The notes under the pieces are model-generated. The model had not been told where the DNA came from. It worked only from the letters and a program-made list of their open reading frames with translations, and ran no database searches. DNA of 32,000 bases, taken from assembly GCF_022836845.1 (NCBI RefSeq), contig NZ_JAJNNZ010000002.1, positions 15,033-47,032 of the forward strand, read 5' to 3'. The position numbers were made by a program, and so were the translations under genes. Of the stretch, positions 1 through 32,000 are shown piece after piece (position 1 is the stretch's first letter; each line of letters begins with the position of its first letter). The stretch comes from Vibrio gelatinilyticus. Lineage in GTDB: Bacteria; Pseudomonadota; Gammaproteobacteria; Enterobacterales; Vibrionaceae.

Positions 1-543
1 GATTGACTCTGGCGCAAACCAGGTCAGGATCACAACGCCAATATAGCCAGAAATAATTAACCGATGAATCGGCCAACCTTTTAAAATTCGTATTACTCCC
101 AGCACGATTGCAAGGCCAACAGAAAGAGCAACCGAGACCCTCAGGCCATCTGCGTAATCTTGCATTGCCTCCTCGGTCATCTCTATCATCCCCCCTTCTG
201 CAGCCACCTCTGCAGCCTCCGCCGAGACCGCGGTCAACGCCGGTTCAGCGATAGTGGTACCAAAACCGAGACAAAACGAAAATAACACCAACCAAAAAAC
301 GCTGCCTTTACGTGCAAATGCCTGAGCCATTGACTCGCCTATAGGAAACAACCCCATCTCAAGACCAAAGATAAAAAAAGTAAGTCCAAGTACGACCAAC
401 AGCAGCCCAAAAAGAATTGAAAACACATTGGGCAATGACTCTTGCAATACGAAAATTTGGAAAAATCCAATCACAAAAATAATTGGCATTAAATCGCGTA
501 AACTGTTCAGCATACATTGAAGCAATGCTTTAATGGATTTCAT
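1..543 (-). CDS. Multi-pass membrane protein, DUF1538-like; N-terminal 181 codons only (gene runs off the left window edge)
   Basis: Absent from the ORF track because it stays open to position 1. The minus strand has ATG at 543-541 with GGGAGG (rc of 554-559) upstream. It reads MKSIKALLQCMLNSLRDLMPIIFVIGFFQIFVLQ...GLTFFIFGLEMGLFPIGESMAQAF...GFGTTIAEPAL, giving several hydrophobic helices. The family name is recalled, not verified. Confidence 0.5.
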   Translation of the reverse strand, partial: MKSIKALLQCMLNSLRDLMPIIFVIGFFQIFVLQESLPNVFSILFGLLLVVLGLTFFIFGLEMGLFPIGESMAQAFARKGSVFWLVLFSFCLGFGTTIAEPALTAVSAEAAEVAAEGGMIEMTEEAMQDYADGLRVSVALSVGLAIVLGVIRILKGWPIHRLIISGYIGVVILTWFAPESI

Positions 544-816
544 TTTTTTCTTGCCTCCCTGTCTGCACTTATTGCCCAATTGTGTTGTGTATTTTACTAA
601 GATGATGGCAAAGAAGAATGTAAGAGTATGTGACAAAGACAACATACAGTTGGTTTCACATTAATCCTGTTAACAAAATGTGATATCGCGCTGTAATACA
701 ACATTCAGCCAAAACCATGAATTTGTTGCTATGATTAGTAATTAATGGAAATTTCTGTCATGACAAAAAACAGGTTTACATTTGTCAGACAGCATGGCTT
801 GTGATTGGAGATATTG

Positions 817-1731
817 ATGAAACTTCTGATAACTGGCGGGTCGGGGTTTATTGGTTGTGAATTACTCAAACATTTAACGACACACGATGTCGTCTTACTC
901 ACCAGAAACACCCATCAAGCCAAAACTACGCTGCAACATACTGACCTTGGAAATATCACTTATGTTAATAGCTTAGATGACTTTTCCGACCTCAACGACT
1001 TTGATGGCGTAATAAACCTTGCCGGCGAGCCAATTGCCAACAAAAGGTGGTCTAATGCGCAAAAAGACAAAATATGCCAAAGCCGCTGGAAAGTTACCGA
1101 ACAAATAGTCTCCTTAATCCACGCCAGTACTGAACCGCCGGGCATTTTTATCAGTGGCTCCGCCGTTGGTTACTATGGCGATCAGCTGGGCCATCCTTTT
1201 GATGAAAGCCTGCATGTCCATCAAGACGGCTTTTCACATGTCGTCTGTAAGAAGTGGGAAGAGATTGCAATGCGAGCCCAATCAGATTCAACACGAGTCT
1301 GCCTACTTCGTACTGGTGTAGTTTTAGGGCTGCACGGCGGTGCGCTCGCAAAAATGCTGCCGCCATATAAGCTTGGTTTAGGCGGCCCTATGGGCAGTGG
1401 TAAACAGTACTTTCCCTGGATTCATATTCTCGACATGGTTCGAGGGATTGTATTCCTTATCGAAACACCACATGCTCAAGGCCCCTATAATTTCTGTGCT
1501 CCCCACCCGGTACCCAACGCAATATTTAGTCGAACACTCGCAAGAGCACTTAAACGTCCACATATTCTTATGACACCAAAATGGGCTATAAAGATACTGA
1601 TGGGAGAATCCTCTTGCCTACTTCTTGATAGTGCTAGAGCCAAACCTAAAAAGCTGACGGAACTTGGCTTTAAGTTTTCCTTCTCACATCTAGATCCTGC
1701 GTTAAAAAACCTCTTCCACCTACCCCGTTAA
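817..1731 (+). CDS. yfcH: TIGR01777/YfcH-type epimerase-family (SDR39U1-like) protein
   Basis: The track ORF 805..1731 starts at TTG, while the ATG at 817 gives MKLLITGGSGFIG (Rossmann GxxGxxG). It matches E. coli YfcH, as I recall it, end to end: INLAGEPIANKRW, CQSRW, ISGSAVGYYGD, RVCLLRTGVVL, LGLGGPMGSGKQYFPWIHI.DMV. Confidence 0.88.
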   Translation: MKLLITGGSGFIGCELLKHLTTHDVVLLTRNTHQAKTTLQHTDLGNITYVNSLDDFSDLNDFDGVINLAGEPIANKRWSNAQKDKICQSRWKVTEQIVSLIHASTEPPGIFISGSAVGYYGDQLGHPFDESLHVHQDGFSHVVCKKWEEIAMRAQSDSTRVCLLRTGVVLGLHGGALAKMLPPYKLGLGGPMGSGKQYFPWIHILDMVRGIVFLIETPHAQGPYNFCAPHPVPNAIFSRTLARALKRPHILMTPKWAIKILMGESSCLLLDSARAKPKKLTELGFKFSFSHLDPALKNLFHLPR

Positions 1732-1795
1732 TCCCCCTCAACGGTTACTAACATTTCTGATTTAACAACGTGTTGCCTTTATCTGAGAAACACGT

Positions 1796-2656
1796 ATGTT
1801 AGGCGAAAACAGTATCGGAAAAAGAACCATGACAAAGGCCGTTTTAATTACAGGGTGTTCTACAGGTATAGGCTACGCCGCTGCGAAAGCACTGCATGAA
1901 CAAGGCTACTTCGTTATCGCCTCATGTCGAAAAAAAAGTGACGTTGAAAGGCTGAGACAAGAGGGCTTAACCTGTATTCAGCTCGACCTCAGTGATACGA
2001 AAAGCATCAAAAAAGGTGCCAAATTGGCATTAGCCCTCTGCCACGGAAGACTCTATGGGCTATTCAATAACGGTGCGTATGGACAACCCGGTGCGGTCGA
2101 AGATCTACCAACGGAAGCATTGCGTGCTCAGTTTGAGACCAATCTATTTGGTTGGCATGAATTGGTGCGTCAAATTTTACCGGTAATGAGGCACCATAAC
2201 GAAGGTCGAATCATCCAAAACAGTTCCGTGCTTGGTTTTGCTGCTATGCGTTATCGTGGTGCCTATAACGCGTCTAAATTCGCATTAGAAGGCCTAACAG
2301 ACACCCTGAGACTCGAACTGCACCAAACCGGCATTCATGTCTCATTGATTGAACCAGGACCAATAGATACCCAATTTCGTGCCAATGCAAAAGAGGCTTT
2401 CCTGAAGTGGATTGATATCCCTTCTAGCGTGCATCACAAAGAATACGATAAACAACTCAGCCGATTGGCTGCCAGTGATTCTAATAATCAGTTTGTGTTG
2501 CCCGCTAGTGCATGTATCACCCCACTGCTTCATGCCCTTGAATCGCCAAGACCAAAACTGCGCTACCGAGTCACGACTCCCACAAAAGTGTTCTGGGTAC
2601 TCAAAAGGTTGCTACCAAGCAAGTTGTTGGATTCCATTTTGCGAAAAGCCGCATAA
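1796..2656 (+). CDS. ybbO: Short-chain dehydrogenase/reductase, YbbO-like NADP-dependent aldehyde reductase
   Basis: Motifs TGCSTGIG, NNGAYG, YNASKFAL (YxxxK) and IEPGPI are present. It resembles E. coli YbbO over its full length as recalled, and it lies next to ybbN as in E. coli. An alternative start is the ATG at 1829 (MTKAVLITG). Confidence 0.8.
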   Translation: MLGENSIGKRTMTKAVLITGCSTGIGYAAAKALHEQGYFVIASCRKKSDVERLRQEGLTCIQLDLSDTKSIKKGAKLALALCHGRLYGLFNNGAYGQPGAVEDLPTEALRAQFETNLFGWHELVRQILPVMRHHNEGRIIQNSSVLGFAAMRYRGAYNASKFALEGLTDTLRLELHQTGIHVSLIEPGPIDTQFRANAKEAFLKWIDIPSSVHHKEYDKQLSRLAASDSNNQFVLPASACITPLLHALESPRPKLRYRVTTPTKVFWVLKRLLPSKLLDSILRKAA

Positions 2657-2850
2657 AAATAAATGGTTGTAATTTAACCGTAACATTAGCTTGATACATT
2701 GCTCACCGTAATCTTGAATTCCTATTCTTATCTAAGGTAGTTTGGTAGCAGCAATGACATTAAACCAATTGAACTGGTTAGCCGTAGGTGTAACGCTAAC
2801 GTATTTTTTCTTGTTCTAATCACCTTTGCCACTCAATTTCGAATCTTTAT

Positions 2851-2876
2851 ATAGCGCCGCGATCTCGCGGCGCTAT
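2851..2876. repeat. Perfect 12-bp-arm palindrome ATAGCGCCGCGA-TC-TCGCGGCGCTAT in the ybbO-cnoX intergenic region
   Basis: Read directly from the sequence. The stem is GC-rich and no clear T-run follows on either strand. It could be a REP-like element, a terminator-like hairpin or a protein binding site. Confidence 0.6.
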
Positions 2877-2973
2877 CGCATTCTAATTAACGGCATTAGA
2901 GCTTGATATTCCCGTGTTTCTCCCCAATGTTATTAGTTGACTGCATACTGAATGACACTATTAAGGAACACTC

Positions 2974-3828
2974 ATGCAACAAATGCCGATTGTAGATCTG
3001 AATGAACAGAACTTTCGTGAAGTCTTAGAAGGCTCAATGCAAACGCCTGTATTGATTCATTTTTGGGCCCCAATGAGCGAAGAAAGTAGTCAGATTATCC
3101 CTTCATTGAAGTCATTGGCGCAGCAATACGCAGGCGCCTTTACACTAGCGCTTCTTAATTGCGAAGAGCAACAGGCTATCGCTGGACAATTTGGCGTTCA
3201 GGCTCTGCCGACCATCGCACTATTTGTTAACGGTCAACCCGTTGATGGACTAGGTGGTCCTCAAGCGATAGATACCATCAAAGAAATGCTGCTTAAACAC
3301 CTGCCAAGTGAAGATGAATTGCTCGCTAGACAAGCACTAGAGCTTAGTCAAGCGGGTGAAGCTGAACAGGCTCTAAGCCTTTTTGCCAATCTATCTGATG
3401 ATTTCAGAAATAAAGGTGAAATCAAATTGGCTATGGCAAGCTGCCTGCTTAATACGCAGCAATATAGCGATGCTGAAGCACTCTTATCTGCGATCCCGCT
3501 TGAATACAAAGACAGCCTGTATAAAGAGTTGGTGGCCAAATTGGAACTTCACAACCAAGCCGCTAATAGTCCTGAGCTACAAGCACTTGAAAAAGCACTC
3601 GCGCAGCAGCCTGATGACATGAAACTGGCTCAAGAGCTTGCTTTGCAATATCATCAAGCCAACCGCAGTGAAGACGCACTAGAAATCCTTTGGCAACCGC
3701 TATCTAAAGATCTCAACGCACTAGATGGTGAGCTCAAGAAGTCTTTTATGGATATCTTAGCGGCACTCGGTCAAGGAAACGCAGCAGCGGCTAAATATCG
3801 CCGTCAGCTGTATTCACTGCTTTACTAA
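2974..3828 (+). CDS. cnoX: Thioredoxin-fold/TPR co-chaperone (chaperedoxin) CnoX/YbbN
   Basis: The N-terminal thioredoxin-like domain lacks CxxC (LIHFWAPMSEES) and the C-terminal half is helical and TPR-like. It ends KYRRQLYSLLY, as E. coli YbbN does. An RBS AAGGAA lies upstream of the ATG. Confidence 0.9.
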   Translation: MQQMPIVDLNEQNFREVLEGSMQTPVLIHFWAPMSEESSQIIPSLKSLAQQYAGAFTLALLNCEEQQAIAGQFGVQALPTIALFVNGQPVDGLGGPQAIDTIKEMLLKHLPSEDELLARQALELSQAGEAEQALSLFANLSDDFRNKGEIKLAMASCLLNTQQYSDAEALLSAIPLEYKDSLYKELVAKLELHNQAANSPELQALEKALAQQPDDMKLAQELALQYHQANRSEDALEILWQPLSKDLNALDGELKKSFMDILAALGQGNAAAAKYRRQLYSLLY

Positions 3829-3847
3829 CCGTCATTACAGTACATTA

Positions 3848-3870
3848 GGGAGCGCGACGCTCCCTTTTTA
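3848..3870 (+). terminator. Rho-independent terminator after cnoX
   Basis: GGGAGCG-CGA-CGCTCCC hairpin followed by TTTTT. Confidence 0.8.
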
Positions 3871-4037
3871 ATTTATTGATATATAAGGCAATAAACTGAT
3901 ACCCACTGCCCTTCGCATTTCACTGTCAATCATTTGCTTCTGCTGTCATTGTGATCAAGAATGAATTCTAATCATTAAAAAGCGTACATTTAACATCCCG
4001 TTTCTATTAGATTTTTGATTAAAACAAGGAAAAGCAT

Positions 4038-4964
4038 ATGGCTATTGATGCAATGATCACCATTGGCGGATTCATTTTGGTGGCAATCGTATTTATTATT
4101 GCGGGTATCAAAACCGTACCACAAGGTAATAACTGGACGGTAGAACGATTTGGTCGCTACACTCATACGCTACAACCTGGACTTAACCTTATCATTCCTT
4201 TTGTGGACTCCATTGGTAACAAGATCAACATGATGGAAAGAGTCCTAGATATCCCTCCACAAGAGGTAATCAGTAAAGATAACGCCAATGTCGTCATCGA
4301 TGCCGTCTGTTTTGTTCAAGTGATCGATGCCCCTAAAGCGGCTTATGAAGTCAACGATTTAGAACATGCTATTCGCAATTTAACATTGACCAATATGCGT
4401 ACAGTATTAGGCTCTATGGAGCTTGATGAAATGTTAAGTCAACGTGATTCCATTAATACAAAACTGCTCTCTATCGTGGATGAGGCAACCAACCCTTGGG
4501 GAATAAAAGTCACTAGGATTGAAATTAAAGACGTTCAGCCACCAGCAGATTTGACCGCTGCGATGAACGCTCAAATGAAAGCCGAACGTAACAAACGTGC
4601 CGACATTCTTGAGGCTGAAGGGGTAAGACAAGCAGAAATCCTCAAAGCCGAAGGCCACAAACAATCTGAGATTTTAAAAGCAGAAGGTCAAAAACAAGCA
4701 GCAATCCTTCAAGCAGAAGCGCGCGAACGCGCAGCCGAAGCGGAAGCTAAAGCAACAGAAATGGTATCAACCGCGATAGCGCAAGGTGACATGCAAGCTG
4801 TTAACTACTTCATTGCGCAAGGCTATACCGATGCCATTAAGTCAATCGGCCAAGCTGAAAACGGTAAGATTATTATGCTGCCACTTGAGGCCACCGGTTT
4901 GATGGGCTCAGTTGCGGGCATTGCAGAAATGTTTAACCAATCAAAAGGCGAACAAAAGGGTTAG
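4038..4964 (+). CDS. qmcA: SPFH/band-7 (stomatin-like) membrane protein QmcA/YbbK
   Basis: An N-terminal TM helix is followed by [57 protein letters not shown] and [14 protein letters not shown]. This is near-collinear with E. coli QmcA as recalled. Confidence 0.9.
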
Positions 4965-4966
4965 CC

Positions 4967-5416
4967 ATGATAGAACTGTTGTCACAAGTTAACTACTGGC
5001 ACTGGCTGGCGTTGGGCCTATTGCTGCTTTGTGGGGAACTACTCGGAACCGCGGGTTATATGTTATGGCTTGGTATATCGGCCATGTTGGTCGGTATCGT
5101 CATGACCTTTATACCAATGAGCTGGCAATTACAGTGGGTCTCATTTGGGGTATTTGCTTTAGCGCTAACTTGGTTATGGTGGCGTAAGCAACTGAAACAA
5201 GACGCCAGCTCAGATCAACGACGCGATCTCAACCAAAAACAGAAACAACTCATTGGGCAAACGACAAGACTTGAGTACGATATTTTAAGGGGACGATGTC
5301 GCATTAAACTGGGGGATACGACCTGGGCAGCACAGTCTGACCAAGATCTCCCGGCGGGAACCTTAGTGAAAGTCATAGACGTCGATGGAATCACCTTATT
5401 TATCGACAAAGCGTAG
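4967..5416 (+). CDS. ybbJ: NfeD-family membrane protein YbbJ (partner of QmcA)
   Basis: It starts 3 nt after the qmcA stop. It has three hydrophobic helices and then a C-terminal OB-like soluble domain (GRCRIKLGDTTWAAQSD...GTLVKVIDVDGITLFI). Confidence 0.82.
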   Translation: MIELLSQVNYWHWLALGLLLLCGELLGTAGYMLWLGISAMLVGIVMTFIPMSWQLQWVSFGVFALALTWLWWRKQLKQDASSDQRRDLNQKQKQLIGQTTRLEYDILRGRCRIKLGDTTWAAQSDQDLPAGTLVKVIDVDGITLFIDKA

Positions 5417-5421
5417 CAAAA

Positions 5422-5447
5422 AGCGCCCGTAAAAGGGCGCTTTTTTA
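5422..5447 (+). terminator. Rho-independent terminator after ybbJ
   Basis: AGCGCCC-GTAAAA-GGGCGCT hairpin followed by TTTTT. Confidence 0.8.
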
Positions 5448-5500
5448 TTATCGAAATCCCAACCGTCTTTTCAATATGATGAAAACAGATACTAGATACG

Positions 5501-5531
5501 AAAAAGGCGCCAGCAATAAATTGCTAGCGCC
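5501..5531 (-). terminator. Orphaned original terminator of tRNA-Arg, now next to the displaced tRNA 3' fragment
   Basis: The minus strand reads GGCGCTAGCAA-TTTA-TTGCTGGCGCC followed by TTTTT. The single non-Watson-Crick position is a G-U wobble only on the minus-strand RNA. The hairpin lies immediately 3' of the tRNA-end repeat. Confidence 0.7.
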
Positions 5532-5534
5532 TCG

Positions 5535-5560
5535 AATAAATGGCACGCCCTGTAGGATTC
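5535..5560. repeat. Island left attachment repeat: 26-bp copy of the tRNA-Arg 3' end plus 6 downstream nt
   Basis: AATAAATGGCACGCCCTGTAGGATTC at 5535-5560 is identical to 27941-27966. The right-hand copy forms the 3' end of the intact tRNA. Confidence 0.9.
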
Positions 5561-5694
5561 AATCCAGGAATTTAACCAATTTAAAGAGGGCTTAATTTAG
5601 GTGTTTTATCCTTAATTGTCAATGCATTATACTCCATATTTATAAATTGCCGATTTAACCAAAATTGCCTAAAATAACCCTAATTTAACCCCTT

Positions 5695-5719
5695 CGGCAC
5701 CACCACGGCACCACAGAAA
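5695..5719. promoter_or_regulatory. 25-bp repeat CGGCACCACCACGGCACCACAGAAA (two GGCACCAC units, 11-bp period); candidate arm-type integrase binding site, left copy
   Basis: Identical to 27873-27897. It lies 17 nt upstream of the int ATG. In the excised circle the two copies would flank the 26-bp core. Confidence 0.5.
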
Positions 5720-5735
5720 AGTAGGTTAAGGCACT

Positions 5736-7031
5736 ATGAAATATGGAATTAACTTTACCAAACGCTCGCTGGAGCAACTTGAACCTTCGGAAAAACGGAA
5801 AAGATATAGTGATTTCGGAGGAATAAGTAGTGTTCGTGGTCTGGGAATCGATATCTCCCCTTCTGGCGATAAAACATTCCGTTATGTTCAAAAAGTCAAT
5901 GGTCGAAACGTCAAGGTAACCATTGGCAAATTCCCTGAGATCACCGTAGAAGTGGCCCGTCATCAAGCCAAGGAAATCGCTCAACAGATCGCATGTGGTA
6001 TTAACCCTAACGTAGAAAAACGCAACAGACGCAATGCAGATACCTTCAATGACCTCTTTGCGGTATACGAAGAAATGTTTAAGCTCGATATCAAAGCAGG
6101 TAAACGGCGTGAACGCAGCTTAAAGGGCAACCAAACGCTCTATAATCTTCACCTGAAACCTGCTATCGGTCATCTTTCTACCGAGGAATATACCAAAAGC
6201 GACGCCAAGCAATTACTAAACCGTATCCTATCTCAAAAAGGTTATAGCTTACACAATCACGCACTCACCCTATTGAAGTCGATGTATAACCGTGCGGACA
6301 TAGATTCTAACCCCTTTAGTACGTTAAAAAAAGTTGATGAGTCTTATCACCGACGAGAGCGAACACTCTCCCCTGATGAGCTGCAACGCTTTTTCGAGTC
6401 TATCGACCAAGAGGAAGACATCTATCGAGATTGCATCTTGCTGTTACTGCTAACTGGTCAACGAAAAGCAACGGTACTGTCCATGGAGTGGCGGGAGATA
6501 AATCGAGCTAATCAAACCTGGACTATTCCAACCTCAAAGTTTAAGAGTAAAAAACCCCATGTCGTCCCATTGTCGGGTGAGGCGATGGCAATTCTTGAAA
6601 AGCGATCTAAGCAAGCCGCTTCAGGCGAGGAATTTGTTTTCCCAAGCAAGCGCAGTCAGTCTGGTCACATCACCGACAAGAGTGGCAAAGGCGGCTTCTG
6701 GAGGCGGGTCACAGAACGAGCTGAGTTATATAGCACCGATTCGTCCAAAAACCTTCAGGTACACGATTTAAGGCGCACACTGGCAACTTACCAAGTTACT
6801 TCTGGTGGCTCACTGCAAGCCACCAGCAAGCTGCTAGGGCACTCAAGCGTGAGCATCACCGCGGATGTTTATGCCCACTTGTCGGTTGATAATGTTCGAC
6901 AAGAGCTGGAAAGCACCACCAAGTTTATGCTGGGGCGCAGCACGCCAAGTCCGCTAGAACAAATCAAAGCACAGATACTCAGCTTGTCAGATGAAGACAA
7001 GGAAGAGCTTAGAACGTTTTTATGCGGCTAA
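5736..7031 (+). CDS. int: Tyrosine recombinase, P4-type integrase (N-terminal DUF4102/arm-binding domain plus catalytic domain)
   Basis: The N-terminus reads GLGIDISPSGDKTFRYVQKVNGRNVKVTIGKFPEITVEVARHQA. The catalytic residues sit in LLLTGQRKATV (R), HDLRRTLAT (HxxR) and LLGHSSVSITADVYAHL (H, Y). Confidence 0.92.
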   Translation: MKYGINFTKRSLEQLEPSEKRKRYSDFGGISSVRGLGIDISPSGDKTFRYVQKVNGRNVKVTIGKFPEITVEVARHQAKEIAQQIACGINPNVEKRNRRNADTFNDLFAVYEEMFKLDIKAGKRRERSLKGNQTLYNLHLKPAIGHLSTEEYTKSDAKQLLNRILSQKGYSLHNHALTLLKSMYNRADIDSNPFSTLKKVDESYHRRERTLSPDELQRFFESIDQEEDIYRDCILLLLLTGQRKATVLSMEWREINRANQTWTIPTSKFKSKKPHVVPLSGEAMAILEKRSKQAASGEEFVFPSKRSQSGHITDKSGKGGFWRRVTERAELYSTDSSKNLQVHDLRRTLATYQVTSGGSLQATSKLLGHSSVSITADVYAHLSVDNVRQELESTTKFMLGRSTPSPLEQIKAQILSLSDEDKEELRTFLCG

Positions 7032-7166
7032 ATTTTCAAGGCTGGCAACGTGTTACATACCCCATGTCATTACATACCCCAACCAGCACGGATCTGGACA
7101 ACTATTAGTTAGGGTAAAAATCTTAGCGCTTTAAGTCTGACCTTAGAAAATAGAATACCTACCAAC

Positions 7167-7880
7167 TCACAGTACATAATTACTCATATCAATTGATACT
7201 AAGATAGCAGTAAAGTTATCACGGGCCTCAGTAGCTAAAACTGCAGCTTTTAATGACTCGGCTTGCTCTGTTGTGGAAGGTTGCTCAAGAGCTTGAGCAA
7301 TTTGCCTGTCACTGAGCATATCACTCACCCCATCAGTGCACAGCAGCAATACCCCAGAGTGAAATGGATAAAATGTCGCACTGCTTGGCTTTAATGGTTT
7401 TTTCATTCCTAAGCCTTGGGTAATTAAGTTGCGTTGGGGGTGGGTCGATGCTTCCTCTTCGGTCAAGATGCCTCTGTGGATTAAATCTTGTACAAAAGAA
7501 TGATCGTCACTTAAACGTATCAGCTTTCCATCGGCGAACCAATACAGGCGTGAGTCTCCCACCCAAGTGAACTCAACTGCGTTACCCACCACTTGCACGG
7601 CCAGTATGGTACTGCCCATACCTTCGCATTCTGGGTTTGCATTGGCATGATTCAAAATAGCTTGATGGCAATAGTGCGCTCTTTGTTCAATCGGTTGATG
7701 TTCAAGTAAGGCTTGTTGGTAGTTTTTTACCGCTATATCACTCGCTACCTCTCCACTGTTATGGCCACCCATACCATCTGCTATGACATAACTTTGGTTC
7801 ACCTCATCAAGCAAGTAAGCATCTTCATTGTGTTGATATACATGCCCAACGTCTGAAAAAGCAACAACATCAACCAGCAT
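7167..7880 (-). CDS. PP2C-family Ser/Thr protein phosphatase
   Basis: Motifs ADGMGGHNSGEVAS, GSTILAV, VGDSRLY, LLLCTDGVSD and DNFTAIL. The start codon overlaps the Hsp70-like stop by 1 nt (TAATG). Confidence 0.9.
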   Translation of the reverse strand: MLVDVVAFSDVGHVYQHNEDAYLLDEVNQSYVIADGMGGHNSGEVASDIAVKNYQQALLEHQPIEQRAHYCHQAILNHANANPECEGMGSTILAVQVVGNAVEFTWVGDSRLYWFADGKLIRLSDDHSFVQDLIHRGILTEEEASTHPQRNLITQGLGMKKPLKPSSATFYPFHSGVLLLCTDGVSDMLSDRQIAQALEQPSTTEQAESLKAAVLATEARDNFTAILVSIDMSNYVL

Positions 7881-9385
7881 TAAACATTGACCTCAATTTG
7901 CTCCAACCATTGTTGTTCTTGCAGCAGTTGCGCATTGAGAGCCAAAGATTCTTCCCCTAATACATGCTCTATGACTTTTTGGGTAGCTGGGTCTTTGGCA
8001 CTAATGGTTACCAAACCTTCTAAGTCATAACCCAGCGTTACTTCTATGCCATGATGTTTCTTCGGATTTTCAATTAAAAAACTGCTCACACCTAAGCTAA
8101 TCGGCTCTTCATCATCGCGTTGTTGTACTACCTCTAACACCATGCGAGTTTGATCATCACGATTGGTATAGAAAGTATGGCTCGCCAAAGCAGGCACTGG
8201 GCTGTTTTGAGCGATGAGAACTTTGACTTTAGGTTTACCATCACTACCAATCGCACGGAAACCAAGGTTGTATGAACATACACCTTGCAACGTTTTACTT
8301 TTCGTTGGTGACGTTACAAACATTTGCTCAGCCAGCAAGGCCGCGCCATAGGCCACCGCTTGGTGGGGTTGGCGACACACTAAGTCATTTGGCGAGCGCC
8401 CAGCGGCTTTTGCCACTTTATCCTTTACCAAAGGCAACAGCGATGACCCGCCCGTTAATAGCAAGGTATCAATAAATGACCAATCCATCCCCGCAGCTTG
8501 CAAGCAGTGCTCGCACACTTGCAATGTTTGTTCGACAAACTCTTCGAGCAGTTGATTAAACTTATCTTGAGTAAGGATGAAGTCTAGAGTTTGCCCAGCG
8601 ATGACCAAGGTTTTTGATAGATGGCTTTTACCTGGTTTTGAAAGTTTTACTTTGACCTCTTGAGCGTAACGGCGCAGCTTGGTTTGATTGGCAGCGTCCA
8701 ATTTACATTGACCATAACGACGCTCAAACTCATCCATGACATAAGCAATGATGATATCGTCGATATGCTTGCCACCGTGGGTATTGCTGCCTTGTGTGGC
8801 TAGCGCATATAAACCTTGCTCTCCGACTTGCAAAACCGTGGCATCAAAAGTGCCTCCGCCTAAATCGTAAACAAAATAGGTGTTATCACCTTGCTGCTGA
8901 TAGCCATAAAAGGTAGCTGCGGCCACGGGCTCTTCCACTAACTTAACGTGCTTTAATCCGGCCAACTTAGCGGCCTCTTTGGTGGCTTTTCTTTGACCAT
9001 CCGTAAAGTTGGCGGGTACGGCAATCAACGCACCTTCAATCAACTCAGGGGTTGCCGCTTGCACGTCTTTTAAAAGTTTCTTGAGCACCAGCGCCGATAG
9101 CCCCTGCGGCGACCAATCACGCCCTAACTCGTCGTGATAAACAACTTGAGATTGCCCTAATGCCAGCTTAAAAAAGCGTGCTTGGGTAAGCTCTGGCTCA
9201 TCATCGAGTAACTCTTCAAGCGCGCTGCCTACCAGCACTCCGTTTTCACTTATGTATACACATGATGGCGTACGATATTCATCCACTTCGTGACAGTCAT
9301 GAAAAAGAGCGGGTATACCCTGTGGGTTCAAATACGATACCAGCGAAAAGGTGGTACCTAAATCTATACCTATGTACATCATCAT
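7880..9385 (-). CDS. Hsp70-family ATPase (DnaK/HscC-like) with nucleotide-binding domain and beta substrate-binding domain but no helical lid
   Basis: Motifs GIDLGTTFS (phosphate 1), YDLGGGTFD (phosphate 2) and LLLTGGSSLLP (adenosine). The C-terminal part resembles SBD-beta (YNLGFRAIG...VLIAQNSPVP...FYT..DDQTRMVLEVVQ...IEVTLGYDLEGLVTISAKD). At 501 aa it is too short to include a lid. Confidence 0.88.
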   Translation of the reverse strand: MMMYIGIDLGTTFSLVSYLNPQGIPALFHDCHEVDEYRTPSCVYISENGVLVGSALEELLDDEPELTQARFFKLALGQSQVVYHDELGRDWSPQGLSALVLKKLLKDVQAATPELIEGALIAVPANFTDGQRKATKEAAKLAGLKHVKLVEEPVAAATFYGYQQQGDNTYFVYDLGGGTFDATVLQVGEQGLYALATQGSNTHGGKHIDDIIIAYVMDEFERRYGQCKLDAANQTKLRRYAQEVKVKLSKPGKSHLSKTLVIAGQTLDFILTQDKFNQLLEEFVEQTLQVCEHCLQAAGMDWSFIDTLLLTGGSSLLPLVKDKVAKAAGRSPNDLVCRQPHQAVAYGAALLAEQMFVTSPTKSKTLQGVCSYNLGFRAIGSDGKPKVKVLIAQNSPVPALASHTFYTNRDDQTRMVLEVVQQRDDEEPISLGVSSFLIENPKKHHGIEVTLGYDLEGLVTISAKDPATQKVIEHVLGEESLALNAQLLQEQQWLEQIEVNV

Positions 9386-9464
9386 CCTTTTATCTCTTGT
9401 CTAAAGAGAGATGTATTGAAATCTAAATTGAAGCGCAACAAAGGTGTCAGCCCGGAATTATTGA

Positions 9465-12311
9465 TTAGCTCTTGAGCGCTTTACTACTTTGGCACAATTG
9501 CGAAATCTCTTTGACCATAGATTTGAGAGAGCGCTCCAAGTTAGTGCTATTTATTTCTATTGCGCCTGACTTAGACATAGAATCAACCCTATCATTAGAA
9601 CCCCAGATATTCATTGCTTTACTTGAAAAGTCAAAGCGATGCTCATACTCCTCATCATAACGCCAAGTGTTTACCCAGCTATATTCGGTATAAAAACTGC
9701 CATTACGATCCATGCGAAGATCACTACTGAGCTTATAAGTATGTTTCTCATATTCGACATATATAATGCACGGTCGACTAGCGGAGTATGAAACATCAAA
9801 GTCAGCTTTTAGCTTTCTGCGATGGGTTTCACTTGAATAAGAGGTATCCGTACTGTTTTCAAGCTTTGATTTTAAGCTCTTCATTAGCTTAACAACCTTT
9901 TCCATGTTGCTCTTATATTGCTTTTCCTGTTCAGCTTTTTTACGAGCTGCTTCTTCTTTGGCTTTTTTCAACCTAGCAGCCTTAGCCCATTTACTTTTGA
10001 TTTGAGCAATTTCAGCGTCATAACCGCCAAGTAAATCTCGAAAACTTTGCGAAGCTTGGCTATAGCTTTGCTTGGCATCTGAATATAACCCTTGCTTAGC
10101 TAAGCCTTGCCCTCTAGTTTGCAGGGCCTTGGCCTCTGTTTGTTTTGGTGATTGCAATGAGTATTTTTTGATTGCGGCCAACAATGCCGCTTGAGATTTT
10201 TGGGCGTTTATTTTTTCTGCGCTAATCAGTTGTGCTTGCTCTAATTCCTGCACCAGTAGTAGCTTGCTTTCAATAAACGCCTTGTTTGCTTCGGTAAACT
10301 GGCCTTCACTGCTTACTTTCAAGGCTAATTGGTAGGCGGATAGCCCTTGTTTTGCCTGCTCTGAATAGCCATAGCCCTGCTCAGTTAAATAGGCTTCAAG
10401 CTTAGTTTTCGCGTTTGTAGTTTGGATTTTTAGAGCATCGACCTCTTTGACTTGCATCAGTGCCTGCACCAGTAGTGGCTCACTTTCAGTAAATGCGTTG
10501 CTTGCTTGGGTAAACTGGCCTTCACTTCGCGCTTGACGAGCATTGTGATAAACCATTAACGCTTGCTTCACCGCCTCCGATTGACCATAACCTTGTTCAG
10601 AGAGGTAAGACTCAAGAGCGATTTTCGCCTTGGTGGCTTTAGTCTGGCTAACATACAGGGATTTACCGGCACCGAACTCTCGCCAAAGGTTTTGATAGCC
10701 CGTCTTAACTTCTTCAAGCAGCACTAACGCCTGAGCACTCTGCTGTTCATTGAGGTTTTGATTGCGAAGCAAGGTTTGCGCTTGAGCCAGTTTGCCTTCC
10801 AGCTCAGGGATGAGATTGCCATCAACCAAGTAATCTTTCGTCAAGCGTTCGGCAAGTCGAAGCGGTTCAAGGTTGTTACTGTTATTACGCTCGGCATCGC
10901 GTAAATCTGAAGTTAAATCACGCACGCCATTATCGAAGCGGCGAGCGATGGTTTTGATTTCCCCTTGCAGCCTACCTGCTTGCGCTTGATGCTCGGCAAT
11001 GAGGGCTTTATCGACTGGAGTTAAATCGGCAATAATGCTATCGAGCCAACCTTGCTGATAAGCAAAGCCAGTGCCAGCCAAAAGTGCAATGGAGAGCGCA
11101 ACAGGGACAAACTTGTTGCTGGTATGACTGCTGCTCTTGCTTATCTGAGTGATTTGGGCTTTAGCAGGCTTAGCCGTGCTAGTTAGAGCTTGATTGAAAG
11201 TCGTGATGTCAGCAAAGCGTTGGTCTGGCTTGTTCGATAACGCTTGGTCTACGGCATCGGATAGCCCTTGAGGCACATCTGCTCTTACTTCGCATAAACT
11301 TTCAATTCGACCTGTTGGCACTTCACCTGTCAGCATTTCATATAAAAGGACCGCTAAAGCGTATTGATCGGCACGACCATCAATCGTTCCCATTCCTTTG
11401 AGTTGCTCGGGTGCCATATAATAAGCAGTGCCTGTAGCGGCGCCTGTTTGGGTGCGCTGGGTGTTGCTGAGCACGCGAGCAATGCCAAAGTCCATTAGCT
11501 TTACGCTGCCATCTTCACATAAGAAGATGTTCTCTGGCTTAATATCACGATGCACTGTGTGCTGGTGAGCGTACTCAAGGGCATCGCAAAGTTTGTTGAT
11601 GATGTCTAAGGCATCATCGACTTCCATTTGCTGGTTGAGTTGCTGCTGATTGCTGAGCAAAGCACGCAGCTCTTGTCCTTCGAGCAGCTCCATGGTTAAG
11701 AATAGGTGCTCACCGTCTTGCTGAACATCGAAGACGTTAATGACGTTCGGGTGAGACAAATTGCTCGACAACTTGGCCTCGTCCATAAAACGCTGCTTAG
11801 CACGCTCACTTTGCGATAAATGCGGCAACACCATTTTAATCGCTATAGCTTGTTCCTTCACTTCATCAAAAGCAGCATAAACCACACCCATTCCGCCATG
11901 GCCGAGCACTTCGGTAATGCGGTAACGGTTAGCTAGCTTATGACCGATGGGTAAGGCTGTCACTTGACTTGCTGTCATCAAAGAACCAGTATCAAAATCG
12001 GTTCCAGATAGCGGCATATCCGCCATCATGGTTTGGCTCAGTGATGAACTAGCCGAAGGGGTCGATTGCGTCGTCTCTGGCTGGTTGTTAGCCTCATTAG
12101 CTAACTCAGTTAATAACCATTGAGCAACCTGCTCTAGGTCTACTTTTGATTGTCGAAACTTGTCCGCTAATGCTGGTGTGGGTGCTGAACTGATTTTATC
12201 ATCCAACAACCGATGCTTTTCCACTAACGCTTTTTTAATCGCAGCTTCTGGCTGACTGGCTAACGCTTCATCCGTTAGCCCAAGCTTTTGCTTTGCTTGA
12301 TTGATATCCAT
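9465..12311 (-). CDS. Receptor-type Hanks Ser/Thr kinase paralog 1. Order: J-like N-domain, kinase, one TM helix, helical repeats, unknown about 150-aa C-terminal domain
   Basis: Kinase motifs GHGGMGVVYAAFD, AIAIK, HRDIKPENIF, DFGIA and YYMAPE. One hydrophobic helix, FVPVALSIALLAGTGFAY, lies at about aa 401-417. There are two about 60-aa repeats (YL(S/T)EQGYG.SE..KQ.L..Y......SEGQFT.A..AF.ES..LLVQ). There is no FGE domain and no TR match. Confidence 0.9.
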   Translation of the reverse strand: MDINQAKQKLGLTDEALASQPEAAIKKALVEKHRLLDDKISSAPTPALADKFRQSKVDLEQVAQWLLTELANEANNQPETTQSTPSASSSLSQTMMADMPLSGTDFDTGSLMTASQVTALPIGHKLANRYRITEVLGHGGMGVVYAAFDEVKEQAIAIKMVLPHLSQSERAKQRFMDEAKLSSNLSHPNVINVFDVQQDGEHLFLTMELLEGQELRALLSNQQQLNQQMEVDDALDIINKLCDALEYAHQHTVHRDIKPENIFLCEDGSVKLMDFGIARVLSNTQRTQTGAATGTAYYMAPEQLKGMGTIDGRADQYALAVLLYEMLTGEVPTGRIESLCEVRADVPQGLSDAVDQALSNKPDQRFADITTFNQALTSTAKPAKAQITQISKSSSHTSNKFVPVALSIALLAGTGFAYQQGWLDSIIADLTPVDKALIAEHQAQAGRLQGEIKTIARRFDNGVRDLTSDLRDAERNNSNNLEPLRLAERLTKDYLVDGNLIPELEGKLAQAQTLLRNQNLNEQQSAQALVLLEEVKTGYQNLWREFGAGKSLYVSQTKATKAKIALESYLSEQGYGQSEAVKQALMVYHNARQARSEGQFTQASNAFTESEPLLVQALMQVKEVDALKIQTTNAKTKLEAYLTEQGYGYSEQAKQGLSAYQLALKVSSEGQFTEANKAFIESKLLLVQELEQAQLISAEKINAQKSQAALLAAIKKYSLQSPKQTEAKALQTRGQGLAKQGLYSDAKQSYSQASQSFRDLLGGYDAEIAQIKSKWAKAARLKKAKEEAARKKAEQEKQYKSNMEKVVKLMKSLKSKLENSTDTSYSSETHRRKLKADFDVSYSASRPCIIYVEYEKHTYKLSSDLRMDRNGSFYTEYSWVNTWRYDEEYEHRFDFSSKAMNIWGSNDRVDSMSKSGAIEINSTNLERSLKSMVKEISQLCQSSKALKS

Positions 12312-12334
12312 ATTGGGTTGCCTGATTCTCTATT

Positions 12335-14188
12335 TTAGGATGCTTGTAACTGGTTGATCAGGTTTTCTACCTGACGTTGCAATTGATTAAGTGGTTGCGT
12401 CTGCATCTGCAGTTGGCGAAGTTGCTGTTCAACAACCGCAATACGCTGGTTGGCTTGTTTGGCCTCAAACTGTTGCTGCTGGCGTTTTTCTTCTACGTGG
12501 GTTTTGTGCTGACTCTCTAGCTCGCTGAGCCAATGACGTTTTTGCTGATCTAAAAAGCGGTTGATTTGATTCACTTTCAAACGGTTTGTTTCAGAGACCA
12601 ATCGCTTAGCGATGTTATTCACTTCTCCACGAACTTTATGCAGCTCTTTTTCCATTCTTGCGGCTTCTTCTTTTGGAAAAGAAATGTAAGAGTAAATCAC
12701 ACCAGCAAAAAATAGTGGCAAGCCGAGCAACATAAGCACCGAACGAAGATTAGGGCTAAGCGCCCCCAACACCATACCGACAAACATCAAGCCCATCATC
12801 GCTTGGCGACCAGCGCCTAATCGCGCCAAAAAACCTTGGTGCGGCAACTCACCTTGATAACGAATTTCTAGCCCCAGCACTTCTTGTAGCTCTTGTTGAA
12901 GGCGAGATTTAGAAAACGTGTGTGACGATAATTGATACTGCTCAGTTTGTGGGTGGTTCTTGACTAACGTAGTGATATTCGCCAAACCTTGTTCAAGTGT
13001 TAACACATCTTGAATCAAAAACTGGTCACTTTGCTGTTTGATCACTGCTAACAATTGCTTCTGATAGTCTTCACTTAAGCTGAGTTTTATGATTTTGTGC
13101 TGCTTTTGTTGGTCAAGTCCATCAACATCCAACTTTTCAATAAATGCCGCTAAGTTAACAGCGTTAGTTGCATTGGGCGTTTCGCGCTTACGGCTCAGTT
13201 CCGCTAGATTCTTACTTAGCTCATTAAACTCATCATTAATGCGCTGTTTTAACGTGCTATCAAGCATGATGGATTCGGCATTTCCATGGCCAGTACGATC
13301 CGTTTGGCGACTTTCACGTTTTTTACGATTGGTGAGCTTTTTCGCTTGCTGCTCAAATTCATCATTTAACGCATCAACCCCTTGAAGCAGAGCATTACTT
13401 TGACTTAGTAAGTTCAGTTTTTGACGAAGTGGGTCATTTGAGTTGGTGAGAATCTCTGGGATTGAAGTTTCCACCGCTTCGGTTAATAACTGTTCTGGCA
13501 AGCGTATTGGGCAACGAAAACGGTTGAACCAGCCATTGTCGGGTAGCTGTAACCCTTTGGTGAGATCAGGCACATGGATTAGTGGCCAAAAGCCTTGCAT
13601 TTGAGCCGTCAATTGCTCCAACTCTCTCGCATCTTCTTCGGTTAGCTCAGCTTCTGCTTCCCCCGCAATGGCTAGAACGTTACTGTTCATCAGCACCCGA
13701 GTTAATGCCGCTGGGTAGGTTTTTAGGGTGGTGATAGTATCGGGGATATAAATCGTTAGGTTTTGTAGGCCTTTTTCGCTTGGCACATCCAACTTGAGGC
13801 TTTGAGGCGTATCTCCAAAAGAGAGCCCTTCACCCAGCACCTTTTCTAAACTTGTCCAATCATCAAACTCTTGACGCGTGCCGTTCTGCTCTAGGCTGTA
13901 ACCTTGTTTTTTAAGCGTAATTTCTAGTAAACCGATCGCTTTTTCGTGATTAATGGCGAAAACACTATATTCTTGCCCATAGAGCCAGTTAATAGCCGCA
14001 TTTCGGGCAGTACCGGATAGCCCGATTAGGGTGAGGTGGAAATCCTGACTTTGGGACTGAGTAGCAAGGTGTTGAAACTTCTCGCTAAGCGGTGTTTGTG
14101 CTTGACCAAGCTCTAAAGCTTGACTGATATCTACCGCCTGTTGACTAGATGTACTGAACTGTTGGCGCAGCAGTGCCAAATTTTCCAT
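12335..14188 (-). CDS. 617-aa membrane protein: N-terminal dynamin/GTPase-like domain with degenerate P-loop, coiled coils and a central TM hairpin
   Basis: RBS AAGGATAGGA. LTLIGLSGTARNAAINWLYG looks like the dynamin-type xxVxGxxxxGKSTLINALLG but has A-R-N where G-K-S would be. IYIPDT resembles G3 DxxG. Two adjacent hydrophobic helices (MMGLMFVGMVLGAL...VLMLLGLPLFFAGVIYSYISF) are followed by a Q/E/R-rich coiled coil. The fold assignment is inference. Confidence 0.6.
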   Translation of the reverse strand: MENLALLRQQFSTSSQQAVDISQALELGQAQTPLSEKFQHLATQSQSQDFHLTLIGLSGTARNAAINWLYGQEYSVFAINHEKAIGLLEITLKKQGYSLEQNGTRQEFDDWTSLEKVLGEGLSFGDTPQSLKLDVPSEKGLQNLTIYIPDTITTLKTYPAALTRVLMNSNVLAIAGEAEAELTEEDARELEQLTAQMQGFWPLIHVPDLTKGLQLPDNGWFNRFRCPIRLPEQLLTEAVETSIPEILTNSNDPLRQKLNLLSQSNALLQGVDALNDEFEQQAKKLTNRKKRESRQTDRTGHGNAESIMLDSTLKQRINDEFNELSKNLAELSRKRETPNATNAVNLAAFIEKLDVDGLDQQKQHKIIKLSLSEDYQKQLLAVIKQQSDQFLIQDVLTLEQGLANITTLVKNHPQTEQYQLSSHTFSKSRLQQELQEVLGLEIRYQGELPHQGFLARLGAGRQAMMGLMFVGMVLGALSPNLRSVLMLLGLPLFFAGVIYSYISFPKEEAARMEKELHKVRGEVNNIAKRLVSETNRLKVNQINRFLDQQKRHWLSELESQHKTHVEEKRQQQQFEAKQANQRIAVVEQQLRQLQMQTQPLNQLQRQVENLINQLQAS

Positions 14189-14618
14189 GTAATTCCTATC
14201 CTTATAAACTTGCTGGGTGCAAATCTTTACTTTTTAGTTTTTTGACACAGCAAATCAGTAAATTGTGATAGACGTGAACCTTGAAACGTTGCTAACGTGT
14301 TAATCATCAATTATGGCTGCTTACATCTATTCTACTCATTAACATTCTTAATTCCAAGGTGTGATAAGAGGCCTACCTCCCCAGAAATCCTATATAAAAC
14401 GGGGACTGACTCGTTATTATTTAAAATCCATTCACTCATCAAATAGTATTGCAGCCACTCCATTCACACTAATGATAAATATCAAAGCAAATAGTACCTA
14501 ACAATTTCACAACAACAATAGTGGGAATGACAATGTTATAAATTCCGCTACACTAAGCAAATCAGGGAAGCTGCTTCGTAATAAATTATGGCAGCAGCGA
14601 TATACAAAATGTCATTGG
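14189..14618. promoter_or_regulatory. 430-bp AT-rich divergent promoter region between the 617-aa/kinase/Hsp70/PP2C operon and the Ala/Gln/Ser-rich gene
   Basis: Divergent gene starts sit at 14188 (-) and 14619 (+). The spacer is long, non-coding and AT-rich. I cannot call specific -35/-10 boxes with confidence. Confidence 0.45.
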
Positions 14619-16490
14619 ATGGAAACAAAGGTCACCATTATGCCTTCAAGTGAACTTAACGCTATGCGAACGAATCTAGAGCAGCAACTGGCCGAAGCCA
14701 GAGCTCAGGCTGAGAAAATACAACAACTGGCTCAAAACTCTGAGCTTGATAGACAGCGGGCACAAAATGAAGCTTCGCTGGCTCAGCAACAAAGTGAAGC
14801 GAGTCAGCAGTCTGCGAGCCAAGCTCAGCAGCAAGCACAAGCATCAACTCAAGCAAGCAGCCAGGCTCAAAAAGATGCCGACAATGCCAATCAAAACGCG
14901 AGTCAAACCCAACAGCATTCCGAACAAGCCGCTCAAGCGAGTCAATCTGCTCAGCAACACTTTAATACTGCAAACCAAGCGGCAAGCGATGCGCGAGAAC
15001 AAGCTGCGAATGCAGCAAGAGCCTCTGATAGCGCAAGCAGTGAGGCGGCAGAAGCACGCCAAGCATCTAGCCAAGCAAGCAGCGCAGCAAGTGAAGCACA
15101 AACTGAAGCTCGTACGGCGCAAAGCGCCGCTAGTGATGCTCAATCAGAGCTGACTGCTGCAACCACAGCGGCCGCGATGGCTGGGCGAGCTGCAAGTGAA
15201 ACGAGCCAGTCACAATCGCAAGCAGCGCAAGCCGCTAGTGAAACGGAGCAAGCTCAATCTTCCGCGCAAAATGCACAATCGCAAGCAGAAAACGCGAGCC
15301 AAGGAGCACAAAGCGCTCAATCACAAGCCGAAGGAGCAAATCAACACGCTCAAGCGGCTCAATCTGATGCACAAACTGCGTCGCAACAAGCGCAACAATT
15401 CCAATCCTCCGCAGATTTGGCCAGCCAAAGTGCGCAATCCGCGCAACAACAAAGTCAGCAAGCGAGTCAAGCCAGTGCACAGGCTCAAACTCAAAGCGAA
15501 ACCGCGAAAGACGCATCCTTAATGGCACAAAGTCAAACAGAGCAAGCACAACAACAGGCGGCGCAAGCCAGCGCTGAAGCTCAAGATGCACAAAATGAAG
15601 CAGAAACCGCCAAGGACGATACGTTGACTGCTCAAACAGCGGCCCAAGCGGCCAGCGAAGCCACCAGTGCTGCACAAGCTTCAGCGCAGGCCGCAGCGCA
15701 AGGTGCGGCTGAACAGCAGCAACAGGCGCAAACTGCCAACGAAAAAGCCACCGAGTTTGCTGAGAAAAGCAATCAAGCCGCTCAGCAAGCATCCAGCGAC
15801 CAAAGCACTGCTGCGAACGCAGCCTCACAAGCACAAAATTTTGCAGGCAATGCGGAATCGGCACAGTCCACAGCACAAACAGCGTCAAGTTCAGCGCAAT
15901 CGGCTAACAATGAGGCGCAAAGTGCACAAAGCCAAGCACAAACTGCCGCCAGTCAAATTGAAGCTGAACTGAGTAAAGCCGCAGAAAGTGCTTCTTTAGC
16001 AGATAATGAAGCAGAGCAAGCCAGTAGCGCGCTGCACAGTATTCAACACCTTAGGAATGAAGCGTCTCAAGCAAATGCTGTTGCAATGCAAGCAAAAGCC
16101 GATGCCCTTGCAGCCAAAGAAGAGGCTGAACAATTATTGGCTCAAGCACGAGATGCTGCCAACCAATTAGTGGGTGTTTTGGAACAGATGAGAAGCCAAG
16201 GCGAAGCCGCGGTGCAAGATGCACTGCAACACGCAGCCAAAGCTGAGAGTTATATGACAAACGCAGGTGAGCATATGATTCAAGCCGGTAACCACTGCAC
16301 TCAAACTCGAATGTTTATGGAGGCGGCCGGCGAAGCCAAAGGCGAAACGGAAAGCTGTAAGGATGATGCCATTAGCCTGAAAGTCAGCATTGAGGGCAGC
16401 GTATCAGACGCAAAAAGCTCTGCCTCGAATGCTGAGCAAAGTGCCCGTGATGCCGCCGAGGCTGCGTCTCGAGCTGAGCGATTTGCTTAA
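14619..16490 (+). CDS. 623-aa low-complexity Ala/Gln/Ser(/Glu/Thr/Asn)-rich protein, predicted helical or disordered, with no signal peptide or TM
   Basis: A long ORF with a good terminator after it. The repetitive AQ/SQ/AS composition runs from about aa 45 to 470. The last about 150 aa are more ordinary and contain two Cys. An alternative start is the ATG at 14640 (MPSSELN) with AAGG upstream. Other frames are open only because of the compositional bias. Confidence 0.7.
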   Translation: METKVTIMPSSELNAMRTNLEQQLAEARAQAEKIQQLAQNSELDRQRAQNEASLAQQQSEASQQSASQAQQQAQASTQASSQAQKDADNANQNASQTQQHSEQAAQASQSAQQHFNTANQAASDAREQAANAARASDSASSEAAEARQASSQASSAASEAQTEARTAQSAASDAQSELTAATTAAAMAGRAASETSQSQSQAAQAASETEQAQSSAQNAQSQAENASQGAQSAQSQAEGANQHAQAAQSDAQTASQQAQQFQSSADLASQSAQSAQQQSQQASQASAQAQTQSETAKDASLMAQSQTEQAQQQAAQASAEAQDAQNEAETAKDDTLTAQTAAQAASEATSAAQASAQAAAQGAAEQQQQAQTANEKATEFAEKSNQAAQQASSDQSTAANAASQAQNFAGNAESAQSTAQTASSSAQSANNEAQSAQSQAQTAASQIEAELSKAAESASLADNEAEQASSALHSIQHLRNEASQANAVAMQAKADALAAKEEAEQLLAQARDAANQLVGVLEQMRSQGEAAVQDALQHAAKAESYMTNAGEHMIQAGNHCTQTRMFMEAAGEAKGETESCKDDAISLKVSIEGSVSDAKSSASNAEQSARDAAEAASRAERFA

Positions 16491-16512
16491 GATTTAACTT
16501 TCCCTAATAGTG

Positions 16513-16540
16513 AAGCGCCATATGTGGCGCTTTATTTTTA
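16513..16540 (+). terminator. Rho-independent terminator between the convergent Ala/Gln/Ser-rich gene and the DGR RT
   Basis: AAGCGCCA-TATG-TGGCGCTT hairpin followed by TATTTTT. Confidence 0.75.
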
Positions 16541-16590
16541 CCCTCTGGAATTACCGCTGATGCTGTATGACAACTCAAAAAGCCTTTCGA

Positions 16591-17592
16591 TTATTGGGCT
16601 GACACAGCCCAATTCAAGGGAGAAATTATCGCCCTTCTCAAACCAACACTTTCACCATGAACAGCATGACCAATCCACGCCATCATCGACGCCTTGACGA
16701 AATCAAGAGGCAGCTTGCCTTGTATATAGCGCCGATGTTTTTGACGATACTTTCGCGCAAAACGATAGCCATTATCATTGCGCACCCAGCGACGCGTCGA
16801 ACTTACTTTATAGCCCAGCATATCGACTTTTTGTACTGTTCTTAGCAGGCTTTGCTTGCGAGGATGCAACACTAACCCAATTGCAACAAGTTCAGATTCA
16901 ATGACGTTTTGAATTGCCCACAATTGCGATTTACAGTTAGACATAATAGTTAAGTCATCAACGTAACGCAGATAAGCAGGTGATTGGCTTGCTACCTTGT
17001 GGTCTAGCTCATTAAGAAATAAATTAGCAAAACACTGACTGGTTAAATTACCCATTGGCAACCCGACCAACTGCTGAGGAGACTTTAATAGTTCTCGAAT
17101 CAAAAAAAGCAACGGCTTGTCTTTAATAACACGCTTGATTTTATCAAATAGTATTTTGTTATTTATACTGGCGAAAAAGGAACGTATATCGAGTTTCAGC
17201 ACATATCGATACTTTCGTGCCCATACCTGATAAACATTGACAGCCAAATGCGCCCCCTTACCTTTGCGGCAGGCGTAACTGTGATGATAGAACCGAGCCT
17301 CAAAGATAGGCTCCAGTACATTCATGATGGCATGGTGTAGTACCCTATCTCGGAACGGTGCCGCGCTAATCTCTCTTGGTTTTCTATCGAAAATAATAAA
17401 CTTTCGATAACCGCCAAACCGATAGCTGCCTGAGCGAAGCTCTGCTTGCATGGCAAATAGCTCCGCCTCTAACTGGTAACTAAATTGGGCCACTTTCACT
17501 TGATTGCGTTTGCCCTTAGCTGCCTTTTTATAGGCTAAATACAAATTTGAAAAGCTAGTGACTTTATCCCAAAGATTACCCAGTCTTTTCAT
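16591..17592 (-). CDS. DGR-type reverse transcriptase
   Basis: 333 aa. Motifs LDIRSFFASI, LPMGNLTSQCFANLFLNELD (the DGR-typical SQ in motif 4) and LRYVDDLTIM (YxDD). RBS GGGGTGAAGG. It lies directly downstream of the TR and avd. Confidence 0.92.
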   Translation of the reverse strand: MKRLGNLWDKVTSFSNLYLAYKKAAKGKRNQVKVAQFSYQLEAELFAMQAELRSGSYRFGGYRKFIIFDRKPREISAAPFRDRVLHHAIMNVLEPIFEARFYHHSYACRKGKGAHLAVNVYQVWARKYRYVLKLDIRSFFASINNKILFDKIKRVIKDKPLLFLIRELLKSPQQLVGLPMGNLTSQCFANLFLNELDHKVASQSPAYLRYVDDLTIMSNCKSQLWAIQNVIESELVAIGLVLHPRKQSLLRTVQKVDMLGYKVSSTRRWVRNDNGYRFARKYRQKHRRYIQGKLPLDFVKASMMAWIGHAVHGESVGLRRAIISPLNWAVSAQ

Positions 17593-17750
17593 AAGCCTTC
17601 ACCCCTTTTGGTCCCTACTCGATTTGAAGGCGCTATCCATAGCGTAACTATTCAAAATAATTTCCTTATTATTTTAAGATAAGCATTCATGGGCACATCA
17701 TTTACACGCTGCGTAACCCTTGAGTTACCGCACTCTGGCAGTGATGCGAA

Positions 17751-17860
17751 CTGGACTAAACGAAAGCCATTATTGTTGTTGCGATTGCCAAGCGAATTGT
17801 TGTTGCGATTGGCTGAGCGCAGATTTCTCGGATTATTGTTCCAAGACCCGCCGCGAAGCA
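17751..17860 (-). repeat. DGR template repeat (TR)
   Basis: 93 of 110 positions are identical to the VR at 18342-18451. In the target frame it reads LRGGSW NNN P R N LRSA N R NNN SLG N R NNNN GFRLVQ, rich in AAC/AAT codons. It starts 36 nt after the avd stop and ends 158 nt before the RT start. Confidence 0.93.
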
Positions 17861-17895
17861 GACTTTCGATAGATGCTTACCTTTTTGTCCATAAT

Positions 17896-18255
17896 TTAAT
17901 TCTGTGACGCCCCCTTTCGCCAGCCTCCGACTTGATTGCCAATATCCACCACATATTGGCTGCCCGTTTCATAGCTTTTGATATTAATGACCTTTAGCTC
18001 AAAGCTAAGGCGCCATAAGTGGCGCAATAGGTTTAAATTCCGATTAGCCTTATCTAACCATTGCAACTTATGCCTGGTCGTTGCATACCCTGCCTCAACT
18101 AAGCAAGAGAGCAGTGCTAAGGCGCAACGTTCTATTTTTTCACCTAGGCTAAAGCGTCTATTCTTAGGGAACTGATCGAGCTTTGGTATTAGCCATATTA
18201 GATACTGGTGGCAGTTCTCCACCACAGCAATGCTGCCTGGCTTGTTCATTGTCAT
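17896..18255 (-). CDS. avd: Accessory variability determinant (Avd), four-helix-bundle / 23S rRNA-IVS protein family
   Basis: 119 aa. The sequence HQYLIWLIPKLDQFPKNRRFSLGEKIERCALALLSCLVEA is typical of the four-helix-bundle family. It occupies the canonical position between the target gene and the TR. Confidence 0.8.
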   Translation of the reverse strand: MTMNKPGSIAVVENCHQYLIWLIPKLDQFPKNRRFSLGEKIERCALALLSCLVEAGYATTRHKLQWLDKANRNLNLLRHLWRLSFELKVINIKSYETGSQYVVDIGNQVGGWRKGASQN

Positions 18256-18266
18256 CGTTACCTACG

Positions 18267-18307
18267 CCCTTTTCTTGGCTAATATCAGATTAAAACCAAG
18301 AAAAGGG
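18267..18307. promoter_or_regulatory. 12-bp perfect inverted repeat (CCCTTTTCTTGG, 17-nt spacer, CCAAGAAAAGGG) just 3' of the VR and target stop
   Basis: Read directly from the sequence. It lies 26 nt downstream of the stop at 18333. On the minus strand no U-run follows it; the avd RBS and ATG come next. Confidence 0.6.
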
Positions 18308-18332
18308 AAAAAGAAAAAAGTGTAAAGGGAAA

Positions 18333-21227
18333 TTATTGGCCCTGGACTAAACGAAAGCCAAAACTGTTGAAGCGAATGCCAAGCGAATAGTAGCTGCGAG
18401 GGGCTGAGCGCAGATAACTCGGAACACTGTACCAAGACCCGCCGCGAAGCACCCGTCTTTCACACTCGCCTGACTTCCAAGCGTTGCCGTTTCCGGGTGC
18501 GCCATGGTAGTTGTCATTCCAGCAATCTTGCGTCCATTCCCATACATTACCATGCATGTCATAGAGGCCAAAGCGGTTGGCTGAGAAGCTTTTTACGGGT
18601 GCGGTTTTGCTGTCATCCCAACGACTGCCACAGCCATCACAGTTGGCTCGATTACTACCAATGCTATTGCCCCAGCTGTATTTGCTTTGGCTCCCTGCGC
18701 GGGCAGCATATTCCCACTGCGCCTCACTCGGCAGGCTAAACTTAAGACCAGTCGTTTTATTCAGCCATGGAATAAACTGCTGGGTAATGTCTTTATAGCT
18801 GACGTTGATGACAGGGCGGCTGCCACGCCCCCAGTTTTGGTCATCTGGTCTATGCGAGCAGCCACCAGCGGCCACGCAAGCATCCCACTGGGCAAAGGTG
18901 ACTTCGTGTTCCATCATCTTAAAACTTTTCAGCGTCACGCGATGTACAGGCTTTTCATCGTCAACTTGACTATCATTGGAGCCCATTCTAAAGCTACCAG
19001 CGGGGATGGTCACTAACTTACCAACCAAGCGAACTGCTTTTGCCGCCTTCTCTCGTGCCGCCTTCTCTCGTGCCGCCTTCTCTATCGCCGCTTTAGCCGC
19101 TTTAGCCGCTTTAGCCGCTTTAGCCCATTGTGCTTCAACATTGGCGATATCACCAGATAACCCATTAAGCAATTGTTGGTAGTGTTGCGCAGCTTGGCTA
19201 TAGCTTTGCTTGGCTTCTGAATATAAGCCTTGCTTGGCTAAGCTTTGCCCTTTAGTTTGCAGGGTATTGGCCTCAGTTTGTTCTGGTGATTGCAATGAGT
19301 ACTTTTTGATTGCGGCCAGCAATGCGGCTTGAGCTTCTTCTGCTTTTATTTTTTCTGCGCTAATCAGTTTTGTTTGCAACAGTGCCTGCACCAGTAGCGG
19401 TTCACTCTCAGAAAACACCTTGTTTGCTTGAGTAAAATGCCCTTCACTGCGTGCTTTCAAGGCTAATTGGTAGGCGGATAGCCCTTGTTTTACTTTTTCG
19501 GATTGACCATAGCCTTGTTTAGCTAGATAGGCTTCAAGCTGGGCTTTCGCGCTGGTCGCCTTAGTTTGGCTGGCATAAAGACTTTTGCTGGCATTAAATT
19601 CTTGCCATAAGTTTTGATAGCCAGCTTTAACTTCTTCAAGTAGCAATAGTGCTTGAGCACTTTGCTGTTCATTAAGGTTTTGAGTACGTAACAAAGTTTG
19701 TGCTTGCGCAAGCTTACCTTCCAGCTCTGGGATGAGATTGCCATCAACCAAGTAATCTTTCGTTAAGCGCTGGGCAAGTCGAAGCGGTTCAAGGTTGTTA
19801 CTGTTATTACGCTCGGCATCGCGCAAATCCGAGGTTAAGTCACGCACCCCGTTATCGAAGCGGCGAGCGATGGTTTTGATTTCCCCTTGCAGCCTACCTG
19901 CTTGCGCTTGATGCTCGGCAATGAGGGCTTTATCGACTGGAGTTAAATCGGCAATAATGCTATCGAGCCAACCTTGCTGATAAGCAAAGCCGCTCCCCGC
20001 CATCACGGCCAGAGAAAGCGCAATTGGCACCAGTTTGTTGCTGCCTTTTGGATAAGTTGTCGGTTGCGTTTTTAGATTGGAAGTATTCGATATATTGCTT
20101 TTGATACCTATGGTTGTAGCAAGGGCTAATTTGAGTTCAGCCGCGTCACTTGGCCTGTCTTCGGCTTTTGTCTCTAAAGCTTTGTCAACAGCATCTGACA
20201 AGCCTTGTGGTATTTGGTCATTCAGCTCGGTAAGCGACTTAAAACGCCCCGTTGGCACATCTCCTGACAGTAATTCATAAAGCATCACCCCGAGGGCATA
20301 AATATCTGCTCTCTGGTCAACTTTACTGGTGCCTTTGAGTTGTTCAGGTGCCATGTAATAGGCAGTCCCTGTTGCAGCGCCAGTTTGGGTGCGTTGGGTA
20401 TTGCTCATTACGCGCGCAATACCAAAATCCATCAACTTAACCTCACCTTCTTCATCAAGCCAGATATTCTCAGGTTTGATATCACGGTGAACCGTCTGTT
20501 TATGGGCGTAGCTTAGAGCGTCACATAAGGAATTGGCAATGTTCATTGCCTCATCTACATCAAAGGGCACATTAGCAGCTTGACGAGCTTCAATTAACGC
20601 TCGTAAGTCTTGGCCTTCAAGGAGCTCCATGGTGAGAAAAACTTGGTCACCTTGTTGCTGTACATCGAACACATTAACGATATTTGGATGCGATAACTGG
20701 CTTGAGAGCTTGGCTTCATCCATAAAACGAGATAACGCCTTAGGGTTATTCACCAAGTGTGGTAACAGCGTTTTAATCGCGATGCTCTGCTCTTTGATGT
20801 TATCAAATGCTTGGTAGACAACGCCCATTCCACCTTGACCGAGCACACCCTCAATACGATAACGCCCAGCCAGCTCATACCCAGCCCGTAAGGTATTGAC
20901 AGTGCCTTGCGATACCGAGCTAAACTGAGTGCCCGACAAGGGCATATCCGCCATCATGGTTTGGCTGATTGAAGGAGATTCTGTTGCTAAAGCTGATGGC
21001 TTGGCTGCATTGTCCGCCAAACTTGCTCTTAATACTCGAGCCGCTTTTTCAGCATCGTTGAGACGCTGTTGATACTTATCGACTAACGCTTTCGTCGGGG
21101 CGGTTTCAATTTTTTCACGCAGCATCATTTGCTGCTTGGTTAATGCTTCGTTGATTTCATCGTTGGAAAGGGGCGCGCTTTGGTCACTACCTAGGCTAAG
21201 GTATTGCCTGGCTTGGCTTAACTCCAT
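18333..21227 (-). CDS. DGR target: receptor-type Hanks Ser/Thr kinase paralog 2. Order: J-like N-domain, kinase, one TM helix, helical repeats, Ala/Lys linker, C-terminal FGE-sulfatase/C-type-lectin-fold domain carrying the VR
   Basis: Kinase motifs GQGGMGVVYQAFD, AIAIK, HRDIKPENIW, DFGIA and YYMAPE. The TM helix LVPIALSLAVMAGSGFAY lies at about aa 399-416. The FGE-type domain starts at about aa 736 (nt about 18336-19022): IPAGSFRMGS, PVHRV.L..F.M...EVT..QW, LPSEAQWEYAARAG, GLYDMHGNVWEWTQD and RVLRGGSW...RSA.R....GFRLV. Confidence 0.92.
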   Translation of the reverse strand: MELSQARQYLSLGSDQSAPLSNDEINEALTKQQMMLREKIETAPTKALVDKYQQRLNDAEKAARVLRASLADNAAKPSALATESPSISQTMMADMPLSGTQFSSVSQGTVNTLRAGYELAGRYRIEGVLGQGGMGVVYQAFDNIKEQSIAIKTLLPHLVNNPKALSRFMDEAKLSSQLSHPNIVNVFDVQQQGDQVFLTMELLEGQDLRALIEARQAANVPFDVDEAMNIANSLCDALSYAHKQTVHRDIKPENIWLDEEGEVKLMDFGIARVMSNTQRTQTGAATGTAYYMAPEQLKGTSKVDQRADIYALGVMLYELLSGDVPTGRFKSLTELNDQIPQGLSDAVDKALETKAEDRPSDAAELKLALATTIGIKSNISNTSNLKTQPTTYPKGSNKLVPIALSLAVMAGSGFAYQQGWLDSIIADLTPVDKALIAEHQAQAGRLQGEIKTIARRFDNGVRDLTSDLRDAERNNSNNLEPLRLAQRLTKDYLVDGNLIPELEGKLAQAQTLLRTQNLNEQQSAQALLLLEEVKAGYQNLWQEFNASKSLYASQTKATSAKAQLEAYLAKQGYGQSEKVKQGLSAYQLALKARSEGHFTQANKVFSESEPLLVQALLQTKLISAEKIKAEEAQAALLAAIKKYSLQSPEQTEANTLQTKGQSLAKQGLYSEAKQSYSQAAQHYQQLLNGLSGDIANVEAQWAKAAKAAKAAKAAIEKAAREKAAREKAAKAVRLVGKLVTIPAGSFRMGSNDSQVDDEKPVHRVTLKSFKMMEHEVTFAQWDACVAAGGCSHRPDDQNWGRGSRPVINVSYKDITQQFIPWLNKTTGLKFSLPSEAQWEYAARAGSQSKYSWGNSIGSNRANCDGCGSRWDDSKTAPVKSFSANRFGLYDMHGNVWEWTQDCWNDNYHGAPGNGNAWKSGECERRVLRGGSWYSVPSYLRSAPRSYYSLGIRFNSFGFRLVQGQ
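18342..18451 (-). repeat. DGR variable repeat (VR), codons about 926-962 of the target kinase
   Basis: There are 17 mismatches to the TR, all at template A positions on the coding strand. 13 codons are changed: N/R to Y, S, V, S, Y, P, S, Y, Y, I, F, S, F. Confidence 0.93.
19041..19122 (-). repeat. In-frame tandem repeats inside the kinase 2 linker: 15-bp unit in about 3 copies (19041-19085), then 9-bp unit GCCGCTTTA in 4 copies (19087-19122)
   Basis: Read directly from the sequence. The repeats encode AKAAKAAKAAKA and AAREKAAREKAA. Confidence 0.85.
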
Positions 21228-21434
21228 TGTATCCGTACTCTTTTACTGACTGTATTATCTATTATTTAACAATCTCATTCCCCCTCTTGCAATATCTAAT
21301 TTTCATAGATGTTGATTTATCATTCGATTGCGCCAAAGACAGAACCAATAACTCAATGGCCATGTAAATAACTGCTATATTTTTCACTCGGTAAGCTACA
21401 TAAGTCAGATTCAAATAATTACAACGGTATTAAC

Positions 21435-21866
21435 ATGTTACGTTGGTTAAAGTTAAAAATTGCATTAAACAGATTAGCTCGATATCAAATTCGTATCGAT
21501 AATATTTTGCTATTTGTCCCTTTTAGCTCTCATGAGCTTCAAGGCATCTTAAAGGCCATGGTGCAAGGTCAACAAACAGACGCTAAGCGAAAGTTCGCTA
21601 ACCGTCATCATTGGGGGCGAACCGGAGAGCTGGTTAGTGTGGCAGCGAGTGATATAGATGTTGTCGTTATAAAACATATTGAGGCTAGCCCTGATTCTTT
21701 TGGACTATCTGAGCTGCTTGCAATAAAAAGAGATGTCGAGCATGAAAAGGCGCTCTTTATTGAGTCTTTTGATGCCGATGATGAGTCTGGCTATGGTAGA
21801 GCAACCTTCGGTGAATTTCTAACAGGACTGGACGAGCTGGCTGGCTATGTAAAAGCGGAAAATTAG
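21435..21866 (+). CDS. Hypothetical protein (143 aa), acidic C-terminus
   Basis: A clean ORF diverging from the DGR operon. I recognise no motifs. Confidence 0.5.
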   Translation: MLRWLKLKIALNRLARYQIRIDNILLFVPFSSHELQGILKAMVQGQQTDAKRKFANRHHWGRTGELVSVAASDIDVVVIKHIEASPDSFGLSELLAIKRDVEHEKALFIESFDADDESGYGRATFGEFLTGLDELAGYVKAEN

Positions 21867-21930
21867 TACCGCGTTTCGATAGCTAACCTGATGACATTTA
21901 GTGCCCGATTACAGCGACCACCTACTAAAG

Positions 21931-22242
21931 CTATAAGCAATTTAAATCGATGACTGCTTTTACTTGTTGTCTATTATCAGTGATTGATGTTTGTAGTTGC
22001 TTGGCTGCGGTCACTCGTACCTTTGTCACATGTTTGTCTATGCAACCACTTATGCAATCACCACTTGCCTTGATGAAATAGTAAGTGCGGGATTTGTCTT
22101 CTAAATCAAGGCAGATCTGACTGCCATCTCCCAAGTTTTGATTGGTGGAACTTGAAGCTATGCCCTCGATTTCAGCATAACGTTTGGCAAGCTCAGGCAC
22201 GTTGTAGTTTCCTTTAAATGTCAGTGACTTGGTATTTGGCAT
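21931..22242 (-). CDS. Hypothetical protein (103 aa); possibly the 3' part of a longer, frameshifted gene reaching about 22559
   Basis: The same frame stays open and protein-like for about 60 more codons upstream of the ATG (…YEQGRYQAWDELNHTYKVEGFTDFRV-MPNTK) but has no start codon. The ORF 22362..22559 lies in another frame just upstream. Confidence 0.4.
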   Translation of the reverse strand: MPNTKSLTFKGNYNVPELAKRYAEIEGIASSSTNQNLGDGSQICLDLEDKSRTYYFIKASGDCISGCIDKHVTKVRVTAAKQLQTSITDNRQQVKAVIDLNCL

Positions 22243-22709
22243 TACCCTAAAATCGGTGAATCCTTCGACTTTATAGGTATGATTTAACTCATCCCAAGCT
22301 TGATAACGACCTTGTTCATAGGCCGTTAGAGCTTCTGGTTCGAATGTAATAAATAGATTGTTTAGCTTCCATTTTGACCATGTTGAGATAGAGCGTAAGT
22401 GGGGATGACGCTGGTATATCGTTTGTAAATCCTCAGTAATTCGTGAGTCAATAGAGAGTCCGGCCTCGGGCCTCTAGCGTGCCGTATCGCAACAAGCTCT
22501 GCAGTTCCCTGCAACTTAGATAGGGAATCATCTTTAAGTGTTGACGAGGTATCTTGCAAGCTAGCGTAAACGCAATTTACTGTTAAGCCGCAGATTAATG
22601 CGAAAAAAGGGTTTTATTATGCACTCATGACTCCAACGTTTTCAGTAGTATCAAAGATCAAAATAAGCATAATAAGACTCTAAGGGACACATTCAAATAA
22701 AGAGATTCT

Positions 22710-23309
22710 ATGCTGCGTTTTCTAACGATCATCACTATGTGGTTAATTCTTGGCTTTTCGGCTGCAAGTTATAGCCAAGATAAGCCTTATCCTTACTATT
22801 TATTGAAAGTTCCCTCACCAACCGAGTCCATTGACGATAGCATGCCAGTTATTGGCTTCGAACTTGATGCCTCAGATTTATACCACTTCATGCAAAAGCA
22901 AATTCAAACACAGGCTATCTTCTTTTTCTCTATTGAGCTTCCTTGGTCACTAAAGCAAGCATCACTGAGTCGCTTTACGGCGATTGATTACCAACATTTT
23001 AGTGAAGATGGTGAGCAATACTATGCGCCCATGGGTAAAGCGGAGTTCTTGTTGCCCAATCTAGATAGTTTCAAACATGGCTTTTTTCGTCAGCGTGATT
23101 TTAGAGGACCTGAAACGACACAATACCAAGGCTTCTATCAGGTTTTCAAAATGCACTGCTTTAGTGGACTATGCAGTTATCAACTGCGCCTTGTCGCCCC
23201 CTCTCCTGAACAAGCGCAAGCAACTTACCAGACGGTTTACTCTCAGCTAGAGAACGACTATCTACATGATCCTGACTTACGGCTGCTGTATGTATCACAA
23301 GAACCTTGA
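22710..23309 (+). CDS. Hypothetical secreted protein (199 aa)
   Basis: An N-terminal signal-peptide-like segment MLRFLTIITMWLILGFSAASYSQ is present. I recognise no other motifs. Confidence 0.55.
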   Translation: MLRFLTIITMWLILGFSAASYSQDKPYPYYLLKVPSPTESIDDSMPVIGFELDASDLYHFMQKQIQTQAIFFFSIELPWSLKQASLSRFTAIDYQHFSEDGEQYYAPMGKAEFLLPNLDSFKHGFFRQRDFRGPETTQYQGFYQVFKMHCFSGLCSYQLRLVAPSPEQAQATYQTVYSQLENDYLHDPDLRLLYVSQEP

Positions 23310-23638
23310 GCTGAATAGAGAATGGGCGCTGTCATGGTAAGTAACTTGCGATTAAGCTGTTTTGGGGTTGATGAGTATTTAACAGTGGAACGGGCATGAC
23401 TGGTTTAACAGGTAGGCTTTTTAGGCGGGCAATCCATTTCAAACTCAACACATTCCATCTTCAATATCTCACGCATCAAGGCATGGCATCACAACGCAAC
23501 GTCGATGTATTTGATATAAAAACAGCCTTCATGAAAGCACAAATACGCCAATCACGAGACAAATCAAACCAAACAATATTGGATTAAATCAATATTGTTG
23601 ATAACAATGAGATACCTTTCGTTAACTACCTAATCGTC

Positions 23639-24205
23639 CTATGATTCAATCCCTTCTGAGATGTTCAATGCATCTTCAATTTCTACACCCAGATAACGAA
23701 TAGTATTCGTCTAATTTCACGTGCCCTAGTAATAGTTGTACAGCCCGTATATTTTTAGTTCGAGCGTAAATCAATGTCGCCTTGGTGCGGCGCATGGAAT
23801 GCGTTCCATAGAGATAGGGATCGTAGCCAAGTTCCGTTGCCCAGCGGCGAATAATGGTGGCATAGCAACTATAGCTCAAAGGCCTCCCTTGTTTACGGGG
23901 ACTGGGAAACAGATAGTCTTGAGCCGAAAGTTGACTATAAATCAACCATTAAGTTAATGATTGTGCAGTGCGTGAAGTGTTCTCAAACTGTACCTCTCTG
24001 CCCGTTTTACTTTGGCTGTAAAGCACACGATCTTGAATCACACCACCGGAAGAAATATCCCTCACTTTCATTCTTAGCAAGTCACAAGAACGCAACTTGC
24101 AATCGATGGCGAGATTGAGCAGGGCCAATTCCATGATATTGCCTTCGATTTCTAGTCTAGTGCGAATTCGCCAGATATCTTCGAGCTTGAAGGGTGCCGA
24201 CGGTA
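23639..24205 (-). pseudogene. Degraded tyrosine recombinase (small phage-integrase-family type): 5'-truncated and frameshifted at least twice
   Basis: Three frames together read …PFKLEDIWRIRTRLEIEGNI-MELALLNLAIDCKLRSCDLLRMKVRDI…, …GTHSMRRTKATLIYARTKNIRAVQLLLGH… and, after a further shift, IRYLGVEIEDALNISEGIES-stop. The R, HxxR and H motifs are recognisable. The N-terminus is cut off at the IS fragment. Confidence 0.7.
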
Positions 24206-24207
24206 GG

Positions 24208-24363
24208 TTACGTAGCTTTATTGAAGCTCAACAAGAAATTACTCGATACATAATTCAGTATTACTGTCAGGTCAGGCCCCATCAATATAATGGAGGGCTG
24301 ACACCCAACGAGTCAGAACGATTGTTCTGGTTAAACTCTAAGAGCGTGGCCAATATCAGTTGA
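24208..24363 (+). mobile_element. 3' fragment of an IS3-family transposase (OrfB C-terminus)
   Basis: …RSFIEAQQEITRYIIQYYCQVRPHQYNGGLTPNESERLFW… matches the conserved tail of IS3-family integrase-core transposases (xYN..RPH..L.g.TP...E). No catalytic core or inverted repeats are present. Confidence 0.55.
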
Positions 24364-24366
24364 CCA

Positions 24367-24573
24367 CTACATACCGCTCCCCCAAGCTGAGTTAAGGTTT
24401 AAGACATAGTTCCTTTCCCTGTCTTCCCCTTCACGGCTCTCATCAAAGCCTTGGGATACTAGAAATCGTGTTAGAAACTCCGCATATCTCACGTGCCCTA
24501 ACATGTCTTCTGGGAAGTGCTCCCCATCAATCTCTATACTTGCTGACCAATTGAACTTAATATCTGCAGCCAT
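24367..24573 (-). pseudogene. KAP-family P-loop NTPase, N-terminal 68 codons only, truncated inside the Walker A motif
   Basis: GGAGGG RBS plus ATG at 24573. It reads MAADIKFNW…DMLGHVRYAEFLTRFLV…RNYVLNLNSAWGSG-M-stop. KAP NTPases carry G.WGSGK(T/S) at this point. The reading frame ends at the IS3 fragment boundary. Confidence 0.5.
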
Positions 24574-24704
24574 AGTCCCTCCTACAAATAGACTAATGGT
24601 ATCTTGACTGCATATGGTTTTAAATTGAAAGGCTAAAAATGGAAAGTATGAGGTAGTGCTAGTTTTATCAGGACGATAATCGACTTTATGATAACGAAGC
24701 AAAC

Positions 24705-25334
24705 TCACCAATCAATGTAATATGTCACCTTATCATCTTCTTGGCTCTCTCTATCCCGAATATTTATGGTCTGCTCAATCATCTTTATTTGAACTTTGTC
24801 TTTTTCGACAAGTATCGCATCCCGCCCAAGCTTAGATAGGGTTGCCGATAAGGACTCGATACGAGCAATAGTTCGCTCTTCTGCCTCCATGCTCTTAAGT
24901 AACAGTTCTGAAAGCGCGACTTTCATTTCAACGTCACTGCACTCTCTGACCTGAGCTTCTATATTTGAGCGATACTTCATAACCGATACCAAACGAGAAC
25001 GGCACGCCAGTAACTCATCCTCTAAGCTTTTTACTTGAAGGGCAAGCTCCACATCATCTTCATTTAATAGACTGGAGTAACCGCCATGTTTACGTGCAAT
25101 TTGATTGCCTTTAGAAAATGAGGTTTGGTTCGCTTTCTGAGGCTGAGACTCGATCACATTTTGCCGTTTCGTTTCTGGTGAGTTTTTTGCGACCTGCTTT
25201 ATATCCTTAACACTGATTTGCTTTCTAGCAGATTGGTAGTCCACTTGGTTTTGCTGACACCACCCTTTTAAACTAACTCCCGTTTCTAAGTATGCCTGTT
25301 GGTATAACTGCCGATTTTTGTTCCAATCCGTCAC
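24705..25334 (-). CDS. Hypothetical protein (209 aa); weak resemblance to YjcR-type small terminase/HTH proteins
   Basis: GTG start with AAGGAGAA RBS. The N-terminus is HTH-like (YLETGVSLKGWCQQNQVDYQSARKQIS). A KGNQIARKHGGYS motif recalls the GN.NA.KHG.YS repeats of some TerS proteins. The C-terminus is a coiled coil. The functional call is weak. Confidence 0.4.
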   Translation of the reverse strand: MTDWNKNRQLYQQAYLETGVSLKGWCQQNQVDYQSARKQISVKDIKQVAKNSPETKRQNVIESQPQKANQTSFSKGNQIARKHGGYSSLLNEDDVELALQVKSLEDELLACRSRLVSVMKYRSNIEAQVRECSDVEMKVALSELLLKSMEAEERTIARIESLSATLSKLGRDAILVEKDKVQIKMIEQTINIRDRESQEDDKVTYYIDW

Positions 25335-25358
25335 AAGATTCTCCTTACTGAAATTTAT

Positions 25359-25400
25359 CCTCCCCTCCGCCTCTTGTGTAGGGAAGAAGCGGAGGGGAGG
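25359..25400 (-). terminator. 12-bp perfect stem CCTCCCCTCCGC, 18-nt loop, GCGGAGGGGAGG, between the RepA-like gene and the TerS-like gene
   Basis: Read directly from the sequence. On the minus strand ATAAATTT follows, which is only a weak U-run. It may be an attenuator, processing site or partial terminator. Confidence 0.45.
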
Positions 25401-25405
25401 AGTGT

Positions 25406-26467
25406 TTAGGCTTTATCCACCATGCAGTGCAGTTGGCCATGTTGTTCAATAACTACGCCTCTATTCTGTAACCTCTGTAATGAGCGACTAAAGTTCTTAA
25501 CTGGATAACCGAGAGCTTTGAAGTCATCTCTTATAATTTCTCTTACCGTCGACTCACCTGAGGCAGATCTAGAGCGTATTATTTCCCACAGAGCAACTTG
25601 GACAGGACTCATCTCACTTTTTTCCGGATGACTATCAACATCTGGTACCTCTCTTGCTTCATCACTATCGACGCTCAATGAGTAGATATTCTTCCCCTCA
25701 TGATTAGTGAAAACCATTACAGGCTTTAAGGTATAAGCAGCAGGTTTTATGGGCTGGTCATCTTTCATTTTCTCGCAACTGAGTGTCAGACTCTCGCCTT
25801 CGGAATCATCACTCGGATTTTTCACCACTTTAAACTCAAAATCACAAGCAGCACGCAACGCAGAACTACCTCGCGCAGCATTGGCTTCGTTCTTCCCACT
25901 ATGGTGAACGATAAGCACTGAGACTTTCATCATGGCTTTCAGCATGTCACAGCCGGAAACAAAGAAGTTCATATCCCGCGTACTGTTCTCATCTGCACCA
26001 TTAAAGCACCGTGCTAATGTATCGAAGACCACCAGCTCTATCTGAGTATTTTCAACCTCCTCTATTTGTTTAATCGTCGACATCAACGCATTAAGTGAAC
26101 GAGGGTCTGCGATGTGTACAGGCTCATATATTGAGTAAAAGTTTTTTGCTGCCCCTCCCTTGAGGTTGGCACGCTCCCACGCTTTAATCCGACGCGGAGC
26201 ACCTATTCCACCCTCCGCTACCACATACAATACAGCTGCTTTCTTAACGTTACGGCCACTCCATGTCTTTCCTGTCGCAATGTGTGCGGCCCAGTCCATA
26301 ACAAGAAAGGACTTAAATGAACCACTCGGGCCATAGACGACACCAAATGAGTTCGCAGGCAAGATGCCTTCAATGAGGTAGTCGACTTGTACGTCATACC
26401 CCGTTGATCCTGATGTCCATGGGTAGAGTCTTTCGTTGCTCTGCGATACATAACTAACCATGTTCAC
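25406..26467 (-). CDS. RecA-fold AAA_25/RepA-like ATPase with C-terminal winged-helix domain (island replication/initiator-type protein)
   Basis: Walker A GPSGSFKSF, Walker B ELVVFDTLAR and LIVHHSGK. The C-terminus REIIRDDFKALGYPVKNFSRSLQRLQNRGVVIE is wHTH-like. It overlaps the upstream ORF by 14 nt. Confidence 0.75.
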   Translation of the reverse strand: MNMVSYVSQSNERLYPWTSGSTGYDVQVDYLIEGILPANSFGVVYGPSGSFKSFLVMDWAAHIATGKTWSGRNVKKAAVLYVVAEGGIGAPRRIKAWERANLKGGAAKNFYSIYEPVHIADPRSLNALMSTIKQIEEVENTQIELVVFDTLARCFNGADENSTRDMNFFVSGCDMLKAMMKVSVLIVHHSGKNEANAARGSSALRAACDFEFKVVKNPSDDSEGESLTLSCEKMKDDQPIKPAAYTLKPVMVFTNHEGKNIYSLSVDSDEAREVPDVDSHPEKSEMSPVQVALWEIIRSRSASGESTVREIIRDDFKALGYPVKNFSRSLQRLQNRGVVIEQHGQLHCMVDKA

Positions 26468-26810
26468 CTCTCAAATTTACTCGTTTATAATCAGCAATCT
26501 TCTGTTTTAGCTCAGACTTACTGGTGAACGAACCATCCCAATCTGCTCTCATTACCAGTTGTGAATTAACGTACTGGTTATAGATATACTCAGCCCCATC
26601 TCGGGTCAGAATCAACCTTCTGTCGGACCCTTTAAAGAAGAAGTCTTTAACTTGAACGTGAGGCTTATAACCCCCCCGCACTTTCTTGAGCAGACGCCCG
26701 TCAGCTAAGTCTTCTAGCGTCAGCCTCTCATCTAAACCATTCATGAACATCATCGCTACTAGTAAAGAGTTAGCTGGTGTATTTGGTTTTATATAAGACA
26801 TAATCAGCAC
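26454..26810 (-). CDS. Hypothetical protein (about 115 aa)
   Basis: It lies in the operon between alpA and the ATPase. The likely true start is the ATG at 26801 (MSYIKPN), preceded by AAGGTAGG. Confidence 0.55.
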   Translation of the reverse strand: MLIMSYIKPNTPANSLLVAMMFMNGLDERLTLEDLADGRLLKKVRGGYKPHVQVKDFFFKGSDRRLILTRDGAEYIYNQYVNSQLVMRADWDGSFTSKSELKQKIADYKRVNLRGEHG

Positions 26811-27017
26811 CTACCTTGTCTGTGTAACAACATTGGACTCAATGAAGGCATCAAGGTCAGACTGTCGATAAAAGACCTTGCGCCCGACTTTGATAAATGG
26901 AAGCTGGTAGCGGCCTGTGGAGGCCCAGACAGCGAGAGTGCCCTCGGTAACACCGAGGTACTCTGCGGCTTGTTTGCGGTTTAAACGGGTTGTATTGGGA
27001 TTTATGCAAATTGGCAT
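26811..27017 (-). CDS. alpA: AlpA-family (MerR-like HTH) prophage regulatory/excisionase-type protein
   Basis: 68 aa. LNRKQAAEYLGVTEGTLAVWASTGRYQLPFIKVGRKVFYRQSDLDAFI is the typical AlpA/Xis HTH pattern. Confidence 0.85.
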   Translation of the reverse strand: MPICINPNTTRLNRKQAAEYLGVTEGTLAVWASTGRYQLPFIKVGRKVFYRQSDLDAFIESNVVTQTR

Positions 27018-27069
27018 GAGCTACTCCTTTTAATTGGTAGTAACGCCAACTTAACCAAGCACTTTGCGG

Positions 27070-27822
27070 CTACTCAGGGTTGCCGCAATTTTTTTTAATT
27101 TTCTCCGCTATTTCTTTGATCGATGGAATCTCGAATGTATCGCTAGTACTCTTTTTAATTAGCTCAGGTCGAATTAATTGAGCGGCTCGGGTTTTAGTAT
27201 CTGTAGGGTTCGTGGCGAAGTGTTCTTTCGCTAGATTTTGCGCTTCCTTCTGCCACCAACCAGAAAACTCACTTCTATTTTTGTTACTGCGCGATGAGAC
27301 ATCACAGCGCCTTTGTGCCATCAAAACTTGCTTATCTGTTCGCGCCACTAACAAGTTATTTAAATGCCCAGAAAGCAAAAAACAAAGTTCAACTGCCGAG
27401 TCAGAATCACCTTTAAGCAAACAGTGGACGACTTGCCGAAGCCTAAGCAACGCGTGTCCAAGGGCACTCAAATAATTAGATTTTTCATCACTAGCTAAGA
27501 GTATCAGCGCATGCTCCAGCAAAACGGGGTTGTTCTCGTACTCGTATGTACCATTGATTTCCTCATAACCTAACTCCAACAAAAGTAGCTTTATTTCTTG
27601 ATATGTTTGCTGGATTTGCGTTTTCAATATAGGCCGTTCGAGCCTCTCTAGTAGCACTAGGTCTAAGCCGGGTAAAAGCCTTGCTTCTTTAACGAGTGAC
27701 GCTAGATACTCTTCATCGATTATGGGGTGCTTAACAATAAGTGGGCTGGTGTAGTATTTGAACGACGCGTTATTAGCTCTAGCTCTAGACGGGTACTTTT
27801 CTTGATGTTCGACGAAGCTCAT
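27070..27822 (-). CDS. Hypothetical protein (250 aa), first gene inside the right island end
   Basis: A clean ORF co-oriented with alpA. I recognise no motifs. Confidence 0.55.
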   Translation of the reverse strand: MSFVEHQEKYPSRARANNASFKYYTSPLIVKHPIIDEEYLASLVKEARLLPGLDLVLLERLERPILKTQIQQTYQEIKLLLLELGYEEINGTYEYENNPVLLEHALILLASDEKSNYLSALGHALLRLRQVVHCLLKGDSDSAVELCFLLSGHLNNLLVARTDKQVLMAQRRCDVSSRSNKNRSEFSGWWQKEAQNLAKEHFATNPTDTKTRAAQLIRPELIKKSTSDTFEIPSIKEIAEKIKKNCGNPE

Positions 27823-27872
27823 TTTCGCACCTTCCTTGATGACACAAATACTTTAGTTATTAGCCAATTCAG

Positions 27873-27897
27873 CGGCACCACCACGGCACCACAGAAA
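27873..27897. promoter_or_regulatory. Right copy of the 25-bp GGCACCAC-containing repeat (candidate arm-type Int site)
   Basis: Identical to 5695-5719. It lies 43 nt from the right core repeat. Confidence 0.5.
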
Positions 27898-27904
27898 CGA
27901 CAAA

Positions 27905-27938
27905 GCCCCGTTAACTCATTGAGCTAACGGGGCTTTTT
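27905..27938. terminator. Island-encoded hairpin GCCCCGTTA, 11-nt loop, TAACGGGGC, just 3' of the tRNA
   Basis: TTTTT follows on the plus strand and only TTTG on the minus strand. It could terminate the tRNA transcript and/or insulate the island end. Confidence 0.55.
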
Positions 27939-27940
27939 GT

Positions 27941-27966
27941 AATAAATGGCACGCCCTGTAGGATTC
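27941..27966. repeat. Island right attachment repeat (within and adjacent to the intact tRNA-Arg 3' end)
   Basis: Identical to 5535-5560. Confidence 0.9.
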
Positions 27967-28023
27967 GAACCTACGACCACATCCTTAGAAGGGACGTGCT
28001 CTATCCAGCTGAGCTAAGGGCGC
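27947..28023 (-). tRNA. tRNA-Arg (anticodon UCU)
   Basis: I folded the reverse complement GCGCCCTTAGCTCAGCTGGATAGAGCACGTCCCTTCTAAGGATGTGGTCGTAGGTTCGAATCCTACAGGGCGTGCCA by hand. The acceptor stem is GCGCCCT/AGGGCGT, the D stem GCTC/GAGC, the anticodon stem CGTCC/GGATG with loop CTTCTAA, and the T stem GTAGG/CCTAC with TTCGAAT. It ends in an encoded CCA. Confidence 0.92.
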
Positions 28024-28139
28024 GCTACAGGGAAAGGATTATACGAGTTGAAGTGGGTAAATCAATGGCTTTCTCACTCTTTGTGATTCAACCGCCCAAA
28101 AAAAAGCCAATATTGAGCCGAGTGACGAAAAACACCTCG

Positions 28140-28155
28140 ATGCAAACGTTTGCTT
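28140..28155. promoter_or_regulatory. PurR-box-like palindrome ATGCAAACGTTTGCTT upstream of folD
   Basis: It matches the recalled PurR operator consensus ACGCAAACGTTTGCGT at 14 of 16 positions. It lies about 180 nt upstream of the folD ATG. Confidence 0.45.
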
Positions 28156-28333
28156 TGTAGCAATTGGAAATGTTTTCTGGGACAATGCATACAAAAATAT
28201 CAGCTTGATTAACCAAAATGGCACACAATAAGTGTCTAACACAACGGTCATCGCAAACAATTGTTATGACTAACATCACGCTACCACAGCGTCCCCTTAA
28301 GTTTTGGTTGAAATAACAATTTCAAGGAACAAC

Positions 28334-29197
28334 ATGACTGCTCAAAACATCGATGGAAAACTCATTTCCCAAACTGTACGCTCCGAAGTGGCTGCACGTG
28401 TTAAGGCACGAACCAGCGCTGGCTTAAGAGCCCCTGGCCTAGCCGTCGTTTTAGTGGGTGAAGATCCAGCATCGCAAGTGTACGTGGGCAGCAAGCGCCG
28501 AGCTTGCGAAGAAGTTGGCTTTGTGTCCAAATCATATGACTTACCAGCGAGCGCGAAAGAAGAAGAGTTATTAAAATTAGTTGATGAGCTCAACAACGAT
28601 CCCGAGGTTGACGGCATCCTTGTCCAACTTCCTCTTCCAGCAGGAATCGATACTACGCATGTTCTTGAGCGTATTATCCCAGAGAAAGACGTCGACGGCT
28701 TCCACCCTTATAACGTGGGTCGTTTAGCACAGCGCATTCCTAAGCTTCGTTCGTGCACACCAAAAGGCATTATCACGCTACTGGATCGCTACAATATTCA
28801 GTTGCGCGGTAAACACGCCGTCATTGTAGGCGCCTCGAATATTGTGGGTCGTCCTATGACACTAGAACTCTTGCTTGCGGGCTGCACCACGACGACTTGT
28901 CATCGTTTTACCAAAGACTTGGAAAGCCACGTTCGTCAGGCTGATGTCGTTGTGGTTGCTGTCGGTAAGCCTAACTTTGTTCCGGGTCATTGGATTAAGA
29001 AAGGGGCCGTCGTGGTCGATGTGGGCATAAATAGGCTAGAAAATGGCACCTTAGTGGGTGATGTGGAATACGATATTGCCAAAGAAAACGCCAGTTTCAT
29101 TACTCCAGTACCGGGCGGCGTTGGCCCAATGACGGTCGCAAGTTTAATCGAAAACACGATGATTGCCTGCGAGCAGTTCCACACCAAAAAGAAATAA
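28334..29197 (+). CDS. folD: Bifunctional 5,10-methylene-tetrahydrofolate dehydrogenase/cyclohydrolase
   Basis: The track ORF starts at TTG 28304, while the ATG at 28334 gives the canonical [20 protein letters not shown]. Further motifs are [37 protein letters not shown] and [11 protein letters not shown]. Confidence 0.95.
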
Positions 29198-29469
29198 CGA
29201 TTCGCTTTATCGCGCAGGGCCCTTTGGCCCTGCACTGCGCTTGCCTACCAAACACAGCTCTCGCTTTACTCTGCCAGTGACCGATCGCCTCTTAACTCCA
29301 TGATAATAAAAACTTTGCAAGATAAAAAAAGAAAATAAACACTGTATACACCGTCGCATTTTTACGCTTAAAGTTTCGGTGAAATCGACCGACTCAATTC
29401 TAGATCACAGACTCATGTTCTGTTTGTCCGTAAAACTCAACTGAGACATTTAATTGAGGAGTATGTGAT

Positions 29470-29721
29470 ATGTTTAAGAAAAATGCAGTGATCACTGCAG
29501 AAAATGGCCTTCATACACGACCAGCGGCGCAATTTGTAAAAGAGGCTAAGAAATACACAGAAGAGGTTGAGGTGATCTCTCACGGTAAAACAGCCACAGC
29601 AAAGAATCTGTTTAAGCTACAAACTCTTGGTTTGGTCAAAGGCACAGAAGTCACCGTACAATCAACAAACCAACAAGCCGTCGATGAGCTTACCAAGTTT
29701 CTAGAAACGGTAACAGGCTAA
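29470..29721 (+). CDS. HPr-family phosphocarrier protein
   Basis: 83 aa. [13 protein letters not shown] contains the active-site His, and HPr-like LGL.KG.EV follows. RBS GAGGAG. Confidence 0.8.
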
Positions 29722-29764
29722 CCACTTACACGCTAAGTGCCGAAGAGCGAAGTCCTTAAAACAA

Positions 29765-29808
29765 AGCTCGCCTCTCGCTAAGTAATCGATAGATAGCGAG
29801 GGGCGAGC
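29765..29808. terminator. Long imperfect hairpin between the convergent HPr-like and transglycosylase genes
   Basis: AGCTCGCCTCTCGCTA, 12-nt spacer, TAGCGAGGGGCGAGCT. Confidence 0.55.
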
Positions 29809-29869
29809 TGACTAAATAGAGGCATGTCGCTCATCGGGAGATCATTCACCCTCTAACCATCATCATTTA

Positions 29870-30847
29870 TTACTTCATAGCGATTCGATCAGCTAGATGA
29901 CTCACCGCTAGCGCAAAGTAATACGAGCGATTCCACTTCATGAGTACGTTGTAATTATTGTAAACCAGGTAAACACGGCCATTTTCATCGTCAGGCATGA
30001 TAAGCCAGGCTTTTATGTCCTTGTTGAGCTTGGGTAACGGACGTCCGTCATAACGAGTAACGCCGAGCTTACTCCACTCTTGAAGGTATTTACCTTTTTC
30101 AGCTTCACGCCCTTGCAGATCCGGTGAGATGCCGTGAGGAACTTTCACTTGTCGCCCCCAGGTGTAGGTATCATTCCAGCCAGATTTCGATAAATAGTTA
30201 GCCGTGGAAGCAAACACATCCTCTTCGTTATCCCAGATGTCCTTCTTACCATCACCGTTCCCATCTGCGGCAAAATTTAAGAAAGAACTTGGCATAAACT
30301 GGCTCTGTCCCATGGCTCCAGCCCAAGAACCTTTCATTTCGCTGGGTGCGATATGGCCTTGCTCTAGAATCGTCAATGCAGCCATCGCCTCAGAACGGAA
30401 AAATGCTTCTCGGCGCCCTTCGTACGCGAGCGTAGACAGAGCATCAATAACACGATAATTACCAGTGAACTTACCAAAGTTGCTTTCTACGCCCCACAGA
30501 GCGACGATAAACCTTGGTTGTACGCCATAGTCGTTTCCTATGCGTGTTAATTCCGCATAGTGCTTCTCATACAGCTTCTTAGCTTGTTTTACTTTCCAGT
30601 CTGGTACAGCCCTAGGGATATACTCGTCAAGAGTGAGCCTTTTCTCCGGCTGATTACGATCTGCGGTTACTGCACGAGGCTTATAGTCGACGCCTGTAAA
30701 AGCCTCCGTCAGAATTGCTTCTGATATCCCAAGTTCCCTTGCTTCTTGCTTCATCTCTTCAACGTACTGTTCAAAAGATACTTTTTCGACTGAAAATGCT
30801 GGCGCAGATACACTTAACGCCAACATCACTGACAATACTTTTTTCAA
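29870..30847 (-). CDS. Lytic murein transglycosylase (MltB-like family), secreted
   Basis: Signal peptide MKKVLSVMLALSVSAPAFS. Further motifs are VALWGVESNFG (catalytic Glu), GSWAGAMGQSQFMPSSF, DGNGDGKKDIW and SYYFALAV. Confidence 0.85.
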   Translation of the reverse strand: MKKVLSVMLALSVSAPAFSVEKVSFEQYVEEMKQEARELGISEAILTEAFTGVDYKPRAVTADRNQPEKRLTLDEYIPRAVPDWKVKQAKKLYEKHYAELTRIGNDYGVQPRFIVALWGVESNFGKFTGNYRVIDALSTLAYEGRREAFFRSEAMAALTILEQGHIAPSEMKGSWAGAMGQSQFMPSSFLNFAADGNGDGKKDIWDNEEDVFASTANYLSKSGWNDTYTWGRQVKVPHGISPDLQGREAEKGKYLQEWSKLGVTRYDGRPLPKLNKDIKAWLIMPDDENGRVYLVYNNYNVLMKWNRSYYFALAVSHLADRIAMK

Positions 30848-30871
30848 ATTGCCCTCCTGAGCAACTCGCTC

Positions 30872-31147
30872 TTATTTCTGTTTTGCTTTTAGTTCTTTAT
30901 GGCGTTCAAGCAGATTGACTGGCGGTGGCGGCAACTGTAGGAAAAAACCCTCTAGCTTTAGAGACTCTTTTACCTTCTCGACATCCACAGATGCCAATTT
31001 CCGCTGTTCAATTTTAATCACCATGACAAAGATAGGTTTACCGAACATCTCTAACAAGGTGTCAGGGACTTGTGAAAAATCATCCTTCTTGTTGACATAC
31101 AGGTACATACCTTCTTTTTTTGAGCTTTTGTAAATTGAACAAAGCAT
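30872..31147 (-). CDS. ycgL: YcgL-domain protein
   Basis: [27 protein letters not shown]...FG……L..QGFYLQ-type pattern (here [10 protein letters not shown]). It sits next to minC, as in many gammaproteobacteria. Confidence 0.82.
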
Positions 31148-31326
31148 TGATAAGCCTCTTGTTTAACATCTCTCTAACGCAATGAAAAGTACAACGTACT
31201 CTTTGTAAGAAAATTGCGTGTTATTTGCCTATTTGGTCATGAGATAACTTGCCGTCATCCCTGTTGGAATATAACATGACTAGCCTAGTCAAAGACAATG
31301 CCATTACTACAAGGAATTCTTCGTAG

Positions 31327-31989
31327 ATGTCTCAAACACCCGATCTGAAAGGTAGCAGTTTTACGCTTTCAGTGTTACATCTTTCTGATAATAACATCTC
31401 GAATACCGTTCACTTCATCAAAGAGAAAATTGATCAAGCTCCGAGCTTTTTTAAATCGGCGCCCGTTGTCATCAATATTGCGAAAGTTGATGGTGATATT
31501 GATTTCCTTGACTTAAAACTGGGCATTGAAGAAGTGGGGATGATCCCTGTGGGTATTACAGGTTGCAAAGATAAGCGCACTCAGACTCTGGCGTCACAGG
31601 TCGGTTTGGCTGTAATGACTGCCAGCAATATGCCTGCTAAAGCACCAGCCAAGATGCAACCAACCAAAGTGATTCGCACCCCAGTGCGCTCTGGTCAGCA
31701 AATTTACGCCAAAGATGGCGACCTGGTCGTTCTCAGTCATGTTAGCGCTGGCGCTGAAGTCATTGCCGATGGGACGATCCACATTCACGGTACACTGAGA
31801 GGCAGGGCTATCGCAGGTGCTAGTGGCTGCTCTCAGGCAAAAGTTTTTTGTAATGATTTACAAGCTGAGCTGATTTCCATCGCTGGAAACTATTGGCTTA
31901 GCGATCAAATTGCAGGCGAATACTGGAACAAAAAAGTCATGCTTAGCATGGAAAACGAATCACTCAGTATTGAAACGCTGTCTATTTAA
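31327..31989 (+). CDS. minC: Septum site-determining protein MinC
   Basis: [13 protein letters not shown], then a linker, then the C-terminal beta-helix motif [52 protein letters not shown] at the window end fits a following minD. Confidence 0.93.
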
Positions 31990-32000
31990 TTTAAAAGGAA

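Follow-up and report, generated by a model that had tools for sequence, protein, structure and literature searches.

The window analysed here, a 32,000-nucleotide stretch of the Vibrio gelatinilyticus genome, carries what we judge, at slightly better than even odds (roughly 0.55), to be a conserved, previously unannotated, membrane-associated proteobacterial module working in the manner proposed below. Its invariant parts are a specialised Hsp70 (Hsp70L) and transmembrane receptors with a J-like N-terminal domain that lacks the HPD motif. Most versions encode Hsp70L beside a pseudo-dynamin, usually with one or two very long rods rich in Ala, Gln and Ser (A/Q/S), and a PP2C phosphatase is also encoded wherever the receptor is a Hanks kinase. 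On the V. gelatinilyticus island two paralogous receptor kinases appear to feed the module, the FGE sensor of one of them being continually re-written by a DGR.

Hsp70L, pseudo-dynamin and rod

All nine genes lie exactly where an earlier note on this DNA had placed them, and the ORF coordinates yield the two gaps (23 and 79 nt) and the 1-nt overlap that it gave for the operon. The last gene of the operon (7167–7880, minus strand) encodes a 237-residue PP2C Ser/Thr phosphatase (Pfam PP2C_2, 1e-13; NCBIfam Stp1/IreP, Stp1-type, 2.5e-60), its start overlapping the Hsp70L stop by 1 nt. PP2C also adjoins Hsp70 in loci L004–L008, L015, L017, L021 and L022.

Hsp70L (501 aa; 7880–9385, minus strand; Pfam HSP70, 1e-77) comprises an NBD and an SBD-β. 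Its match covers positions 97–493 of the 599 in the Pfam HSP70 profile, and the lid is therefore missing; alignment to DnaK stops near DnaK residue 509, and close relatives are all 498–512 residues long. Profile coverage and DnaK alignment thus both bear out the previous description of a lid-less Hsp70 with an SBD-β. The ATPase motifs GIDLGTT, DLGGGTFD, EEPVAAA and LTGGSS are kept, and the protein is predicted to be ATPase-competent. It shares 30% identity and an unusual C[PS]Y[SN]LG interdomain linker with Escherichia coli HscC; both stand beside membrane-anchored J or J-like proteins, and Sel1-repeat proteins occur in both neighbourhoods. At 556 aa, HscC is ∼55 aa longer, the extra length being presumably a short lid. 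The E. coli membrane J-proteins DjlB and DjlC presumably carry true HPD J-domains; our profile of the receptor N-domain does not match DjlC, and the annotation of the 14-kb E. coli stretch compared lists none of the module's other parts (kinase, PP2C, pseudo-dynamin, rod, DGR).

The 617-residue protein at 12335–14188 on the minus strand (M617) had been described as a degenerate-GTPase membrane protein, and it can now be assigned more specifically to a dynamin-like fold, although searches of Pfam, NCBIfam, PADLOC and PHROG give no match. An AF2 model built from 92 sequences (pLDDT 89.9) predicts a dynamin/BDLP-like G-domain with a dead P-loop, a helical neck and trunk, a hydrophobic hairpin (∼aa 453–505) and a long C-terminal helix. 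Foldseek matches are exclusively dynamin-superfamily proteins, the top PDB matches being BDLP (1e-11), the DynA/B pair, MxB, IniA, mitofusins and LeoA, and a profile search matches IniA at 6e-4. The Walker A motif GxxxxGK[ST] is found at the P-loop position in none of 125 relatives, and we therefore term M617 a pseudo-dynamin, in all probability a catalytically dead dynamin/mitofusin-like membrane protein. The family has 390 representatives; it was sought in phage and plasmid collections and not found there, which weighs against the reading preferred below. M617 has the overall fold of BDLP, DynA, IniA, LeoA and the mitofusins (G-domain, neck and trunk, membrane-inserting hairpin), but it differs from bacterial dynamins in having lost the GTP-binding motifs in every member examined, in a similarity below Pfam detection, and in that its partner is an Hsp70, not another dynamin.

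Divergent from the M617 gene, across an intergenic region (14189–14618) that presumably holds the promoters of both genes and has only weak matches to promoter consensus sequences, lies the gene for the 623-residue A/Q/S protein (14619–16490, plus strand; composition A28 Q19 S14). Its alanine periodicity is exactly 3.50 residues across ∼420 aa, as for an alanine-zipper rod. The orthologue in V. methylphosphonaticus is 94% identical, and similar genes occur in more than 12 loci (L006–L011, L021, L022, L025, L026, L036, L039 and L041). The protein thus appears to be a conserved heptad rod, a point absent from the earlier note.

Receptor kinases and the DGR

Kinase 1 (948 aa; 9465–12311, minus strand; Pfam Pkinase, 7e-48) is composed, in order, of a J-like N-domain (aa 1–70), the motif LSQTMMADMPLSGTDF, a Hanks kinase domain with Gly-loop, AIK, HRD, DFG and APE motifs, a single TM segment, periplasmic helical repeats and a C-terminal domain. 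The last, of ∼170 aa, is an orphan with relatives in none of the loci fetched, and neither an FGE domain nor an FGE remnant was found in this kinase. Kinase 2 (964 aa; 18333–21227, minus strand; Pfam Pkinase, 1e-50, and FGE-sulfatase, 1e-55) follows the same order, from the J-like N-domain and the LSQT motif through the Hanks kinase and the TM segment to the periplasmic helical repeats, and ends in an FGE/C-type-lectin sensor. The two are paralogues, with 62% identity over ∼690 aa.

The J-like character of the N-domain, proposed previously, is supported by hhalign, which aligns it with the J-domain over 61 columns (P ∼1e-4, score 25.6); 150 column-shuffled controls give a mean score of 9.0 (sd 1.9, maximum 16.9), none of them reaching the N-domain score. 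Pfam DnaJ weakly matches 3 of 14 N-domain members (E ∼1e-3). A first profile test, made with fewer sequences and with the linker included, was negative for the J-domain (probability 2.6%). The HPD motif, through which canonical J-domains stimulate their Hsp70, is absent, and canonical J-domain function therefore cannot be assumed. We conclude with moderate confidence, from sequence comparisons, that the N-domain is J-like and lacks HPD. Every sufficiently long locus has this domain, carried by kinases, by pseudokinase-like FGE proteins and by other receptors, and the conserved peptide LSQTxxADxPxSxTQF follows the J-like head.

The DGR is canonical and intact, and it targets the FGE sensor of kinase 2. 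Its elements, all on the minus strand, have the canonical order target-avd-TR-RT: a variable repeat (VR; 18342–18451) that makes up the final ∼37 codons of the kinase 2 gene, the 119-residue accessory protein Avd (17896–18255; NCBIfam DivGenRetAVD, 2.5e-24, above cut-off; Pfam bAvd, 1e-15), a template repeat (TR; 17751–17860) 85% identical to the VR, and a 333-residue reverse transcriptase (16591–17592; Pfam RVT_1, 4e-26) with YVDD and GNLTSQ motifs. On the coding strand, every one of the 17 TR/VR mismatches is at an adenine of the TR.

Kinase 2 has the architecture of the STK-CLec targets of DGRs (type b12 of Wu et al. 2018, PMC5758913; PMC7517822; PMC10907252), sharing with them a Hanks kinase and C-terminal FGE/CLec domain, a VR in the last ∼37 codons and adenine-specific mutagenesis. 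Term searches met with neither a linked Hsp70 nor a phosphatase in Wu et al. 2018 (PMC5758913), Vallota-Eastman et al. 2020 (PMC7517822) or Dore et al. 2024 (PMC10907252), and the term dynamin, searched for in one of the three papers, has no mention there. DGR-diversified kinase-lectin receptors are thus already known, and it is the Hsp70/pseudo-dynamin/rod core that seems to be new; unlike the known targets, kinase 2 is one input of a larger module on a gammaproteobacterial satellite-like island.

Since the closest relative locus, that of V. methylphosphonaticus (L003/L004), is a five-gene module without RT or Avd, and most related loci have no DGR, the island might be a mosaic in which the DGR and its kinase-lectin target came by chance to lie beside an Hsp70/kinase operon that is neither related nor functionally coupled to them. 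We think such a fortuitous juxtaposition very improbable. Kinase 2 shares the J-like head and the LSQT motif with its paralogue, kinase 1, and the juxtamembrane segments of the two proteins are nearly identical although the best nucleotide alignment covering them is only 84% identical, from which it follows that kinase 2 belongs to the module. The in-operon kinase of V. methylphosphonaticus itself bears an FGE domain, and in two unrelated metagenomic loci, L026 and L036, the same module is flanked by the locus's own DGR, which in each case has two VRs, both A-specific and both within periplasmic FGE proteins. The coupling to a DGR, as first noted for this locus, thus recurs independently.

Conservation, island context and proposed role

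The comparison took in six loci from genomes (of Vibrio, Microbulbifer, Cellvibrionaceae and Ca. Accumulibacter), four distant M617 representatives and 29 metagenome loci. In about 19 of the 24 loci that are informative, M617 and an Hsp70L of ∼500 aa are encoded side by side or one gene apart, with 4-nt stop/start overlaps between the two in L010, L028, L029, L033, L034, L039 and L041. The Hsp70 has its closest partner in the pseudo-dynamin, often translationally coupled to it, a pairing that had been missed. Receptors with the N-domain, the A/Q/S rods and PP2C are found repeatedly in both Gamma- and Betaproteobacteria. Joint occurrence of these families in dozens of unrelated loci puts the gene set far beyond chance, and the view of the block as a coherent conserved unit, which the earlier note would have abandoned had its homologues never co-occurred elsewhere, is upheld. 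L005, L007, L015 and L017 have PP2C, Hsp70L and a kinase but, within 10 kb, neither a pseudo-dynamin nor a rod gene, so that the scaffold cannot be obligatory.

Beside the module, L005, L006, L008 and L017 have kept an ECF-sigma-like gene together with two partner genes, and housekeeping genes flank it in at least L015 and L017. Such neighbours fit ordinary envelope signalling as well as they fit defence.

The previous suggestion of a mobile island is confirmed. An exact 26-nt direct repeat forms attL-type (5535–5560) and attR-type (27941–27966) boundaries, the latter overlapping the 3′ end of tRNA-Arg(TCT); a P4-type tyrosine integrase (5736–7031, plus strand; Pfam Phage_integrase, 4e-25; Arm-DNA-bind_3, 4e-14) lies within the island, outside the module, and genes for a TerS-like protein and a primase/helicase are found at 24705–26467. 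The island is satellite-like, and the conserved module is cargo between its att repeats.

This setting bears on a different and, in our judgement, less likely reading, in which the module serves ordinary envelope or cell-surface signalling rather than conflict: Hsp70L would be a dedicated receptor chaperone, the DGR would tune ligand specificity, and the kinases and PP2C would govern gene expression or envelope homeostasis, elsewhere through a linked ECF-type sigma factor. The neighbours of L005, L006, L008, L015 and L017 described above accord with it, as does the failure of PADLOC to match the core, and the cyanobacterial DGR-diversified STK-CLec proteins have been read as regulatory tuning (PMC7517822). 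Against this, integrase genes adjoin the module in both Vibrio genomes, its species distribution is patchy and its contexts differ, and its sensors (FGE, Sel1, orphan domains) vary and are multiplied among loci. The window has no sigma factor, and a simple transcriptional pathway leaves a dead dynamin and 60-heptad rods unexplained.

The analysis shows which genes are present, their folds, the state of their motifs, how they co-occur and the DGR signature. Beyond this, under the preferred reading, of a membrane-associated module with a plausible role in conflict given its satellite-like island, we infer binding partners, direction of signalling, output and biological role as follows. A ligand at the periplasmic sensor would activate the kinase, and the J-like head, the LSQTxxADxPxSxTQF peptide or both would engage Hsp70L, which, driven by ATP, would assemble or take apart a scaffold of pseudo-dynamin and rod proteins at the inner membrane. 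This scaffold would be the output, by remodelling or permeabilising the membrane or by setting a bound factor free, and PP2C would reset the phospho-state. The role would most likely be the sensing of variable foreign surface or periplasmic ligands of phages or competitors.

Relation to known systems

Dynamin-like proteins act in Eleos defence, and kinase–PP2C pairs and DGR-diversified FGE domains are common themes, all of which would suit a variant of a named system, whether TerY-P, a VMAP/MoxR-vWA ternary system with DGR, DO-GTPase/GAP1, or Eleos with its LeoA/LeoBC dynamins; we rate this as very unlikely. Some GTPase neighbourhoods of Kaur et al. 2020 (PMC7159879) do add HSP70/GrpE with DnaJ-fused proteins, and others a kinase and PP2C with vWA, but neither a vWA nor a MoxR/AAA+ domain occurs in any ORF of 7167–21227 and the immediate flanks, and the loci have no conserved partner gene of GAP1 size. 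PADLOC matches no TerY, Eleos or dynamin; M617 has no Walker A motif, whereas the DO-GTPases are described as active members of the TRAFAC GTPases that have a glutamate in Walker B, and the word dynamin is absent from that paper (PMC7159879). The TerY-P, VMAP, DO-GTPase/GAP1 and Eleos identities were rejected, their defining parts being missing. The earlier impression that no named system has this composition holds: the PADLOC matches are all generic ones (kinase, RT, PP2C), no model recognising the core, and a literature search found no description of the module.

The comparisons previously drawn with TerY-P and with vWA-kinase-PP2C systems with DGR are loose analogies, the vWA and MoxR genes being absent. 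The latter merged two separate systems of Kaur et al. 2020 (PMC7159879), in which the DGR-linked systems are MoxR-vWA-VMAP systems and the kinase-PP2C-vWA theme belongs to an actinobacterial GAP1-N2 GTPase system; because these differ, an Hsp70 in the place of vWA does not represent positional homology. The systems of Kaur et al. do have a like grammar, with an NTPase/chaperone core, membrane association, variable sensors and effectors and an occasional DGR-diversified FGE. They are reported to be mainly actinobacterial, firmicute or cyanobacterial, whereas the present module is proteobacterial, lacks GASH, FNIII and tubulin genes as well as those for MoxR, vWA and GAP1, and has a lid-less Hsp70 and a GTPase-like protein that is of dynamin type and inactive family-wide. 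TerY-P (TerY-vWA, PP2C, STK; Gao et al. 2020) has the Hanks kinase and PP2C in common with it, the TerY/vWA gene being absent here. The kinases match PADLOC HMMs for PD-T4-6, a kinase-type defence gene (1e-74), through the generic kinase domain only, and neither PD-T4-6 nor TerY-P has counterparts of the remaining components.

A functional analogy, and no more, is offered by the eukaryotic auxilin/GAK-Hsc70-dynamin uncoating machinery. Homology is seen at superfamily level only, the dynamin here is inactive and the J-like domain is N-terminal and without HPD, but the parts list is alike: a J or J-like kinase, an Hsp70, a dynamin-family protein at the membrane and a lattice or rod protein.

Gene order and the surrounding island

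The genes analysed here, from Vibrio gelatinilyticus strain ZSDZ34, lie at 7167–21227 of the window, and ORF calling reproduced all of the gene coordinates given in the earlier note. The minus-strand operon begins with the gene for M617 (12335–14188), a protein of 617 residues, followed after a 23-nt gap by the receptor kinase gene kinase 1 (9465–12311), after a further 79 nt by the gene for the Hsp70-like protein Hsp70L (7880–9385) and, with a 1-nt overlap, by a PP2C gene (7167–7880) that ends the operon. The gene for a 623-residue Ala/Gln/Ser-rich (A/Q/S) protein (14619–16490) is divergent from the operon. Downstream of the A/Q/S gene, and convergent with it, is the cassette of a diversity-generating retroelement (DGR) on the minus strand, comprising the kinase 2-FGE gene (18333–21227), with the VR inside it at 18342–18451, Avd (17896–18255), the TR (17751–17860) and the RT (16591–17592). 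Domains were assigned with Pfam and NCBIfam; exact protein look-ups return annotations such as 'Hsp70 family protein' and 'hypothetical protein'.

The surrounding island is ∼22.4 kb long and its ends are marked by a 26-nt direct repeat (5535–5560 and 27941–27966), the right copy of which overlaps the 3' end of tRNA-Arg(TCT). The left end carries a P4-type integrase; close to the right end, at 24705–26467, are genes for a TerS-like protein and a primase/helicase, of which the former matches phrog_370 (1e-29) and the latter AAA_25 and phrog_2850 (5e-102). The att-type repeats, together with the integrase, TerS-like and primase/helicase genes, make this a satellite-like (PICI-like) island, and it looks like a phage satellite that carries the module as cargo beside its integrase. 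An operon nucleotide search against plasmids and a tblastn search with M617 against phage and plasmid collections gave no match, and thus no evidence for a phage- or plasmid-borne module.

Also inside the island, at 23676–24363, are a truncated tyrosine-integrase ORF (89 residues) and an rve_3 fragment (88 residues), which suggest that the island is composite or took in an earlier insertion that has since decayed; a third copy of the att repeat was not found. Three ORFs of 143, 103 and 199 residues lie at 21435–23309, separating kinase 2 from the integrase fragment. None of the three has a Pfam or PHROGs match, the 143- and 103-residue ORFs have none in NCBIfam, and the 143-residue ORF has none in PADLOC. 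Promoter/terminator and Rfam scans added nothing except the tRNA.

Hsp70L and the receptor kinases

Hsp70L is matched by Pfam HSP70 at 1e-77 and has the actin-fold NBD, with its GIDLGTT, DLGGGTFD and LTGGSS segments aligning to DnaK and the phosphate-1, phosphate-2, connect and adenosine motifs all retained. The alignment with DnaK also shows that SBD-beta is present and that the helical lid is not, the protein ending at about DnaK residue 509, where the lid would start. This truncated form is general among its relatives, the closest 120 of which are all 481–592 residues long, nearly all of them ∼500. Among known chaperones the closest counterpart is HscC of E. coli, which is accompanied by membrane J-proteins and has Sel1 neighbours. 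HscC and Hsp70L are 30% identical and have in common an unusual interdomain linker, C[PS]Y[SN]LG.

In both kinases the Gly-loop, AIK, HRD, DFG and APE motifs are intact in translation, and each has a single TM helix and periplasmic helical repeats; the usual DGMGGH and DG motifs are present in PP2C. The ∼70 N-terminal residues of the kinases make up a conserved helical domain whose pattern is L-G-L...EI..A......L......A-P-T..L..K-Y...L..L. A first profile test against J-domains, with seven sequences and the linker included, was negative (probability 2.6%). When a trimmed, more diverse alignment of 12 N-domain sequences was compared by hhalign, 61 columns were matched over J-domain helices I–III (P ∼1e-4, score 25.6, probability 40–57%); the score of 25.6 was reached in none of 150 column-shuffled controls (mean 9.0, sd 1.9, maximum 16.9), and a reversed control scored 10.4. 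Pfam DnaJ weakly matches 3 of 14 members at ∼1e-3. With the N-domain as query, a PDB profile search returned nothing convincing, comparison of its profile with DjlC found nothing, and a word-index search gave two short hypothetical proteins only. The HPD tripeptide is absent from all 14 sequences, every one of which has A[PA][TSN] in the loop preceding the third helix, a few residues downstream of where hhalign places the J-domain HPD. A J-like, HPD-less character for this head is moderately supported, the evidence being the trimmed alignment with its shuffled controls and the per-member Pfam scan.

The kinase heads most like DnaJ in sequence (FKILSV...EQEIVNAYR) are found in Thalassotalea crassostreae (locus L015, 13261–18847), where the J-like heads of two kinases in tandem are duplicated and read AATPAL in place of APTxAL.

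Between the head and the kinase domain nearly all relatives have a further motif, [LI]SQT[KM][ML]AD[LM]Px[SA]xTQF (LSQTxxADxPxSxTQF), which might serve as a phosphosite or as a client peptide for Hsp70. It occupies residues 90–106 of kinase 1 (∼11994–12044) and 86–102 of kinase 2 (∼20922–20972) and recurs in the relative loci L005–L010 and L017.

Outside the membrane, the two kinases are almost identical in protein sequence over a periplasmic juxtamembrane segment (residues ∼412–530), yet at the nucleotide level the best alignment that takes in this segment reaches only 84% identity. Recent gene conversion of this stretch is rejected on that nucleotide identity; near-identity of the protein at this level of nucleotide divergence implies strong purifying selection, and hints at a partner shared by the two kinases or at their heterodimerisation. 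The C-terminal 168 residues of kinase 1 (9468–9971) form an orphan domain with no relative in any fetched locus, at the position where the V. methylphosphonaticus orthologue has an FGE sensor (a C-type-lectin type domain); a search after kinase 1 revealed no FGE remnant.

V. methylphosphonaticus, the closest relative, has the A/Q/S gene with M617, kinase-FGE, Hsp70L and PP2C in the same order, beside an integrase fragment and without a DGR. A genome scan with Hsp70L added three Microbulbifer species, a Cellvibrionaceae MAG and the betaproteobacterium Ca. Accumulibacter; kinases with the N-domain adjoin Hsp70L in all of these, PP2C is present in most, and M617 with one or two A/Q/S proteins is present in several.

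M617 and the A/Q/S rods

M617 has no match in Pfam, NCBIfam, PADLOC or PHROGs. An exhaustive profile search nevertheless gathered 390 cluster representatives (at 50% identity), almost all of 600–670 residues and matched end to end; all ten relatives sampled are unnamed or 'hypothetical'. An AlphaFold (AF2) model built with a 92-sequence alignment has a pLDDT of 89.9, and was used in place of a first run with four sequences (pLDDT 60), which was set aside. In a Foldseek search of the PDB the top matches to this model are all members of the dynamin superfamily, including BDLP (1e-11), the Campylobacter dynamin pair, MxB, IniA, mitofusins and LeoA (4.7e-6), and the sequence profile also touches IniA (6e-4). 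The model thus predicts a dynamin-type G-domain, a helical stalk and a membrane paddle. At the P-loop position none of 125 aligned relatives has the Walker A motif GxxxxGK[ST]; the family consensus across this strand-loop-helix is instead hhhhGLxxxARxxxLxWLxG. Two helices at ∼453–505 of the model are hydrophobic by sequence and form a putative membrane hairpin. Given the dynamin fold, the lack of Walker A and this hairpin, M617 is predicted to be a membrane-anchored pseudo-dynamin.

The A/Q/S protein has an Ala period of exactly 3.50 residues over ∼420 residues, with a spectral power of 12.4 against ∼1 at any other period. This periodicity places Ala in the a and d positions of ∼60 heptads, implying a very long alanine-zipper rod; its N- and C-terminal segments are short and conserved. 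The short, conserved tails of these proteins, in the window (14619–16490) and in loci L006–L011, are Ala/Ser-rich and end in 1–3 hydrophobic residues (for example ...RAERFA, ...SAANSI, ...SAESFI); in the larger paralogues, of ∼820 residues, the N-terminus is globular and conserved.

When metagenomes were scanned with a profile of 14 M617 sequences, 29 loci were obtained. Hsp70L adjoins M617 or is one gene off in ∼19 of the 24 with enough flank, and 4-nt stop/start overlaps between the two genes, seen in seven of those loci, suggest that their products may form a stoichiometric pair. N-domain proteins are found in every sufficiently long locus, as kinases, pseudokinase-like FGE proteins or other receptors, and their sensor ends vary among FGE, Sel1 repeats and orphan domains, kinase 1 being an example of the last. 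Each of four distant M617 representatives looked up is also beside module genes, three next to an Hsp70 of ∼500 residues and the fourth next to an N-domain FGE protein. In Thalassotalea and Alcanivorax, PP2C, Hsp70L and the kinase occur together with no M617 gene within 10 kb, from which it follows that the invariant pair is Hsp70L and a receptor with the J-like head; the pseudo-dynamin and rods are a frequent second layer upon it. The parts of the module are intact, co-inherited and membrane-associated, and one of its sensors is hypermutable. We conclude, with a probability of about 0.85, that this is a real conserved module in which Hsp70L is coupled to receptors.

The manner of coupling can be sketched from these parts. 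The J-like head, the LSQT peptide or both would couple the receptors to Hsp70L, which would in turn work on an assembly of pseudo-dynamin and rods at the inner membrane, with kinase and PP2C fixing a reversible phospho-state. How far we would back this depends on how much of it is required, from rather doubtful for the whole to slightly better than an even chance for its least demanding form. If the parts do cooperate in this way, they would give bacterial Hsp70 a new job, as a signalling or effector motor and not a folding chaperone, and a catalytically dead dynamin its first function. A still bolder reading, drawn by analogy with eukaryotic auxilin/GAK, Hsc70 and dynamin and in our judgement unlikely, is of a new surface-immune or signalling machine in which transmembrane J-headed kinases recruit Hsp70L, Hsp70L builds or dismantles a lattice of dead dynamin and 60-heptad rods at the inner membrane, and DGRs supply an antibody-like repertoire of periplasmic lectin sensors. 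Were it true, this would be the first Hsp70-driven and the first pseudo-dynamin-based effector system in bacteria.

Diversified sensors, related systems and possible role

The DGR is canonical. The RT is of the DGR type (RVT_1, 4e-26), with YVDD and GNLTSQ motifs in translation; the 110-nt TR/VR pair differs at 17 positions, all 17 of them TR adenines on the coding strand, and the VR lies at the 3' end of the target gene; Avd is matched by NCBIfam DivGenRetAVD at 2.5e-24, above the cut-off, and the target by FGE-sulfatase at 1e-55. Kinase-lectin targets diversified by a DGR are a class already known (PMC5758913, PMC7517822, PMC10907252), and kinase 2, together with its DGR, falls within it. 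Two metagenomic loci, L026 and L036, have their own RT and Avd, each with one TR and two adenine-specific VRs, the VRs lying in FGE proteins that have genes of their own, are signal-anchored and flank the module. With DGRs in these loci and in the window, and not in most others, linkage to a DGR is recurrent and not universal.

FGE fragments also occur downstream of kinase-FGE genes in L001 and in V. methylphosphonaticus (L003/L004). As candidate TRs they were rejected, that in L001 (2769–3014) because its mismatches to the gene copy are not adenine-specific and that in L003 (15301–15465) because no nucleotide repeat was detected in L003/L004; they appear to be decayed duplicates or ordinary remnants.

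The comparison with Kaur et al. 2020 (PMC7159879) in the earlier note merges two different systems of that paper, and the module is neither. The VMAP ternary systems are defined by a MoxR AAA+ ATPase and a vWA co-chaperone (PMC7159879); neither domain is found in the ORFs of 5736–21866, and for want of a MoxR or vWA gene the module is not of this type. In the DO-GTPase/GAP1 systems the GTPase is of the TRAFAC class, is active, carries a glutamate in Walker B and is often present as two paralogues (PMC7159879), whereas the module has a single dynamin-fold pseudo-GTPase without Walker A. With this inactive, dynamin-type GTPase the module is not of this class either, and the loci show no further conserved gene of a size to fit the three-domain GAP1 partner. 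TerY-P (Gao 2020) shares PP2C and a Ser/Thr kinase with the module but not TerY/vWA; no vWA Pfam match is found in the ORFs of 5736–21866 and PADLOC reports no TerY, so that the lack of a vWA gene separates the two. Nor is the module Eleos: M617 has no PADLOC match at E<=0.01, and LeoA resembles it at the fold level only (4.7e-6). The PD-T4-6 HMMs give E-values of 1e-74, but to the generic Hanks kinase domain only, the architecture being otherwise unrelated.

NTPase- or chaperone-coupled receptor systems with DGR-diversified lectin sensors are kinds already known. What is undescribed is the core of the module, made up of the lid-less Hsp70, the predicted pseudo-dynamin, the alanine-zipper rods and the J-like receptor head. 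There are no Pfam or NCBIfam models for the latter three, no PADLOC models for the pseudo-dynamin, the rods or the kinase N-terminal region, and the literature searched yielded neither a mention of these three families nor a description of a neighbourhood joining Hsp70, a dynamin-like protein and kinase/PP2C. The observation in the earlier note of a candidate conflict or signalling system coupled to a DGR has been confirmed, and its interpretation borne out in part. The module occurs widely, has gone unannotated and is odd in its mechanism, and it lends itself to experiment in a Vibrio that can be cultivated; its function, however, is entirely inferred. If the proposal is true, this Vibrio would offer a model of a transmembrane kinase whose outer sensor is varied by a DGR, and what the cellular targets of DGRs sense, a question of long standing, could be tested directly.

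The evidence on the biological role is mixed. A role in conflict would suit the satellite-like island, the integrases that adjoin the module in both Vibrio genomes and its patchy distribution, as well as the multiplied, variable sensors and the DGRs; we put it somewhat short of an even chance. Ordinary envelope signalling would accord with the housekeeping flanks in Thalassotalea (L015) and Alcanivorax (L017), with a core unrecognised by PADLOC and with ECF-sigma-like neighbours in several species. Even as such a pathway, the module would add a new Ser/Thr-kinase circuit, and one whose chaperone partner is unusual.

These neighbours belong to a trio, absent from the window, of an ECF-sigma-like protein (∼290 residues), a partner (∼280 residues) and a protein of ∼490 residues, located beside the module in Microbulbifer, Cellvibrionaceae and Alcanivorax (L005, 3063–6614; L008, 5619–9161; L006, 6449–7593; L017, 17591–21285), and suggest a transcriptional output in the species that carry it.

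Follow-up and report, generated by a model that had tools for sequence, protein, structure and literature searches.

The 32,000-nucleotide stretch of DNA analysed here (the window) belongs to Vibrio gelatinilyticus ZSDZ34. It contains a genomic island that runs between two tRNA-Arg sequences and carries a chromosomal diversity-generating retroelement (DGR) together with a neighbouring operon. Positions are those of the window.

5535-28023: genomic island carrying the DGR, ~22.4 kb, from the partial tRNA-Arg repeat to tRNA-Arg(TCT)
5535-5565: partial tRNA-Arg repeat, a 31-nt direct repeat, 94% identical
5736-7031: tyrosine integrase (Phage_integrase and Arm-DNA-bind_3)
7167-14188, minus strand: neighbouring operon, which includes a 617-aa protein without assigned function
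7167-7880, minus strand: PP2C phosphatase
7880-9385, minus strand: Hsp70-like ATPase
9465-12311, minus strand: 948-aa paralogous kinase lacking a CLec domain
16591-17592, minus strand: DGR reverse transcriptase (RT), 333 aa, with YVDD at aa 209-212, MGNLTSQ at aa 180-186 and Arg73 (equivalent to Brt Arg74); Pfam RVT_1 3.8e-26
17593-17770, minus strand: 3' end of TR with the 158-nt spacer that separates TR from the RT gene; structured portion of the DGR RNA, in which priming presumably takes place
17751-17860, minus strand: TR, 110 nt, beginning 35 nt past the avd stop; 31 adenines, 26 of them in 13 AAY codons
17896-18255, minus strand: avd, 119 aa; NCBIfam NF033474 DivGenRetAVD 85.6 bits (cut-off 80)
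18267-18307, minus strand: perfect 12-bp inverted repeat (CCCTTTTCTTGG / CCAAGAAAAGGG) with a 17-nt loop, 35 nt downstream of VR
18333-21227, minus strand: DGR target gene, 964 aa; Pfam Pkinase 1.3e-50, FGE-sulfatase 1.1e-55
18342-18451, minus strand: VR, target codons 926-962, 93/110 identical to TR; variable core at TR/VR positions 21-91
18342-18360, minus strand: putative IMH, the 3'-terminal 19 nt of VR (GGCTTTCGTTTAGTCCAG region), identical in TR, its two adenines unchanged
27947-28023, minus strand: tRNA-Arg(TCT), the island end

On the minus strand, TR and VR align without gaps at 93 of 110 identical positions, both by MAFFT and by direct comparison, which bears out the original prediction. 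All 17 mismatches fall at adenines of the TR coding strand (A>T 11, A>G 4, A>C 2), and there are no non-adenine differences. Given a TR of 31 A, 29 C, 26 T and 24 G, the probability that 17 random mismatches would all lie on A is 6.9e-12 (hypergeometric). The purely adenine-specific signature first read from the sequence is therefore upheld by realignment, whereas the accompanying estimate of '23 or so' TR adenines was too low; the count is 31, of which 17 (55%) are changed in VR, most commonly to T (11/17). In vitro, Brt-Avd puts in a wrong nucleotide at ~52% of template adenines, most often dATP (PMC7826257). The similarity ends abruptly on either side, and the pair is the sole copy within the window, with 0 expected by chance. 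Read in frame, TR gives LRGGSWNNNPRNLRSANRNNNSLGNRNNNNGFRLVQ and VR gives LRGGSWYSVPSYLRSAPRSYYSLGIRFNSFGFRLVQ; these translations agree with those proposed earlier and differ in 13 codons. The lack of any non-adenine difference suggests that the last homing event was recent.

The RT finds its best PDB match in 8ub7_A, the sequence of which is BPP-1 Brt (1.2e-45, 35% identity), as against 3.3e-22 for the best group II intron RT in the PDB, and it matches PHROG 1423 at 1.7e-102. DGR RTs carry the signature [I/V/L]GxxxSQ, whereas group II and retroviral RTs have QGxxxSP (PMC7826257). The Vibrio RT has GxxxSQ and an intact YVDD, and on sequence grounds is a member of the DGR lineage, as had been proposed. 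Motif 4, given earlier as GNLTSQ.FAN, holds as regards GxxxSQ; in full, however, it reads MGNLTSQCFAN, with Met in place of the usual Ile, Val or Leu. At this position, that of Brt Ile181, 117 of 120 homologues have Ile and 2 have Leu, Met being unique to this RT within that set. Brt I181 promotes adenine mutagenesis, and the I181N change halves adenine misincorporation (PMC7826257). RT homologues of 52-57% identity adjoin bAvd genes and TR/VR pairs with adenine-only mismatches, save for one C exception (the L002/L003 pair). Their targets have FGE-sulfatase domains, in two cases fused to kinases, and related RTs also serve a caspase-like (Peptidase_C14)-CLec target.

Beyond the NCBIfam hit, Avd matches Pfam bAvd (9.5e-16) and the PHROG family 'Avd protein of DGR' (4e-22), and an identical protein is already named DGR Avd in NCBI (WP_244354900.1). 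Target, avd, TR and RT follow one another on a single (minus) strand with all three open reading frames at full length, and this order, called canonical in the original prediction, agrees with the annotated BPP-1 cassette.

The final 19 nt are the same in TR and VR, leaving no distinguishable IMH* and no IMH/IMH* difference that would impose direction; their GTCCAG end is conserved among the TRs and VRs of related DGRs. DGRs without a distinct IMH/IMH* at their 3' ends do occur (Wu et al. 2018, PMC5758913). The AT/purine-rich inverted repeat occupies the gap from the end of the target gene to avd, a place that corresponds to that of the repeat past IMH in BPP-1, and folds as DNA at -16.2 kcal/mol (z = -4.97; 0/200 shuffles as good). 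Hairpins with pyrimidine and purine arms are found at similar positions in two related DGRs (L002 and L004), and about a third of DGRs have an inverted repeat downstream of VR.

When the spacer RNA is aligned with those of three related DGRs, 41 pairs are obtained in which 93% of cells are paired, compared with 29-46% for slid partners, and compensatory changes occur in 22 of the 41 pairs, compared with 4-8 in slid controls; 0/500 shuffles reach the observed values, in an alignment of four sequences only from which the structure itself was drawn. The single-sequence fold of the spacer is not significant by itself. The covariation supports an RNA structure that is kept across related DGRs.

The target can be classed from its translation as a Hanks-type Ser/Thr kinase, in which the motifs GQGGMG, IAIK, HRDIKPEN, MDFG and MAPE are readable. 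A J-domain-like helical region (~aa 1-65) precedes the kinase domain (aa 123-341), which is followed by a single predicted TM helix (aa 399-417), a helical or coiled region (aa ~420-730) and an FGE-sulfatase/C-type-lectin (CLec) domain (aa 737-961). VR had been placed at the very end of the gene. It is indeed C-terminal and lies within the CLec domain, although two further codons (G and Q) follow it before the stop. DGR targets typically carry VR in a fold that tolerates variation (CLec or Ig), usually at the C-terminus, with AAY codons as template; the Vibrio target has this layout, with 13 AAY codons in TR. The model of the domain (pTM 0.82) resembles PvdO, FGEs and TvpA (2y3c), a variable protein of a DGR, and homologous kinase-CLec proteins are conserved everywhere but at the AAY-templated positions. 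The exact 964-aa protein is absent from a collection of 15 billion proteins in which the RT, Avd and paralogous kinase of the same contig are present.

The TM segment is moderately hydrophobic (KD 1.44). A hydrophobic helix after the kinase, with positive flanks on its N-side and negative flanks on its C-side, is a feature that this target shares with 97% of 68 gammaproteobacterial homologues. Because of this helix and its flanking charges the CLec domain is predicted to be extracytoplasmic, and the 13 AAY-templated residues at its C-terminus would face the periplasm. The target kinase probably signals with the products of the neighbouring operon, namely the paralogous kinase, the PP2C phosphatase and the Hsp70-like protein; a Cellvibrionaceae MAG shares this Hsp70-PP2C-kinase/CLec-avd-RT neighbourhood.

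The locus is read, with a probability of roughly 0.9, as a complete chromosomal DGR of the BPP-1 type on a tRNA-Arg island, and what this DGR most likely diversifies is the ligand specificity of a receptor-like kinase. By homology, a complex of RT and Avd would bind an RNA spanning TR and the structured spacer, and cDNA synthesis would be primed inside the spacer and proceed across TR, with misincorporation almost only opposite adenines. The cDNA would then take the place of VR in the 3'-terminal part of the target gene, guided by the shared 3' block (the putative IMH) and the downstream inverted repeat. With its variable adenines placed in 13 AAY codons, TR could give rise to as many as ~15^13 (2e15) protein variants free of stop codons. 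It is the position of the diversified residues, in a predicted periplasmic, FGE-like and non-catalytic CLec domain, that points to ligand specificity as the property varied.

A more ordinary origin would be a segmental duplication of the 3' end of the gene, with an RT nearby that is unrelated to it and of the group II intron, retron or defence type, and the RT does match models of group II introns, retrons and DRTs below their thresholds (NCBIfam, PADLOC). These matches are far below the curated cut-offs, however. A group II intron RT/maturase is rejected at 149.9 bits against a cut-off of 300 (TIGR04416), and a retron or DRT/UG RT by NCBIfam retron and Drt scores far below theirs, with PADLOC returning generic RT similarity only; Rfam yields neither intron nor retron RNA. 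Adenine-only mismatches (p = 7e-12), the presence of Avd, the conserved spacer and Brt as the best structural relative of the RT refute the duplication, the probability of which is close to nil. A TR that is a recent copy of VR with selection-driven changes is incompatible with the observed A-to-N direction and the AAY codon structure. It is also very improbable that the C-terminal domain is a working FGE or PvdO/EgtB-type enzyme in which the variable stretch is tolerated drift and not a ligand-binding site. Such an enzyme would accord with how strongly the domain matches PvdO and FGEs in sequence and fold, and is implied by the public annotation of homologues as 'SUMF1/EgtB/PvdO family nonheme iron enzyme'. 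Nevertheless, in an alignment with human FGE the two catalytic cysteines (..syCyryrCaars..) map into VR and are missing here (..syl...rsaprs..), which speaks against a formylglycine-generating enzyme (SUMF1). Moreover, the variable positions are exactly the AAY-templated ones, and the best-ranking matches include TvpA, a DGR variable protein of solved structure.

Past and present activity are informed by a related island in Vibrio methylphosphonaticus S4B1, which has lost avd, TR and RT and keeps a pseudogenised 3' fragment of the target. The VR of S4B1 differs from that described here at 17/31 TR-adenine sites and at 10/79 other sites (Fisher p = 1.2e-5). As this fragment holds a different adenine-mutagenised VR allele, the element has diversified in the past, and the earlier claim that it homed at least once gains further support; the loss of the cassette from the sister island indicates that it is dispensable. 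Pattern scans of genome and metagenome collections revealed no VR alleles beyond the S4B1 remnant, and a single genome carries the element. The DGR might thus be structurally intact and yet inactive, or nearly so, with VR fixed after past writing and the cassette persisting as decay has not struck. This is an unlikely reading, albeit one to be taken seriously, and it draws on the Met at the near-invariant Ile181 position, the loss suffered by the sister island and the lack of population variation in the scans. Against it stand the three full-length open reading frames, the retention of every conserved spacer RNA helix, and an RT that deviates at 3 of 87 columns conserved at 95% or more (family median 1, maximum 5), with YVDD and Arg73 intact. 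TR and VR, too, are free of the non-adenine differences seen in the S4B1 remnant. The element may still be functional today, as the original prediction had it.

The BPP-1 DGR (mtd-avd-TR-brt) is among the closest parallels. It shares the order and strand of target(VR)-avd-TR-RT, a TR just past avd, a spacer of ~150 nt ahead of the RT, and homologous RT (the Vibrio RT being 35% identical to Brt) and Avd proteins. In both elements TR and VR differ at adenines only, VR is C-terminal and lies in a CLec fold, and an inverted repeat is present past VR. BPP-1, however, carries its DGR in a phage tail-fibre module and diversifies a receptor-binding protein, whereas the Vibrio element resides on a chromosomal island and targets a membrane kinase. 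The BPP-1 TR and VR are 134 nt long, not 110 nt, and its inverted repeat is GC-rich, in contrast to the AT/purine-rich repeat of Vibrio 35 nt from VR. The Vibrio DGR further differs in its lack of a distinguishable IMH* and in the Met that replaces Ile181.

Kinase-CLec proteins are the commonest multidomain DGR targets in cyanobacteria (Vallota-Eastman et al. 2020, PMC7517822) and correspond to domain type b12 of Wu et al. 2018 (PMC5758913). Further examples come from Thiohalocapsa PB-PSB1 (PMC10907252) and from MAG surveys, where they are annotated PknD/Pkn1 (PMC11661182). Like the Vibrio target, they combine an N-terminal Hanks-type Ser/Thr kinase with a C-terminal CLec/FGE-sulfatase domain bearing VR, and non-diversified paralogues occur in the same genome. 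The cyanobacterial proteins are mostly predicted to be cytosolic, unlike the Vibrio CLec domain, and an association of such targets with an Hsp70-like/PP2C module and with a J-like N-terminus goes unmentioned in the kinase-CLec literature cited here. Treponema denticola TvpA (PDB 2Y3C) has the same FGE-type CLec fold, with DGR variable residues in its last ~40 (E = 2.4e-18 by sequence, 1.5e-13 by Foldseek); it differs in being a lipoprotein without a kinase domain.

In conflict or 'antigen sensor' DGR systems (Kaur et al. 2020, PMC7159879; Dore et al. 2024, PMC10907252), the CLec (FGS) domain is likewise always C-terminal in a multidomain signalling or effector protein, and the mobile-island setting is a further likeness. 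No STAND/NACHT, vWA-MoxR or GTPase core was detected in the Vibrio system, the matches of the kinases to the PADLOC models PD-T4-6 and mad6 are confined to the kinase domain, and a defence role is speculative. The DGR architecture, kinase-CLec targets included, is already published, and the Vibrio element is a well-preserved representative of it.

The cassette of the diversity-generating retroelement (DGR) lies on the minus strand of the window and comprises the following features:

18333-21227, minus strand: target gene, encoding a 964-aa protein with a kinase domain and a C-type-lectin (CLec; FGE-sulfatase-like) domain
18342-18451, minus strand: variable region (VR), aligned to the template region without gaps
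18267-18307: perfect 12-bp inverted repeat, 35 nt downstream of the VR
17896-18255, minus strand: avd (accessory variability determinant), 119 aa
17751-17860, minus strand: template region (TR), aligned to the VR without gaps
directly after the TR and before the reverse transcriptase (RT) gene, minus strand: spacer, 158 nt
16591-17592, minus strand: RT gene, 333 aa

On re-alignment, TR and VR agree at 93 of 110 positions, without gaps, and all 17 mismatches fall at adenines of the TR (11 A>T, 4 A>G and 2 A>C), exactly as the original prediction had it. The TR holds 31 adenines in its 110 bases, and not the 23 or so first counted; the chance of an all-adenine mismatch pattern is 6.9e-12. Similarity is lost sharply at both edges, and a search across the window found no third copy. 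An origin of the repeat by chance or by plain duplication is rejected. In the frame of the target the TR reads LRGGSW-NNN-P-R-N-LRSA-N-R-NNN-SLG-N-R-NNNN-GFRLVQ, with 13 AAY codons, and the translations bear out both the asparagine-coding AAY frame and the 13 changed codons that had been predicted, 12 of these being AAY and the other AGA>AGT. The VR does not form the last 37 codons of the target, as had been thought, since two more codons follow it. The last 19 nt are common to TR and VR, and the two adenines within them are unaltered; the other 29 adenines of the TR fall at positions 21-91. This identical 3' end is where IMH would be expected to sit. No difference between IMH and IMH* (the 3' ends of VR and TR, respectively) is visible; DGRs lacking a visible difference of this kind have been described by Wu et al. 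(PMC5758913).

The single-strand order target-avd-TR-RT, predicted to be canonical, is that of the annotated cassette of the Bordetella phage BPP-1, mtd(VR)-avd-TR-brt. Avd scores 85.6 bits against the NCBIfam DGR-Avd equivalog (cut-off 80), with further matches to Pfam bAvd and the PHROG 'Avd protein of DGR'. For the RT, the closest solved structure is chain 8ub7_A (E 1.2e-45), followed by group II intron RTs (3e-22). Comparison with the BPP-1 record identifies the 8ub7_A sequence as Brt, the BPP-1 reverse transcriptase, to which the window RT is 35% identical; a literature search for the PDB code 8UB7 found no paper. The RT retains YVDD and GxxxSQ, in keeping with the intact YVDD and DGR-type motif 4 reported earlier, as well as Arg73 (Brt Arg74). 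Assignment as a group II intron, retron or DRT reverse transcriptase is rejected, such models scoring far under their curated cut-offs. An Rfam scan of the window returned tRNA only.

Among 120 homologues, the RT departs from the consensus at only three of the 87 columns with 95% conservation or more. At one of the three, codon 180 (window 17053-17055) encodes methionine at the first position of the signature motif [I/V/L]GxxxSQ, a position occupied by isoleucine in 117 and leucine in two of the 120 closest homologues, with methionine only in the window RT. The equivalent residue of Brt, Ile181, promotes adenine misincorporation (PMC7826257). The motif beside the signature is CFANLF in the window RT, against [Y/V]FAN[L/I]Y in the eleven closest homologues inspected.

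The inverted repeat downstream of the VR folds with z = -4.97, and related DGRs have hairpins with pyrimidine and purine arms in comparable positions. When the 3' end of the TR and the spacer were aligned with those of three related DGRs, the four were found to have sequence blocks and 41 base pairs in common, 22 of these pairs showing compensatory changes; the covarying helices fall within window 17619-17763. Paired cells make up 93% of this alignment, against 29-46% when the partners are slid, and none of 500 shuffles matched the observed pairing values. This comparison of four sequences is suggestive, rather than conclusive, of a conserved RNA structure. Folded singly, the spacer does no better than shuffles (z = -0.47), so that the structural support comes from the comparative analysis alone. 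In BPP-1 a structured spacer primes cDNA synthesis, and the window spacer fits that pattern. Promoter and terminator scans remained at background level. Between the RT gene and a convergent 623-aa gene lies a hairpin, AAGCGCCA-loop-TGGCGCTT, then TATTTTTA on the plus strand (window 16505-16540), probably acting as a shared or bidirectional terminator.

The target has an active-looking Hanks-type kinase domain at aa 123-341 and an FGE-sulfatase domain at its C-terminus (aa 737-961). By sequence the latter resembles PvdO, FGEs and the DGR variable protein TvpA, and its AlphaFold model (pLDDT 78.5, pTM 0.82) has the same fold as these proteins. Both FGE catalytic cysteines map inside the VR and are absent from the target; the domain is therefore most likely a binding scaffold and an enzymatic FGE function is rejected. 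In a set of 21 homologous CLec domains the sequence is highly conserved save at the AAY-templated positions. A hydrophobic segment (aa 399-417) follows the kinase domain; the corresponding segments of 68 homologues have a median Kyte-Doolittle value of 2.3, with a positive N-flank and a negative C-flank. The topology thus predicted places the kinase in the cytoplasm and the CLec domain in the periplasm.

The N-terminus of the target (aa 1-65, window 21033-21227) and its counterpart in the paralogous kinase (12117-12311) have the look of a divergent J-domain, in which HPD has become APT(D/E). In a search of the PDB with a 25-member N-terminal profile, DnaJ/Hsp40 J-domains accounted for the majority of the 23 hits (best E 0.018), and Pfam DnaJ was the commonest weak match of the kinase N-termini (9 of 25 members, best E 0.0033). 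Three related loci have an adjacent Hsp70-like gene. The exact 964-aa target is absent from a collection of 15 billion proteins, where its best match is at most 63% identical. That collection does contain the RT, the Avd and the paralogous kinase encoded on the same 462,694-bp ZSDZ34 contig; the target gene may have been flagged as a pseudogene or left out of public annotation.

By identity at third codon positions, the target gene (18333-21227) and the gene for its CLec-less 948-aa paralogue (9465-12311) form a mosaic. Values are 0.2-0.5 in the kinase domains and mostly 0.5-0.87 through aa ~457-700, while over aa 427-456 the DNA is 100% identical. Such a pattern suggests that the juxtamembrane and helical region has recently undergone gene conversion or recombination. 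The C-terminal ~150 aa that the paralogue has in place of the CLec domain matched no family.

Both kinase genes are carried by an island of ~22.4 kb, integrated at tRNA-Arg(TCT), whose landmarks are:

5535-5565: 31-nt att-like partial tRNA-Arg(TCT) repeat, island end
5736-7031: tyrosine integrase
24705-25334 and 25406-26467: phage small-terminase PHROG match (1.4e-29) and primase/helicase-like AAA_25 (PHROG 5.5e-102), respectively
27941-28023: tRNA-Arg(TCT) end of the island

A second repeat of ~25 nt, CGGCACCACCACGGCACCACAGAAA, lies just within each end (about 5696-5720 and 27873-27897). In its gene set the island resembles phage-inducible chromosomal islands (satellites); its GC content is indistinguishable from that of the flanks. 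One operon encodes a 617-aa protein, the CLec-less kinase, a Hsp70-like protein and a PP2C phosphatase. The 623-aa ORF (14619-16490, plus strand) consists almost wholly of low-complexity repeats rich in Q, A, S, E and T (GC 0.546, AT skew 0.49) and matched no family. Its region is ~92% identical at the nucleotide level in the island of Vibrio methylphosphonaticus, where a 616-aa gene is called; given this conservation and gene call, the ORF probably represents a genuine gene.

Vibrio sp. ZSDZ34 (= V. gelatinilyticus) encodes a protein with 100% identity to the RT; the nearest other relatives are 52-57% identical. Their loci hold canonical DGRs that include bAvd and have TR/VR mismatches at adenines, apart from one exception at C, and the targets combine an FGE-sulfatase domain with either a kinase or a caspase-like peptidase. 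In one Cellvibrionaceae MAG the genes are ordered Hsp70-PP2C-TonB_C-kinase/CLec-avd-RT. In two pairs of assemblies with identical RTs (loci L002/L003 and L004/L005) the VRs are identical too, so neither pair is informative about variability. The 45-nt 3' pattern of the TR, with every A replaced by N, had no match in genome or metagenome collections, and the VR-flank pattern was found in V. methylphosphonaticus only among genomes and in 0 metagenome contigs.

V. methylphosphonaticus S4B1 has a related island (L006, NZ_JAMKMS010000027.1), sharing four segments at 89-95% identity, which lacks avd, TR and RT. A pseudogenised 3' fragment of the window's target, with in-frame stops, occupies L006 13200-13620 between the kinase and Hsp70 genes, and carries a copy of the VR and a 3' flank identical to the window's; similarity stops where the window's inverted repeat starts, at the deletion edge. 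The S4B1 VR differs from the window TR at 15 of 31 adenine sites and 10 of 79 others, and from the window VR at 17 of 31 and 10 of 79 (Fisher p = 1.2e-5). The two VRs are thus distinct adenine-mutagenised alleles with essentially the same template ancestry, and the element has therefore diversified its target in the course of these islands' history. The proposal that it had homed at least once thus gains a second, different allele. The lack of any non-adenine difference between TR and VR in the window suggests that the last homing event was recent. A kinase of the V. methylphosphonaticus operon, P0121 (1053 aa, L006 10001-13162), is orthologous to the window paralogue at its N-terminus, yet bears a CLec domain, in which the stretch equivalent to the VR, RFSAKSWHMMLMQRQKYYVLFSRSTTV, is without the conserved scaffold residues SW..P..LRSA.R, and may be a decayed VR or one with a different template.

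It is possible, with a probability of roughly 15%, that the DGR provides a transmembrane Ser/Thr kinase with a hypervariable periplasmic 'antigen receptor', the partners of this kinase being a J-like domain, an Hsp70-like ATPase dedicated to it, a PP2C phosphatase and a non-variable paralogous kinase. The entire set would then travel as cargo on a mobile island, possibly phage-satellite-like, with integrase, primase-helicase-like and small-terminase-like genes, and would form a programmable envelope sensor for surveillance of phages or competitors, not a tuner of housekeeping signalling. To our knowledge, prokaryotes have no natural means of targeted protein hypermutation other than DGRs. Tens of thousands have been catalogued, and for most cellular targets the function is not known. 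The cultivable Vibrio host, clean TR/VR pair, single target, predicted receptor-kinase topology and cassette-less comparator make this DGR a convenient experimental model, one in which to ask what a DGR-diversified kinase senses. It is a good model, yet unsurprising, being one further instance among catalogued DGRs with a target architecture already described.

Kinase-CLec targets have been documented by Wu et al. 2018 (PMC5758913), in cyanobacteria (Vallota-Eastman et al. 2020, PMC7517822), in purple sulfur bacteria (Dore et al. 2024, PMC10907252) and in a 2024 MAG survey (PMC11661182), and the NCBI name of the window Avd is already that of a DGR protein. The finding is therefore a correct identification within a known DGR class. 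Somewhat less familiar are the predicted receptor-kinase topology, the linkage to Hsp70-like and PP2C genes together with the J-like kinase N-terminus, the methionine variant of the RT motif and the 'DGR-lost' comparator island.

Follow-up and report, generated by a model that had tools for sequence, protein, structure and literature searches.

The DGR of Vibrio gelatinilyticus ZSDZ34 encoded in the window analysed here (the whole stretch of 32,000 nucleotides) is canonical and apparently functional, and its target is a protein in which a Hanks-type Ser/Thr kinase is joined to a domain of the FGE-sulfatase/C-type-lectin (CLec) fold bearing the variable repeat (VR). We favour a model in which this protein is a DGR-diversified receptor kinase, and assign to the model as a whole a probability of roughly 0.7. 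A bitopic receptor Ser/Thr kinase in the style of PknB would carry the CLec variable domain at its far end, and would be laid out as a cytoplasmic J-like domain and kinase, a membrane segment, a stalk of ~300 amino acids, and a periplasmic variable domain. At the C-terminal binding face of the CLec domain, 13-14 codons (~1e16 variants) would be rewritten by adenine-specific mutagenic retrohoming, such that the DGR would re-tune receptor recognition for the lineage while leaving the signalling part untouched. Binding of a ligand outside the cytoplasm would alter the oligomeric or activation state of the kinase, the kinase would phosphorylate cytoplasmic partners, for which the Hsp70-like ATPase and the membrane protein U617 are candidates, and the signal would be reset by the co-encoded PP2C phosphatase. 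We infer both this route of signalling through Hsp70, U617 and PP2C and current activity of the DGR; the biological role may be envelope surveillance or defence, or else environmental or particle sensing.

Many DGR targets have been catalogued, but very few have a measurable downstream consequence. Since this target has an intact kinase with its own phosphatase and few fixed partner genes, phosphorylation could serve as a direct read-out of VR diversification; additionally, the host is a culturable Vibrio and the compact 22-kb island could be moved to a model host. Should the extracytoplasmic topology be true, the protein would provide a tractable transmembrane receptor of programmable specificity in bacteria, and the recurrent Hsp70/J-like/PP2C/U617 neighbourhood is by itself a candidate new signalling or defence module. 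The features of the locus are collected in Table 1.

Table 1. Features of the island and the DGR cassette, in window coordinates
Feature	Position	Strand	Remarks
Distal att, 26-bp direct repeat	5535..5560	.	Identical to 27941-27966
Island tyrosine integrase	5736..7031	+	
PP2C Ser/Thr phosphatase	7167..7880	-	Stp1-like
Hsp70-like ATPase, 501 aa	7880..9385	-	Lid-less
Paralogous receptor-type kinase P0002, 948 aa	9465..12311	-	55% identical to target; non-FGE C-terminal domain
U617, conserved membrane protein, 617 aa	12335..14188	-	C-terminal TM hairpin and coiled coil; accompanies J-like kinases
Q/A/S-rich protein, 623 aa	14619..16490	+	94% identical in V. methylphosphonaticus; analogue in L082
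DGR reverse transcriptase (RT)	16591..17592	-	RVT_1 E=3.8e-26; YVDD210, LPMGNLTSQ178
Template repeat (TR)	17751..17860	-	13 AAY codons and one AGA; ~1e16 encodable variants
bAvd accessory protein	17896..18255	-	Pfam E=9.5e-16
DGR target gene, 964 aa	18333..21227	-	J-like N-terminus, Hanks kinase, hydrophobic segment, helical stalk, FGE/CLec-fold domain with VR
Variable repeat (VR), 13 diversified codons	18342..18451	-	Aligned to TR
FGE-sulfatase/C-type-lectin-fold domain, aa 737-961	18345..19019	-	PvdO-like; 6 Cys; without FGE catalytic cysteines
All-helical stalk, aa 433-735	19023..19931	-	Long helices, pLDDT >90
Hydrophobic segment, aa 399-417, LVPIALSLAVMAGSGFAYQ	19977..20033	-	Homologue of strong TM helix in relatives; marginal here
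Hanks-type kinase domain, aa 120-374	20106..20870	-	Full catalytic motif set; Thr-rich activation loop
J-domain-like N-terminal helical domain, aa 1-74	21006..21227	-	Likeness at sequence level; HPD absent
tRNA-Arg(TCT), 27947-28023, with proximal 26-bp att at its 3' end	27941..28023	-	

The retroelement and the variable domain

The cassette is ordered target-VR, bAvd, TR, RT, and the window holds one TR and one VR. Over 110 nt each, the two repeats differ at 17 positions, every one of them at a TR adenine, which translates to mismatches at 17 of the 31 adenines compared with none of the 79 other positions (Fisher p=7e-12). The VR spans aa 926-963 of 964, the C-terminus of the CLec/FGE-fold domain, and the differences alter exactly 13 codons (aa 933, 934, 935, 937, 938, 943, 945, 946, 947, 951, 953, 955, and 956). 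Unmutated adenines persist at the 3' end of the repeat (aa 960, 962), a pattern consistent with the presence of an IMH. The bAvd protein scores 85.6 bits against the NCBIfam model DivGenRetAVD (cutoff 80), and the RT is 100% identical to P0121 of Vibrio sp. ZSDZ34. The first-pass annotation, made from the sequence of the window, had proposed a DGR with a kinase-CLec target and 13 variable residues, and both proposals agree with the 17/17 mismatches at adenine, the codon count, the intact RT and Avd, and the fact that the target is the only local one.

We consider it unlikely that the DGR is a fossil or silent, with a VR that was written once and has since been fixed, such that the receptor is not hypervariable now. 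A related island of V. methylphosphonaticus lacks the DGR and retains a VR remnant alone, evidence that such cassettes do get lost, and the comparison for V. gelatinilyticus covers a single genome copy, and a metagenome scan returned no VR variants; however, the RT, Avd, and TR are all intact, the AAY codon design is kept, and outside the variable positions TR and VR agree at each of the 93 remaining nucleotides (of 110), so that the repeats have not decayed since homing last took place.

The C-terminal domain of the target matches the Pfam FGE-sulfatase family (aa 737-961, E=1.1e-55), and the extent of the match, nt 18345-19019, corresponds closely to the VR domain placed earlier at ~18336-19022. 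The domain is related to PvdO (5hha; E=1e-40; Foldseek TM-score of 0.77 normalised to the target) and to TvpA (2y3c; E=2.5e-18). In an alignment to human FGE (2aft), a 20-residue FGE segment, which we take to be the one harbouring the catalytic Cys pair (C336/C341), pairs with the target VR sequence GGSWYSVPSYL---RSAPRS, in which there are zero Cys. On this same alignment no FGE catalytic cysteine pair was found in the C-terminal segment of the target, and the FGE/CLec-fold domain is by this measure non-enzymatic. Across a 61-sequence family, all 13 variable positions fall among the 17 most variable of the 228 domain columns (p=1e-9), and they are interspersed with the invariant residues R928, G930, R944, G957, and R959. 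The third base of the variable codons in homologues is C or T in 73% vs 61%, a weak enrichment. The 13 variable residues are probably grouped on one face of the CLec domain.

Domain layout and membrane topology of the target

The kinase part of the target is a Pfam Pkinase match (aa 123-341, E=1.3e-50) with the motifs GQGGMG130, IAIK with K152, HRDIKPEN247, DFG267, APE293, and DIYALG308, and Stk1 and PknB are its nearest counterparts in both sequence and fold. Against the PknB_PASTA equivalog (NCBIfam NF033483) the target scores 273 bits vs a cutoff of 450; the kinase part alone is matched, and the PASTA repeats of that equivalog were not found in the target. Several elements of the first-pass description of the 964-aa reading frame at 18333-21227 (minus strand) are thus borne out, namely a full Hanks kinase with every motif, its fusion to an FGE/CLec domain, and the absence of an N-terminal signal peptide, in that no signal-like hydrophobic stretch occurs at the N-terminus. 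Others stand only in part. The linker, described as helical repeats, is all-helical over aa 433-735 with pLDDT >90, but a search of the target's own stalk detected no sequence repeats. The one hydrophobic helix corresponds to the sole hydrophobic segment of the target, aa 399-417, but this segment is marginally hydrophobic and AlphaFold builds no helix there (aa 375-429, pLDDT <50).

The proposal that the kinase is cytoplasmic and the variable domain periplasmic fares better for the family than for the target itself. In 117 of 122 homologues, a single strong hydrophobic helix (median Kyte-Doolittle value 2.29) lies ~140 aa past the HRD motif, with flanks containing 2.4 K/R on the N side vs 1.2 on the C side. 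Per 100 aa there are 0.35 Cys N-terminal of the helix vs 1.04 C-terminal of it, and 96% of the homologues have an even Cys count on the C-terminal side. A predicted N-in/C-out bitopic topology is therefore strongly supported for the kinase family. The corresponding segment of the target is weaker, with a Kyte-Doolittle value of 1.44 and, by an approximate Hessa-type sum, an insertion free energy of ~+5.6 vs a family median of -0.3; we nevertheless infer a cytoplasmic kinase and a periplasmic variable domain for this Vibrio protein as well.

An alternative in which the target is a cytoplasmic or peripheral sensor, its TM helix having degenerated in the Vibrio clade and its CLec domain detecting a ligand inside the cell, e.g. 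a protein of an invader, appears improbable to us. The low hydrophobicity extends to other members (Kyte-Doolittle 1.44-1.49 in the target and its paralogue, <1.4 in P0001), and approximate insertion energies of +5.0 to +5.6 lie between those of true TM helices (~-0.3) and those of the best soluble-kinase windows (~+8.3); both, together with the missing AlphaFold helix, speak for such degeneration. Yet the segment is homologous, by position and by sequence, to the strong TM helices of the 117 relatives, and in Alcanivorax P0041 it aligns to a genuine TM helix that precedes a QQGWLD motif. The target also retains a positive-inside pattern, with 3 K/R before the segment vs 0-1 after it, and an uneven distribution of Cys, with six in the C-terminal domain, including the invariant C902 and C922, vs one in the 398 N-terminal residues, and its nearest solved relative, PvdO, is a periplasmic protein. 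The cytoplasmic alternative also draws on the literature, where most kinase-CLec targets are predicted to lie in the cytosol (PMC7517822, PMC10907252) and ligand sensing inside the cell has been suggested for the majority of DGR targets in cyanobacteria and Thiohalocapsa.

Least probable is a variable domain that functions as an adhesin or anchor, by which the kinase complex would be attached to variable structures of the envelope or of particles while the kinase is regulated otherwise, e.g. by Hsp70 or PP2C. In its favour, membrane-bound aquatic DGR targets have been read as adhesion or particle-binding proteins (Roux 2021, PMC8144416) and paralogues have TonB_C, Sel1, FKBP, redoxin, MORN, or DUF1566 in place of the C-terminal domain. 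Against it, particles outside a Gram-negative cell are out of reach for a domain anchored in the inner membrane, short of a passage through the outer membrane, of which there is no sign, and an intact kinase fusion with a dedicated phosphatase is the standard design of a receptor kinase.

Relationship to known systems

Hanks kinases joined to CLec domains were already known as DGR targets, and the novelty of a kinase-linked target is lower than the first-pass annotation had it, given four published surveys. Such proteins were reported as architecture b12 (Wu 2018, PMC5758913), the kinase was found to be the commonest domain in cyanobacterial DGR targets (Vallota-Eastman 2020, PMC7517822), further kinase-CLec targets have been listed (Dore 2024, PMC10907252), and PknD/Pkn1-type targets appear in a 2024 BMC Genomics survey (PMC11661182); the kinase-FGE fusion even bears a standard NCBI product name. 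No description of a module of J-like kinase, Hsp70, PP2C, and U617 was found in the literature. The published proteins resemble the target in their N-terminal Hanks kinase, C-terminal FGE/CLec domain with VR, and RT/Avd/TR cassette; they are read as tunable signalling or sensor proteins, and VR-less paralogues are common among them, as with the target. In contrast to the target, most of them are predicted to reside in the cytosol, and links to STAND or MoxR-vWA conflict systems or to multicellular hosts are frequent. The subfamily of the target is distinguished by its gammaproteobacterial distribution, TM segment, long helical stalk, J-like domain, fixed Hsp70/PP2C/U617 partners, and location on a mobile island.

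In its predicted layout the target follows the bitopic design of the receptor kinases PknB, Stk1, and PrkC, in which a Hanks kinase in the cytoplasm is connected through a single TM segment to a domain that binds ligands outside it and is paired with a PP2C (Stp1-like). It differs from them in having an extra J-like domain and, in place of PASTA repeats, a CLec domain that is diversified by the DGR and borne on a helical stalk of 300 aa. TvpA of Treponema denticola and Mtd of Bordetella phage BPP-1 have the same CLec/FGE fold, C-terminal VR, and AAY-rich TR, but the former is a lipoprotein and the latter a tail-fibre tip, and neither is joined to an enzymatic signalling domain. PvdO of Pseudomonas aeruginosa, the nearest solved structure, likewise has an FGE fold without FGE function; unlike the target domain, it is a stand-alone pyoverdine-maturation protein that is neither hypervariable nor fused to a kinase. 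Membership in the conflict systems of Kaur et al. 2020, whose core consists of MoxR AAA+ with vWA (plus VMAP/iSTAND) or of DO-GTPase with GAP1, was rejected, as Pfam detected no AAA_3/MoxR, VWA, NACHT, or GTPase domain in the 27 main ORFs; U617 is not placed fully outside the GAP1/DO-GTPase type because Pfam has no model for either. The anti-phage kinase systems PD-T4-6, MAD6, and Mokosh MkoA were also rejected, since the PADLOC matches cover only the kinase domain (aa ~110-400), and the NCBIfam score of the target for MAD6 is 182 vs a cutoff of 460.

The conserved module and its mobile island

The target gene lies on an island of 22.4 kb (~5561-27940) inserted at tRNA-Arg. Judged from sequence, the J-like-domain kinase, the Hsp70-like ATPase, PP2C, and U617 are a conserved module on this island, and the kinase-Hsp70-phosphatase combination is apparently undescribed. 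The first-pass annotation had passed over the island as an integrative element, along with the second kinase, the J-like domain, and the module of Hsp70, PP2C, and U617. More tentatively, and with considerable reservation, the module might constitute a mobile envelope-surveillance system of marine Gammaproteobacteria that has gone undescribed, with a modular extracytoplasmic sensor (FGE/CLec, TonB_C, Sel1, FKBP, and others) that would be reprogrammed somatically by DGRs in several lineages. If so, it would be a bacterial counterpart of transmembrane antigen receptors that diversify, linked in this case to an effector of the chaperone type. A word-based search for U617 homologues returned only three proteins. 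Among kinases with the J-like domain, an Hsp70 gene is present in the locus in 7 of 10 vs 0 of 20 for those without it, counts that ignore phylogeny.

The J-domain assignment of aa 1-74 is weak. When the N-terminal domain was searched as a profile against the PDB, J-domains made up most of the hits (best E=0.0027); 11 of 34 members are recognised by Pfam DnaJ (best 5.5e-5), and hhalign gives a J-domain a probability of 38%. Foldseek returned no significant match to a J-domain fold for the N-terminal domain, and in the loop between helices II and III the HPD motif is replaced by an APT (aa 43-45) that is nearly invariant.

The module together with a DGR recurs in at least three further gammaproteobacterial lineages. 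When kinase-FGE genes of 21 species-representative loci were surveyed, none had an RT within 10 kb; the resulting view that the family is not DGR-linked was dropped, as look-ups from the RT side gave three DGR-linked loci, and Aliikangiella paralogues share a remote-TR signature, a signature not found in those of Alcanivorax and Paraglaciecola. TRs at homologous loci were sought by local alignment; a fixed 180-nt ungapped scan of 79 loci is too crude, in that it misses the window's own repeat. Adenine-specific TR/VR pairs were verified at L081, L082, and L084, with mismatches at adenine of 16/17, 19/19, 15/16, and 19/19. Finally, within the island itself, aa 413-540 are almost the same in the target and P0002, and P0002 has an extra unit of ~75 aa relative to the target stalk. 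Recent gene conversion was rejected as the full cause of the near-identity and would account for it in part: 132 nt match perfectly, and over the ~80 codons that follow nearly all differences are synonymous.

The diversified kinase and its cassette

The cassette in the window is a textbook diversity-generating retroelement (DGR), with the order target, accessory protein (Avd), template repeat (TR) and reverse transcriptase (RT). The TR (LLRGGSWNNNPRNLRSANRNNNSLGNRNNNNGFRLVQ) and the variable repeat (VR) show 17 mismatches, every one at a TR adenine (17 of 31 A against 0 of 79 non-A positions; Fisher p=7e-12). These changes are nearly confined to codon positions 1 and 2 and alter 13 codons (aa 933, 934, 935, 937, 938, 943, 945, 946, 947, 951, 953, 955 and 956), the number of variable residues already counted in the first-pass annotation. 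The TR contains 13 codons of the AAY type plus a single AGA, enough to encode ~1e16 protein variants; stop codons cannot arise from any AAY variant. A degenerate TR pattern occurs exactly twice in the window and not at all in shuffled sequence, the RT carries YVDD and the DGR-type GNLTSQ motif, and Avd scores above the NCBIfam DGR-Avd cutoff. The RT is 100% identical to protein P0121 of Vibrio sp. ZSDZ34, a strain now classified as V. gelatinilyticus.

Features of the DGR, its target and the neighbouring island genes (nt, window coordinates; aa, target residues)
Feature	Position	Strand	Remark
Target ORF	18333..21227	minus	964 aa
bAvd protein	17896-18255	minus	directly downstream of target ORF (Pfam)
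RVT_1 reverse transcriptase	16591-17592	minus	downstream of target ORF (Pfam)
TR	17751-17860		110-nt direct repeat between Avd and RT
VR	18342-18451		110-nt direct repeat in final codons of target ORF
N-terminal three-helix domain	21006-21227 (target aa 1-74); 12090-12311 (paralogue)
Three-helix N-terminal domain	aa 3-74		AlphaFold2 model
Disordered linker	aa 76-109		AlphaFold2 model
Kinase	aa 120-374		AlphaFold2 model
Low-confidence stretch	aa 375-429		AlphaFold2 model
Nine long helices	aa 433-735		AlphaFold2 model, pLDDT above 90
FGE-fold domain	aa 738-964		AlphaFold2 model
Paralogous kinase	9465..12311	minus	948 aa
U617	12335-14188	minus	617 aa
Q/A/S-rich protein	14619-16490	plus	623 aa, low complexity; opposite to DGR
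26-bp exact direct repeat	5535-5560; 27941-27966		second copy overlaps 3' end of tRNA-Arg(TCT)
Integrase	5736-7031

The fusion of a Hanks kinase to a VR-bearing FGE-sulfatase domain had been described correctly from the sequence alone, as both Pfam (Pkinase, aa 123-341, E=1.3e-50; FGE-sulfatase, aa 737-961, E=1.1e-55) and the TR/VR pair attest. The full catalytic set claimed for the kinase was likewise found (GQGGMG130, K152, HRDIKPEN247, DFG267, APE293 and DIYALG308); its top sequence and fold matches are Stk1/PknB of S. aureus and PknB/PknA of M. tuberculosis, and it is predicted to be active. The nearest match of the C-terminal domain is periplasmic PvdO (5hha, E=1e-40; target-normalised Foldseek TM-score 0.77), and TvpA, a DGR variable protein, is matched as well (2y3c, E=2.5e-18). 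The VR aligns to the stretch of human FGE in which the catalytic cysteines sit, and it contains no Cys, which argues that the domain is a binding fold and not an enzyme. In the full-length AlphaFold2 model, built with 61 homologues as input (mean pLDDT 85), the region between kinase and FGE fold is helical, as proposed earlier; of the "helical repeats" attributed to it, no internal sequence repeats were detected in the target linker.

The question of whether the variable residues form a binding face was approached indirectly: when the 228 FGE-domain columns of the 61-sequence family are ranked by variability, all 13 VR positions fall within the 17 most variable (Mann-Whitney p=1e-9), and the invariant scaffold residues R928, G930, R944, G957 and R959 are interspersed among them, the same interleaving for which VRs of the C-type-lectin (CLec) fold are known. 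Hypervariability at these sites is common to the entire subfamily.

The kinase-CLec target architecture as such is already catalogued in several published surveys: as architecture b12 (Wu et al. 2018, PMC5758913), in two further compilations (Vallota-Eastman et al., PMC7517822; Dore et al. 2024, PMC10907252), and as PknD/Pkn1-type targets with a CLec domain in a 2024 survey (PMC11661182). Membrane-bound aquatic targets were reported by Roux et al. (2021, PMC8144416), whose main text does not mention kinases. The kinase-FGE fusion also has routine NCBI naming. The first-pass annotation knew of no experimentally studied kinase target, and our literature search likewise found none. Of two candidate identities, an anti-phage kinase was rejected as the PADLOC and NCBIfam matches span the generic kinase domain only, and a conflict system of the type of Kaur et al. 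was rejected as the MoxR-vWA, STAND and GAP1 cores were not found at the locus (GAP1 has no Pfam model).

Membrane topology of the target and its family

The best explanation for the target is that it functions as a transmembrane receptor kinase, a reading to which we assign a probability of roughly 0.7, with the weakness of its own membrane segment as the caveat. The single hydrophobic segment and the lack of a signal peptide noted at first pass were both borne out: the sole hydrophobic window is aa 399-417 (LVPIALSLAVMAGSGFAYQ), and no N-terminal signal sequence is present. Among 122 homologues, 117 have a single hydrophobic segment centred ~140 aa past HRD (median Kyte-Doolittle (KD) 2.29; at least 1.8 in 91%), flanked by 2.4 K/R on the N-side vs 1.2 on the C-side. 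Cysteines are threefold denser after the helix than before it (1.04 vs 0.35 per 100 aa), and their number past the helix is even in 96% of homologues (mostly 6, 2, 4 or 8), whereas before it the counts scatter over 0, 1, 2 and 3; disulfide pairing in an oxidising compartment would be expected to give such a distribution. Paralogous members of the family carry a TonB_C, FKBP, redoxin, Sel1, MORN or DUF1566 domain at the C-terminal position instead; several of these are typically extracytoplasmic. Collectively, these features make an N-in/C-out topology highly probable for the family.

For the target itself the same topology is probable, though less firmly so. It has six Cys in the C-terminal domain vs one in residues 1-398, and the homology of the Vibrio segment to a true TM helix with a QQGWLD motif after it, e.g. 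in an Alcanivorax protein (P0041), is clear. The receptor topology first proposed is strongly supported at the family level and less so for the target, as the Vibrio clade is an outlier with segment KD values of 1.44-1.49 (below 1.4 in protein P0001) and the AlphaFold model builds no helix at aa 399-417. Approximate Hessa-type sums are +5.0 to +5.6 for the Vibrio segments; the family median is -0.3, and the best windows in the soluble kinase domain reach ~+8.3.

Recurrence in other lineages

Relatives of the RT (51-57% identity) on long contigs lie in loci arranged like that of the window; these come from a Cellvibrionaceae MAG (loci L080/L081) and two metagenomic lineages (L082/L083 and L084/L085). 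In each, bAvd, TR and RT follow a kinase-FGE gene whose product has a strong TM helix (KD 2.3-2.7), and A-specific TR/VR pairs were verified in all (16/17, 19/19, 15/16 and 19/19 mismatches at A). A U617-like protein (~620-660 aa) or a Q/A/S-rich protein lies nearby; L081 also has Hsp70 and PP2C, and L084 has Hsp70. L081 also encodes, 8 kb from the DGR (18049-19770), a second FGE protein of 573 aa that has a signal peptide but lacks a kinase; 19 of 29 mismatches between its C-terminal region and the TR are at adenines, and it is a possible second target, older or remote. RTs 51-56% identical to that of the window serve caspase (Peptidase_C14)-FGE targets (L086, 7411-9177; L087, 673-2712), so the RT clade is not kinase-exclusive: the head, signalling or effector, is exchanged and the variable domain stays the same.

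The isolate genomes Aliikangiella, Alcanivorax and CP017689 contain two or three kinase-FGE paralogues in an array, accompanied by U617-like genes and, in Aliikangiella, by Hsp70; no RT lies within 10 kb of any of these arrays. In Aliikangiella sp. IMCC44653 (L090), the paralogues at 10001-12640 and 19282-21822 have 24 VR differences, of which 23 affect codon position 1 or 2, with identical scaffold bases, while the 180 nt upstream of the VR are 25% diverged. This signature, which matches the positive control L084, indicates that the pair would share a remote TR and implies that a remote TR/RT acts on it in trans. No such signature was found in the Alcanivorax and Paraglaciecola paralogues; the kinase-FGE subfamily is thus DGR-served in many cases but not in all.

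A mobile module around the cassette

What is new here is a conserved, mobile and apparently undescribed module in a culturable host; no description of the Hsp70/PP2C/U617 module was found in the literature. The direct repeats bracket a ~22.4-kb island with an integrase and with housekeeping genes on either side, in which the DGR is followed downstream by genes for the Q/A/S-rich protein, U617, the paralogous kinase, an Hsp70-like ATPase and a PP2C phosphatase. In V. methylphosphonaticus (L001) these five proteins are 86-94% identical to those of the window and the module kinase itself bears FGE, while RT and Avd are absent, with neither found within 10 kb of a VR remnant. This remnant (13376-13623, between the kinase-FGE gene and Hsp70) is a stop-interrupted VR plus 3' flank, 81% identical to the 3' end of the window target, with 15 of 25 differences from the window TR at TR adenines, and it looks like what is left of a DGR target that was lost or moved elsewhere. 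The comparison of the two islands argues that the DGR-plus-target segment is an indel within a shared, recombining island.

The paralogue is 55% identical to the target and has the N-terminal domain, hydrophobic segment and stalk in common with it; its C-terminal domain differs and is not FGE. Target aa 399-540 (19620-20033) corresponds to paralogue aa 401-542 (10690-11111); within this stretch 132 nt (target aa 413-456) are identical in DNA, and over the ~80 codons that follow the differences are almost all synonymous. Such sequence conservation suggests a gene-conversion tract together with purifying selection that acts very strongly on the stalk close to the membrane. Set against kinase domains only ~65% identical, the near-synonymous divergence points to a shared partner or heterodimerisation through this stalk as possible sources of the constraint. 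Paralogue aa ~660-948 (9465-10339) are non-homologous to the matching, FGE-bearing part of the V. methylphosphonaticus orthologue, and Pfam matches nothing in the final ~150 aa; evidently, the sensor domain was exchanged in a gene otherwise 92% identical to that orthologue.

We regard the idea that the N-terminal domain of these kinases is J-like and Hsp70-coupled as a lead rather than a result. Its family consensus (LGL...A....I..A...K......K...APT.ALK.KF) resembles J-domain helices I and II, a profile of 34 such domains matches mostly J-domains among PDB sequences (best E=0.0027), and Pfam DnaJ is the model matched most often (by 11 of the 34 domains, with E down to 5.5e-5). HPD is absent, and a near-invariant APT takes its place in the loop between helices II and III; the hhalign probability against E. 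coli DnaJ is only 38%, and Foldseek with a confident domain model (pLDDT 91) found no significant match. The domain HMM matches kinase ORFs only. An Hsp70 gene is present at 7 of 10 loci with such kinases vs 0 of 20 with kinases that lack the domain (Fisher p=6e-5; not phylogeny-corrected), and U617 at 9 of 10 vs 0 of 20 (also not phylogeny-corrected).

U617, which has no Pfam or NCBIfam match, combines a conserved TM hairpin (~aa 470-520) with a coiled coil at the C-terminus and, at the N-terminus, an alpha/beta-like region lacking a P-loop; a degenerate membrane protein of the dynamin or mitofusin type is one possible reading. The Q/A/S-rich protein may belong to the module: its conservation in V. 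methylphosphonaticus is 94%, and an analogue adjoins the DGR-kinase locus L082. Its gene has a local GC of 0.55 and an AT skew of +0.49. The tRNA-proximal part of the island (23676-27822) contains integrase pseudogene fragments (23676-24134), an AAA_25 protein (25406-26467), small ORFs without assignment and an ORF (24097-24363) whose translation, judged by eye, resembles a transposase C-terminal end; this whole part has the look of a decayed P4-like or satellite element that became joined to the kinase/DGR island.
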